Virus record (IMG/VR): IMGVR_UViG_3300020120_000284
Coordinates: 1 to 42,055 of that record
From: a virus
Taxonomy: Duplodnaviria; Caudoviricetes
Direction: 5' to 3' (one strand)
Length of the DNA: 42,055 bases
Under the pieces are notes generated by a model. That model saw only the letters and a list, made by a program, of their open reading frames with translations, was not told the origin of the DNA and ran no database searches. Numbering within the stretch: position 1 is the first letter of the stretch; every line of letters begins with the position of its first letter. The translations under genes were made by a program, and so were the position numbers. Of the stretch, positions 1-42,055 are shown one piece after another.

Positions 1-149
1 CGATCGTCGTCAACACCGGGGGCAAGCTCTACATCCATGACGGCCACCACCGAATGACCGCGCAGAAGCTTATGGGTAAGACGGAAGCGCCCGCGCGCGT
101 CGTGACGATTAAACTTGCTATGCTTAAACGATGGGCAAACCGAGATTAG
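1..149 (+). CDS. 3' end of ParB/Srx-like N-terminal-domain protein (partial)
   Basis: Frame from nt 3 reads IVVNTGGKLYIHDGHHRMTAQKLMGKTEAPARVVTIKLAMLKRWANRD*; DGHHR is the ParB/Srx motif. Confidence 0.7.
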   Translation, partial: IVVNTGGKLYIHDGHHRMTAQKLMGKTEAPARVVTIKLAMLKRWANRD

Positions 150-742
150 ACCTGTCGGGAAAAACTTTTGGGAGGCTTTGGGTGCTGGAGTGTGCCCGGT
201 TGAATCGGAGGACAGCGTGGTCTTGTCGGTGCACTTGTGGGGCGATGACTGTCGTGCGATCTGACCATCTACTGAGTGGGGTGATCGCTTCTTGTGGATG
301 CCTGATGAGAGAAGCCGTGAGTGCTCGTCGAACCATTCACGGGCTGACCGGTAGTCCCGAATACTATGCCTGGCATGGAATGAAGAGACGCTGTCAGGAT
401 CCGCTCGACAAGGGCTACAAAACATACGGCGCGAAGGGAATCGTTGTTGCGGCGCGCTGGCAATCGTTCGAGAACTTTTTTGCCGACATGGGGCCACGAC
501 CTTCTCAGAGTCACAGCCTAGATCGGTTTCCAAACAATCGGGGAAATTACGAACCTGGAAACGTTCGGTGGGCAACTGACCTTCAGCAAGGCCGGAACAA
601 GACCAACAATCGACTCGTCGAGTTCGAAGGGCGCAGACAATGTCTATCGGCGTGGGCCAGTGAACGGGGGATCAAATACGACACGCTTTATCAACGGCTT
701 GTGCACCTTCGGTGGTCCGTCGAACGGGCCATGGTTCCCTGA
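131..742 (+). CDS. HNH homing endonuclease (family A, copy 1)
   Basis: DLSGKTFGRL..CRCTCG..SCGC..YGAKGI..SLDRFPNNRGNYEPGNVRWAT; visibly lower GC than flanks. Confidence 0.85.
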   Translation: MGKPRLDLSGKTFGRLWVLECARLNRRTAWSCRCTCGAMTVVRSDHLLSGVIASCGCLMREAVSARRTIHGLTGSPEYYAWHGMKRRCQDPLDKGYKTYGAKGIVVAARWQSFENFFADMGPRPSQSHSLDRFPNNRGNYEPGNVRWATDLQQGRNKTNNRLVEFEGRRQCLSAWASERGIKYDTLYQRLVHLRWSVERAMVP

Positions 743-809
743 CCCAGCGGTCAAGTTGCCTAATTGGGTCAGGTTGCACAGGGCGCACAACCCGGGGAGT
801 TTAGGCAAC

Positions 810-1520
810 ATGCTGATCGCCCTGCTCAACCAATCGTCGTACCTGGTCGATAAACTCGATAAGGTCTCCCTAATTGCCCAGGCGGTCTCGAAGCAGCTGC
901 GGCTGCACGCGGCCCCCGCGTGGGCGGCGCTCCCGTGGACGTGCGCGCTCTACCAGGACCCCAACCTGGTGCCCCGGTCGGCCTACCGGCTGTGGCTGCT
1001 GGACGACGCCGACACCGCCGGGGCCCTCGGCTACCACGACCAAGATCCCCACGGCTTTCCCTACGGCAAGGTCTTCGTGAACCCCATCCTAGATTCGGGC
1101 GGCGACCTTATGTCGACGGCCAATTCGATCTCCGTGACGGTCTCGCACGAGTCTCTCGAGATGTTCGGCGACCCCGAGGTCAACCTCTGGGCCCAGATGC
1201 CGGACGGCAACCTCATCGCGTTGGAGCTGGGCGATCCCGTCGAGGGCGACGCCTACCCCATCGGAATCAACGGAATGCCCGTGATGGTGTCGAACTTCGT
1301 GTTCCCCGAGTACTTCGACCAGAACCCCGAGAACACCCGGTTCGATTACATGAAGCGGCTGTCGGCACCATACACGATGACGGCCGGTGGTTATCAGATC
1401 ATTCTCCAGGGCGGGCAGGTCTCCAACGTCTTCGGCGCCGGGTTCCCCGATTGGAAACGACCGGGCAAGGCGTTCCCGGCGGCTCGAACGGCTCGACGTG
1501 CTGCGAAGCTTGCGGCTTAG
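810..1520 (+). CDS. Putative zinc metallopeptidase-like protein
   Basis: ATG 810; ALGYH and SHESLEMFGDP (HExxE-type) motifs; high-GC3 codon usage. Confidence 0.5.
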   Translation: MLIALLNQSSYLVDKLDKVSLIAQAVSKQLRLHAAPAWAALPWTCALYQDPNLVPRSAYRLWLLDDADTAGALGYHDQDPHGFPYGKVFVNPILDSGGDLMSTANSISVTVSHESLEMFGDPEVNLWAQMPDGNLIALELGDPVEGDAYPIGINGMPVMVSNFVFPEYFDQNPENTRFDYMKRLSAPYTMTAGGYQIILQGGQVSNVFGAGFPDWKRPGKAFPAARTARRAAKLAA

Positions 1521-1647
1521 CGGCGACGACCTCGATTGGGTCGTCGCGATGGCGTCGGTCGCGTTCGTCGCGGGTTACGGCTGCGTCATGCTGGCCAAGA
1601 CGCTGGTGGTGGTCTGGTGGGAACAGCTGGGCGACCGAAGGAGCTGA
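1498..1647 (+). CDS. Small membrane protein
   Basis: Hydrophobic stretch WVVAMASVAFVAGYGCVMLAKTLVVVWW; start uncertain. Confidence 0.4.
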   Translation: MLRSLRLSGDDLDWVVAMASVAFVAGYGCVMLAKTLVVVWWEQLGDRRS

Positions 1648-1650
1648 ACG

Positions 1651-2169
1651 ATGCTGACGATGAACGTAGTGCTGCAGGACCCGACCCGAGAGTACTGGGA
1701 GGGCGCGCTCGTGACGCCCGAGATGGCGAGGCAACTGGAGGTCCGGGGGGTCTGTACGATCCCGTCGGTACCGGAGCTCTCGGACCGGAACGGCGCGGGC
1801 GGCTACCTGAAGCGCTCGTGGGGTGCGGGCTGGCCGCTCGGACAGGTACCGGGCCGGGTCTGTCCGATCGCGTTGTTCGTGCAGCCGGTGCTCAACCGGC
1901 TGCATTGGCGCTGCCGCATCCGGTTGGCCCCGGGGGTCGAGAAGCCCGCCGAGGATGGACTTCTCCGATTGGTTCCCGATGCCCAACAGATCTGCACGTC
2001 GGTGTCGGGGTTCAGCGCGGGCGAGGGCGCGTACCGTCGGTTCCGTGACCTTGGGGAGCCCGACCAGCTTGGTGGCTGGACGGTCGGCGGGACCATCGGG
2101 GTTCAGACGGCATCCCACCAGTACCTGGCGATGGCGTTGCACGCGTTCGGCCCCGGCATGCTGGTCTAG
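1651..2169 (+). CDS. Hypothetical protein
   Basis: 172-aa ORF with AAGGAG upstream, packed with neighbours. Confidence 0.6.
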   Translation: MLTMNVVLQDPTREYWEGALVTPEMARQLEVRGVCTIPSVPELSDRNGAGGYLKRSWGAGWPLGQVPGRVCPIALFVQPVLNRLHWRCRIRLAPGVEKPAEDGLLRLVPDAQQICTSVSGFSAGEGAYRRFRDLGEPDQLGGWTVGGTIGVQTASHQYLAMALHAFGPGMLV

Positions 2170-2195
2170 TGGCTGGCGGTGTCGCAGACGGCGTG

Positions 2196-2460
2196 ATGCC
2201 GGGCCCGTACGTTCGCCACTGCAACGTTTGTGGGGCCGCGGGTGCCTTGCTGGTGGGTCCGGTTCCACAACGAGCTGGCGTTCCGGGTGCTGGAGTGTCG
2301 CGGGTGCATCGCGCGCAATGACCTGGAGTTCGCGCTCATCCGGGGCGAGTACTTCCGGCTGCGGGACTGTGGGGTGGAGGCCAAGTACGCCAACCGCATC
2401 CAGAACATCAGGATCGACCAGTTGATGAGTCGTGGGGCATTCGGGCCGCCGGACGCGTGA
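2196..2460 (+). pseudogene. Possible zinc-ribbon protein split by a +1 frameshift
   Basis: MPGPYVRHCNVCG (from 2196) continues after GGGG 2232-2235 in the next frame as PRVPCWW..LECRGC.. Confidence 0.35.
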
Positions 2461-2477
2461 AACGGTAGGATCTCGCC

Positions 2478-2876
2478 ATGGACGTCCAGAACCGCAAGAT
2501 GACGAGGGGCGATACCTACGCGTTCGACCACTTCGCCAAGAAACCGGACCCCACGACCGGCATTCTGGTGCCGGTCGACCTGACGGGTGGGCGCGCGTGG
2601 TTCACGGCCAAGCGGTCCATCACGGACGTGGACGTCAACGCGATCGTCAAGGTCTCGACCGTCGCGGACGATGTCTTCGGTTTGGGCATCACGGTCATCA
2701 ACGCCGCGGGTGGCCAGATCCGCGTGACGATCCCGGCGGCCTCCACCAAGGTGCTGCCGTTCAATCCGGTGGACCTGCTGTACGACATCCAGGTGGCGGA
2801 GTCCGGGGGCGCCACCACCACGAGCCAATCGGGCGTTCTGACGGTCTCGCCCGACGTGACGCTCGCGGTTCCCTAA
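2478..2876 (+). CDS. BppU-N-like Ig-fold virion protein
   Basis: RGDT..DLTG..FTAK..GQIRVTIPAAST..YDIQV..G.LTVSPDVT pattern. Confidence 0.6.
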   Translation: MDVQNRKMTRGDTYAFDHFAKKPDPTTGILVPVDLTGGRAWFTAKRSITDVDVNAIVKVSTVADDVFGLGITVINAAGGQIRVTIPAASTKVLPFNPVDLLYDIQVAESGGATTTSQSGVLTVSPDVTLAVP

Positions 2877-2879
2877 GCG

Positions 2880-2899
2880 ACCGCGCATCGATGCGCGGT
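2880..2899. repeat. Palindrome copy 1 ACCGCGCATCGATGCGCGGT
   Basis: Perfect 20-bp inverted repeat just after stop 2876. Confidence 0.95.
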
Positions 2900-2952
2900 T
2901 GGAAGGCCCGGACCGTGGGTGTCACGATCCGAGGGACCAGGAGGTCGACCCC

Positions 2953-4146
2953 GTGCGATTTGGGAAGGCATTTAAACGAACGGTTGGTGGCGCTGGTACC
3001 GTCCTGGGTAGCGATTCGACCCCCACGGGTAAGCCGGCGGACAAGAACAACGACAATCAGCTGTCGTGGAAGCTCAACAGTATCAACGGTTACCCCGTCG
3101 AGAGGGTGGCGGTCGGCTACGGTTGCACGGCCGCGGGTTCCGCGTTGTCCGCGACCCTCTGGATCTACGACGACACCAGTGACGCTTGGTATCAGGCGTC
3201 GACCGCTACCCTCACGCTCAACCACGTCACGTACTTCGACCAGCCCACGCTGAGTGATTCGGCCGGTGGCATTACGGCCGGGTGTTTGGACGTGTGTCTG
3301 GTGGTGGCGGCCGCTGGGGGCGATGCCGCCGGTACCTACACGTTCACCATCGGGATGGACCTGTCGTCCGACGGGTCCAGCATTGCGGCGGGCGCCGGTA
3401 ACGCGACCGCTGCCAACCAGGTGTTGGGCAACGCTTCGCTCTCGTCGATCGACGGAAAGATCGGCGCGAGCGCCGCGCCGGCCGACGCCAAGACCAACGC
3501 GTCGGCGGCCTCGGGCTTCGTCCAGTCGTTCCTGTCGGCGTTCAACGGTGCCACCTGGGACCGGGTGCGCGCGGGTGTGACGGCCGTGGCGTCGTCGTTC
3601 ACCGGGATGTTGAATTCGCTGCCCTGGGCCATCTATCACGCGGCCCCAACGGTCCGGGCGGATGCCCAGGGTGGTCCGCTCGAGGCCATGACGGACGGAA
3701 GCCTCAGGACGACCGAGCAGCAGAAGCCGGGAGCTGAAAACAACGTCAACAACGTCATCGAGACCCAAAACAAGCCGGTGGCGGTCGCGGACTACGCCTG
3801 GACCGTGAAGTCATCGGTCGCGCTCGAAGCCAGCGACATCATCAAAGCGAGCCCTGGGATCCTTCGGAGCCTGTCGGGTCGAATCGATTCGACCGAGGCG
3901 TCCTCCACCTACTACATCCAGTTGTTCGATGCGGCGACTCTACCGGCCGAAGCGACCGCCACGTCCGCTACGATTCCGGCGCCCCAGAAGATCCAGCACG
4001 TCAACGGCACGGATTCGAAGTTCTCGTTCGACTACTCCCAAAACGGCGTTGCATTCCTAACCGGCATCGTGGCAGTGCTGTCGACGACTGAGTTCACCAA
4101 GACGATCGCCGGGTCCTTCCTCAGCATCACGGCGGAGTACAAGTGA
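2953..4146 (+). CDS. Putative virion structural protein
   Basis: AGGAGGT RBS then GTG; Ala/Thr/Ser/Gly-rich. Confidence 0.6.
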   Translation: MRFGKAFKRTVGGAGTVLGSDSTPTGKPADKNNDNQLSWKLNSINGYPVERVAVGYGCTAAGSALSATLWIYDDTSDAWYQASTATLTLNHVTYFDQPTLSDSAGGITAGCLDVCLVVAAAGGDAAGTYTFTIGMDLSSDGSSIAAGAGNATAANQVLGNASLSSIDGKIGASAAPADAKTNASAASGFVQSFLSAFNGATWDRVRAGVTAVASSFTGMLNSLPWAIYHAAPTVRADAQGGPLEAMTDGSLRTTEQQKPGAENNVNNVIETQNKPVAVADYAWTVKSSVALEASDIIKASPGILRSLSGRIDSTEASSTYYIQLFDAATLPAEATATSATIPAPQKIQHVNGTDSKFSFDYSQNGVAFLTGIVAVLSTTEFTKTIAGSFLSITAEYK

Positions 4147-4598
4147 TCTCCAGCTTCTCGCAGATTCCTGGCCAATTCACGAAGGCCAAGTCGGGGGCCC
4201 AGTCGGTCGCCAGCAGCGCCGTGCTGGTCGACGAGACGGATCTCCAGCTCGCGATCGGCAAGAACGAGACCTGGGTGTTCACGTGGACGCTGGCGGTGGT
4301 GTTCGCGGCGGCCGGTGGCCTTCGAGTGGCGGTCGTGACGCCCTCGGGCGCCAGTCAATTGATCACGGCCCACCTGGTTCCTGACGCGATTTTGCCGGGG
4401 TTCTTGACCACCACGACGAGTGGCGCGGCCCTGGCGTTCACCATAACGCTGGGGGTCGGTGGGGTCGTGACGGTGGTGGCGACCGTCGTGAACGGCGCGA
4501 CCGCCGGGACCGTCAAGCTTCAATTCGCACAATCGGTCTCGTCCGTCACCAACACGACGTTGCAGGCTTCGAGTTCACTCGTGGCCCGGAGGGCGTAG
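4143..4598 (+). CDS. Putative virion structural protein (beta-rich)
   Basis: GTGA overlap with upstream gene; VKLQFAQ..TTLQASS C-terminus. Confidence 0.6.
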   Translation: MISSFSQIPGQFTKAKSGAQSVASSAVLVDETDLQLAIGKNETWVFTWTLAVVFAAAGGLRVAVVTPSGASQLITAHLVPDAILPGFLTTTTSGAALAFTITLGVGGVVTVVATVVNGATAGTVKLQFAQSVSSVTNTTLQASSSLVARRA

Positions 4599-4601
4599 GA
4601 A

Positions 4602-5735
4602 ATGCCCACGACGGCCGACAGGGTGGCGGGCGATCGTTCTGCCAACGTATTCGACGCTCGGTTGGTTTCGAGTGCGAGCACCGGACTCGTGACACTTCCG
4701 TCGTATTTGACGATCACGGGGGCGACGGCCGGACGGTCAATCCGAACGGGACCATCGACGGTGGTGTCGGCGTTGGGGGCCAACGCAGCGCGAGCCCGCC
4801 GGACCAACTCCGCTGGGTTCGCGCTGGCCGTCGAGAAGGCGATGACCCAGTTCGAAAAGAACACCAATGACTTCACGGCGGCTTCTTGGAACAAGGACGG
4901 TATGACGGTAGATGCTGGTGCCGTTACGCTTCCGGACGGGACGTCTGTCTCGGGTAAGAATCAGCTCAACTTGACGGGTTGTGCGGGCGCCGATGGCCCG
5001 TACCAAACGACCGCGATGGGTGCGGTTTCCTACTGTTTGAGCGTCTGGATGCAACAGGCGGGCGGCGCCTGTACGTTCAAAATCACGGATTCTGTCACCG
5101 GAACTCAACAAGAGTCGGCAGTTCTGAATACCGTCTGGACCCAATACGTACACGTACGGAACGTGTCGTTCGGAGACCCCACGGGTGCGGGCATTTGGAT
5201 CCTCAAGACGTCGGGAAATGCCCTTGGGCAGGTCGCTTTTCCTCAAGCGGAAAATGGTCTGTATCCGACGTCGTTCTTTCCCAATACCGGCACATCACCT
5301 ACGACCAGGGCGCAGGATTTGCTCGTCCACAACACCCCCTCGATCCTTGCGCCCAATGGGTTCTTCCCGGGACTCGACATCTCGGTGGTGCCGCATTACG
5401 CGAGCACCGAGTACATCGCGGACCACAACCTTGTTTATTTCGGTGCTAACGACAGGATTTTCCTTCGTCAGGCCGACAACAAGGTCGTGCTGCGGCTGGG
5501 TGGTGCCGACATCGTATCGACCGCTTTGACGTTTGCTCGAGAGGACGAAATTCGGGTCCGGGCCCAACATACGGCGGCCGGCCGCAGGCTTTTCGTATGG
5601 TTGAATGGTGGCAAGATCTACGACTCAACCCTCCAGAGTGCGGGCGCCGCCATCACGCTACCGGGCTCCGTCGGCCTGTTGAGCGACGGGACCACGACCG
5701 TGGAGTCCGCGGGGCTCCGTCGGTTGGCAGCCTAG
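4602..5735 (+). CDS. Head spike/fibre-domain protein
   Basis: QAENGLYPTSFFPNTGTSPTTRAQD resembles the QLE.G..PTSYIPT..TRAAD motif of phage spike/fibre proteins. Confidence 0.55.
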   Translation: MPTTADRVAGDRSANVFDARLVSSASTGLVTLPSYLTITGATAGRSIRTGPSTVVSALGANAARARRTNSAGFALAVEKAMTQFEKNTNDFTAASWNKDGMTVDAGAVTLPDGTSVSGKNQLNLTGCAGADGPYQTTAMGAVSYCLSVWMQQAGGACTFKITDSVTGTQQESAVLNTVWTQYVHVRNVSFGDPTGAGIWILKTSGNALGQVAFPQAENGLYPTSFFPNTGTSPTTRAQDLLVHNTPSILAPNGFFPGLDISVVPHYASTEYIADHNLVYFGANDRIFLRQADNKVVLRLGGADIVSTALTFAREDEIRVRAQHTAAGRRLFVWLNGGKIYDSTLQSAGAAITLPGSVGLLSDGTTTVESAGLRRLAA

Positions 5736-5786
5736 GCCCCACCGGTTCACGCTTAGGTCGAACTCCAAAAGAGCGAGGAACCCCCG

Positions 5787-6551
5787 ATGGCCCAGTTCTA
5801 CGTCGTCAATGTCGTGCGTTTTGCGGGTGGTGTGTTGCTGCCCGGGACCCTGTTGGACTCGGTCGTCGACCCCACCAGCTACAACGCCGCGGTCAACGCG
5901 GGGGCCCTGCTGATTCCGTCGAGCGACACAGCCGTCGCGACCGCTGCGGCGGCTGCCGCCAAGGCCAAGCGAAAGGGAGCCAACGAGCAGGAGCTCCAGG
6001 CCATCATGATGTCGGGCATCGAGAAGGCGCAGGGCGCCGACTCTGGTGCTGCCGGTGGGATCGCGGCAGACGTCAGCATCGCGGACGCCGGCGGCCTCAT
6101 CACCGCGACAGACGTCGAGGGTGCGCTCCAGGAAATCGCGAACGGTGCCCTTACGCTGTTCAAGCGAACGGTCAACCTCCTGCACGGTGCCGTCACCGCC
6201 ACCCCCGACAACGTCGCCACGGCCTTCACGGCCAACATCGGGGCAGTCCTACCGGCCAACGCCGTCGTATTGGCTCACGAAGTTTTGGTCACCACGTTGT
6301 TTTCGGGCGGTGGTCTGACGGCCGCCAAGCTCGACGTCGGCGGCACCACCACGACCGCCATCGTCAACCAACAGGACGTGTTTACGGGTGCCGCCACCGG
6401 TAAGACCTCGGTCAACACCGGCAGCCACGAGCGCGGAAAGTTCAGCGCAGAACAGTTGGTCGCGACCCTTACGCCCGACGCCGGTCACAAGACCTCGCAA
6501 GCTACCGCGGGCGACGTCACCATCACGGTTTGGTACTCGGTCCTGGCGTAG
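5787..6551 (+). CDS. Putative virion structural protein
   Basis: GAGGA RBS; ATDVEGALQEI motif seen in fibre/decoration proteins. Confidence 0.6.
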   Translation: MAQFYVVNVVRFAGGVLLPGTLLDSVVDPTSYNAAVNAGALLIPSSDTAVATAAAAAAKAKRKGANEQELQAIMMSGIEKAQGADSGAAGGIAADVSIADAGGLITATDVEGALQEIANGALTLFKRTVNLLHGAVTATPDNVATAFTANIGAVLPANAVVLAHEVLVTTLFSGGGLTAAKLDVGGTTTTAIVNQQDVFTGAATGKTSVNTGSHERGKFSAEQLVATLTPDAGHKTSQATAGDVTITVWYSVLA

Positions 6552-6587
6552 TCGACTGAAGCGCTTGGGTGCGCCACCATCCTCGGT

Positions 6588-7007
6588 ATGAAGAAGATGG
6601 TGGCGATGCTGCTGGTTTCCGTGATGTCCATCACGATGGGGGGCTGTGCTGCCCTCGGGATGGCGGTCCCGGCCCTTACGAGTGTGGCGGCAAAGGTCGC
6701 GGACGCCGAGGCGATTCTCGCGATCGTAAAGTCGGCGATCGACCTGTTCTACGCGGTCAATCCGAAGGCACCGGGCCGGCTGGACGTCGAGAAGGCGTAC
6801 GCCGCCTGTCAGGAAGCGCTAGATGCAGCGGTCCTGACGTCCAACGGCGTCAAGGACATGAGCGCCAAGGACGAGACCGCGGCCTTTACGAAGTTCCGGC
6901 AGGCCTGGACCGACCTCACGACCGTGCTGGCCCAGTACCACGTCGACAACGATCCCAACGTCAAAGGTGCGGTCTCACGGTTCCGCCGCCCTCTCGCCGC
7001 TCAATAA
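6588..7007 (+). CDS. Lipoprotein
   Basis: MKK + hydrophobic core + MGGC lipobox-like Cys. Confidence 0.65.
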   Translation: MKKMVAMLLVSVMSITMGGCAALGMAVPALTSVAAKVADAEAILAIVKSAIDLFYAVNPKAPGRLDVEKAYAACQEALDAAVLTSNGVKDMSAKDETAAFTKFRQAWTDLTTVLAQYHVDNDPNVKGAVSRFRRPLAAQ

Positions 7008-7013
7008 GCGGCG

Positions 7014-7037
7014 GGACCGCGCATCGATGCGCGGTCC
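7014..7037. repeat. Palindrome copy 2 GGACCGCGCATCGATGCGCGGTCC
   Basis: Perfect 24-bp inverted repeat, intergenic. Confidence 0.95.
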
Positions 7038-7062
7038 GGGTCGCCAGGGTAGAAGAGTGGGC

Positions 7063-7377
7063 ATGGTGTTGGCCGCGCGTAACGTCCTGGGAGTCGCGCT
7101 GTTCCTAGCGGGCGTCGCGCTCGAAGCGGTGGGCCGCCGGCTCTCGCCGATGGCGGTGGAGCTGACGAAGGACCGGGGCCGCGAGGAGCGGGACCAAGAG
7201 ACCAGGGGGCTCGTCGACGAGATGAACGGCGATGGTCTGGGGTCGGTGTCGTTATCGCCCGAAGCCCTGCGGATGCGGGCCGAGGGAGACGAGCGCCGAG
7301 ACCGTCCGGAACCCGTGGTGTCCAAGCCGTTGGCCGGGAGTGCTGCGGCCCGATTCGCCCGCAAGCAGGTGGGCTAG
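7063..7377 (+). CDS. Hypothetical protein with N-terminal hydrophobic segment
   Basis: ATG 7063; VLGVALFLAGVAL. Confidence 0.55.
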   Translation: MVLAARNVLGVALFLAGVALEAVGRRLSPMAVELTKDRGREERDQETRGLVDEMNGDGLGSVSLSPEALRMRAEGDERRDRPEPVVSKPLAGSAAARFARKQVG

Positions 7378-7380
7378 GCC

Positions 7381-9261
7381 ATGGCGGAGCGCGCCACCCT
7401 CAACGTCGGCGGACCCAACCAGTTCAAGGCCCAGGCGCTCGTCAAGAGCGAACGGTTCCTCGACCTCGACCGTCGTCAGCAGTACTTCGACTGCACCCAG
7501 CACGACTGGAAACGGTACGACTTCAACGGCCGTCCCGTTCGACCCGGCCCCATCTCGGTCCAACCGCTCATCACGACGGAGGTGGCGCCGTTCTACGTGT
7601 CGCTCTACCAACGCCGTCCGAGCTCGCCCGTCCGCATGGGCAAGATCATCGTCGACGCCTTTACCAACATGCTGTTCGGGGAGGACCGGTGGCCCCGTTT
7701 CCTCTGCCAGGGCGACGAGGACACCCAGGACTACGCCGAGGCCTTGGCCAAGGAGGAGAACCTCCGGATCAAGATGATCGAGGTCCGGAACCTCGGCGGT
7801 GCCGTCGGGTCCGTCGGGATGTCGTGGTGCTTCAAGGACGGGAAGCCCAGGGTCGACGTCCACAACACCAAGAACCTGTACGTGCACGAGTGGAAGGACC
7901 GGGCCGCGCTGGTACCGGCGCATGTGTCGGAGGTGTACCTGTACCCGGTCGACGAATACGACGCGGCCAAGGGCAAGGTCGTGCGCAAACAGTACTGGTA
8001 CCGGCACGACTGGGACGAAGAAGACGAGATCGGGTTCCAGCCGGTCGAGTACAAGATCAACGAGGAGCCCGATTGGAAGGAAGACCCCGAGGCGTCGGCC
8101 AACCACGACTTTGGGTTCTGTCCGTTCATCTGGATCCAGAACACCCCCCACAAGGACCCCGATGGGGTGCCTGACTACAACGGGCAATATGAATCGATGG
8201 ACACGCTCGACGTCATCGCGAGCGTTCTGGCGCGCGGCACCACCCTGAACCTCGACCCCACGTTGATCCTCAACATGGACCCCAACATCACGGCCAAGAC
8301 CGGTGTGAAGAAGGGGTCGGACCAAGCGATCGTCGTGGGCGAGGGAGGCGACGCCAAATACCTGGAGCTTGCGGGCACGGGCGTAACGGCCGGTATCTCG
8401 GTGTTTCAGCTGAAGCGCCGCACCATCCTGGAAGCCACACAGTGCGTGGTGCCGGACCCCGAGGAAGTGGCGGCCTCCGGGACGTCTTCGGTCGCGATCA
8501 AGGCGATCTATCAGCCGATGCTCGGGATGTCGGCCGTGCACCGCGAGCAATACGGCGCCGGCATGAAGCGGCTGTTGGAGCAACAGCTCGAGGTCGCGCG
8601 CGATCGACACGGGACGAGCGTTTCGATCACGTCGCCCGCGGACCCCGAGAACGGCAAGTCCGAAGAGACGACCGAAGACGCCATCCAGATGATTGACCTG
8701 CCGCCCAAGGTCAAAGACACGCCCAAGACCGACGACGACGGCAACCCCGAGACCAACGACAAGGGCATTCCGACGGGAGCGGTCGACACCGAGGAACAGG
8801 ATCGGGTGCCGGGCGAGGGCGAGATCTTGGAGCTCGGGTGGGGCGAGTGGTTCCCCATGACACCGCAGGACCGACAGCTCGCGGTCCAGGCGCTGCAGCT
8901 GGCGGCGGGCGCCGGCAAGGCCGTGCTGTCGCAGCAGACAGCCGTCGAGGAAGCGGCCGTCATCTTCAACCGCAACCCGAACGAAGAGTGGAGTCGCATC
9001 CAGACGGCCCAGAAGGCCGACGACGACAAGCAGGCCGAGATGCTGAAGAGCGCGGGCGGACCCATGGCGCCGGGTGTGGGCGGTGGGATGAAGCTGGACC
9101 CCAAGACCGGCAAGATGGTGCCGGCGGGTTCGCCGAAGCCGCCGGGCGGCGGTAAGGGTGGGATCCCCGGGAAGCCCCCTAGCTTGGGCAAGGGTGACGA
9201 CGCCCAGGGCGCCGCGGCCGTCGACGGCAATCCGTTTGCCAAGAAAAAGCCAGGCAAGTAG
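7381..9261 (+). CDS. Phage portal protein (SPP1 gp6-like)
   Basis: 626 aa; IVDAFTNMLFG, NHDFGFCPFIWIQN, GDAKYLE, SSVAIK motifs; precedes minor head gene. Confidence 0.8.
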   Translation: MAERATLNVGGPNQFKAQALVKSERFLDLDRRQQYFDCTQHDWKRYDFNGRPVRPGPISVQPLITTEVAPFYVSLYQRRPSSPVRMGKIIVDAFTNMLFGEDRWPRFLCQGDEDTQDYAEALAKEENLRIKMIEVRNLGGAVGSVGMSWCFKDGKPRVDVHNTKNLYVHEWKDRAALVPAHVSEVYLYPVDEYDAAKGKVVRKQYWYRHDWDEEDEIGFQPVEYKINEEPDWKEDPEASANHDFGFCPFIWIQNTPHKDPDGVPDYNGQYESMDTLDVIASVLARGTTLNLDPTLILNMDPNITAKTGVKKGSDQAIVVGEGGDAKYLELAGTGVTAGISVFQLKRRTILEATQCVVPDPEEVAASGTSSVAIKAIYQPMLGMSAVHREQYGAGMKRLLEQQLEVARDRHGTSVSITSPADPENGKSEETTEDAIQMIDLPPKVKDTPKTDDDGNPETNDKGIPTGAVDTEEQDRVPGEGEILELGWGEWFPMTPQDRQLAVQALQLAAGAGKAVLSQQTAVEEAAVIFNRNPNEEWSRIQTAQKADDDKQAEMLKSAGGPMAPGVGGGMKLDPKTGKMVPAGSPKPPGGGKGGIPGKPPSLGKGDDAQGAAAVDGNPFAKKKPGK

Positions 9262-9310
9262 CGCGGGTCCGGTCGTGTGCTGTGGGTTGGGGCGCGTGTG
9301 ACGCTTCAGG

Positions 9311-9493
9311 GTGCGGCGCAGAATTCTACTGAAACCGGATATCGAGCGAGAGGTCGCGCGCCTTTCCAATCTGCTGGGCAACCACGCGGCCCGGGCGTCC
9401 AAGGGCAGCAGGTTCTTCCGGGCCCAAACGTGTGGATGCGATCTGTGCGGGGCCGCGATCAAACGATTAGAGAAGCTTCGTGCGCAAAGATGA
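9311..9493 (+). CDS. Small hypothetical protein (CxCxxC)
   Basis: 60-aa ORF filling the gap; TCGCDLC. Confidence 0.4.
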   Translation: MRRRILLKPDIEREVARLSNLLGNHAARASKGSRFFRAQTCGCDLCGAAIKRLEKLRAQR

Positions 9494-10526
9494 CCTGTTC
9501 GAGGTGATCCGGCGGAACCGGTCCGAGGCCATCAATCTGTCGACCACGCTGGGCCAGCAAAAGCTGTTGAAGCTGTTGGGGAAGGCCGAGGCCGACCTGA
9601 CGAGACGGCTCAACATCGTGGGGCGAGCTCGAGGACCGTCGTGGCAGGCCGAGACCTTCACGACCGAGCACATGCGCGTCACGCTCGGCCAGATCCGCGA
9701 GGTGACGCGTGGCCTTACCCACGGACTTGGCCGGCTGGTGTTGGCCCAGGGCGACCGGGCGGTCGACCAATCGACTGAACATCTGGTCGACTACCTGGGG
9801 CGGGCCGAGCGAAAGTTCCGGGGCGTGGGGGCTCGGACGTTGAAGCTGAAGGAAGCGGCCATTTTGGATCAGGCGACCAGCGGGACCGAATCGACGGTTC
9901 TGCGGCGACTCATGAGCTCGGATGCCGACGAAGACCAGCCCAAAAAGATGGGGATCCTCGATCGCTATGGTGTCGAAACGGTCGGTGCGTTCGAACAACA
10001 GATGCAGGTCGGTATGTTGGCGGAGCGGCCATGGGCAGAGGTCCGGGATTCGTTGGTCGAGGAGTCGCCGTTTCTCCAGGGGTCGCCGAGGTTCTGGGCG
10101 GAGCGCATCGTCCGGACCGAATCGATGCACGCGTGGAATCACGCGTCGTGGCAGGGCATGAGGGCGGCGGACCAGCAGCTCGGCGACATGGTCAAGATCT
10201 TAAGCTCGGTGTTTGACGACCGAACGGCCGCCGACAGCTACGCCGAACACGGTCAGATCCGCCGGGTCGAGGAACCGTTCGCCACCTGGTACGGCCTCAT
10301 GATGCATCCGCCGGACCGACCCAACGATCGCGCCGTCGTCATTCCACACCGAATTTCCTGGCCCATTCCAGCGTCGCTGACGTGGCGAAGCGGTGAAGAA
10401 ATCTCCGCGCGGTGGGCGTACGAGGGCCGGAAGGGATCACCACCACCGCGACCGTCCCCCATGACGACCGTGCCGTTGGGTCAATTCGGGCAGGTTGCCG
10501 GTCCCGCGCCGGACGCGGCAGACTAG
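9480..10526 (+). CDS. Minor head protein, Mu gpF/SPP1 gp7-like
   Basis: AERIVRTES, DDRT and HPPDRPNDR (variant of PP.HPNCR); follows portal. Confidence 0.8.
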   Translation: MRKDDLFEVIRRNRSEAINLSTTLGQQKLLKLLGKAEADLTRRLNIVGRARGPSWQAETFTTEHMRVTLGQIREVTRGLTHGLGRLVLAQGDRAVDQSTEHLVDYLGRAERKFRGVGARTLKLKEAAILDQATSGTESTVLRRLMSSDADEDQPKKMGILDRYGVETVGAFEQQMQVGMLAERPWAEVRDSLVEESPFLQGSPRFWAERIVRTESMHAWNHASWQGMRAADQQLGDMVKILSSVFDDRTAADSYAEHGQIRRVEEPFATWYGLMMHPPDRPNDRAVVIPHRISWPIPASLTWRSGEEISARWAYEGRKGSPPPRPSPMTTVPLGQFGQVAGPAPDAAD

Positions 10527-10529
10527 CGC

Positions 10530-10745
10530 ATGGGCAAGCCCTTCAAGCTCCGCGACAACGGCACCGGAAACCTCAGGACCCACCAGGGCAAGTACGCGCA
10601 GTCGGGCGTACCGGTTCAGAAGCTCGCGGCCGACTACCGAAACGGCACGCCCGTCCCGCTCGACAGCGACAGCGGTGCCGCAGGCGACGTGCCCAACGCC
10701 TATGGACCGGCCCCGGTCGTGAAGAAGCCGTTCAAGTCTGGTTGA
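10530..10745 (+). CDS. Small disordered protein with KPF motifs
   Basis: MGKPFKL...VKKPFKSG. Confidence 0.55.
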   Translation: MGKPFKLRDNGTGNLRTHQGKYAQSGVPVQKLAADYRNGTPVPLDSDSGAAGDVPNAYGPAPVVKKPFKSG

Positions 10746-10777
10746 ACCTCGCGCGGCCGTGCGACAGACTGCCCGTC

Positions 10778-11143
10778 ATGGCTGACAGCGAAGGCAAAAG
10801 GCTCGGCGACGGGGCGACCAGCCCGTTCGGCGACGGTAAGGGAGCGACAGCGACCATGGGATCTTCAAGCGGCGGCAACGACTTCACCAAGAATCCCCAG
10901 GGCAACGGCTCGAAGGACGGCGGCAACGACTTCACCAAGAACCCGGCGGGAAACTCGGCGAAGAGTGGCGGCCGAGACTTCTCGAAGGAAGCCAACCAGA
11001 CCCAGAAGAGCAGCGAGGCCCCCGACCTCAACCCCGACGGCCGTCCGGCCGAACGGATCCTCAAGGCCGACCCGAAGCCCGGTTACCCGGACGTCGGCAC
11101 CGGCTCCATGGGGAACAGCAAAAAGCCGTTCCGCCTGAAGTAA
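10778..11143 (+). CDS. Small disordered repeat protein
   Basis: GGNDFTKNP x2 plus GGRDFSK; ends KKPFRLK. Confidence 0.65.
   Translation: MADSEGKRLGDGATSPFGDGKGATATMGSSSGGNDFTKNPQGNGSKDGGNDFTKNPAGNSAKSGGRDFSKEANQTQKSSEAPDLNPDGRPAERILKADPKPGYPDVGTGSMGNSKKPFRLK
10871..10989 (+). repeat. 48-nt-period coding tandem repeat (3 units)
   Basis: GGCGGCAACGACTTCACCAAGAA at 10871 and 10919; degenerate copy at 10967. Confidence 0.85.
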
Positions 11144-11153
11144 GGGGTTCCCG

Positions 11154-11567
11154 ATGGGAAACCTCGTTCTCGACGGTAGCCTGACGCTTGGCCCAGCCAC
11201 GCAGTCAGATGGATCGTTTCCGGCCGCCACCGTCAACGAGCCGCTGTTCTCGACGCCCAACCCCAAGCTGTTCAACGCGGCCACTGGGATCGTGCCGCGT
11301 CAGCTCAACAGTCCGGGGTCGTACCAGGCGCTCTCGGGTGCGGGCGCGACCGACACGGTGGCCAAGGGCGACACCCTGTATTTCAAGACCAACGCCCCGA
11401 TTCTGGTGCGCGCGACCTTCGCGGACCCCGGGGGCGGCGGTGATATCGTGTCGATCGTGCCGGTCTACGGGACCGTTCTGATCGAGCTCAACCCCCTCGG
11501 TTACCTCAAGCTGTTGGAGGCCAAGGGAGTCGCGACGATCGTCTACATGGTAGCGGGTCAATCGTAA
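11154..11567 (+). CDS. Putative head-associated protein
   Basis: 137-aa ORF in head cluster; ends VAGQS*. Confidence 0.6.
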   Translation: MGNLVLDGSLTLGPATQSDGSFPAATVNEPLFSTPNPKLFNAATGIVPRQLNSPGSYQALSGAGATDTVAKGDTLYFKTNAPILVRATFADPGGGGDIVSIVPVYGTVLIELNPLGYLKLLEAKGVATIVYMVAGQS

Positions 11568-11581
11568 GCTAAACTATCGGC

Positions 11582-12130
11582 GTGACGGACGCTGAGACTA
11601 AAAAAGCACGAGCTCGAGAACGATATCGCCGATATCGGGAGCGACACCGCGGACAGGTGAAAACCGAAGCCCAAAAGGAACAAAAACGAGCGGCAGATCT
11701 TCGGTACCAAGAACGAGATCCAGAGCGGACGCGCATCCAACGACGTGCAGCTCGGCGGCGGTACGCAGAGAAACACAGAGAAGAACGGTTGGCTAAGCTT
11801 CGGGAATACGCCAGGTATCTCTACAGTACTCCGGAAGGTCGTGAAAAAAAGCTACGGTACAACCGAATTTGCCGAATGAAAAGCATTTACGGGTTTACAC
11901 AAGAGGATATCGAGATCTTCAATTCCCGAAACGCCTGTGCCATTTGTGGGAACGGATTCACATCAACTCGCGACAAGCATATTGATCACGACCACAAGCG
12001 AGGTCAGACGGCAGTTCGGGGCATCTTGTGCCGAAGGTGTAACAACTCCCTAGCCGCGTTTGATGGGCCGGAACTTATCGCAAAGTTGAATGCTTATTTG
12101 GCGGCTCCACTCGGAAGTTGGAAGCAATAG
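11582..12130 (+). CDS. Endonuclease VII-like homing endonuclease
   Basis: CAICG..HIDHDH..VRGILCRRCN; Arg-rich helical N-terminus; lower GC. Confidence 0.85.
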   Translation: MTDAETKKARARERYRRYRERHRGQVKTEAQKEQKRAADLRYQERDPERTRIQRRAARRRYAEKHREERLAKLREYARYLYSTPEGREKKLRYNRICRMKSIYGFTQEDIEIFNSRNACAICGNGFTSTRDKHIDHDHKRGQTAVRGILCRRCNNSLAAFDGPELIAKLNAYLAAPLGSWKQ

Positions 12131-12206
12131 GGGTGAGCGGTCAGTCTTAGCGACTTGCTCGGCTTCGAAACGTGAGAGAAGCTACGGACACCCAAGGAGC
12201 GAGACG

Positions 12207-12896
12207 ATGACCACCCTGAAAGACCTTCTGAACCGTGCGAACGCCAACGAGCTGACCAACATGTTTCAGTCGATGAGGCTCGGCGACTACGTGCGTTCGA
12301 GCATCACTCGTCTCTGGCGCAAGGCCGCGAAGACTCCATCCCCGCTCGACCAAATCGCCGCGGTCCAAACGATCAAACTGCCGAACGACGCCAAGGCCTG
12401 CACCATCCTGCGGGCATACGCGCAGGCCGGTACCGGCACCAAGGGCGAGCTCGTGGTCGACGGCCCCATGACGACCGCAACGGCCGCCGGCCACGTCGGC
12501 GTGACGGCCGCGGGCGACATTTCGTTCGCCTCGGCTGACGCCTGGACCGCCGTGGACGTCTCGTACGTTCCGGAAGAGGTCGAAGTCGTGACCCAACAGT
12601 TCCCGTTGGACCCGGCGGTCGGCGACATCGCGTTGCCGGCCAAGTGGTCGGGCCGAACGGTCCTGCTGATGCGCGCGACCCTCGACGCCGGGACCGTCAC
12701 GGGTGAAGGCAAGGTCATCCAGCCGGGTGCCCGCACCGCCACGACCCTCCAGTGCAACCTGAACCTCGCGAAGAACACCGTGCAGTTCCTGGTGGCGGAC
12801 GCCGTCTCGATGGCGACCCTCACGCTCGGCCTGTTGCCGTTGGCCGCGACCGACCGCGACACGCTGCTCGAGGCTTCCGGTAGCCCCCTGATCTAG
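12207..12896 (+). CDS. Putative head decoration/structural protein
   Basis: AAGGAG RBS, ATG 12207; upstream of scaffold. Confidence 0.55.
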   Translation: MTTLKDLLNRANANELTNMFQSMRLGDYVRSSITRLWRKAAKTPSPLDQIAAVQTIKLPNDAKACTILRAYAQAGTGTKGELVVDGPMTTATAAGHVGVTAAGDISFASADAWTAVDVSYVPEEVEVVTQQFPLDPAVGDIALPAKWSGRTVLLMRATLDAGTVTGEGKVIQPGARTATTLQCNLNLAKNTVQFLVADAVSMATLTLGLLPLAATDRDTLLEASGSPLI

Positions 12897-12927
12897 TCGT
12901 CAATCGCTTCCAAACCTAACGTCGTGG

Positions 12928-12962
12928 AACGCCTGGCCTTGCGGCCGGGCGTTTTGCGTTTC
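12928..12962 (+). terminator. Rho-independent terminator-like hairpin
   Basis: AACGCCTGGCC-TTGC-GGCCGGGCGTT followed by TTGCGTTT. Confidence 0.55.
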
Positions 12963-12987
12963 AAAGCCCAGGGGATGGAGGCAACAC

Positions 12988-13899
12988 ATGGCTGACGAAA
13001 AAGTCGAGAAGGTCGAGGACAAGGCGGGCGAGGGCGGCGCAGCTGCGGCCGGTAAAGTAGAGGCCGGGGCCGGCGGCGGTGGAGCCCAAGCGGGGAAGGC
13101 TGCGGCTGGTGAGGGCGGGAAGGCTGCGGCCGGCGAGGCCGGCAAAGCGGCTGCTGGTGCCAAAACCAAAGACGAGGACGCTTCGTCCGAACCGTCGACC
13201 GACGACGCCGGCATGATCAAGGCGATGCCGAAGAAGAAGTTCATGGAGCGGTTGGTCCGCATGACCAACAAGGAACTCCGGTCGATGTTCGGTACGACCG
13301 ATGTCGACAAGATCCTGGAGGAGCGCAAGGAGCTCGAGACTCTTCGCAAAGAGAAGGCCGAGTCCACCAAGAAGGCGGACGAGGAACGTCGCGCCAAGAT
13401 GGCGGAGGAAGAGCGGCTCAAGGAGGACAAGCAGAAGCTCGAGAAGGAGCGGGACGAGCTGCGCGCGGCCCTCGCCGAGAAGGACGAGGAACGCCTCGCC
13501 GACAAGCAGGGCGATTACCTTCGGGAGCTGGCGGACCAGATCCTGACGCCCAAGGGTCGGAAGTATGGGCTCATGGAGTTCAAGCAGTACATCCGAAGCC
13601 TCTCGAACCGGAAGGTCGAGAAGATGACGGAAAAGGACGTGACCGGGTGGTTCGCCGACTACGCCCGAGAGAACCCGGAGTTCGCGATCAAGACCGAGAC
13701 GGCCGAGGAAAAGACCGCACGCGAGGCCACCGAGAAGAAGGCGGCGGACGCCGCCAAGGCGAAGGTCAAGGTCGACACCGCCCCCAAGAAGGCGGGTCAA
13801 CCGGTCGTGAAGAGCGGGGCCGCGCCCGACAAGAAACCGATGGACATGACGAAGGCGGAGTTCGCCGCCTACAAGGCCCAGCGAGGCCTTTCGTTCTAG
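12988..13899 (+). CDS. Capsid scaffolding protein
   Basis: GGAGG RBS; G/A-rich N-terminal repeats, charged coiled coil, DMTKAEFAAYK C-terminus; directly upstream of capsid gene. Confidence 0.75.
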   Translation: MADEKVEKVEDKAGEGGAAAAGKVEAGAGGGGAQAGKAAAGEGGKAAAGEAGKAAAGAKTKDEDASSEPSTDDAGMIKAMPKKKFMERLVRMTNKELRSMFGTTDVDKILEERKELETLRKEKAESTKKADEERRAKMAEEERLKEDKQKLEKERDELRAALAEKDEERLADKQGDYLRELADQILTPKGRKYGLMEFKQYIRSLSNRKVEKMTEKDVTGWFADYARENPEFAIKTETAEEKTAREATEKKAADAAKAKVKVDTAPKKAGQPVVKSGAAPDKKPMDMTKAEFAAYKAQRGLSF

Positions 13900-13925
13900 T
13901 CGTCAGGCCGAGGACGAGGGTGGTG

Positions 13926-13953
13926 GGCCGGGTTGCCGAGAGGTCACCCGGCC
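13926..13953 (+). terminator. GC-rich hairpin after scaffold gene
   Basis: GGCCGGGT...ACCCGGCC. Confidence 0.4.
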
Positions 13954-14121
13954 TTCGCCTATTTGCACCCCCATTTTTCGCGTGACAGCATTTCCACTGA
14001 CACGAAGGCGAAACGGCAACCCCCAATACGCGACGACGGCGGTTAACAGTCGGACCGGGGTGTGGCTGCGTAGCTCAGGCGACTGACTCGCAAACCAGCA
14101 ACACGACGGAGCTCGACCCCC

Positions 14122-15528
14122 ATGCCTTTCGGCGGAATCGTTTCACCCCTTCCGGACGGGATTACCAACCTGGTCCAAGAAGGACTGCTCGAGAGGGCGT
14201 TTCACGACGGCCTCTACCCCAGTCTCCAGTACCGCAGCGAAGCCATTTTCCAGAAGTGGGATGGTAACACCGGTACCGAGATCCTGATGACTCGTCCCGG
14301 GCTGTTGGCCCCGACGGTCAAGCCGTTGGTCGCGGGCCAAGACCCCGTGGTCCAAGCCGTCACGTACGAGCAGTGGTTGGCCCGGTTGGACCAATACGGC
14401 AACAGCGTCAACACCCACATGCCGACCAGCGCGGTCACGATGGCCGACATTTTCACCCGCAACATCCACCAGCTGGGGTTGCAGGCCGGCCAGACGATCA
14501 ACCGGATCAGCCGAAACAACCTGTTCAAGCCGTACCTCTCGGGTTCCACCAACCTGATTGCCGCGACCCTTGCGGCCGACACCACGATCCGCGTGGCCGC
14601 GATCAACGGGTTCACCAGTGTCGTGGGTTCGACCAATTCGCAGGTCCGCCCCGTGCCCGTGAGCTCGGCCAACCCCTTGAGCATCACGATCAAGGCGACG
14701 GCCGGCGACGTCACCAAGAACGTCATCGGGTTCAGCCCCGACGACCCGGCCGATCCGTTCGGACCCGGCACCCTCACGTTGTCGGCGACGGTCGGCAGCA
14801 TCATCGCGAGCCGAACGCCCGTGCTGTCGAGCATCCGTCCGAAAATCCTCCGCAGCGGCGGTGGTGATTCGGTCGACGCGCTCAGCACGTCCGACACCTT
14901 CACCCTCCAGGACTGCATCAATGCGGCCGGTGAGCTCCGCAAGCGCAACGTCCCGCCCCACGAGGACGGTTTCTACCACGCGCACATCGGTGCCATCTCC
15001 AACACCCAGGTCTACCAAGACCCCGTGTTCCAACGGCTCAACCAGTCGTTGCCCGAACACGTCACGTACAAAGAGGGGTTCATCGGAACGATCTCCGGCG
15101 TCATGTTCTTCATGAACACGGAGTCGCCTGACAACACCAACGTCGGGGCGCTGGTTTCTACCGGCACCAACCCGGTGTACGGGACCGACATCGGTGCCGA
15201 GGTCGTGAACAACAACGGCGTTCTGGTCGGCCGCATTCTCGTGACGGGCAAGGCCTGCCTCTACGAGCTCGGACTCGACGAGTCCCAGTACGTCAGCGAA
15301 GCGGGCGTCACGGGCAAGATCGGGGAGTTCGACGTCGTCAACAACGGCATGTCGATCTCGACCGAGCGAGTCCGCCTGATCCTCAGGGCACCGATCAACG
15401 CGCTGCAGGACATCGTGACGGCCTCCTGGACCATCACGGCCGGTTGGCCAGTGCCGACCGACATCACGGGGCCTGGCGGTCCAGAGCTCTTTAAGAGAGC
15501 ACTGGTGATCGAACACGCATTGGGGTAA
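14122..15528 (+). CDS. Major capsid protein
   Basis: 468 aa after scaffold; LDQYGN, LGLQAGQTIN, ELRKRNVP..DGFYHAHI, GFIGTISGVMF patterns. Confidence 0.8.
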   Translation: MPFGGIVSPLPDGITNLVQEGLLERAFHDGLYPSLQYRSEAIFQKWDGNTGTEILMTRPGLLAPTVKPLVAGQDPVVQAVTYEQWLARLDQYGNSVNTHMPTSAVTMADIFTRNIHQLGLQAGQTINRISRNNLFKPYLSGSTNLIAATLAADTTIRVAAINGFTSVVGSTNSQVRPVPVSSANPLSITIKATAGDVTKNVIGFSPDDPADPFGPGTLTLSATVGSIIASRTPVLSSIRPKILRSGGGDSVDALSTSDTFTLQDCINAAGELRKRNVPPHEDGFYHAHIGAISNTQVYQDPVFQRLNQSLPEHVTYKEGFIGTISGVMFFMNTESPDNTNVGALVSTGTNPVYGTDIGAEVVNNNGVLVGRILVTGKACLYELGLDESQYVSEAGVTGKIGEFDVVNNGMSISTERVRLILRAPINALQDIVTASWTITAGWPVPTDITGPGGPELFKRALVIEHALG

Positions 15529-15689
15529 TCGAGCAGGCACATCAGCAGGCCAAAGAGTCGCGCTACGCGTCCGTGAAGGCCGCCAAGGCGAGTGAACGGC
15601 GGTCCATCCGGCAGAAGTACTCGCGGGTTTAGCGGTTCCGTCTAAGTAGGCGACTTGCCCGGTGGGGTCTGGGCGACACGCTCATCCGG

Positions 15690-16226
15690 ATGAAACGGAC
15701 GCGTGTGGTCGACCGGGTGAGACGGGAAGGCGGCTTCCAGACCGACGACTACAGTTGTGGCCCTCACGCGCTCCGCCACGCCATGATCGCGCTGCGCCGC
15801 CGGGGTGAGAAGGTCCCGACGGTCGAGGAGATCGGTCAGCACGCCGGCATGACGGAGTTTGGCGCCGGTTCCCCGGGGCTCCGGAGGGTTGCCCGGAGGT
15901 TCGGGTACCGGCTGCAACACGAGCGCTACAGCGACCCCCTGGGGGCACGGCGGGCGCTGTCCAAGATTCTTGGACAGCGCATCCCCGTCATCATCGCGAT
16001 CGACCACCGCCAGCACTGGGTGACGGTGCTGGGGCGGCGGGACGGGCGGGTTGAGGTCTGCAACAGCACGTACGAGAAGAACGAGCGGACCCGCCGGCCC
16101 AACCCGCTGGTCCGCATCATGACGATCGACCGGTTGCTCTGGTGGTGGGCGGTCCCGATGGTCACGAACCTCCACCGGCAGATCTTCATCATGTACCCGG
16201 TGGTCCGGGCGGAACTCCAGTGGTAA
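15690..16226 (+). CDS. C39-like cysteine peptidase
   Basis: QTDDYSCGPHAL (Q-x5-C) and HWVTV followed by VCNS. Confidence 0.65.
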   Translation: MKRTRVVDRVRREGGFQTDDYSCGPHALRHAMIALRRRGEKVPTVEEIGQHAGMTEFGAGSPGLRRVARRFGYRLQHERYSDPLGARRALSKILGQRIPVIIAIDHRQHWVTVLGRRDGRVEVCNSTYEKNERTRRPNPLVRIMTIDRLLWWWAVPMVTNLHRQIFIMYPVVRAELQW

Positions 16227-16248
16227 AGGGGCGGAGGAGGCAACACCA

Positions 16249-16560
16249 ATGGCCAGGACGCTACCCAAGAAAGCTGACGACGTGCTCGCGATGCCGGGCG
16301 GAGCCCTGGGGGTTCCGGAGGCCAGCAAGCAAGAGCTCCCGCCGTTGATCTCGGACCAACCGCCCGTGTCGTCGGCGGTGACGGCGGCCGACGCGGCCAG
16401 GCCGAGCCCCCCGATCCAGCGGTTCCGGGTCCAGCGGGAACGCCGCATCATGCATCGTGGCTCCATGACGGTGCTGCGTGAGGGCAAGGTTTTGGACGAG
16501 CTCAACTACAACATCCAGGAACTCCGCAACCAGGGCGTAGAGCTCGTCAAAGAGCCGTAG
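16249..16560 (+). CDS. Hypothetical protein
   Basis: GGAGG RBS; 103 aa. Confidence 0.65.
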   Translation: MARTLPKKADDVLAMPGGALGVPEASKQELPPLISDQPPVSSAVTAADAARPSPPIQRFRVQRERRIMHRGSMTVLREGKVLDELNYNIQELRNQGVELVKEP

Positions 16561-16584
16561 AGACCGCGCATCGATGCGCGGTCT
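16561..16584. repeat. Palindrome copy 3 AGACCGCGCATCGATGCGCGGTCT
   Basis: Perfect 24-bp inverted repeat, followed by a second palindrome TAGCCCCCGGGGGCTA (16584-16599). Confidence 0.95.
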
Positions 16585-16609
16585 AGCCCCCGGGGGCTAA
16601 GCTACCGCC

Positions 16610-17023
16610 ATGGGATTCACGGAAGACGAGAAGGTCAGAATTAGGCACCATCTCGGATTTTTGAACGTTTCGACGGCCGCGACGTTTTCGCTCGGTACGC
16701 CCGCGAACGTCCAGACCCAGTTCATCATCGAGCCCGCGATGGACTTGGTGCCGGTGGCGGCCGAGAAGTTGGCCCGCACGCTGTTGGACCGGCTGGACGT
16801 CGTGGACTTCCAGATCTTAGACGACGCCGACACCCTCGTGGCGTCGCGCGTCGGGGCCATCGACCTCAACCCCATCGAGTTCGAGAAGATCCTCCAGCGC
16901 TACAACTACATCCGTGGGGCCTTGGCCAACCTGCTGGGAATTTTCCCGAATCCTTACGACAAACGATTTTGGAACCCAAATGGTGGTGGCGGCATGGGAA
17001 TCAACTGTCCGGTCACCAACTGA
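16610..17023 (+). CDS. Putative head-tail adaptor/head completion protein
   Basis: Helical 137-aa protein downstream of capsid; FTEDEKVRIRHHLG start. Confidence 0.55.
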   Translation: MGFTEDEKVRIRHHLGFLNVSTAATFSLGTPANVQTQFIIEPAMDLVPVAAEKLARTLLDRLDVVDFQILDDADTLVASRVGAIDLNPIEFEKILQRYNYIRGALANLLGIFPNPYDKRFWNPNGGGGMGINCPVTN

Positions 17024-17635
17024 ATGCGTGGAAAGCGGTGTCTGAAGTGTGGGGTCATCCAGCCGGTTGAACGGTTCTACAAGGCCGGCCCCACCCAGCC
17101 CCAGACATACGGGGGCATTCGGATGCCCTGTAAGGCGTGTGTTGCTGCGTGGGTCAAGACCTATAGGCCCACCTACTGTTCAAGACCCGGGGTGAAGGAA
17201 CTTTTGCGGGAGCGGGATCGCGCGAAGGTGAAGAAGAACCCTGGTGTCTACACGGCGATTCGGGAGAGGTTCGACAAGAACCACCCGAATTATGTTCGCG
17301 ACCGGTACGCCAAAGACCCTTCTGGATTCCTGTTGAGGGCGGCCGTCAGGAGGACGAGAAAAAAGAAGACTGGTGGGACCCTCACAAAGGCCGAATGGAG
17401 GGCCGTCCTAAGCATCCGGGGCCGGCGGTGCTTCTATTGCGGGCGAGAAGGTGTTCCGCTCCAGATAGAACACATGGTGCCGGTGGTGAGGGGTGGGTGT
17501 ACAGTCGTGGGGAACGTCGTGCCGGCCTGCAAACGATGCAACGCCAAAAAGGGAACCAAGACGGCCGCCGAGTTCATGGAGTCGGTCCAGTTAAAGAACT
17601 CTTCTTTGGTCTGTTGTTTTCGGCGTCGTTCGTGA
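17024..17635 (+). CDS. HNH endonuclease (McrA-like)
   Basis: CFYCG..IEHMVP..GG..GNVVPACKRCNAKK; N-terminal CxxC..CxxC. Confidence 0.85.
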   Translation: MRGKRCLKCGVIQPVERFYKAGPTQPQTYGGIRMPCKACVAAWVKTYRPTYCSRPGVKELLRERDRAKVKKNPGVYTAIRERFDKNHPNYVRDRYAKDPSGFLLRAAVRRTRKKKTGGTLTKAEWRAVLSIRGRRCFYCGREGVPLQIEHMVPVVRGGCTVVGNVVPACKRCNAKKGTKTAAEFMESVQLKNSSLVCCFRRRS

Positions 17636-17859
17636 CGGGGGCGAGCTGTGCGAAGCCCGCGCAACCACCCCCGGCGCCCCCAAAGCACGCGGCCGTTCAG
17701 ATCGCGGCGGACGCCACCGCCATGACGTGCACGGTCGACCAGGTGTCGCCCGACGACGACAACGTCGAGCTCGTCTGCACGGTGCCGGCGGACTTGTCGG
17801 CCGTCATCCGGCAGATCCTCCAACACCGCGGGGCCGTCGTGGCGCCCGCCAAGCGGTAA
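17536..17859 (+). CDS. Putative lipoprotein overlapping HNH 3' end
   Basis: KELFFGLLFSASFVTGASC signal/lipobox-like; start uncertain. Confidence 0.45.
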   Translation: MQRQKGNQDGRRVHGVGPVKELFFGLLFSASFVTGASCAKPAQPPPAPPKHAAVQIAADATAMTCTVDQVSPDDDNVELVCTVPADLSAVIRQILQHRGAVVAPAKR

Positions 17860-17864
17860 GCCAA

Positions 17865-18407
17865 ATGCCGAAGGTTCAGCCGTTACCGGCGGACCGTCTG
17901 GGCCGCACCGTGGTGGTGCGGTTGGGGCGGGTGGCCGACAAGGTCCGGCAGGTCGCGACGAACCTCGGGGCCCGGCCGTACCGCGTGTTCCTCGTGTGGA
18001 CCGTGGCGTCCGGTGAGGAGCGGGGCGAGGGCACGACCAAAGAGATCAAGCGGCTGGAGATCCTGCCGACCCCGCGGGTCAAGTCGCTCGACAACGTGAC
18101 GTTCAACCCGTACCACGCGGGCGTCTTTCCCTTGGGTGCCATCCAGGTCGACGAGGTCACGACCTCGCTGACGGAGGACGATCTCCGCGGGCTGACGGTG
18201 CCGAAAGTTGAGGACCAGATCCCCGAGCGGTTCGACTTCTACTACGAGGTCGTGGAGGACGGGCGGGCAGGGCCGGACGTGAAGGTGCGGCCGCAGTCGT
18301 ACCGGCTGTTGGGTCAGCCGTTTCTCGACGCCGAGAACGTCTCGTGGGTGTTGCGGTTGGAGCGGATCTCGGGGGACGCAGCCCCACGGGACCCCGAGGA
18401 CGATTGA
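17865..18407 (+). CDS. Putative head closure/neck protein
   Basis: Position; beta-rich; ends WVLRLER. Confidence 0.5.
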   Translation: MPKVQPLPADRLGRTVVVRLGRVADKVRQVATNLGARPYRVFLVWTVASGEERGEGTTKEIKRLEILPTPRVKSLDNVTFNPYHAGVFPLGAIQVDEVTTSLTEDDLRGLTVPKVEDQIPERFDFYYEVVEDGRAGPDVKVRPQSYRLLGQPFLDAENVSWVLRLERISGDAAPRDPEDD

Positions 18408-18589
18408 CCCCCGAGCAGATCAAGCGGCTGCTCGAGGACGTGCTCGACACCAAGGTGTTGGAAGCGTCGGTCGCGGGCGGGGTCGTGCGCGTGAAACTGG
18501 ACCTACCGGTGGACGCCGCGTTGGAGCCGTCGAAGGTAGAGGACGCGCGCGACGCGATCCCTGGGTTTCACTTGGAATTCGAGTGGTAG
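18404..18589 (+). CDS. Small hypothetical protein
   Basis: TTGA overlap, GAGGA RBS; MTPEQIKRLL. Confidence 0.55.
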   Translation: MTPEQIKRLLEDVLDTKVLEASVAGGVVRVKLDLPVDAALEPSKVEDARDAIPGFHLEFEW

Positions 18590-18765
18590 AGCGACTTCCA
18601 CAGCAGGATCGGCATCACGATTGGCCATAAGGCCGACACCATGACGATCCACGGCAGGTCCCGGCAGAAGAGTCGCCAACCCAAGCGGCTGTAGTGGGCG
18701 AGGGAACCGAACGCCCACATCGAGACCAACTGACCGACCACGTAGGCCATCAACATCATGTGCAT
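18568..18765 (-). CDS. Small antisense two-TM membrane protein
   Basis: Two hydrophobic segments; fills the gap between + genes. Confidence 0.45.
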   Translation of the reverse strand: MHMMLMAYVVGQLVSMWAFGSLAHYSRLGWRLFCRDLPWIVMVSALWPIVMPILLWKSLYHSNSK

Positions 18766-18802
18766 GCGTGACGATGCCGCCGGGGTCGACCAGGATCAGG
18801 CC

Positions 18803-19375
18803 ATGCCCTCGACTGTGATTCCGTTGAGTGAAGCGGGTCCATGGGTTGCGGCCCTGGGGAAACGGATGCCCGAGGCGGCGAAGCGCGGGCTATTGGCGGC
18901 GGCCAATCGGCTGGTCGGCACGATCAAGCAGTTGGAGCTCCCGACGGACCGGGGGATCGCGCGCGCGGGCTGGCGGGCCGAGCCCATCGAGAACGGGGCG
19001 GCCGTGTTCAACACGGTGTTGCAGGCGGTCCTACAGGAGGGGTCCGTTCGGGGCGAGAACGTGAAGGTCGGGAGGGCCATGATCGACGCGCTGGCCGCTT
19101 GGGCCAGGCGCAAAGGCCTGGAGCCCGACCAAGAACAGGGTGAACGGCCGACCTCCGGGAAGGCCCGGACCGAACAGCAGGTGCAACGACGGATCAAGCC
19201 GCCGGAGGAGGCCTACCGGAGCATCGCGTTCGCCATCGCCAATTCGATGAAGAAACGTGGGATATTCCATCCCGAGCTCGGGGGATTGAAGACGTTGGAG
19301 CGGACGACCAAAACGTTGGGGCCTGATTACGTGCGACAGGAAGTCGTGCGGGAGATCCGCCGGGAGTTCATCTGA
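18803..19375 (+). CDS. Neck/tail completion protein (HK97 gp10-like)
   Basis: PTDRGIARAGW and ALAAWARRKG..IAFAIANSMKKRG patterns. Confidence 0.55.
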   Translation: MPSTVIPLSEAGPWVAALGKRMPEAAKRGLLAAANRLVGTIKQLELPTDRGIARAGWRAEPIENGAAVFNTVLQAVLQEGSVRGENVKVGRAMIDALAAWARRKGLEPDQEQGERPTSGKARTEQQVQRRIKPPEEAYRSIAFAIANSMKKRGIFHPELGGLKTLERTTKTLGPDYVRQEVVREIRREFI

Positions 19376-20088
19376 TGGCCGAAGACAAGACCTCGGTGCT
19401 CAAGTTGTTGCAGGGCTCGCCCTTCGGAGCGCTCTACCCGCCGAAGGCCGCGGTCGATCTGCCGGCAATCGACGGCCGTACCGCGTGCTTGCGGGTGTTG
19501 CGCCGCTACATCGCGGAGCTGACGTTCCACATGCCGGGGGACCGCGGGTCCGCCAACACCAGGTCGTTCAAGATCCCGCTCGAAAAGATTCACATCGAGC
19601 AGCCCGACAAGAACGTGGTGTTGGACTTCCCGTCGATCGTGTTCCTGCCGGGGGCCGGCGAGGCCCTACCGATTGGGTTGGCCACGTTCCTGGAAGAGGA
19701 GTCGTTCAACAAGTTCGCGCCCGGCACGGCCCTCCAGGTACAGAGCGAGTACCAGGAGACCTTCACGATCGAGCTCTGGGCCCGGGACAAGCCGACCCGC
19801 CGGGCCATGATGCAGCTGGAGCTGGCGTTGACCCCGACAGAACAGCAGTACGGCATCCGGTTCCGGGTCCCCGACTACTACGACCAAACGGTCTGTTTTT
19901 CGCTCCAGGGGTCGATGCGACCGGACGACCCCGACAACGTGCGGAACCGTCGGTGGGGCCACATGACCGTCGAGATGCGGTTCGACTCCGTGAGGCTCGT
20001 GAACGTCGGGACCATCAAGCCGGAGGTGTCGGTCGACGCCTACGACGGTCCTGGCAACGTTCCGGTGGGCATCGAGCTGGACGACTAG
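19375..20088 (+). CDS. Putative tail terminator/completion protein
   Basis: Immediately before sheath; FPSI, FTIELWA. Confidence 0.5.
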   Translation: MAEDKTSVLKLLQGSPFGALYPPKAAVDLPAIDGRTACLRVLRRYIAELTFHMPGDRGSANTRSFKIPLEKIHIEQPDKNVVLDFPSIVFLPGAGEALPIGLATFLEEESFNKFAPGTALQVQSEYQETFTIELWARDKPTRRAMMQLELALTPTEQQYGIRFRVPDYYDQTVCFSLQGSMRPDDPDNVRNRRWGHMTVEMRFDSVRLVNVGTIKPEVSVDAYDGPGNVPVGIELDD

Positions 20089-20161
20089 CCTGGATGGCTC
20101 GGTTGTAGCCCCTGGGGGGGCGTGACACGCTTCTTCCCGAACCACCGGAGGCTCATCGAGC

Positions 20162-22378
20162 ATGGCTAATTTTATTCGCCGATTCTTGGCTGACCCTGGG
20201 ATTGACGTCCTGATCGAGATCGAGAGCGTCAACATCCTGGATCTCGAGCCCCCGGCCGCTATCACGGGCATCGGTTCCGGCACCGCCATGATCGCGGGCG
20301 AGTTCGAAAACGGACCCTTCAACGTCGCGACCGAAGTGACGGGACCCGACGACCTCCGCTCGACCTTTGGCTCATTTGGCTACACGTACGGCGGCACCGC
20401 CGGGCAGAACCCGTGTGCACGGTCCCGTATGGCCGACGGTACCCCCACGGCGGAGTTTTGGAACGGCAACGGCATGGCGCAGCTGTCGGGCAAGCGGTTT
20501 GCTCGACTGGTGATCGTCCGGGCCGACACGAGCGTCGGGAGCGTCCAATGGACGCGGTTGGCGTCGGTCTTGGGAGTGGCACGACCCACCTACACGATCA
20601 ACACGGGCGACACTCTGTCGTTCGACCGTGGTGGTGGTGCGCTGACCGCAACGTTCACGGCGGTGGCCGCCATCCTGACGGGTGCGGGCGCTACTTACGC
20701 GAACGTCGGGGGCGAGAGCATCACGCTGCAGATCGACGGACTCCCGCAGTTCACGGCGGTGTTTCTGTCGACTGACACGACCGTCGGGACCTGTGTGTCG
20801 AGAATCAATCAGTACGCGGGCTACACGCTGGCGAGCAACAGCGGCGGGCAGATTCGTCTGACGAGCCGTCAGCTCGGCTCGGCCGCGCTCGTCAAGATCG
20901 TCTCGTACGATGCGGGCGGTACTGCCGCGAAACTCGGGTTGCCGGGCGCCCCCAGCACGACCAATGGGTCGGGCAACGTTGCCAATTCCCAGGCCGTGAC
21001 GTTCGCGGAGCTCAAGACGGTCGTGGAGGCGGCGGTCGCCAGTTCATTGGTCGACCAACTGCCCGACGGAACTCCCAGGGTTTCGAATCTCCTGCTGCCC
21101 GGCACCGGAACGTTCGCGGTGGTGGCGCCCCAGACCGCCACGAACTTCGGGTTCGTCGTTGGAACGACCAACAATTCGGCCGTCGGTAACGTCGGCACCA
21201 TCCCGGCCGGCACGGTCGTCAAAACGGCCGGCGGCGTCAAATACGTGACGATGCAGGACGTATCGGTCGCGTCCGCCACGGCCGGTCCCTACTTGGTGAA
21301 GGTTCGGCACGCGTTGGACGACGGTACTGGTGCGGCGTCGTTGGCCGTAACGATCACGGTCGTCGATAGCGTGTCGCCCGTGACGTTCGATTCGTTCGCC
21401 GTGACCAACGCGTTGCCGACGACCGCAGCGCTCACGGAGTCGCAGATCGACGCCGCCTACACGACGGCGCTCAACGCCACGACCGACATCAACACGGTCG
21501 CCAAGGAAGTGAACCTCTCGTGGTGCGCGCGTCAGTCCAACGCGGTGCGCCGCGCGGGCAAGCAGAACTCACTCGACGCGTCGGCCAACGGTTGTTTCGG
21601 TCGCATGTTCTTCATGCGGCCACCCTTGGGTACGACCAAGGCGACGGCCCAGGGCAATGCGGAGCCGGGCGTCGGTCCCTACCGGGACCAACGGGTCGTC
21701 TACAACTACCCGGGGGTCCGGACGTTACTGCCGGCGATGGCGGCGGTCGGTACCGCTGGGGGCGCGGGCTTCACGGCCGATGGCATTCTGGATGTTGGGG
21801 CAGACGGGTTCTGCGCCAGCGTCTGCAGCCAGCTGGCGCCCGAGGAAAACCCCGGGCAGGACGCCGGGCTGCTGGGCAACATCGTGGGGGTCGAGAGCTC
21901 GGTCAATGCCCAGGGCTTCACGATCGGCGACTACAAGAACTTCCGGGCCAAGGGCATCTGTGCGCCGAGGATCGACGCTGGCATCGCGTCGTTCCAATCG
22001 GGCGTCACGTCGGTCGATCCCTCGGTGTTCCCGAACCTCCGGAACATCGCGCGTCGTCGCATGGCCGACTTCATCCAGGACACCTTGGCCAACGCGCTCA
22101 AGGGGTTCGGCAAGAAGTTGTCGACGATCCGTCGACGTAACGCCATCATCGGGCAGATCCGCGGCTTCCTCAACGGGTTGCTCGCCGTTGACAACGGTGC
22201 GGCCCAGAGGATCGGGGCGTTCTCGGTGCTGACCGGCGTGAAGGCGGGCAACACGCTCGAGACCCTGGGGCTCGGGATCTACCGGGTGAAGATTGCGGTC
22301 CAGACGCTCTCGTCGCTCGACTCCATCGTCTTGCAGACGACTATTGGCGAGTCCGTGGATGTGTCGGAGGCAGCGTAA
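20162..22378 (+). CDS. Contractile tail sheath protein
   Basis: 738 aa; AGEFENGPFN N-terminal motif, FQSGVTS..RNIARRRMADFI C-terminal sheath motif. Confidence 0.85.
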   Translation: MANFIRRFLADPGIDVLIEIESVNILDLEPPAAITGIGSGTAMIAGEFENGPFNVATEVTGPDDLRSTFGSFGYTYGGTAGQNPCARSRMADGTPTAEFWNGNGMAQLSGKRFARLVIVRADTSVGSVQWTRLASVLGVARPTYTINTGDTLSFDRGGGALTATFTAVAAILTGAGATYANVGGESITLQIDGLPQFTAVFLSTDTTVGTCVSRINQYAGYTLASNSGGQIRLTSRQLGSAALVKIVSYDAGGTAAKLGLPGAPSTTNGSGNVANSQAVTFAELKTVVEAAVASSLVDQLPDGTPRVSNLLLPGTGTFAVVAPQTATNFGFVVGTTNNSAVGNVGTIPAGTVVKTAGGVKYVTMQDVSVASATAGPYLVKVRHALDDGTGAASLAVTITVVDSVSPVTFDSFAVTNALPTTAALTESQIDAAYTTALNATTDINTVAKEVNLSWCARQSNAVRRAGKQNSLDASANGCFGRMFFMRPPLGTTKATAQGNAEPGVGPYRDQRVVYNYPGVRTLLPAMAAVGTAGGAGFTADGILDVGADGFCASVCSQLAPEENPGQDAGLLGNIVGVESSVNAQGFTIGDYKNFRAKGICAPRIDAGIASFQSGVTSVDPSVFPNLRNIARRRMADFIQDTLANALKGFGKKLSTIRRRNAIIGQIRGFLNGLLAVDNGAAQRIGAFSVLTGVKAGNTLETLGLGIYRVKIAVQTLSSLDSIVLQTTIGESVDVSEAA

Positions 22379-23069
22379 CGCCGGCTGCTCGAGGTCCTGA
22401 ACGATAGAGCTCGGGTGACAACGCCTGCTCTTCCGTCAATCCTCGACTGATGCGTTGATAGAATGTTTCGCGAGAGACCGAACGGATCTTAAGCCATTCG
22501 GCCAACGTTTTGCGCTCACCCCCCACTTCAATCCATCGGGTGTTGCGGCGTGGGTGAGTGATGACCCGTGGACGACGATTGTTACTTTGCTCGGTTGCCG
22601 TTGCCCACCGAACGTTCCCCGGTTCGTAGTTCCCGTCGTTATTGGGGTAGCGGTCGAGGGAGTGATTTGGTGTGGGACGTCTTCCGACGTCTTCGAGGAA
22701 TGCCACATAGGAGTCCTTCCATCGGGAGCACACCGAGATTCCACGGGCTCCATAGTGTGGGTAGTTTCTGCAGCGGGGATTGAAACACCGCTGGTTCATT
22801 GAGTCCCAGCAACGATATTCGGGAGTACCTCCGTGCGAAGCTTCACCGTGGGTCTTCGACGCGGCACCGAGGGCCCTGCCCAATTCGATCCTGAGACACC
22901 CACACGAACGTGAGGCCTTGGTTCGGAGTGAGTTCCCGCTGACGGCACGTTCTTCATCGGAGCAAGAACACTTGCAGACCCAATATTGGGTGCGACCCTT
23001 TTTAGGACCGATGCGTATCACGGTGAGCCTTTCGAACACGAGTCCCGTAAGATCAATGAACCTCGGCAT
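22341..23069 (-). CDS. HNH homing endonuclease (family A, copy 2), antisense
   Basis: AGGAGG RBS; MPRFIDLTG..CKCSC..SCGC..SLDRYPNNDGNYEPGNVRWAT. Confidence 0.85.
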   Translation of the reverse strand: MPRFIDLTGLVFERLTVIRIGPKKGRTQYWVCKCSCSDEERAVSGNSLRTKASRSCGCLRIELGRALGAASKTHGEASHGGTPEYRCWDSMNQRCFNPRCRNYPHYGARGISVCSRWKDSYVAFLEDVGRRPTPNHSLDRYPNNDGNYEPGNVRWATATEQSNNRRPRVITHPRRNTRWIEVGGERKTLAEWLKIRSVSRETFYQRISRGLTEEQALSPELYRSGPRAAGVTLPPTHPRTRQ

Positions 23070-23123
23070 GCTGACCTCCTGGTGTTGTAGGAATGTAACA
23101 CAGGATTCGAAAGGGAACAAGAC

Positions 23124-23558
23124 TTGAGCCAAAGAATTAAGGGACAAGAAATCGTCATCAACGTCATCAATGCGGGGACCCTCGAAGATACTTTGACGGC
23201 CATAACCGATTTCAATGACGAAGATATGTTGGAGATAAAACAACAGGGATACCTGGGCGAGACCAGCAACCGGGGCGACGAGATCTACAACGGCACCAAG
23301 TTCGACCTGTCGATGCACCTGCAGACGCAGGACTGGTTCCGGTTCAAGAACGCGATTCTGGCGCGCGCCCGTCGCAAGCAGCCGGACCTCGTGTTCAACG
23401 TGACGGTCACGTACTTCTTTCCCAACGGCGACAACCCCACCGTCACGTACCCGGATGTCAATTGGGGCCCCATCCCCAAGAACATCCCGAGCCGTGGCGA
23501 CTATGTGAAGGTCAAGATGGAGGGCTTCGTCGGCTCGACTGACGACGCTCTCTCGTAA
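23124..23558 (+). CDS. Tail tube protein
   Basis: 144 aa, follows sheath; TTG start; RIKGQE..YLGET. Confidence 0.7.
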   Translation: MSQRIKGQEIVINVINAGTLEDTLTAITDFNDEDMLEIKQQGYLGETSNRGDEIYNGTKFDLSMHLQTQDWFRFKNAILARARRKQPDLVFNVTVTYFFPNGDNPTVTYPDVNWGPIPKNIPSRGDYVKVKMEGFVGSTDDALS

Positions 23559-23686
23559 GACTTGAGGCGACCGGTTCCGTAGGGGACCGGCAGGAGGCAC
23601 GGCGCAGTACGGGCCCCCGCGGGCGTACGCCTCACGGCGTGCCTCCACCCGCCCAAGGGGACCCACCAACGGTTGGTTGAAAAGCG

Positions 23687-23704
23687 CCGCGCATCGATGC
23701 GCGG
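23687..23704. repeat. Palindrome copy 4 CCGCGCATCGATGCGCGG
   Basis: Perfect 18-bp core, 12 nt before ATG 23717. Confidence 0.95.
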
Positions 23705-23716
23705 TAAGAACCGCTC

Positions 23717-24406
23717 ATGGTGGAAGCGAAACGACAGGGAACACCGCGGTCCATGCGGGAGCTGGGCGACAAGATTCGGGCACGTGAGGCGACGGCCGCG
23801 GAGGTCGCGGAGCTCGAGGGCGGCGAAACCGCTGACGACCCAACGGAAGACGAGATTGATGATCCGGAGGCCGAGGCGGATACGCGCGACGTTCCGCAGG
23901 TCATGGCGGCGGACTTCAACCCGGCGGTCGATCCGTCGAAGATTCCGGCGTGGGTGAAGATCCCGGCCGACCTAGAGTTCCCACCGACGGGCGTCACGTG
24001 GACCGCCATGAAGTTCGAACCTCAATGGACGGACCGGCCGCAGCTAGGGGAGCGGCAGTGCATCCTGTGGAACCTGTCGGTCGGGGACGAGAAGTTCTCG
24101 AGGCGGCGCGCGCGGGGCGACGGTGACGCCATGATGGACGAGCAGGCCAAGCAGATGATCCGAGCGATCGATGGCCATCGGATCAACTGGGGCAACGCCA
24201 ATGCCGTGCAGAACCCCGACCTCTTTTGGGACGAGATCGGCAAGAAGTGCCGGATGCTGATCCTCAACCACTTCATGCAGTCCCACATCCTCGACAAGGC
24301 GGAACGCATGTATTTTTTTTCCAATTGCCTCGTTGTGAGGACGGTCGTGCCTTCCTCGACGGGGCGGACGAAGACCTCGCGCACGACTCAGAGGGGACTC
24401 CGCTAG
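23717..24406 (+). CDS. Tail assembly chaperone (gpG-like)
   Basis: Between tube and tape measure; T8 slippery run at 24313-24320. Confidence 0.7.
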   Translation: MVEAKRQGTPRSMRELGDKIRAREATAAEVAELEGGETADDPTEDEIDDPEAEADTRDVPQVMAADFNPAVDPSKIPAWVKIPADLEFPPTGVTWTAMKFEPQWTDRPQLGERQCILWNLSVGDEKFSRRRARGDGDAMMDEQAKQMIRAIDGHRINWGNANAVQNPDLFWDEIGKKCRMLILNHFMQSHILDKAERMYFFSNCLVVRTVVPSSTGRTKTSRTTQRGLR

Positions 24407-24765
24407 AGCTTCGGGGGCGAAAGAGCAGGGCCTGGCCGATCGACCCTGACGATCTGACCGACCGGTTGGCCGAGCTCTCGATCCCCGGGTCCTACGACCC
24501 CAGCAACAGCAAGGCCCGGATGACCCCCCGGCACGAGCGCGCCCTGATGGTGTTGTGGCCGGCCCTGATGGTGATGGACCCGGCCGACCAAGAAAAGCAG
24601 CGGCGCCGCATGCTCACGTATTTGGGCCGTTATGGCCGCCAATCGAGCCGTGAAGAGGACTGGTGGGACACGGATCTCGAGGAGTTCAAGCTGAAGTTCG
24701 AGGACCTGTCGGAGGCCATCGGTGAGGAAAACGCCACGAGGGCCGCGACCGAAGAAGACGGGTAG
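24313..24765 (+). CDS. -1 frameshift extension of tail chaperone (gpT-like)
   Basis: Open -1 frame from TATTTTTTTTCC to stop 24765. Confidence 0.7.
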   Translation, partial: FFFQLPRCEDGRAFLDGADEDLAHDSEGTPLELRGRKSRAWPIDPDDLTDRLAELSIPGSYDPSNSKARMTPRHERALMVLWPALMVMDPADQEKQRRRMLTYLGRYGRQSSREEDWWDTDLEEFKLKFEDLSEAIGEENATRAATEEDG

Positions 24766-24774
24766 CCTTCTGGG

Positions 24775-25257
24775 ATGGCCGAGCGGGCAGGTAGTGAGGG
24801 ATTTTGGGAGCACGTGCGATTTGTTTCGCCAGAACAGCGGGCCCGCATGACGCAAAAGCAGCGCGAGGTCCGAGCCGCCATGTCGCCGGAACAACGAGCG
24901 GCTTACAACAAGACCCACACGGAATACAGAGCAAAGGCTCACAAGCTGCATCCCGAAAGAGAACGCGATTACCAACGCAGAATCAAAACACCAAAGCGGG
25001 CGTGGAATCACCGGGATTGGATGTTGCGCTCCAAATATGGGCTGACCATCGAGCAGTACAACGAAATGGTTCAGCAATGTGATGGGCGATGTCACCTGTG
25101 CCACCGTAAATACGACAAATTGGTCATCGACCACTGCCACAAGACAGGCAAGGTTCGCGGTCTATTATGCAACCGGTGTAATCTTGGGTTGGGTCACCTA
25201 GGGGATTCACTAGAGGGTGTTCTTCTGGCTCTGAAGTACATGGAAGGACACAAGTAA
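24775..25257 (+). CDS. Endonuclease VII-like homing endonuclease
   Basis: KYGLTIEQY..CHLC..IDHCHKTGKVRGLLCNRCN. Confidence 0.9.
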   Translation: MAERAGSEGFWEHVRFVSPEQRARMTQKQREVRAAMSPEQRAAYNKTHTEYRAKAHKLHPERERDYQRRIKTPKRAWNHRDWMLRSKYGLTIEQYNEMVQQCDGRCHLCHRKYDKLVIDHCHKTGKVRGLLCNRCNLGLGHLGDSLEGVLLALKYMEGHK

Positions 25258-25259
25258 AA

Positions 25260-27191
25260 TTGGGCGACACCGTAGAGATTCGCAGCGTATTGCGGCTGGA
25301 CGACCAATCCAGCGCGGTGGTCGACAAGCTGAAGAGCGGCTACGAGCACCTGGGCGAGCGGGTCCACGAGGTCGAGCATGAAATGGCCAGCATGCTCAAG
25401 CAGACGCTCGCGGTGGCGGCGGGCTTCCAGCTGTCCAACGGGATCGAGTCGGTCAAGGAGTTCGGACACGAGCTGATCGACGCGGCCAAAAACGCCGGCA
25501 TGGAGACCAAGCAGTTGGCCGGGGCCATCGCGATGGGCGACAAGTCGGGCCAGACGTACGAATCGTTAACCGCGAAGGCCGGCAAGCTGCACGAAGAGCT
25601 CGAGGACCTGGGGGTGGCGGCGGGTGCGTCGACGTCGTCGATTGTCGATGCCTTCACGACGATCCAGGCGCGTTCTCAGAAGTCGGCCGAAGAGGTCCGC
25701 GGCCTGACCGAACAGATGGTCTACGCGAGCCGCGCGGTACCGGGCGGGATGGAGGGTATGGCCAATTCGTTCCGCGACCTGGAGAGCGGGATCGTTCGGC
25801 CGCGCAACGCGATGGTCCAGCTGATGGTGATGACCGGCACGGTCGAGGGCTCGGCCAAGAAGGTGGCGAAGGGGCTCAACGCCATGATGCAGCAGGGGCC
25901 GGCCGGCATGGAGAAGGTGACGGCCCTGGCGGAGCAAGCGATCTCCAAAATGGCCGAGAAGATGAAGGCCGCGCCCATGACGTTCGGGCAGGTCGTCGAC
26001 TCGTTGAAGGACCTACGGGAGCAGGCGTTCGAGGCGATGGGCGGCCCCATTCTCAAAGCGATCCAGGGGCCGCTCGGCCAGCTCCGCCGGTACTTCATGG
26101 ACAACAAGAAGTCGCTCGAGGAGTGGGCGACGATGGCGGGTGAGAAGGTGGGGGTCTGGATCAATGAAGCCGCCACCAAGATCCAGGAGGGCTTCCAGTA
26201 CCTCAAGACCCACGCAACCGAGATCAAGGACGCGATCGTTTCGGCCGCGAACGTCGCGAAGTCGGTGGTCGAGTGGATCATCGCGCACCGCGAGATGATC
26301 GCGATCGCGTTCGGCGCGAAGCTGGGGATCGGGGCCCTCGGTAGTCTCGCGTCGGGCGTTGGGTCGGGCATCGGCGCGGTCAAAGGGATTGCGGCGGCGG
26401 GCGCCCCGGCCCTTGGGATCGCGGGCGGAACGGCCGCGGCGTTTGCCGCGACGGTCGCGGCGTTTGCGGCGGCCGTGGGGGCGTGGACGTGGGCGATCAG
26501 CGAGTGGAACAAGCTGCAGGACCTCACGCACGGCAAGAGCGATGCCCTGCAAAACGAAGAGGCCCGCAAAGTACGGCTCCAGCAGATGGGCGGGTCGGTC
26601 GACAAGATCAACACCAAGGAGTTCGATCAACTGCGCAAGAAGTTCGTCGAGCAGGCCGACGCCATGGGGATGACGGAGCGGGCGGCCGGCGCGTACGCCG
26701 ATAGCTTGTGGAACCAGCACCGCGCGCTGCGCGAGATGGCGGACCAGGCGGACGCCGCCGCCACCAAGGCGGATCGGGGGCAGGAATTTGAGGGCGCCAG
26801 CGACTTGGTCGTCCTGTACGACAAGGCCGTCCAAACGCACAACACCGGCATGATGCAGTACGTGGCGAACGTCCTGGCGGGCAACCAGACGCTCCAGAAC
26901 GCGTTGCTGGCGTCGGGCGCGAACGTCGAGGGCGGGTTCGACGCCCTGGGCGACCTCGTGATGGGTAAGTCCGAGGAGTTCGGCAAGATCCTGAAGGGCA
27001 TGGGGAACGATGCCGGCAAGGGCAAGCTGCCGGAAAAGATGTCGGTCAACTTCAACGGCTCGACCTTCAACATCAAGCAGGATTTCCGCGACCAGGACCC
27101 CGACCGCATCATGCTGACGTTCAAGCGGGACCTCGTGAGGGCCGCGGTCAACCGCTCACAAGCGCACGTCGGCACGAGCTTCGGTATGTAG
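25260..27191 (+). CDS. Tape measure protein
   Basis: 643 aa, helical Ala-rich with hydrophobic segment, after chaperones; TTG start. Confidence 0.75.
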   Translation: MGDTVEIRSVLRLDDQSSAVVDKLKSGYEHLGERVHEVEHEMASMLKQTLAVAAGFQLSNGIESVKEFGHELIDAAKNAGMETKQLAGAIAMGDKSGQTYESLTAKAGKLHEELEDLGVAAGASTSSIVDAFTTIQARSQKSAEEVRGLTEQMVYASRAVPGGMEGMANSFRDLESGIVRPRNAMVQLMVMTGTVEGSAKKVAKGLNAMMQQGPAGMEKVTALAEQAISKMAEKMKAAPMTFGQVVDSLKDLREQAFEAMGGPILKAIQGPLGQLRRYFMDNKKSLEEWATMAGEKVGVWINEAATKIQEGFQYLKTHATEIKDAIVSAANVAKSVVEWIIAHREMIAIAFGAKLGIGALGSLASGVGSGIGAVKGIAAAGAPALGIAGGTAAAFAATVAAFAAAVGAWTWAISEWNKLQDLTHGKSDALQNEEARKVRLQQMGGSVDKINTKEFDQLRKKFVEQADAMGMTERAAGAYADSLWNQHRALREMADQADAAATKADRGQEFEGASDLVVLYDKAVQTHNTGMMQYVANVLAGNQTLQNALLASGANVEGGFDALGDLVMGKSEEFGKILKGMGNDAGKGKLPEKMSVNFNGSTFNIKQDFRDQDPDRIMLTFKRDLVRAAVNRSQAHVGTSFGM

Positions 27192-27247
27192 CTGGTTGAG
27201 GGCCTGGCCCCAGGGTGTAAGACTGGGAAAGGCGAAACGGAGAGATC

Positions 27248-27460
27248 ATGCAATTCGGAAAACGACCATTCCCCCCACAGGCGTCTCCTTCGGACGAGTC
27301 TTCCTCGGAATCCTCGAGTCCCGAGGCTTCGTCGATGGAGTCGTCGTCTTCGGAAGAGGCTTCGAGCCCGTCGGCCGCCAGTCCTTCGGCCTCCCCCTTC
27401 CCCCCCAAGGGTGGGAAGCCCAAGATGGGGCGTGGCCTGATGGCGTGGGCCAAGAAATAG
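27248..27460 (+). CDS. Small Ser/Glu-rich disordered protein
   Basis: GGAG RBS; poly-Ser/Glu core with PFPP on both sides. Confidence 0.55.
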   Translation: MQFGKRPFPPQASPSDESSSESSSPEASSMESSSSEEASSPSAASPSASPFPPKGGKPKMGRGLMAWAKK

Positions 27461-27465
27461 GCCGA

Positions 27466-27483
27466 CCGCGCATCGATGCGCGG
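27466..27483. repeat. Palindrome copy 5 CCGCGCATCGATGCGCGG
   Basis: 18-bp core inside larger imperfect stem ATAGGC...GCCTAT, between convergent stops. Confidence 0.95.
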
Positions 27484-27485
27484 GC

Positions 27486-28121
27486 CTATCGTTGGGGCGG
27501 CTCTGTGAGCGCTCGTTCGACAGACCAGCCCATTCGAAGGCGTTGCCAGATTCGTAGACGGGTCGAGCCTAATTCTTCCGCCCAGGCCGAGATGCACTGA
27601 GTTTTTGCATTGAAGGTCAGCAGGACGGCCGTCCTACGATTTCGGGATTGCTCCTTTTTGGTGGCCCACCGGACGTTGCCGGGTTCGTAGTTGCCGTCGT
27701 TGTTGGGGAACCGATCGATAGACCAATCGGGACCCGGTCTCGGTCCTACGTACGCGTAAAAAGCTTCGAAGGAAGAAACCCAGTCCGGATGAACCCGAAT
27801 CCCGCGACCCCCATAGTTTGGATAGGCCTCGTTGTTGGGGTTCAAGCAGCGGTCTTTTAGGTGTTGCCAGACGTAAAAGGTTGGGTTCTTCCTTCCACCG
27901 GGAAGTCTCGACAGACCATGAGTCGTTTTCACGGGATTGGTCTCGGTCGCCAAACACCCGCAGGACTTGGTGTTACCTGACTTGAGGTTGCTGGGTGGGA
28001 CCTCCGTTTGGTTTCCACACTCACAAGCACAGCCCCAACGTAGTCGTTTGCCTGGAACCTTGATCCTGGTGTGCGCCGTTAGACGTCCAAACTTCTGGCC
28101 CGTGAGATCCTCATCTCGCAT
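27486..28121 (-). CDS. HNH homing endonuclease (family A, copy 3), antisense
   Basis: DLTGQKFGRL..CACECG..SCGC..YGGRGI..SIDRFPNNDGNYEPGNVRWAT. Confidence 0.85.
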   Translation of the reverse strand: MRDEDLTGQKFGRLTAHTRIKVPGKRLRWGCACECGNQTEVPPSNLKSGNTKSCGCLATETNPVKTTHGLSRLPGGRKNPTFYVWQHLKDRCLNPNNEAYPNYGGRGIRVHPDWVSSFEAFYAYVGPRPGPDWSIDRFPNNDGNYEPGNVRWATKKEQSRNRRTAVLLTFNAKTQCISAWAEELGSTRLRIWQRLRMGWSVERALTEPPQR

Positions 28122-28137
28122 TTGCTAGGCTCATGAC

Positions 28138-29331
28138 GTGTCCGAAGGTAGCTCTGTATCGATCCAGGAATTGGGGGGAGACAAGCGACTCCTGGAATTG
28201 CGGGGACCAGGTCAGCCATTCAAAGGGGCCACTTGGAAGGGTACTCAAAAGGTTATCACAAGTTGGTACCCGGGTAACGCCATTGAGGCGACCCAGCAGG
28301 TCCTGGGACCCCAGGAGGAGCCGTCCGAGTGGGAGGGTGAGTGGAACCGCACGCGCCTGGGCCGCACCCCCTGTCTGTTCGTCGACGGCAACGGCAGTCA
28401 GACGAAGGTGGTGTCGCCGACCTTCCTGAACGACGTGATGGACGACTTCCGGATCCGGGGGTCGAAGCTAAGGGTCACCTGGACGGTCGTCGACGACAGC
28501 GGAACCCCCCGGGCCTCGAAGGTACGGGAGGGACGGCTGGCGTCGTTCGAGGTGCAGGTCGATACGGCCTATGACTTCCGGTGGAAGGCCAAGTTCGATT
28601 GGAGTGGGCGGGGCGGCACCCAGCAGAAGGTCGTGGCGACCCGCGACGGTGACCTCGACTCGTCCGTCAGGGCCATGACGTCCGCGTACAACGACTTCGT
28701 CGCGACGGCCGCGCGCGCCAAGCTCGTGACGTCCAGGGCAACGCTCTTGAAAGCGCCAACGACCCTGTCGCTCGGTCAGCTCGAACAGCTCACGCAGGTG
28801 CCCATCAAGCTGGTGGAGGCGGCGCTCCGGCCCATCGGTAAGGCAACGGCCGACCTCGCCCAGCTCGGCAACATCGTGGCGTCGGTCCGGGCCATCCCGT
28901 TCCAGATCGCAAACGCCGCGCTCGCCCGCGCGAATGATGCGATCGCCGTGGCCAACCAGTTTCACGACAAGATGGCGAGGCGTCCGGCCGAGCTCAACAC
29001 CACCAAGTCGAGTGTATCGGCGCTGACGCGGGCGTCCCGGTACTTCTGGCAAACCACGGGTTCGGCCGAGCAGGTGGCGCAGCAGGCCCAGGCGTTGAAG
29101 GCGCGGCTGACGTCCGGCGGCAAGCACCCCAACGACGTGCAGCCCCGCCGGACCGTCGCGATCCACGTCGTGAAGGCGGGCGATACGTTGCCGGCGATCT
29201 CACAGCAGTATTTCGGTACGCCCGACCGCGCCACCGACATCGCGCGCGCCAACCGTCTGCCCTGGCACCAGAACGCCCTGAACCTCGGCCGGACCCTCGT
29301 GATCCCACTGGTCGACTCAAACAAGAGCTAA
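28138..29331 (+). CDS. LysM-domain tail tube initiator/baseplate protein
   Basis: C-terminal HVVKAGDTLPAISQQYFG..IARAN LysM; follows tape measure. Confidence 0.75.
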   Translation: MSEGSSVSIQELGGDKRLLELRGPGQPFKGATWKGTQKVITSWYPGNAIEATQQVLGPQEEPSEWEGEWNRTRLGRTPCLFVDGNGSQTKVVSPTFLNDVMDDFRIRGSKLRVTWTVVDDSGTPRASKVREGRLASFEVQVDTAYDFRWKAKFDWSGRGGTQQKVVATRDGDLDSSVRAMTSAYNDFVATAARAKLVTSRATLLKAPTTLSLGQLEQLTQVPIKLVEAALRPIGKATADLAQLGNIVASVRAIPFQIANAALARANDAIAVANQFHDKMARRPAELNTTKSSVSALTRASRYFWQTTGSAEQVAQQAQALKARLTSGGKHPNDVQPRRTVAIHVVKAGDTLPAISQQYFGTPDRATDIARANRLPWHQNALNLGRTLVIPLVDSNKS

Positions 29332-29566
29332 TTCTTCGCGACCACCACCCACTGTTCGCAGTACAGCCGTATCTCAGGGTGATCGTGCTTGTTGATGAAC
29401 ACCCTGGCTTTATTTACTGTTAGCATCGTTCCAGGAACGGCTAGAACAGAGCCATCGAAAGGGTCGCCAATTCTTGGCCGTGGTGTTCGAGGATGCGATG
29501 ATCCCGGACCATCCTCATGATCGAGAAGTTGCTGCTTTTTTCGGCGACAATGCGGTGGGGGAGAAA

Positions 29567-29600
29567 CCAGGGAGATAACTTGCTCCCTGGCTCTTTCCTT
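29567..29600 (+). terminator. Hairpin CCAGGGAG/CTCCCTGG with pyrimidine tail
   Basis: 8-bp stem, 8-nt loop, followed by CTCTTTCCTT. Confidence 0.45.
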
Positions 29601-29680
29601 GCCTCACCCGACCACACCTAGCCCGACCCGACCATATCGCGCCTTAACAGGTCTTGCCCAGCTTTGCCGCGCCTCATCAA
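29596..29680 (+). repeat. Degenerate pentanucleotide array (RYCNN)
   Basis: tcctt gcctc acccg accac accta gcccg acccg accat atcgc gcctt aacag gtctt gccca gcttt gccgc gcctc atcaa. Confidence 0.7.
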
Positions 29681-29727
29681 CACCATGGCGCTACCCTAGG
29701 CCATGGCCGAGCGGGAAGCAGGGGAAG

Positions 29728-30351
29728 TTACCGATTGCCGAACTTCGGAGGGGTCGTCAGGGTTTTCTCATCTGACCATCCCTGGCGCTTCCGGTAGCTG
29801 ATGGTCGACACGTGGTACCCGCGGTCTTTGGCCCAATCGACTGCACACATCGTTCGTCCCTCGAAGGTCAACCAAACGTTCGACCTTCTGTTACGACTCT
29901 GCGCGCCTGAAAGTGCCCAGATCACGTTTTCTGGTTCGTAATCACGATCGTTGTTTTTTCGCTCTAGCGTGTGAAGCGGGGAAGGTGGGGGCCCAACATC
30001 ATCAAGAAATGCAGTGAAGCTTTTCTTCCATCGGTCGCAGACCTTAATTCCGCGGGCACCGTAATCCTTGTACTTTGAGACTAGGGGGTTCGAACAGCGT
30101 TGTTTCATTGTCTGCCAACGCATGTACATCGGGTGCCAATTTTTTCGTCCCCCAGTAGTCAAACCATGGGTAGTTAGGGCAGCGCGAGAACGTTCTTTCC
30201 TGATATGCCCGCAGGAAATCACTTTTTTACCAAGAACATCCGTGCGCTGGACCTCCTTCTCAACCCCACAAGAGCAGCGGACGCGAATGTATCGCCGACG
30301 CTCTGCTGGTCCAAGGATGGTAAGTTCGCCGTATGGTGATTCGGGTTCCAT
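29728..30351 (-). CDS. HNH homing endonuclease (family A, copy 4), antisense
   Basis: VRCSCG..SCGH..YGARGIKVCDRW..TLERKNNDRDYEPENVIWA. Confidence 0.85.
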   Translation of the reverse strand: MEPESPYGELTILGPAERRRYIRVRCSCGVEKEVQRTDVLGKKVISCGHIRKERSRAALTTHGLTTGGRKNWHPMYMRWQTMKQRCSNPLVSKYKDYGARGIKVCDRWKKSFTAFLDDVGPPPSPLHTLERKNNDRDYEPENVIWALSGAQSRNRRSNVWLTFEGRTMCAVDWAKDRGYHVSTISYRKRQGWSDEKTLTTPPKFGNR

Positions 30352-30366
30352 GCGAGAGCTTAGCAC

Positions 30367-32157
30367 ATGCCTGAAAAGGAAAGTCTTTCACAGGACTATT
30401 TTCCCTCAGCGAAATTGCGGTTGATCATCCGGTTCGAAGAATTCGGGCGGGTCCAGCTGGTCAAGAGCAAGGCACCGGTGAAACTTGCCCATACTTTGCG
30501 TGGTACGACGTCAACGCGAGGTGCCATGACGGTCGAGAAGGATCCGACGGCGCCGGCTGGGACGACCCGTTACCTCGTGTTGCCGGCGAGCGGTGCGGCT
30601 TCCGGGGGCCCGCAGAAGGAGGACGCCAGCACCGATCAGCTGACGTGGCCGATCGGTGGGATCATCCCGAAGGACGCCTCTTGGAAATTAAACGGCATCA
30701 GAACGGCCAGCGAGCTCAAAACGACGATCAAATTCGTCGACATGCCGTTCGATCCCCGGTGCATCCGGTCGTGTGCGGTCGAGTACTACTTGGGCACGCT
30801 GGCGGAGCGCGACTACTTCGATGGGGTCGGCGGGGCCGTCAGGGGTGCGTCCGATCGCAACGGCGCGGGCGGCGAGAGTCTGTTGATCCTGCCGGACCAG
30901 TGGGTCGATCAGAACGGGAGGATCCGCACGAACCTGCGGTTTCAGGGATGGGTGGACGAGTGGGAGGTCGAGTGGCCCGACGAAGACGAGCCGCGCGTCA
31001 CGCTGACGTGTCGCGACAACACCAAGGTGCTGATCGACCAGGAGGCCCCCCACAAGCTGGTGATCGCGGCCAACAAGCCGATTGACGAGGCGATCGCCGC
31101 CTACATCGCGAACTTTCCGCAGTGCGCGGGCCTGTCGGTGGAGTATCGGCCCGGCGGGATCGATCCCCCGAAGCTTGGGCCAGCGCTCGCCAAGACGGCG
31201 TTCAAGCCGAAGCTCGGTCCCACGCCGACGGGCGGCGGGGGCGGCGGTGGAAGTTCGAGCAAGCTGTCGGTGTGGGACTACCTGACGGACGTCTGCGGAT
31301 CGCTCGGCCAGATCATCCGGATGGACGGCACCGTCATCGTGGTGCAGGAGCCGCGGTCGCTGTTGTCGACGGAGGCGCCCGCGCGCGCGGACGATCCCTT
31401 CACGACCCGAACGGTCGCGGGCCTCACGATGCAGCACCGACACTTCATCTACGGGCGCAACGTCAAGAACTACAAGATCGCGCGTCGCTTCGGCAAACAA
31501 GCACCACAAAACGTGGAGGTCCGCAGCTACAGCACGCTGCGCAAGACCATGCTGGTGGAGCGGTATCCGCTGAAGGGTCAGTCGATCGTGACGGACGCCA
31601 ACCCTGGTGACGGCCATAGCGAGCAAAAGTATTTGGTCTGGAGGGTCCAGGGCATTACCGACCGCAAAGTCCTGCGGGTGATCGCGCAGTCCGTGTACGA
31701 GACGGTCGGGCGCAATGAGTTGTCCGTCAACATCCAGACCCACAACCTCGCGAGCTTCGGTGGTGACAACACCGATCCCGACATCCTCGACATGAAGGTG
31801 GGGGACCCGGTCGAGCTGTTGGTCGCGCGCGACCAGGACTACAACAGTCTGACCAACATCGAACAGAACATGCTGATCGCCGAGAGTGGGAAGTTGCTGT
31901 TGGAGGCGGCCGGTTATTCCGCCGGCATCGCCGATGCTTACGCCAAGGTCTACGGAGACTCGGGGTTTCAATCGACCTTCAGGACTCGGGACTTTGCGGT
32001 CGACTGGAGCATCGAGGACGGCGTCGCCATCACGGTCGGGGCCGTCAACTACATCGAGGTCCGGGCCGACAAGGTGCTGCCCCAGGGCGAGCAGCAGCTC
32101 CAGAACTACGGCGGCAGTAGCGTGGCGACCAACCAGAAGCAGCCAGGGACGACCTGA
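30367..32157 (+). CDS. Baseplate hub protein (gp27/gpD-like)
   Basis: 596 aa; FQGWVDEW..TLTCRDNT; position before spike. Confidence 0.65.
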   Translation: MPEKESLSQDYFPSAKLRLIIRFEEFGRVQLVKSKAPVKLAHTLRGTTSTRGAMTVEKDPTAPAGTTRYLVLPASGAASGGPQKEDASTDQLTWPIGGIIPKDASWKLNGIRTASELKTTIKFVDMPFDPRCIRSCAVEYYLGTLAERDYFDGVGGAVRGASDRNGAGGESLLILPDQWVDQNGRIRTNLRFQGWVDEWEVEWPDEDEPRVTLTCRDNTKVLIDQEAPHKLVIAANKPIDEAIAAYIANFPQCAGLSVEYRPGGIDPPKLGPALAKTAFKPKLGPTPTGGGGGGGSSSKLSVWDYLTDVCGSLGQIIRMDGTVIVVQEPRSLLSTEAPARADDPFTTRTVAGLTMQHRHFIYGRNVKNYKIARRFGKQAPQNVEVRSYSTLRKTMLVERYPLKGQSIVTDANPGDGHSEQKYLVWRVQGITDRKVLRVIAQSVYETVGRNELSVNIQTHNLASFGGDNTDPDILDMKVGDPVELLVARDQDYNSLTNIEQNMLIAESGKLLLEAAGYSAGIADAYAKVYGDSGFQSTFRTRDFAVDWSIEDGVAITVGAVNYIEVRADKVLPQGEQQLQNYGGSSVATNQKQPGTT

Positions 32158-33080
32158 TGGACCTGTTGGCAGTACGTGAGGCCTTCGCGGGACCCGCACA
32201 GCAATGGGTGTCGTACGGGATCGTCGACGACGACCAGCCCGACCAGAAGGCCGTGGTGTTCGATCCGGACCACGGACCGCTCGTTTCCGTGACGTTGCAG
32301 CCCAGTGGATCGCCCGTGGTCTGTCGGGTGGGTGGCTGGTGTGCGGGCATCGGGGAGGCCGAGTACTTCCCGTTCATCTCGGGCGATGAAGTGGTGGTGT
32401 TGATTCCCGAGGGGAACGAACGGGCCGGCTGCATCATCGTGTCGCGCGGTTCCAACCAGATCGATCAGTTCCCCACGACCGTCGGCGGTCAGGACGTCAC
32501 CAAGAACACGACGGCGTTCCGTCGGATGCGGTGCCCGTTCGTCTTCGAGACGGCCGACTCTTACCTCGTGAGGGCCGCGACCGCCGGCAACTTCCTGCTG
32601 TTGGAAAAGGCGGGCAACTGCACGTTGTCCGATGGCTTCAAGGACTTCGTGCACGTGGGGGCCGACTTCGTCGGCATGCAGGCGAGCGATCAGGATGGAA
32701 ACCCCACGCTGCTGTTGCAGCTCGACAAGAACAACAACCTCGTGACGATCGAGGCGGGCGACCAGGGTAAGTTCATCGTCGGGGGCGACGGGACGGGCGC
32801 GTGGGTGGCGGCGACCTCCCTGTCGTTTGGGGCCGGCGGGATGGTGCCGTCCGAACACATCACAACGATCGAGGCGATGGCCAACGTGCTGGTGAAGCTC
32901 GGGACACTCGTGGGAGTGCCGTGGACCGAGCTCAACGTAGCGGGGGCCATTGCGGCGGCCGGTGTTGCCCCCATCACGCTCGCAACCCTCGGGGTCATCC
33001 AGACGGCCCTATCGAAGAAAACGCAAAACACCACCGGGCTGCTGCCAAGCGTTGGCTGTCCTGGGATCCTGGGGGGTTAG
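32157..33080 (+). CDS. Baseplate spike (gpV-like)
   Basis: OB-fold-like N-terminus with GDEVVVLIPEG, then short beta repeats. Confidence 0.65.
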   Translation: MDLLAVREAFAGPAQQWVSYGIVDDDQPDQKAVVFDPDHGPLVSVTLQPSGSPVVCRVGGWCAGIGEAEYFPFISGDEVVVLIPEGNERAGCIIVSRGSNQIDQFPTTVGGQDVTKNTTAFRRMRCPFVFETADSYLVRAATAGNFLLLEKAGNCTLSDGFKDFVHVGADFVGMQASDQDGNPTLLLQLDKNNNLVTIEAGDQGKFIVGGDGTGAWVAATSLSFGAGGMVPSEHITTIEAMANVLVKLGTLVGVPWTELNVAGAIAAAGVAPITLATLGVIQTALSKKTQNTTGLLPSVGCPGILGG

Positions 33081-33386
33081 ATGGGAAGTCCTTCGCCGCC
33101 CGATGCACCGACGCCCGCGGCCCAAGCGATCGTCACGGCTGACGCCGGGTTTAGCAACAGTCCGCCCGCCGCCAGTCTCTGCGGGTTCAAGATCCCCAAG
33201 CTGTTCATCAACTTTGGGCTACACATCCCGTTCCCGTCGCTCCCGCCGTTCCCACCGAAGTTCAAGCTGTCGCTCGGCATCAACTGTGATCTCAAGAACC
33301 CGCTGTCGTTCTCGGCGGGGCTCGAGTGGGGCGGTGGGCGGGTCGGCGTCCATGACCCCGATCCCGACGACCAAGACGAAGGCTAA
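33081..33386 (+). CDS. Small Pro-rich baseplate-region protein
   Basis: 101 aa, abuts spike stop. Confidence 0.55.
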   Translation: MGSPSPPDAPTPAAQAIVTADAGFSNSPPAASLCGFKIPKLFINFGLHIPFPSLPPFPPKFKLSLGINCDLKNPLSFSAGLEWGGGRVGVHDPDPDDQDEG

Positions 33387-33394
33387 GATACTGG

Positions 33395-34297
33395 ATGCCG
33401 GATTCTGGATGGGGTTCAGCGCCGTGGGGTGGGTTTCCCTGGGGCCTTGCGGGAGGCGTGACGCCTGCGTCCGTCGAGCTCGCGGAGGCCGTGGCGATCC
33501 GTGAGAACATGGTCCAGCTGTTCTTCGTCGAGGAGCTCGAGTTCACGGGTCTGTTGGGTCTGAACGATGCGAGCTACCCCACGCACTACGCCGTCACGCC
33601 GGTCGCCGGGACCATTGGGTCCGACGGGCTACCGGCCCGGTCGGTCGGTGTCTTGTTGGTCGAGAACGTGGCGGATGGGGGAATCCCCGGCAGCATCGTG
33701 AACCTGACGCTGGACCGCCCGTTGAGTCCCTATCCGGCCCAGTATCTCGTGACGGTGCAAAACCTCGTTACCATCCCGATGACCGTGCTGAACCCGACGA
33801 ACGCCAACGCCACGTTCTTCGGAACCCAGCAGCCCGCCCCCAACCTGACGGTCCAGCAGTCGCTACCGTCGCGCGACATCGCGCACCCCGACACATTGGA
33901 GGCGGCGCTCGACCCCCTGCCCAACGCCCAGGACCCCACGGTCTTGGGGTCGATCCCCACGGGTTCGGACGGTGACTACGCGTTCGACGAGGGCATCGTC
34001 AATCTGAAGAAGCGGGTGTTCCGCCGGCTCACCACGACCAAGGGTCGGTTTCTCCACTTGGGCGCCAGCTACGGCGTGGGCGTCCAGAACTACCTGAAGC
34101 GGCTGAACATCCCGTCGGTGCGGCAGCAGATCGCGGCCGACGCGGAGTCACAGATCTCGCAGGAGCCGGACGTCCAGAAGGTGAAGGTCCGGGTCGTGGT
34201 GTCGGTGGACGTCCCGGAACAATCGAGGTTCGTCATCCTGATCAAGCCGGTCGCCGGTAAACCCGTCCGGTTCGATGCCCCCCTGATCGCACTTTAA
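33395..34297 (+). CDS. Baseplate wedge protein with gp25/gpW-like C-terminal domain
   Basis: RRLTTTKG.FLH..YGVG..QEPDV; precedes gpJ. Confidence 0.65.
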   Translation: MPDSGWGSAPWGGFPWGLAGGVTPASVELAEAVAIRENMVQLFFVEELEFTGLLGLNDASYPTHYAVTPVAGTIGSDGLPARSVGVLLVENVADGGIPGSIVNLTLDRPLSPYPAQYLVTVQNLVTIPMTVLNPTNANATFFGTQQPAPNLTVQQSLPSRDIAHPDTLEAALDPLPNAQDPTVLGSIPTGSDGDYAFDEGIVNLKKRVFRRLTTTKGRFLHLGASYGVGVQNYLKRLNIPSVRQQIAADAESQISQEPDVQKVKVRVVVSVDVPEQSRFVILIKPVAGKPVRFDAPLIAL

Positions 34298-34863
34298 CCA
34301 GTGAGACCGGTGACGACCTGCTGTAGAAATTCTTTGAATTGGAGCACCGTCAAGATCCCGCGCGCGCGGTTGATCCAAGATCCGCACAACACAACGTTTC
34401 CATCTTCATAACCCTTCGTGTTGTCCAACCGGTCGATGGACACGATCCAAAGGTCGGTGAACTCGTGGGTCATGGGCACATGCGTCCAAAAGCACCGACC
34501 TTCTTGCCGGTCCCACAAGGCTTGAAGATACGTTTTATCTATCGTGCAGGGACAATGCTGGCCGTTGCGTTCTCTGGCGGATGAATGTTGGCGAGCTTTT
34601 CGGAGGGTGGTGGTCGCCCAATTCTTGATTGCGTCCCTTCTGGCGCGATCACGATGTTTTTGGGGGTTCTCGGCATATCGGCGGCGGCAGTAGGCCCGCA
34701 CTGCTTCGGAGTTATTTTTGTTGTAGTTTTTGTGGTACTTTCTCGTTTTTTCGGGATGAGAATCCCTCCACTTTTTTTGTTACTCCTTCAGTTCTTCGAT
34801 GTGAGCAGCGCGCCAGTGTCTGTTGTACTGGCGCTGTCGTTCTTTGCGTTCCTCGTCGGTCAT
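34294..34863 (-). pseudogene. His-Me endonuclease with premature in-frame stop, antisense
   Basis: MTDEERKERQRQY..ELKE*QKKW.. continues in frame to GRCFWT..SIDRLDNTKGYEDGNV; TAA at 34782-34780. Confidence 0.75.
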
Positions 34864-34888
34864 GAAGCCCTATGCCACTCTGTGAACC

Positions 34889-36022
34889 ATGGATCTGCCC
34901 TCCCGTCTTGATCTATTTGCTCGAGGAAGGCAATTTGTGCTGCAGCGGGCCGACAAGATCGACCCCGCGCAGGTCGACATCCAGGGGTCCGACGTCAACG
35001 TGTTCGTCGGTTCGACGTCGGTCGTGGCGTTCGAGGTCGTCAAGCAGCTGGCGTACTCGATCAATCGGCTGCTGTTGGACGGCGCCGAGGGCGAAGACCT
35101 CGACCGGTATGCGTGGGACCGGTATCAGCTGGCGCGCAAGGGCGCGAGCCCAGCGGTCGGTACCGTCACGTTTTCGAGGAACTCGGCGGTCGTGGGGGCT
35201 GGGACCGTTCCGGTCGGCACGAAGGTCGCGACCAACGACGGCATCGAATACCTGACGACGACGGCCGCTTCATTTGGTGCGTCCGACCTGGTGGTGTCGG
35301 CAGACGTTCAGGCGGTTCAATCGGGCAAGTCGTTTCAGGTTGGGGCCAACCAGATCGTTAGGATCGGCGCCAACGCCGCTCCCGTCTTCGACCAGACCAT
35401 CGTGGTCAACAACGACCTCCCGACGGCCGGCGGTGAGGACCGCGAGGACGACGAGACGTTCAAGTCGAGGATCCGCGACTTCTGGAACACGGCACGCCGC
35501 GGCACGCTCGCCGCTATCGAGTTCGGCGCCAAGGCTGTGCCGGGTGTGGTGTCGGCCCAAGCGGTTGAGGTCATCACGACCGGCAACACGCCCGCGCGTG
35601 TCGTCCTGCTGTACATCGCGGACAGCAGCGGCGTGGCGAGCCGGGCGCTCGCCAACACGGTGTCGAATTCGCTCGGTGAGTTCCGGGCCGGCGGGATCGC
35701 CGTGATCGTGTCGACCTCGGTCCCGCAGATCGTCGACATCGTGTTGAAGCTGGTGTTCCAGGGGAACGTCGACACCGTCACGCTCAGCGCGGCGATCGTC
35801 GGGTCCGTCATCGAGTTCGTCAATTCGATTCCCGTGAACGCGCCGTTGCTGGTGGCGGATCTTCAAGCCGTGCTGAGTCGGTTCCGGTCCGACGGGTTGG
35901 TCGTCACGACTGACGCGACCACCCCGGCCAACAGCTCGATCGTGTCGCCCACGGGCGACATCGTGCCGGACGCCGGTAAGACGATCCGAACGACATCGTC
36001 CAACGTCACCCTATCGGTGTAG
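34889..36022 (+). CDS. Baseplate J-like protein
   Basis: AEGEDLD, RKGASPA.G.VTF, GGEDREDDETFKSRI, RGT..AI..VPGV motifs. Confidence 0.9.
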   Translation: MDLPSRLDLFARGRQFVLQRADKIDPAQVDIQGSDVNVFVGSTSVVAFEVVKQLAYSINRLLLDGAEGEDLDRYAWDRYQLARKGASPAVGTVTFSRNSAVVGAGTVPVGTKVATNDGIEYLTTTAASFGASDLVVSADVQAVQSGKSFQVGANQIVRIGANAAPVFDQTIVVNNDLPTAGGEDREDDETFKSRIRDFWNTARRGTLAAIEFGAKAVPGVVSAQAVEVITTGNTPARVVLLYIADSSGVASRALANTVSNSLGEFRAGGIAVIVSTSVPQIVDIVLKLVFQGNVDTVTLSAAIVGSVIEFVNSIPVNAPLLVADLQAVLSRFRSDGLVVTTDATTPANSSIVSPTGDIVPDAGKTIRTTSSNVTLSV

Positions 36023-36025
36023 CGG

Positions 36026-37861
36026 ATGACCGCCCCCATCATCCCGACGGACGGCCCTCTTTCGGAAGCTGACCTCCAGCGGATCTGGGAGTCGAGCGTC
36101 GACGACCTGTTCGCCCAACCGCTGACGGAGCTCGGTGACGGCTTTGGGCTCGAGGTGTACGGCCAGATGTTCGCGCAGCTGGCGCGCGTGTCCCGGGCGG
36201 TCGATGTGTCGACGCAAGCGATGTACATCCTGCCGTGGAGCGGCCAGACCAACGATCCGGCTCGAGGTGAAGCGCGCGCGACCGTCACGCTGACGTTCAC
36301 CCGGACCCAGCGGCTCGAGTTGCCGATGGTGGTGACGGGCGACGTCTTCATCGACGAAGAGACGACCGACTGGGGAGACAATCCGGGGGACTCCGGCCAG
36401 GTCGTCAACACGGGTCGCCGCTACACGCTGGTCGAGCCCTTGGTGTTTGCCCCGGGGGTCGCGGGCCCGCTCACGGGGTTGGCCCAGGCTGAACGACCGG
36501 GCTGGGGCTACAACAACCCGCAGCCCGACACGATCGTTGCGGTCGAGCAGGAGGGCGGCGACTTCGTCGGGTTGAACGCGACGGTCGCGGTACCGGCCGT
36601 GAGTTCCGCGACGATCACGGGATCGCCGGAGCCCGACACCTTCATCCCGGCGCACGTGGGTCAGTACTTTCTGCTGACGGCTGGGGCGAACGCCGGGAAG
36701 GTCGTGAGGGCCACGGGCTACGTGGGACCCGTGGCGGGCCAGGGCGGCACCATCCTGGTGGACCGGGAGCTGGCGCTCGACGGAACGTTCGCCGGCACGT
36801 TCTTCGAGGGCGAGGCGGTCGTCCAGGCCGGGACCGGCGCGACCGGTGTGTTCCTGGGGGCAGGCCCGACCGTCATGGTGGTGGCGATCCTGACGGGGCC
36901 GGTGGGTGGTGCCGGCGTAATCACGGGCGTCGTGAGTGGCGCGACCTTCACGCCCACCGCCATCGCGGTGGATTCCGGCCTGACACCCGAGGTAGGGGCC
37001 GCGGCGTGGCGTTCCTTCAGCTGGGCGGCTGACTGGGGCCTCTTGGTGACGAACACGGCCTCGCCCACGGGCGGGCGGCTCGGCGCGCTGGACGAGCTCC
37101 TGGGAGGCGAGCGCAACATCCCGATGGGTGCGGGCGAGGACGACGAGCGATACCGGCGCCGGGGGTCGCGGCCCGCGGACGTCGTGGCGCCCAACGCGAT
37201 CGTTCGCGTGATGAACGGGGCGTTGGCGCCCGTTGGTCTGACCGGGTGCTTCCGGGAGGCGGGACAGTCGACGTTGCCGGGCTTCTACTACGACCGCTCC
37301 GACCTGGGCGATTGGTACGACATGGACGCGTGGGTGCTGAACGGCCCGTTGGACCCGTCGCGCTACGGGTGGTTCGAGGGTGAACCGGTCCAACAGCTTG
37401 ATCCGGTGACCGGGAGGATCGCGACGGGGCGCGCGATCCTGAAGTACGATTTCATCGGTCCCGGGCCCCAGCTCTATCTGGAGTCGGTAGCGGCGGGGTC
37501 CGGGACGTTCGTCGCGTCGTTGCCGATGGTCGGCCAGCGCAGCGGTCGTGCCTATACGCCACCGCCCGGTAACGTCATCGGCGGCCCGGACCCGGCGCTT
37601 CGGTATCGGTACCTGTTCGATTACCTGGAGATGCGGGCGTTCTTCTTGATCGCGGTCCCGACCGTGAACTTCGGGGAGTTCGGGTTCGCGTGGGACGTCT
37701 ACCCGACCGGGGCGTTTGATTCGGCTCCCTTCGCATCCTTCTACGACGGGTTCGCGGCGTCCGCGAGTGCTCTTTACTCGTCGGTCTACCGGTCGATCAA
37801 CCCGATAAAGGCCGGCGGCGTTGGATTTTCAGTCATACGTGACGACGGTCCATGTCCCTGA
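36026..37861 (+). CDS. Baseplate wedge/tail protein (gpI-like position)
   Basis: Follows gpJ; GEDDERYR; C-terminal IKAGGV. Confidence 0.6.
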   Translation: MTAPIIPTDGPLSEADLQRIWESSVDDLFAQPLTELGDGFGLEVYGQMFAQLARVSRAVDVSTQAMYILPWSGQTNDPARGEARATVTLTFTRTQRLELPMVVTGDVFIDEETTDWGDNPGDSGQVVNTGRRYTLVEPLVFAPGVAGPLTGLAQAERPGWGYNNPQPDTIVAVEQEGGDFVGLNATVAVPAVSSATITGSPEPDTFIPAHVGQYFLLTAGANAGKVVRATGYVGPVAGQGGTILVDRELALDGTFAGTFFEGEAVVQAGTGATGVFLGAGPTVMVVAILTGPVGGAGVITGVVSGATFTPTAIAVDSGLTPEVGAAAWRSFSWAADWGLLVTNTASPTGGRLGALDELLGGERNIPMGAGEDDERYRRRGSRPADVVAPNAIVRVMNGALAPVGLTGCFREAGQSTLPGFYYDRSDLGDWYDMDAWVLNGPLDPSRYGWFEGEPVQQLDPVTGRIATGRAILKYDFIGPGPQLYLESVAAGSGTFVASLPMVGQRSGRAYTPPPGNVIGGPDPALRYRYLFDYLEMRAFFLIAVPTVNFGEFGFAWDVYPTGAFDSAPFASFYDGFAASASALYSSVYRSINPIKAGGVGFSVIRDDGPCP

Positions 37862-38493
37862 CGAGTCGATGCCCTGGTTGCAGGGCTGCTCATCCTCACC
37901 AGTGTGCAGCTTGCAAGGCATACAAACGGGCTTGGGCAGCGGCTCACAAGAAACCATACGTCGCCACTGAAAAATCGAGGGCTCAACGCCACGCTTACTA
38001 TCTAGCCCATCGTCACGAATGGTCGGTAAGTTCTCCCGAGGTTCAGGCGAGAGCTAAAAAGAAGTACTACGAAACCCACAAAGCCACGGTGAAGGCTCGG
38101 TCCAAGGCTTGGAAGGCGGCCAACCCGGAGAGGGTGAAGACCTCATCGTGTAAGGGGATTCGCTCCTGGAGGGCGAGGAATCCCACCAAGGTGAAGGCTC
38201 AAAAGGCGGCCTGGAAACATCGTAGACGGGCAGCGGGTCCGCTGAAAACATCAACGGTCGCCGCTATCCTGCTGAATTCAAATGGATGCGTGTATTGCGG
38301 GAGTCCTGGGCCCCTGACGTTGGAGCATCTTTTGGCGACGACAAAGGGAGGAACTAACGAACCGGCGAACCTCAAGGCGGCCTGCGTATCGTGTAATTCT
38401 TCAAAACAGGACAAGCCGTGGAAGCTGTGGTTCCGGAAGCAGGCGTTCTACTCGGTCGAACGGGAACGCCAGATCGACGGACCCTGTCCTTAG
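37852..38493 (+). CDS. HNH endonuclease (McrA-like)
   Basis: CVYCG..TLEH..GGTNEPANLKAACVSCNSSK. Confidence 0.85.
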   Translation: MSLTSRCPGCRAAHPHQCAACKAYKRAWAAAHKKPYVATEKSRAQRHAYYLAHRHEWSVSSPEVQARAKKKYYETHKATVKARSKAWKAANPERVKTSSCKGIRSWRARNPTKVKAQKAAWKHRRRAAGPLKTSTVAAILLNSNGCVYCGSPGPLTLEHLLATTKGGTNEPANLKAACVSCNSSKQDKPWKLWFRKQAFYSVERERQIDGPCP

Positions 38494-38542
38494 CCGCTGG
38501 GGGGTCAGCGTGGCACCTTCACAGGGCTAAAGCGGAGGCCGC

Positions 38543-40189
38543 ATGGGTTCAGGGTTCAAGCGAGAGGTCATCAACCCGCGCGAGCGCGCGATCAGCACCG
38601 ACATCAACCGCGCGCAGGCGTTTGCCGCGTCGGATGCCGCGACGGTCGGGCGGCTCCGACAGCTCGCCAAGAGCTCGGTCGCCAGTTCCGGGGGGTTGGC
38701 CGCGCTGGACGCGACGACCGCCACGCCGTTGCTCGGTGAGGTCGAACACGGCCTGACGGTTCGGCCGCAGCTCGGTGGGGCCCTGACGCTCGTGGAACCG
38801 GGGGTCGCGTGGGTCATCAATCCCGACGGCACCCCCCAGGCCGACGATTCGCCCTGTAAGATGGTGAACGACCCGGGCGTCACGGACGGCACGACCCTGC
38901 TGCTGCCGGCCAACGCCTCGGGCAGCACGCTCATCGGGGTGGTGGAGTGCAGTCGGGTCGACACGGTGCTCGAGACGGACAACCGCGACATCTTCGATCC
39001 GGGCACCGGGTTGTTTGCGCCGGCCGTCGTCAACAAGGTGGTGGCGGCGCGCTTTCAGTACCGGATCCGCACGATGGCGTTGGCCGGTGGGTTCGCCGGT
39101 TCTGCCGGTTGGATGCCGTTGGCCATCTTCCTGCAGCCCAACGCCGTCAACGCGTGGGACACGATCGAAATGTGGGATGTCCGACCACTCGCGTCGGACC
39201 GCGCGGTACCGGAGGGAAGGATCTCGCGGGCCGATGTTTCGGGTGGCGGCGCCGACATCAACGCGAAGCCGTCGGTTCGTGACGTCTACATCAACGTCGA
39301 GAACATCGGTGGACCCGGGAACGTGATCGTCGGGACCTGTGAGGTCGTGGGGGCGAACGGTCGATACCTGGGAGGTCAGTTCCTTCAACAGGGCGGTTCC
39401 CAGTTGAACTACACGTGGGCCGAGCTCACGCCCACCGGCTACAGCTTCGGGGGCGCCACGGGCGTCGTCAATTACCTGTATTTGTGCACGCCCTACGGGC
39501 TGCCCCGGTGGTGTAAGTACGGGACCGCGGCGATCGGCACGGGACTTGGTGGACGAGCTCCCGGACGACTCAGAGGGTTACCGGTGGTGTCGACCACCAT
39601 GACGGCGGGCGGTTGGTACAGCAACGCCATCACGCCCGTCACGATGCCGTCGTCGTGGAACACGGCGCCCGTGTGTGTTCCGCTCGACACGGCGTGCGTG
39701 TGGACGTTCTTGTCGGCGCCGGGCCCGACCTTTCCGCTCGACATCACGACCGACGGGACCGTCACGTGGCAGAACCCCGCCGAGAACGTGGCGGTTGGTG
39801 ACGTCACGGGGGGCGGCGCCACCACCCAGTTGGTCAACTTCGACTTCGTCGGCAACACCCACTATCCCAACAACGCGCGGGCCATCTGGGTGCAGGTGGA
39901 CGTGGAGTACGGGATCAACGTCCCGTCACCCGGGACCGCCGTGGTCGAGGCGTTTTCTCTACAGCCGGGGACCAACCGACCGGTCGCCAAGGTGTTGAGT
40001 CAGGCGCACCAGATTCTGGCGGGCGGGATCTTCGTGCGGCACGACTTGTTCCGCGTGCCGGTCGACCCAAAGACCGGCAACACCGGCACCTTCACCACGC
40101 GGGTGGAGTACGACCACAACGGCGCGGCCTTCGCGTATGTGGCGGCCCCGACGATTGCGGTTGGCCGGGTGGTTGGCTGGGAGATCTGA
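38543..40189 (+). CDS. Putative tail fibre/receptor-binding protein
   Basis: GGAGG RBS; 548 aa after baseplate; ..WDVRP N-terminal anchor pattern. Confidence 0.55.
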   Translation: MGSGFKREVINPRERAISTDINRAQAFAASDAATVGRLRQLAKSSVASSGGLAALDATTATPLLGEVEHGLTVRPQLGGALTLVEPGVAWVINPDGTPQADDSPCKMVNDPGVTDGTTLLLPANASGSTLIGVVECSRVDTVLETDNRDIFDPGTGLFAPAVVNKVVAARFQYRIRTMALAGGFAGSAGWMPLAIFLQPNAVNAWDTIEMWDVRPLASDRAVPEGRISRADVSGGGADINAKPSVRDVYINVENIGGPGNVIVGTCEVVGANGRYLGGQFLQQGGSQLNYTWAELTPTGYSFGGATGVVNYLYLCTPYGLPRWCKYGTAAIGTGLGGRAPGRLRGLPVVSTTMTAGGWYSNAITPVTMPSSWNTAPVCVPLDTACVWTFLSAPGPTFPLDITTDGTVTWQNPAENVAVGDVTGGGATTQLVNFDFVGNTHYPNNARAIWVQVDVEYGINVPSPGTAVVEAFSLQPGTNRPVAKVLSQAHQILAGGIFVRHDLFRVPVDPKTGNTGTFTTRVEYDHNGAAFAYVAAPTIAVGRVVGWEI

Positions 40190-40218
40190 ACCAGTAGGCC
40201 GGGTGGTATCGTTGCGGG

Positions 40219-40653
40219 ATGAACTTTGACCGCGACAAACCAGACCGGTCGGTCCGGCTGCAGCACCCGGCGGCCGATGAGTCGTGGCCGCCCAAGCCGA
40301 TCGTCCGGCCGAGCTCCGATCCTCCGGCTCACCACGCCGTCGGCCCCCATCTCGAGTGGGGGACCCGGCGGCTCGACTGGATTTGGAAGATCCTGCTGGT
40401 GATCGCGACGTGCGTGGGGGCCGGGTGGGCCGGTCACGCCGCCATGACGGCGTGGTCGAGCTCGGTCGTGACGGTCGAGGCCAACAAGCCGACGCTCGAA
40501 CGCCTGAAGAAGCTCGAGGACGACCGTGATGCCGTCAAGCTCCAGCAGCACGACGAAGCGCGAGATCTCCTGCAGCTACGGAAGGACTTCGACGAATACC
40601 GGAATCTGCACCCCGACGTCATCCAGCCGAAGCCCAACCCGTTCCGTCGCTAG
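40219..40653 (+). CDS. Single-TM coiled-coil membrane protein
   Basis: WKILLVIATCVGAGWAG followed by coiled coil. Confidence 0.55.
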   Translation: MNFDRDKPDRSVRLQHPAADESWPPKPIVRPSSDPPAHHAVGPHLEWGTRRLDWIWKILLVIATCVGAGWAGHAAMTAWSSSVVTVEANKPTLERLKKLEDDRDAVKLQQHDEARDLLQLRKDFDEYRNLHPDVIQPKPNPFRR

Positions 40654-40937
40654 AGCTTGATCGTCAGGCGCGTGACCGAAAGCGTGAACGACGCCGATGT
40701 GATGCCGTCGCCGCTCACGGAGTGGGAGCCGTTGCCCTTGACGATCACGCCGTTGAATTCGCCGTAGCGGTCGGCCGGCGCGAGGGCCTCGATGATGGCG
40801 GCGGCTCGTTCGCGGATCGCCAGGATGTCGTAACCCTCTTGTTTGCCCTTGTAGTTGCTGGCCAAGTTGGCCAGCGTCTCGACCGTTGCCTTGGCGACGC
40901 CCTCTTTGGTCCCGACGTGTTCGAAGCTCCAGCTCAT
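40650..40937 (-). CDS. Hypothetical protein
   Basis: GGAGG RBS; MSWSFEHVGT. Confidence 0.6.
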   Translation of the reverse strand: MSWSFEHVGTKEGVAKATVETLANLASNYKGKQEGYDILAIRERAAAIIEALAPADRYGEFNGVIVKGNGSHSVSGDGITSASFTLSVTRLTIKL

Positions 40938-40963
40938 GATGGCCTCCGGGATGCCGATGGCGC

Positions 40964-41329
40964 CTAGTAACCGACGCCGTTCTTTTCGAGGACCCGGTCC
41001 ATCAAAGTCCGCGCAAGTGAAACGCCGTAGATGCTGCAAATCTTCATGCAGGAGCTGACGATGTCGGCCGACGCACAGACGATCGTTTTCACCCCATCGT
41101 CGTCCGGCACGGGTCCGAGGTTTGAGTGGTCGACCTCTTCGAGCACGCGCGCGATCTTGCCCAGTGCCTTGGTGATGTGGAGCACGCAGTGGTTGACCAG
41201 GAATGGAGACCGGAACGCGTTCACGTCGTGCCGTTGACGTTCGGCGTACTCGAGGACCCAAGGCTGGTTTTTCTGGGCGTAGTCGAATGTCAATTCTTCA
41301 GCGCTCACTCGGCGCGGACCGTCTTGCAT
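40964..41329 (-). CDS. MazG-like all-alpha NTP-pyrophosphatase-fold protein (degenerate)
   Basis: AGGAG RBS; HITKALGKIA..ADIV..YGVSL..EKN. Confidence 0.45.
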   Translation of the reverse strand: MQDGPRRVSAEELTFDYAQKNQPWVLEYAERQRHDVNAFRSPFLVNHCVLHITKALGKIARVLEEVDHSNLGPVPDDDGVKTIVCASADIVSSCMKICSIYGVSLARTLMDRVLEKNGVGY

Positions 41330-41540
41330 GTGGTTCTCCTGGGTTGTCGTAGGTGCCCGCGGCCCGGGTCTCCCGGGACTGAGTCGCGTTGTCGGCGTGC
41401 CTCTCGCTTGGGCTACCGCGGGCTGCCGTGGGATGGCGCGTTTGGTAGCGGCGCCGCGAATTGAACACGGAGAATCCGGGTTATGAGCCCGGGGTGGGAC
41501 CGTCCCTCACCGCTGTCCACACGATACCGCGGGGTTTGGG

Positions 41541-41560
41541 ACCGCGCATCGATGCGCGGT
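41541..41560. repeat. Palindrome copy 6 ACCGCGCATCGATGCGCGGT
   Basis: Perfect 20 bp; its last T begins TAGGAT, which ends 5 nt before ATG 41571. Confidence 0.95.
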
Positions 41561-41570
41561 AGGATCCAGC

Positions 41571-41840
41571 ATGCTGAACATGACCAACATCGAAAACTCG
41601 TCCCTGGCGGTCCCGGCGTGCATCGCGGCGGTCAAGGCGTTGCGCGACACCTTCCCCAAGATCGACGGCCTGCTGGTGCTGGCGGCGTCGTGTGCGGTGG
41701 GGGCGGGGCTTTCCTACCTGTTCACCGATGCCGAGTCCATCAAGCAGGTTGTCGGCCAAGGCCTGCTCTGGGGGTTCACGGGCAGCGGCTTCATGGTGGT
41801 GGCGGACCGCATCGCCGGCTCCACCCCGGCGGCCAAGTAA
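41571..41840 (+). CDS. Holin-like small membrane protein
   Basis: 89 aa, 2-3 hydrophobic segments. Confidence 0.5.
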   Translation: MLNMTNIENSSLAVPACIAAVKALRDTFPKIDGLLVLAASCAVGAGLSYLFTDAESIKQVVGQGLLWGFTGSGFMVVADRIAGSTPAAK

Positions 41841-41844
41841 AGCC

Positions 41845-42055
41845 GTGCTGAAGATCCGGGTGTTGTTCGTGAAGGCCCCGGGGCATCCCCCAACGGTCGT
41901 GAGAGACGCGAGGGTTCCGGCCACCGGGTTCATCGAGCTCGCGGTGTTGCCGGCGGTCCGCCAGATCCTCCACCCCATCACAAGCGTCGGGGGTGAGCTT
42001 TGGGAAGTGCAGGGCTCGTGGGTGTCGCCGATCCCGGGCGTCGACTTCGACGTCA
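41845..42055 (+). CDS. Hypothetical protein (partial, runs off window)
   Basis: GTG 41845, frame open to window end. Confidence 0.45.
   Translation, partial: MLKIRVLFVKAPGHPPTVVRDARVPATGFIELAVLPAVRQILHPITSVGGELWEVQGSWVSPIPGVDFDV

Follow-up and report, generated by a model that had tools for sequence, protein, structure and literature searches.

Nuclease genes at phage gene junctions probably travel with respelled copies of neighbouring gene ends

Our analysis of a 42,055-nt stretch of DNA from a soil phage, hereafter the window, suggests that its nuclease genes probably belong to free-standing homing cassettes, each comprising a nuclease gene and a respelled copy of the end of a neighbouring gene. 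Through such cassettes, selfish nuclease genes would likely spread without cutting their own genome. As the initial annotation had reported, nine nuclease genes of four subfamilies (four of PHROG 374 type, two EndoVII, two HNH, and one of PHROG 3322 type) make up about 5.46 kb, or 13.0%, of the window, and every one lies at a gene junction; all nine were confirmed:

131..742, + strand: nuclease 1, PHROG 374 type; overlaps the final 19 nt of the upstream gene
11582..12130, + strand: nuclease 2, EndoVII motif intact
17024..17635, + strand: nuclease 3, HNH motif intact
22341..23069, - strand: nuclease 4, PHROG 374 type with a CapR-like zinc finger; between sheath and tube
24775..25257, + strand: nuclease 5, EndoVII motif intact
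27486..28121, - strand: nuclease 6, PHROG 374 type; its end lies 4 nt past a conserved palindrome
29728..30351, - strand: nuclease 7, PHROG 374 type; alternative GTG start at 30366
34294..34863, - strand: nuclease 8, PHROG 3322 type; in-frame stop at 34780-34782 (codon 28)
37852..38493, + strand: nuclease 9, HNH motif intact

An Asp/Glu-His motif is present in nucleases 2, 3, 5, and 9, for which the label "His-Me" holds. The label is loose for nucleases 1, 4, 6, 7, and 8, because in these five Arg replaces the usual His: the PHROG 374-type proteins carry an Asp/Glu-Arg motif that is family-wide (94 of 94 motif matches), and nuclease 8 has Asp-Arg in place of Asp-His in addition to its in-frame stop. 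A PDB search with nuclease 6 gave no real match. All nine nucleases are missing from the equivalent junctions of the syntenic relatives G001 and G002, which shows that the cassettes are optional and located at fixed junctions. These optional genes between conserved genes also lie outside introns and inteins, as had been proposed: Rfam gave no match in the window, no intron was recognisable, and the host ORFs beside the nucleases are whole when compared with their orthologues.

Stranded old termini, or relics, lie at four of the nine sites (2, 5, 7, and 9), where the initial annotation had reported at least three duplicated termini:

11550..11567, + strand: site 2 replacement end of gene 11154-11567, reading VAGQS-stop
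12133..12150, + strand: site 2 relic, VSGQS-stop; in a nuclease-free contig the gene ends with 12136-12150
24766..24782, + strand: site 5 relic, made up of the former upstream box plus the initial 8 nt of the tape measure gene; today the nuclease 5 start
25260..25289, + strand: site 5 replacement for the start of the tape measure gene (identified from position and length)
29703..29727, + strand: relic of the hub start at site 7, reading MAEREAGE
30367..30522, + strand: recoded 5' tract of the baseplate hub-like gene, patchy
37820..37861, + strand: site 9 replacement end of gene 36026-37861, ending DGPCP-stop; last 10 nt overlap nuclease 9
38476..38493, + strand: site 9 relic, DGPCP-stop; now the C-terminus and stop of nuclease 9

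In our relic scan, 6 of 74 tests were credible, with about 1.5 expected. The relics at sites 2 and 9 are significant (p ≤ 0.0033), that at site 7 is weak on its own (p = 0.037), and that at site 5 is visible by comparison only. Among the 20 largest of at least 60 families found in an exact-repeat search, the relics are absent. Three other N relic matches (p < 0.02) were discarded by eye, as they lay inside sheath coding sequence (L006), inside the upstream gene (window nuclease 8), or out of frame inside the nuclease (window nuclease 9).

The expectation that the empty allele matches the relic held at sites 2 and 5, where nuclease-free contigs use it. We sought empty-allele joints at sites 2-9 in seven runs, site 1 lying outside the comparison. 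At site 2, a soil contig from run X4 links 11549 with 12136 across 3 intervening letters, in frame, and ends on the relic (single contig, depth 7.6, shorter side 52, aligned at 80% likeness). At site 5, a soil contig from run X1 links 24782 with 25290 across 22 intervening letters, in frame, and starts on the relic (single contig, depth 3.1, shorter side 45, aligned at 80% likeness). By hand count, the replacement start at site 5 differs from the empty allele at 9 of 30 nt, with one amino-acid change, and it is no more A/T-rich than that allele; the G002 tape measure start also matches the nuclease 5 start. In runs X3 and X4, 24755 is linked with 25261 across 134 letters, which represents another empty form at this site. 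For sites 3, 4, 6, 7, 8, and 9, no joints were listed in the seven runs, a result uninformative about absence. Compared with relatives that are only about 70% identical, the displaced copy matches the empty allele weakly at site 7, and at site 9 the G002 end is no nearer the relic than the new end (hand count). A baseplate J search matched only distant GenBank phages.

Insertion within the coding terminus, which had been claimed for all nine nucleases, is thus shown at four sites; the other five (1, 3, 4, 6, and 8) gave no relic in the scan. They carry tracts of A/T-ending codons, including the two longest:

108..149, + strand: A/T-ending 3' tract of a ParB-like gene fragment upstream of nuclease 1; no relic; partly dual-coding with nuclease 1 and containing a -10-like box
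16937..17023, + strand: A/T-ending 3' tract of gene 16610-17023, 28 codons; no relic
23124..23249, + strand: recoded 5' tract of the gene for the tail tube (identified from its position), 41 codons; tube-start relic absent here, present in L083
28138..28284, + strand: recoded 5' tract of the LysM protein gene, 48 codons; no coding relic
34889..34936, + strand: recoded 5' tract of baseplate J, 15 codons; no relic

The limits of the tube, LysM, and gpJ tracts (to 23249, 28284, and 34936) and of the 3' tracts (from 16937 and 37820) agree with the initial annotation; the hub tract likewise exists, but it is patchy and its limit reaches 30522. Among the eight strongest A/T-ending terminal tracts of the window, seven adjoin a nuclease. 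Termini above the 99th percentile of 822 interior starts are more frequent beside nucleases (7/14) than elsewhere (8/53; Fisher p = 0.010), and the difference persists at 3' ends (3/6 vs 2/28, p = 0.03). The claim that these ends are stronger beside nucleases therefore stands overall and for 3' ends but not for 5' ends (4/8 vs 6/25, p = 0.17), a comparison that is weak because gene 5' ends are A/T-rich in general. Tube starts beside a nuclease exceed other tube starts by little (0.124, n = 11 including the window, vs 0.077, n = 73; p = 0.06), and in relatives no A/T excess is seen at the 12 3' ends that face the tail of a nuclease (p = 0.25). As a single query, the tube protein found no viral relatives; these appeared once an alignment was used. 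That empty relatives share the recoded termini, which would count against the link to nucleases, is partly the case: nuclease-free G002 carries tracts at four of the nine ends, and G001 at one.

In the six longer tracts, amino-acid identity to G001 and G002 is close to gene-body identity. Synonymous differences are 0.57-0.70 in the tube tract vs 0.25-0.28 in the gene body, and 0.87 in the LysM tract vs 0.40 in the gene body when compared with G002. Since amino-acid identity is normal, the recoded ends look respelled rather than foreign. A donor from the same phage group is compatible with the tract identities, the relatives being only about 70% identical.

From these patterns we propose that, in a mixed infection, the nuclease would nick or cut an empty allele near a gene end, and recombinational repair would copy the nuclease and its flank into the cut allele. 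The changed codons of the flank would spare the carrier from cleavage, and since the flank encodes nearly the same protein, the invaded gene would survive. A junction lying 3-11 codons within the gene (sites 2, 5, 7, and 9) would leave a relic behind, which may then serve the nuclease itself as a start (site 5) or stop (site 9). A junction at or beyond the terminus (probably sites 1, 3, 4, 6, and 8) would leave just a respelled flank of 13-48 codons, as in ordinary intronless homing. The respelling probably accumulated while the flank travelled with the nuclease, with protein constraint kept and the phage's G/C codon bias released, and selection for immunity probably added to it.

Indeed, the five sites without relics can be read as MobE-like homing, that is, intergenic insertion with a resistant flank. 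Extended to all nine sites, such homing would make the ends co-converted polymorphisms beside intergenic nucleases, and the relics rare by-products of an imprecise first insertion, which we consider unlikely. It agrees with the most frequent state in relatives, where most insertions have no relic, and tracts of 40-150 nt resemble the MobE target at nrdB nt 114-131 in the available text of PMC2790892. The empty alleles, however, put the junctions inside coding sequence at sites 2 and 5, and the hub junctions of the window and of L012, whose hub-site nuclease is the sister of nuclease 7, fall at roughly the same codon. This reading probably holds for five sites; it differs from terminus replacement in scope, not in kind.

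Rather less probable is that the A/T-rich ends are expression signals, either promoter or translation signals of the nuclease or a general A/T ramp at gene starts, and not marks of immunity. All seven long window tracts lie on the 5' side of their nuclease, TANNNT boxes precede nucleases 1, 2, 5, and 7 by 5-6 nt, nuclease-free 5' ends average an A/T excess of 0.10 (n = 513), and tracts 1 and 9 share part of their sequence with the nuclease frame; a sigma-70 promoter scan found no excess. No RNA data set carrying the sequence was listed. Yet L102, L089, L060, L016, and L083 carry their tract on the 3' side of the nuclease, where it ranks at the 96th percentile or higher among 56 empty orthologues. 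Tracts of 41-51 codons are also longer than a ramp of about 10 codons, and the duplicated termini are left unexplained. Expression signals likely contribute at sites 1 and 9.

We give very little credence to a simple target-site duplication followed by decay of the spare copy. Short repeats do flank four nucleases, but this would predict a working copy like the empty allele and a drifting spare, the reverse of what sites 2 and 5 show; moreover, the two copies in L234 share 12 residues, yet 9 of 11 non-Met codons differ. Capture of foreign ends from a distant, A/T-richer phage is equally improbable: it has a precedent in fungal mitochondrial gene hybrids (PMC3630166, as far as its available text goes), and nuclease genes have 29-52% A/T-ending codons vs about 13% in host genes, but the near-normal amino-acid identity of the six longer tracts argues against it. 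We rejected the idea of a target-mimic operator, as relics 2, 7, and 9 adjoin the 3' end of their nuclease and are remote from where it starts.

Terminus replacement as proposed here is a layout already known from fungal mitochondria, and each of its components is known individually. According to the available text of PMC3630166, mORFs form gene hybrids in Allomyces macrogynus (atp6) and Glomus (atp6, atp9, cox2, nad3), where, as in the window, an intron-less nuclease comes with a substitute gene end in frame, and the native end is displaced. There the displaced end matches nuclease-free relatives; in the window, a duplicated end lies on both sides of the nuclease at four of nine sites, and the displaced copy matches the empty allele at sites 2 and 5. 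mORFs are LAGLIDADG/GIY-YIG enzymes at C-termini only, with displaced pieces of about 50-280 nt and replacements judged foreign, whereas the window has phage HNH/EndoVII-type nucleases at both N- and C-termini, relics of 3-11 codons, and ends apparently respelled within the clade. Thus, the window cassettes work like mORFs but are not mORFs.

Among phages, MobE, SegF, and SegG are likewise optional and free-standing, and they neighbour essential genes, with which they often overlap; their flanks are co-converted, and the genome load is similar (T4 11%, window 13%). MobE nicks the 5' region of nrdB, with immunity by polymorphism proposed (PMC2790892, available text). T-even nucleases are described as intergenic and as cutting hundreds to thousands of bases away, and the available text of PMC2988022 and PMC2790892 describes no duplicated or stranded termini, of which the window has four. 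F-CphI, free-standing and with the catalytic EndoVII motif of nucleases 2 and 5, cuts a neighbouring conserved gene of empty phages and is protected by a group I intron (PMC6083498, available text), whereas in the window, which has no Rfam intron, respelling would provide the protection. HEG islands of ICP1 and others also place many nucleases with CapR-type zinc fingers at structural genes, but there interrupted genes are rescued by splicing; the available text of PMC10448857 does not mention recoding or start codons. Our literature search, which covered few subscription papers, found no phage precedent for terminus replacement.

The window's value lies in its number of sites and its direct empty-allele evidence. 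A respelled tract with a relic junction would allow cut sites of uncharacterised phage nucleases to be predicted from sequence alone, and sites 2 and 5 supply natural pairs of predicted cut and uncut alleles. Unusual codon patches and chimeric termini of conserved structural genes would be accounted for, with effects on start-codon calls and gene trees, and a fungal mitochondrial mechanism would extend to phages and to gene starts. More tentatively, and on balance doubtfully, terminus replacement may be a general third route, in addition to introns and inteins, by which unrelated nucleases live inside essential phage genes, its tracts being durable scars that map their targets. If so, tracts would record past invasions after nuclease loss, as those of nuclease-free G002 may, and the Asp-Arg family would be an uncharacterised class of homing enzyme.

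The original claim as a whole is therefore largely borne out but overgeneralised: terminus duplication is seen again in other phages, both related and unrelated, and with different nuclease families, as the idea of a pattern shared by unrelated families requires, but within the window relics occur at only four of nine sites. Among 34 nuclease insertions in related phages, four relics are clear; in L012, L083 (gene 16610), and L102, relic codons are mostly G/C-ending and the working copy is more A/T-ending. Downstream of the sheath stop, L006, L021, and L089 have putative short relics that did not reach significance and were left out of this count. Across 65 unrelated loci, 6 of 149 relic tests were significant, with about 3 expected. 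PHROG 374-type nucleases, the only type in this test, cluster by site in a quick tree of 39 rows (10 label changes vs 18.2 when shuffled, 0 of 200 as low), with the hub pair of the window and L012 (support 99) being the only strongly supported single group. In addition, nuclease 4 groups with nucleases of the sheath-tube junction in other phages.

The window, a structural module from a contractile-tailed, G+C-rich phage, carries nine nuclease ORFs, numbered here as sites 1 to 9:

131–742, nuclease 1
11582–12130, nuclease 2
17024–17635, nuclease 3
22341–23069, nuclease 4
24775–25257, nuclease 5
27486–28121, nuclease 6
29728–30351, nuclease 7
34294–34863, nuclease 8 (interrupted by a stop at codon 28)
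37852–38493, nuclease 9

They span ~5.46 kb (13.0% of the window) and comprise four PHROG 374-type, two EndoVII, two HNH, and one PHROG 3322-type gene, which confirms the initial count of nine nucleases from four subfamilies. Portal, major head, sheath, LysM protein, and baseplate J were identified by match, and the names tube, tape measure, and hub rest on position and weak matches.

Soil metagenome contigs include near-identical pieces of the window, and we compared seven soil runs over window 11000–39000. One contig of run X4 omits nuclease 2: position 11549 is followed, after three letters, by 12136, and gene 11154 there terminates in frame on the site 2 relic, i.e., the stranded old terminus beyond the nuclease. 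Similarly, one contig of run X1 omits nuclease 5 (24782 joined to 25290, 22 letters between), and its tape measure gene start is that at 24775. By hand count, 9 of the 30 bases in the site 5 replacement start differ from this empty allele, as does one residue. Each joint comes from a single contig of depth 3–8; since the frame is kept and the resulting termini resemble those of G001 and G002, two syntenic relatives (~70% DNA identity) without any of the nine nucleases, chance joints are unlikely. Therefore, from one contig each, the relic is the original gene end at sites 2 and 5, as predicted for empty alleles. Simple duplication followed by decay is ruled out at these sites, because the empty alleles use the relic.

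To survey relics, we scanned 43 nuclease ORFs (74 tests, nulls by shuffling), which gave nine matches at p < 0.02. Three were dropped as artefacts; window sites 2 and 9 were retained, together with four in relatives:

L012, hub start, MADEFETPEQT versus MSDQSFESPEQT
L083, tube start
L083, end of gene 16610
L102, start of gene 16610, the relic being the N-terminus of the nuclease itself

The site 7 relic (p = 0.037) lies at about the same codon position as that of L012, and the two nucleases are sisters (support 99). The site 5 relic was found by comparison only. The PHROG 374 type also occurs at 80 loci from other phages, 71 of them distinct; at the 65 that could be tested, 149 tests gave six matches versus ~3 expected; clear cases are the end of a DnaB-like helicase gene (L178) and a 12-residue start in which 9 of 11 non-Met codons differ (L234). 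Altogether, these scans indicate that relics are real and widespread, yet seen at a minority of insertions.

Recoding was scored cumulatively, starting at each terminus in a set of 67 from window genes that omits a few short or unclear genes, three nuclease neighbours among them. Nuclease-adjacent ends take seven of the top eight scores (LysM, tube, hub, first gene, baseplate J, gene 16610, and gene 36026), and 7 of 14 exceed the 99th percentile of 822 interior starts, versus 8 of 53 other termini (p = 0.010). The proposed codon switch beside nucleases thus holds for the termini taken together, but for 5′ ends alone the difference is non-significant (p = 0.17). Because all seven long window tracts (runs of A/T-ending codons) lie toward the nuclease start, expression signals likely contribute to some of them; five tracts in relatives lie toward the nuclease tail.

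Tube alignment retrieved 118 related loci, 92 once near-copies were removed. Leaving G001 and G002 aside, these loci carry 34 nuclease ORFs, which belong to the window's families and occupy junctions like those in the window; the profiles used are blind to nucleases of other families. Relative to nuclease-free termini (513 5′ and 520 3′; weak matches in L014 and L015 not scored as nucleases), nuclease-adjacent 5′ ends in relatives show an A/T excess (n = 11, p = 9e-5), although nine of the 11 are tube starts, which are A/T-rich regardless. A second group of 5′ ends agrees (n = 7, p = 0.003), and 3′ ends show little excess (n = 7, p = 0.07; n = 12, p = 0.25). Within tube genes only, the effect is marginal (p = 0.06); the window tube start has the largest excess among the 86 listed.

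The expectation that nuclease-free relatives lack recoded ends fails in part, as tracts occur at four of the nine corresponding ends in G002 and one of nine in G001; such tracts could be ramps, or else scars left by elements since lost. For the six longer tracts, amino-acid identity to G001/G002 is near gene-body level and synonymous differences are mostly higher, a pattern that fits respelling better than a distant donor.

Gene 16610–17023 (137 aa) and its orthologues in L016, L060, L083, L089, and L102 have nucleases of two families at either end in different phages, and the strongest respelling among relatives; this gene is a nuclease hot spot. L137 has a further such site (~7050–7675): the final codons of its baseplate J gene are A/T-ending, and an EndoVII-type gene comes next.

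What we observe, then, are optional cassettes with respelled working ends, with original ends displaced at two sites and nuclease lineages linked to site (quick tree; one fragment and L014 omitted). Rfam found no introns in the window. In the proposed mechanism, the nuclease would cut empty alleles, recombination would mend the cut, and the respelled end would give the carrier immunity. The initial cassette reading is essentially right for four sites and only plausible for the other five; the five relic-less sites are compatible with known intronless homing, as for MobE, which nicks neighbouring nrdB at nt 114–131, with immunity by polymorphism proposed (PMC2790892).

The same replaced-end layout is established in fungal mitochondria (PMC3630166, which also retells the Allomyces case; PMC7487136; PMC8393795). 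Stranded termini are absent from the available portions of descriptions of free-standing phage nucleases (PMC2988022, PMC10448857, PMC12724721, PMC2248197, PMC6083498), and no phage report of replaced or stranded ends was found in the main texts of openly accessible papers.

A/T-ending codons make up 29–52% of the eight nucleases measured in frame, versus ~13% of host gene bodies. The usual Asp/Glu-His motif is present in four of the nine. Asp/Glu-Arg occurs in 94 of 94 PHROG 374-type motif matches and is therefore a family trait of these putative nucleases. A tail-protein-like gene at 4602–5735 (32% A/T-ending codons throughout, unmatched in G001 and G002) is probably a recently swapped module.

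The palindrome GCGCATCGATGCGC has six exact intergenic copies (0.02 expected), at these window positions:

2883
7019
16566
23689
27468
41544

It precedes genes in G002 too, and its likely role is as a site for a phage regulator or a late promoter. Nuclease 6 ends 4 nt past one copy, and this copy may be the upstream element of the LysM gene, left stranded.

In G002, a gene resembling a Cas7/RAMP-type protein by eye (L126 6554–7333, minus strand) gave no Pfam match. Three 5-nt-repeat tracts are intergenic in G002 (L004, L127), two of them at the site 5 and 8 junctions. The gene at 17587–17859, conserved in G002, here has no ATG, GTG, or TTG start, and nuclease 3 extends 16 codons into it in a different frame. 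After the presumed tail chaperone, a second conserved ORF (24406–24765) lies in another frame with no clear start; by analogy, a programmed frameshift is possible. The 370 nt between the LysM and hub genes (29332–29700) are unmatched in the 92 related loci; a short patch of 5-nt repeats lies there, and perhaps also an ORF of 91 codons on the reverse strand. TANNNT boxes lie 5–7 nt upstream of the start codons of nucleases 1, 2, 5, and 7, the LysM gene, and several G002 genes, which we take to suggest leaderless transcripts.

What the first reader, a model, noticed from the sequence alone, without database searches (positions are those of the whole stretch)
37844..38493. Duplicated C-terminus DGPCP* on both sides of an HNH gene, differing only synonymously
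The baseplate gene ends GAC GGT CCA TGT CCC TGA (37844-37861). The HNH ends in frame with GAC GGA CCC TGT CCT TAG (38476-38493). The peptide is the same, with changes only at wobble positions and in the stop. Upstream context also echoes (GFSVIR vs FYSVER). The CCA codon supplies the A of the HNH start ATG at 37852. Inference: the HNH inserted near the host stop, uses the old terminus as its own and carries the new one.
Basis: partly seen in the sequence, partly recalled or inferred. Interest (0 to 1): 0.82.

Follow-up and report, generated by a model that had tools for sequence, protein, structure and literature searches.

The report
Phage nuclease swaps baseplate gene's end
A likely selfish DNA-cutting gene sits inside the last codons of a phage baseplate gene, which stays whole thanks to a foreign-looking copy of its end, while the other, likely original, end has become the nuclease's own tail; six of nine related nucleases carry such tails, and this layout is documented in yeasts and fungal mitochondria.

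Summary
Confirmed. The baseplate-region gene (36026-37861) and the HNH gene (37852-38493) both end DGPCP*. The tail belongs to the host family (44 of 71 homologues have Cys at -2). Of 308 HNH relatives, six end in host-type tails of 5-11 residues, all in one 9-member clade; none outside it does. Two 99%-identical host alleles differ in 5 of their last 10 residues. The HNH whose contig has the same length as one allele's ends with the other allele's tail (ETGPCP), and it begins MPLT, the frame-shifted reading of a host P-C-P-stop. The window's upstream copy has foreign codon use (GC3 4/13 versus 0.875). Best reading: a homing element that replaces the gene's 3' end, like yeast WHO elements and fungal mitochondrial mORFs, but with the stranded end translated as the nuclease's C-terminus. 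Cleavage and homing are untested, and I obtained no DNA for other occupied loci. The 'GFSVIR/FYSVER' echo is coincidental. A second, weaker cassette of this layout lies at 11550-12150. I found no phage report in 10 literature searches; this scan has noted the layout in at least 20 other genomes.

The parts
36026..37861 (+). Host gene, 611 aa, likely a baseplate wedge subunit (follows the baseplate J gene 34889-36022)
   Evidence: No Pfam/PHROG hit for this protein. 6 of 43 aligned homologues hit phrog_6 baseplate wedge and 6 hit phrog_1160 baseplate protein. AlphaFold model (pLDDT 83) has its best Foldseek hits in phage baseplates (T4 5iv5_B E 2.9e-5, cyanophage A-1(L), phiCD508), with low TM-scores.
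37811..37828 (+). A-G-G-V-G-F codons: conserved block holding the inferred left boundary (about 37820) and the inferred nuclease target region
   Evidence: G598 invariant; A596, G597, V599 at least 90% conserved in 43 homologues; GC3 change point at 37820; P0007/P0142 diverge right after GGVGW. Target role is inference.
37820..37861 (+). Inferred new, element-supplied host 3' end (VGFSVIRDDGPCP*), covering the last predicted beta-strand (residues 599-605); also holds the HNH start codon
   Evidence: GC3 4/13 versus 0.875 in the gene body (binomial p 3e-6, window chosen post hoc); lowest body window 8/13; drop 0.57 versus maximum 0.32 in 71 relatives; strand.
37852..38493 (+). HNH endonuclease gene, 213 aa: basic helical N-terminal part, CxxC-H-N-CxxCN core intact
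   Evidence: Pfam HNH E 3e-8; C146, C149, H159, N173, C178, C181, N182 invariant in 81 sequences; AlphaFold pLDDT 90, last three residues 52; GC3 0.62.
38476..38493 (+). Inferred old, stranded host 3' end (DGPCP*), in frame as the nuclease's C-terminus and stop; the D codon could be nuclease-native
   Evidence: Scores 16.8 bits on a host-tail profile versus at most 4.8 for non-clade HNH; P0144 has 'ID' at the same place.
38494..38542 (+). 49-nt spacer to the next gene (38543-40189), similar to the host-stop-to-next-gene gap in HNH-free relatives
   Evidence: Gaps mostly 3-83 nt.

Best explanation
This is likely a free-standing homing endonuclease element: an intact HNH gene sits in the last codons of a probable baseplate wedge gene, the host gene ends in a likely element-supplied copy of its last ~13 codons, and the likely original end is read in frame as the nuclease's own C-terminus. 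Shown: both copies, the start and stop overlaps, the host-family origin of the tail, its recurrence in a nuclease clade, the codon-use break, and a near-identical allele pair with swapped tails. Inferred: (1) the nuclease cuts or nicks HNH-free alleles near the conserved AGGVGF codons; (2) repair from the occupied allele copies in the differently spelled 3' end, which keeps the protein whole and would resist re-cutting, followed by the HNH; (3) the right-hand crossover falls in the stranded codons or the downstream gene, so the tail is either refreshed from the recipient or carried along; (4) the nuclease is made by re-initiation at the ATG that overlaps the host stop.
For: Host-family tail: 44 of 71 homologues have Cys at -2, and 6 of 71 end xGPCP. 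Nuclease clade: P0072 DGPCP, P0074 ETGPCP, P0270 ERIGCP, P0271 YEEDSACP, P0292 EMYLETGPCP and P0269 FDIYIEDIDCN score 16.8-25.1 bits on a profile of 40 host tails; the next best of 308 scores 4.8; host leave-one-out is at least 16.5 for 37 of 40. On a tree of tail-trimmed cores (88 of the 308 rows) these six fall in one 9-member group, SH-aLRT 82; 6 of 9 versus 0 of 299, Fisher p 7e-11. Allele pair: P0007 (..GGVGW-TLYEETGPCP) and P0142 (..GGVGW-ELVLDNGPCP) differ at 8 of 628 residues, 5 of them at 619-624; 0 of 26 other within-cluster pairs have more than one change in the last 15 residues. P0142 and HNH P0074 each lie on a JGI contig of 17,849 bp. P0074 starts MPLT, the frame-shifted reading of a host P-C-P-stop; only P0072 and P0074 of 308 start M[PS][LVM]T. 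The longest tail (P0269) starts at the F after GVG, matching the left boundary found by codon use (37820). HNH-free alleles are the norm: none of 64 viral or 69 metagenome loci has this HNH there (the sets overlap, 71 distinct ends; 16 loci lack the gene end). Precedent: WHO elements and mORFs.
Against: No DNA was obtained for any occupied locus other than the window. The P0142-P0074 link rests on equal contig length and the MPLT start, and P0007 is not shown to be HNH-free. P0074 and P0292 group together (SH-aLRT 91) and share ETGPCP, so that tail could be inherited within the element rather than taken from the recipient. The window's downstream copy is not host-like in codon use (GC3 2/5; only 3 of 41 high-GC relatives are that low), so it was probably not taken recently from the present host. 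Three of the nine clade members lack a clear tail (P0073 degenerate EAGSAP plus 11 aa, P0144, P0147). The tree is a quick tree on 120 columns. The search profile contained two tails (mild ascertainment), though the best-scoring stretches of P0269 and P0270 ended before the tail. No HNH-free allele of this phage was seen in 8 runs. No activity data.
Confidence: 0.8

Rival explanations
1. One ancient capture: the element took the tail once, and the nuclease keeps the x-G-x-C-P peptide because it serves the protein (metal ligand, stability or binding to the baseplate), with no refreshing at each homing event.
For: The Cys is kept in 6 of 9 clade members whose cores are only about 40% identical; sisters P0074 and P0292 share ETGPCP; the window's stranded copy is not host-like in codon use.
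Against: Tails vary in length (5-11 residues) and mirror different host alleles (FDIYIEDIDCN, ERIGCP, EDSACP, ETGPCP); P0073 and P0144 keep intact cores without a clean tail; the last three residues are low-confidence in the model (pLDDT 52).
Confidence: 0.12
2. Ordinary insertion with an 18-bp target-site duplication; the upstream copy is the original and the downstream copy drifted.
For: The duplicated stretch in the window is short (18 nt), and both copies encode the same peptide.
Against: All three codon changes are synonymous; the foreign codon use is in the upstream copy and extends 8 codons beyond the duplicated part; in P0142 the upstream end is the one that differs from the sister allele; other clade members carry up to 11 host residues.
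Confidence: 0.05
3. Coincidence, or DGPCP is a normal end of this HNH family regardless of context.
For: Only five residues are shared.
Against: 0 of 4,481 neighbouring ORF pairs share 5 terminal residues; 0 of 299 non-clade HNH have a host-type tail; 0 of 56 distant HNH loci with an upstream ORF share its end, best score 12 versus 35.
Confidence: 0.01
4. The insert is a self-splicing intron (or a translational bypass) that rejoins the host gene to the downstream end.
For: HNH genes are common in phage group I introns (established knowledge).
Against: No Rfam match at E <= 1 over 37500-38800; the HNH frame fills the insert; the host ORF is complete with its own stop before the insert.
Confidence: 0.02

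Closest known systems
WHO homing elements at FBA1 of Torulaspora and Lachancea yeasts (PMC7282813; passages read)
   Same: [quoted passage not shown]
   Different: Phage rather than yeast; HNH rather than an intein-zinc-finger nuclease; stranded piece 5-11 codons rather than about 400 bp. [quoted passage not shown] The nuclease start lies inside the new host end. Allele-specific cleavage is shown for WHO and untested here.
Mobile endonuclease ORFs (mORFs) forming gene hybrids in fungal mitochondria: Glomus atp6, atp9, cox2, nad3; Allomyces macrogynus atp6 (PMC3630166; passages read; the Allomyces paper itself not read)
   Same: The element carries a foreign C-terminus that completes the host gene; the native C-terminus is left downstream of the endonuclease ORF and matches the relative's allele.
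   Different: Mitochondrial LAGLIDADG or GIY-YIG; duplicated ends are tens to a hundred codons; the passages read do not describe the native end serving as the nuclease's terminal peptide.
Free-standing phage homing endonucleases (T4 seg/mob, Aeh1 mobE in nrdA, ICP1 HEGs, Skunavirus HNHs; PMC2988022, PMC10448857, PMC12724721; passages read)
   Same: Promoter-less HNH cassette near or in an essential gene, site-specific clades, nuclease-rich phage genome.
   Different: Those described lie between genes or split a gene into two polypeptides. In the passages read none replaces a gene end; 'duplicat' occurs 0 times in two of the papers and twice in the third, where the one passage shown is unrelated.
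Engineered homing drives with a re-coded rescue (HomeR; PMC7968924; two passages read)
   Same: Logic of cutting an essential gene while carrying a re-coded rescue.
   Different: Synthetic, Cas9-based and in insects; an analogy only.

Membership tests
3'-end-replacing homing elements (WHO/mORF type) | Endonuclease gene flanked by two copies of the host gene's 3' end | tested here: met
3'-end-replacing homing elements (WHO/mORF type) | Upstream copy completes an intact host ORF and is foreign | tested here: met
   ORF full length versus 71 homologues; GC3 break at 37820; P0142 tail differs from its 99% sister.
3'-end-replacing homing elements (WHO/mORF type) | Downstream copy matches the empty allele | tested here: inconclusive
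   P0074 tail equals P0007 tail at 6 of 6 residues, but there is no DNA, P0007 is not shown empty, and inheritance within the element is possible.
3'-end-replacing homing elements (WHO/mORF type) | Empty alleles exist with synteny otherwise intact | tested here: met
   0 of 64 and 0 of 69 related loci carry this HNH at the site; the nearest are about 53% identical to the window's protein.
3'-end-replacing homing elements (WHO/mORF type) | Allele-specific cleavage near the boundary; new end resistant | not testable with these tools
   Needs a cleavage assay.
Free-standing HNH homing endonuclease | Intact HNH catalytic and zinc motif | tested here: met
   Pfam PF01844 above cut-off; invariant C, H, N residues; nearest solved structure is the Geobacter Gme HNH nicking endonuclease 4h9d (Foldseek E 4.5e-3).
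Free-standing HNH homing endonuclease | Biased inheritance in mixed infection | not testable with these tools
   Phage uncultured, host unknown.
WHO element proper | Intein-zinc finger WHO protein targeting FBA1 | tested here: not met
   The protein is an HNH and the host gene is a phage structural gene.
Group I intron | Ribozyme core detectable by covariance model | tested here: not met
   No Rfam match at E <= 1.

The most novel reading that the evidence does not exclude
A whole phage HNH lineage lives welded to the end of one baseplate gene: its start codon is built into the replacement gene end it carries, and its stop and last residues are the invaded allele's own. Each homing event can therefore swap a new host tail onto the nuclease and a foreign last beta-strand onto a virion protein, and the nuclease's tail would be a readable record of the last allele it invaded.
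Probability: 0.45. Interest if true: 0.72.

Novelty: new variant of a known kind. Interest (0 to 1): 0.6.

Why it matters
It would extend intron-less, intein-less 'replace the gene end' homing, described in yeasts and fungal mitochondria, to tailed phages and to a structural gene. It explains how a nuclease can target a conserved coding motif in a likely essential gene without splicing or splitting it. The variant is very compact: about 13 new codons, 5-11 old ones, and both ends of the nuclease frame borrowed from host sequence. The near-identical allele pair gives a ready substrate pair for testing allele-specific cutting. It also warns that the termini of phage genes next to nucleases can be foreign.

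Tried and rejected
DNA for other occupied loci: not found. Searches: viral contigs with the HNH alignments A2 and A4, P0269 and P0142, metagenome contigs with A3 and genome contigs with A5 (one 37% hit in a MAG labelled Armatimonadetes, too weak to name a host). Clade search in 50 related phage records: 8 of 50 have weak matches only (best E 8.5e-22). Empty allele of this phage in soil runs: no joint across the insert in 8 of 24 runs laid (contigs drop rare variants). Cultured phages: no tblastn match of the host protein in 50,697 records. Intron: rejected. Promoter scan 37500-38700: no sigma-70-like site; 3 terminator-like hits against a shuffle mean of 1.0, not interpreted. Ten inserts or low-GC gaps in the window were checked for terminus copies; only 11582-12130 and this one showed one. 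In a regex scan of family loci, 2 of 12 nucleases with a same-strand upstream ORF showed it, both in the window. PMC5626475 and PMC12308204 (passages) added little beyond a mention of rps3-LAGLIDADG fusions. The careful tree did not finish; the quick tree was used.

Full report
Observation. The 611-codon gene 36026-37861 ends GAC GGT CCA TGT CCC TGA. The 213-codon gene 37852-38493 ends GAC GGA CCC TGT CCT TAG. Both read DGPCP*, with third-position changes only, and the second gene's ATG overlaps the first gene's CCA TGT. None of 4,481 neighbouring ORF pairs in the fetched loci shares five terminal residues. Contigs of public soil runs cross both junctions with at most a synonymous change at 37822 (8 of 24 listed runs laid; X1 may be the source sample).

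The genes. The second gene is an HNH endonuclease (Pfam E 3e-8) with all zinc and catalytic residues invariant across 81 relatives. Its model is confident except at the start and the last three residues, and the nearest solved relative is a Geobacter HNH nicking enzyme. The first gene has no direct family hit. It follows baseplate J, some homologues hit baseplate PHROGs (6 of 43 for each of two families), and its model resembles baseplate wedge chains at low TM-score, so 'baseplate wedge subunit' is likely but not proven. The window is a phage fragment with at least nine free-standing nuclease genes; its host is unknown.

Whose tail is it? It is the host's. Of 71 host homologues, 44 have Cys at -2 and 6 end xGPCP, after a conserved AGGVG[FW] motif. 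In 64 viral and 69 metagenome loci of the host gene (overlapping sets, 71 distinct ends; 16 loci lack the gene end) none carries this HNH there, and the next gene usually follows within 3-83 nt. Among 308 HNH relatives from three searches, six score 16.8-25.1 bits on a profile of 40 host tails and the next scores 4.8: DGPCP (window), ETGPCP (P0074), ERIGCP (P0270), YEEDSACP (P0271), EMYLETGPCP (P0292) and FDIYIEDIDCN (P0269). On a quick tree of tail-trimmed cores (88 of 308 rows) the six group with P0073, P0144 and P0147 (SH-aLRT 82); 6 of 9 versus 0 of 299 gives p 7e-11, assuming no clade member among the rows left out of the tree. P0073 has a degenerate EAGSAP plus an extension; P0144 and P0147 have no clear tail. 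Among 56 more distant HNH loci with an upstream ORF, none shares that ORF's end.

Which copy is new? (a) In the window, host GC3 is 0.875 but 4/13 in the last 13 codons, with a change point at 37820; no 13-codon window in the body falls below 8/13 (the length was chosen post hoc). The drop of 0.57 exceeds the maximum of 0.32 in 71 relatives, and from 37822 the window leaves the family consensus at most third positions. (b) Host proteins P0007 and P0142 differ at 8 of 628 residues, five of them at 619-624 (TLYEETGPCP versus ELVLDNGPCP); 0 of 26 other within-cluster pairs have more than one change in the last 15. P0142 and HNH P0074 each come from a JGI contig of 17,849 bp. P0074 ends in the P0007 tail and begins MPLT, as a frame-shifted P-C-P-stop would read; that start pattern occurs in only 2 of 308 proteins, the other being the window's MSLT. 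(c) The longest tail (P0269) begins right after GVG, where (a) and (b) place the left boundary.

Against. I have no DNA for these other loci, and P0007 is not shown to be empty. P0074 and its sister P0292 share ETGPCP, so the tail may be inherited within the element. The window's downstream copy is not host-like in codon use (2/5; 3 of 41 high-GC relatives are that low).

Mechanism (inferred). The nuclease would cut or nick empty alleles near the AGGVGF codons. Repair from an occupied phage in a mixed infection would bring a differently spelled 3' end that restores the last beta-strand (residues 599-605) and removes the site, then the HNH, whose frame runs into the stranded host codons and uses their stop. 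Expression would be by re-initiation at the overlapping ATG; no promoter-like site was found. Whether tails are refreshed at each homing event or kept for a protein role is open. An intron is unlikely.

What is known. WHO elements in yeasts replace the 3' end of FBA1 and strand the old end as a homology arm (PMC7282813, passages). Fungal mitochondrial mORFs bring foreign C-termini to atp6, atp9, cox2 and nad3 (PMC3630166, passages). Phage reviews and surveys describe intergenic or gene-splitting nucleases, and I saw no end replacement in the passages read (PMC2988022, PMC10448857, PMC12724721). Ten literature searches gave no phage report; most subscription papers are not covered and no supplements were read. 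The scan's own notes list at least 20 genomes with similar layouts (unchecked AI notes), and none for this protein or genome. It works like a WHO/mORF element but is not a WHO element.

A second case lies in the same genome. Gene 11154-11567 ends VAGQS*, an Endo VII-like nuclease follows (11582-12130; family label from motif recall), and VSGQS* lies at 12133-12150, out of frame just past the nuclease stop; five of five relatives lack a nuclease there. This is weaker (4 of 5 residues) but has the same geometry with an unrelated nuclease.

Verdict.

Noticed in passing
window 11550-12150: Second terminus-duplicating cassette: gene 11154-11567 ends VAGQS*, an Endo VII-like nuclease follows at 11582-12130, then VSGQS* at 12133-12150 out of frame after the nuclease stop; 5 of 5 relatives have no nuclease here and end xxGxx*.
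   Followed up: partly
window 131-742, 11582-12130, 17024-17635, about 22400-23120 (-), 24775-25257, 27486-28121 (-), 29728-30366 (-), 34294-34701 (-), 37852-38493: At least nine free-standing nuclease genes of several HNH/Endo VII types in a 42-kb morphogenesis region; labels for those not scanned rest on motif recall.
   Followed up: partly
window 17024-17635: The HNH runs past the apparent start of a small downstream ORF and ends inside it in another frame; no copy of the upstream gene's end was found.
   Followed up: partly
L026:6852-7535 (-); L005:6812-9037; L131 and L141 (2,009-nt gap): Other insertions at the same site behind the host gene: a reverse-strand unrelated HNH in L026 and multi-gene inserts in L005, L131 and L141, suggesting an insertion hotspot.
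   Followed up: no
L006:6846-6884: An HNH-free allele (P0008 type) whose last 13 codons are also somewhat AT-shifted (GC3 8/13 versus 0.94) and whose end resembles the 'new' tail of P0142; it may be a scar or a donor.
   Followed up: no
L167, L184, L185, L198, L199, L200, L203, L206, L208, L210, L220, L223, L228: A distant HNH group (ending IFKWRxI..) sits repeatedly right behind a 260-340 aa gene with an acidic end; no terminus duplication was seen.
   Followed up: no
window 37822 and 37125: Soil-run contigs differ from the window at 37822 (T>A, synonymous, 5 runs) and 37125 (T>G, 3 runs).
   Followed up: no
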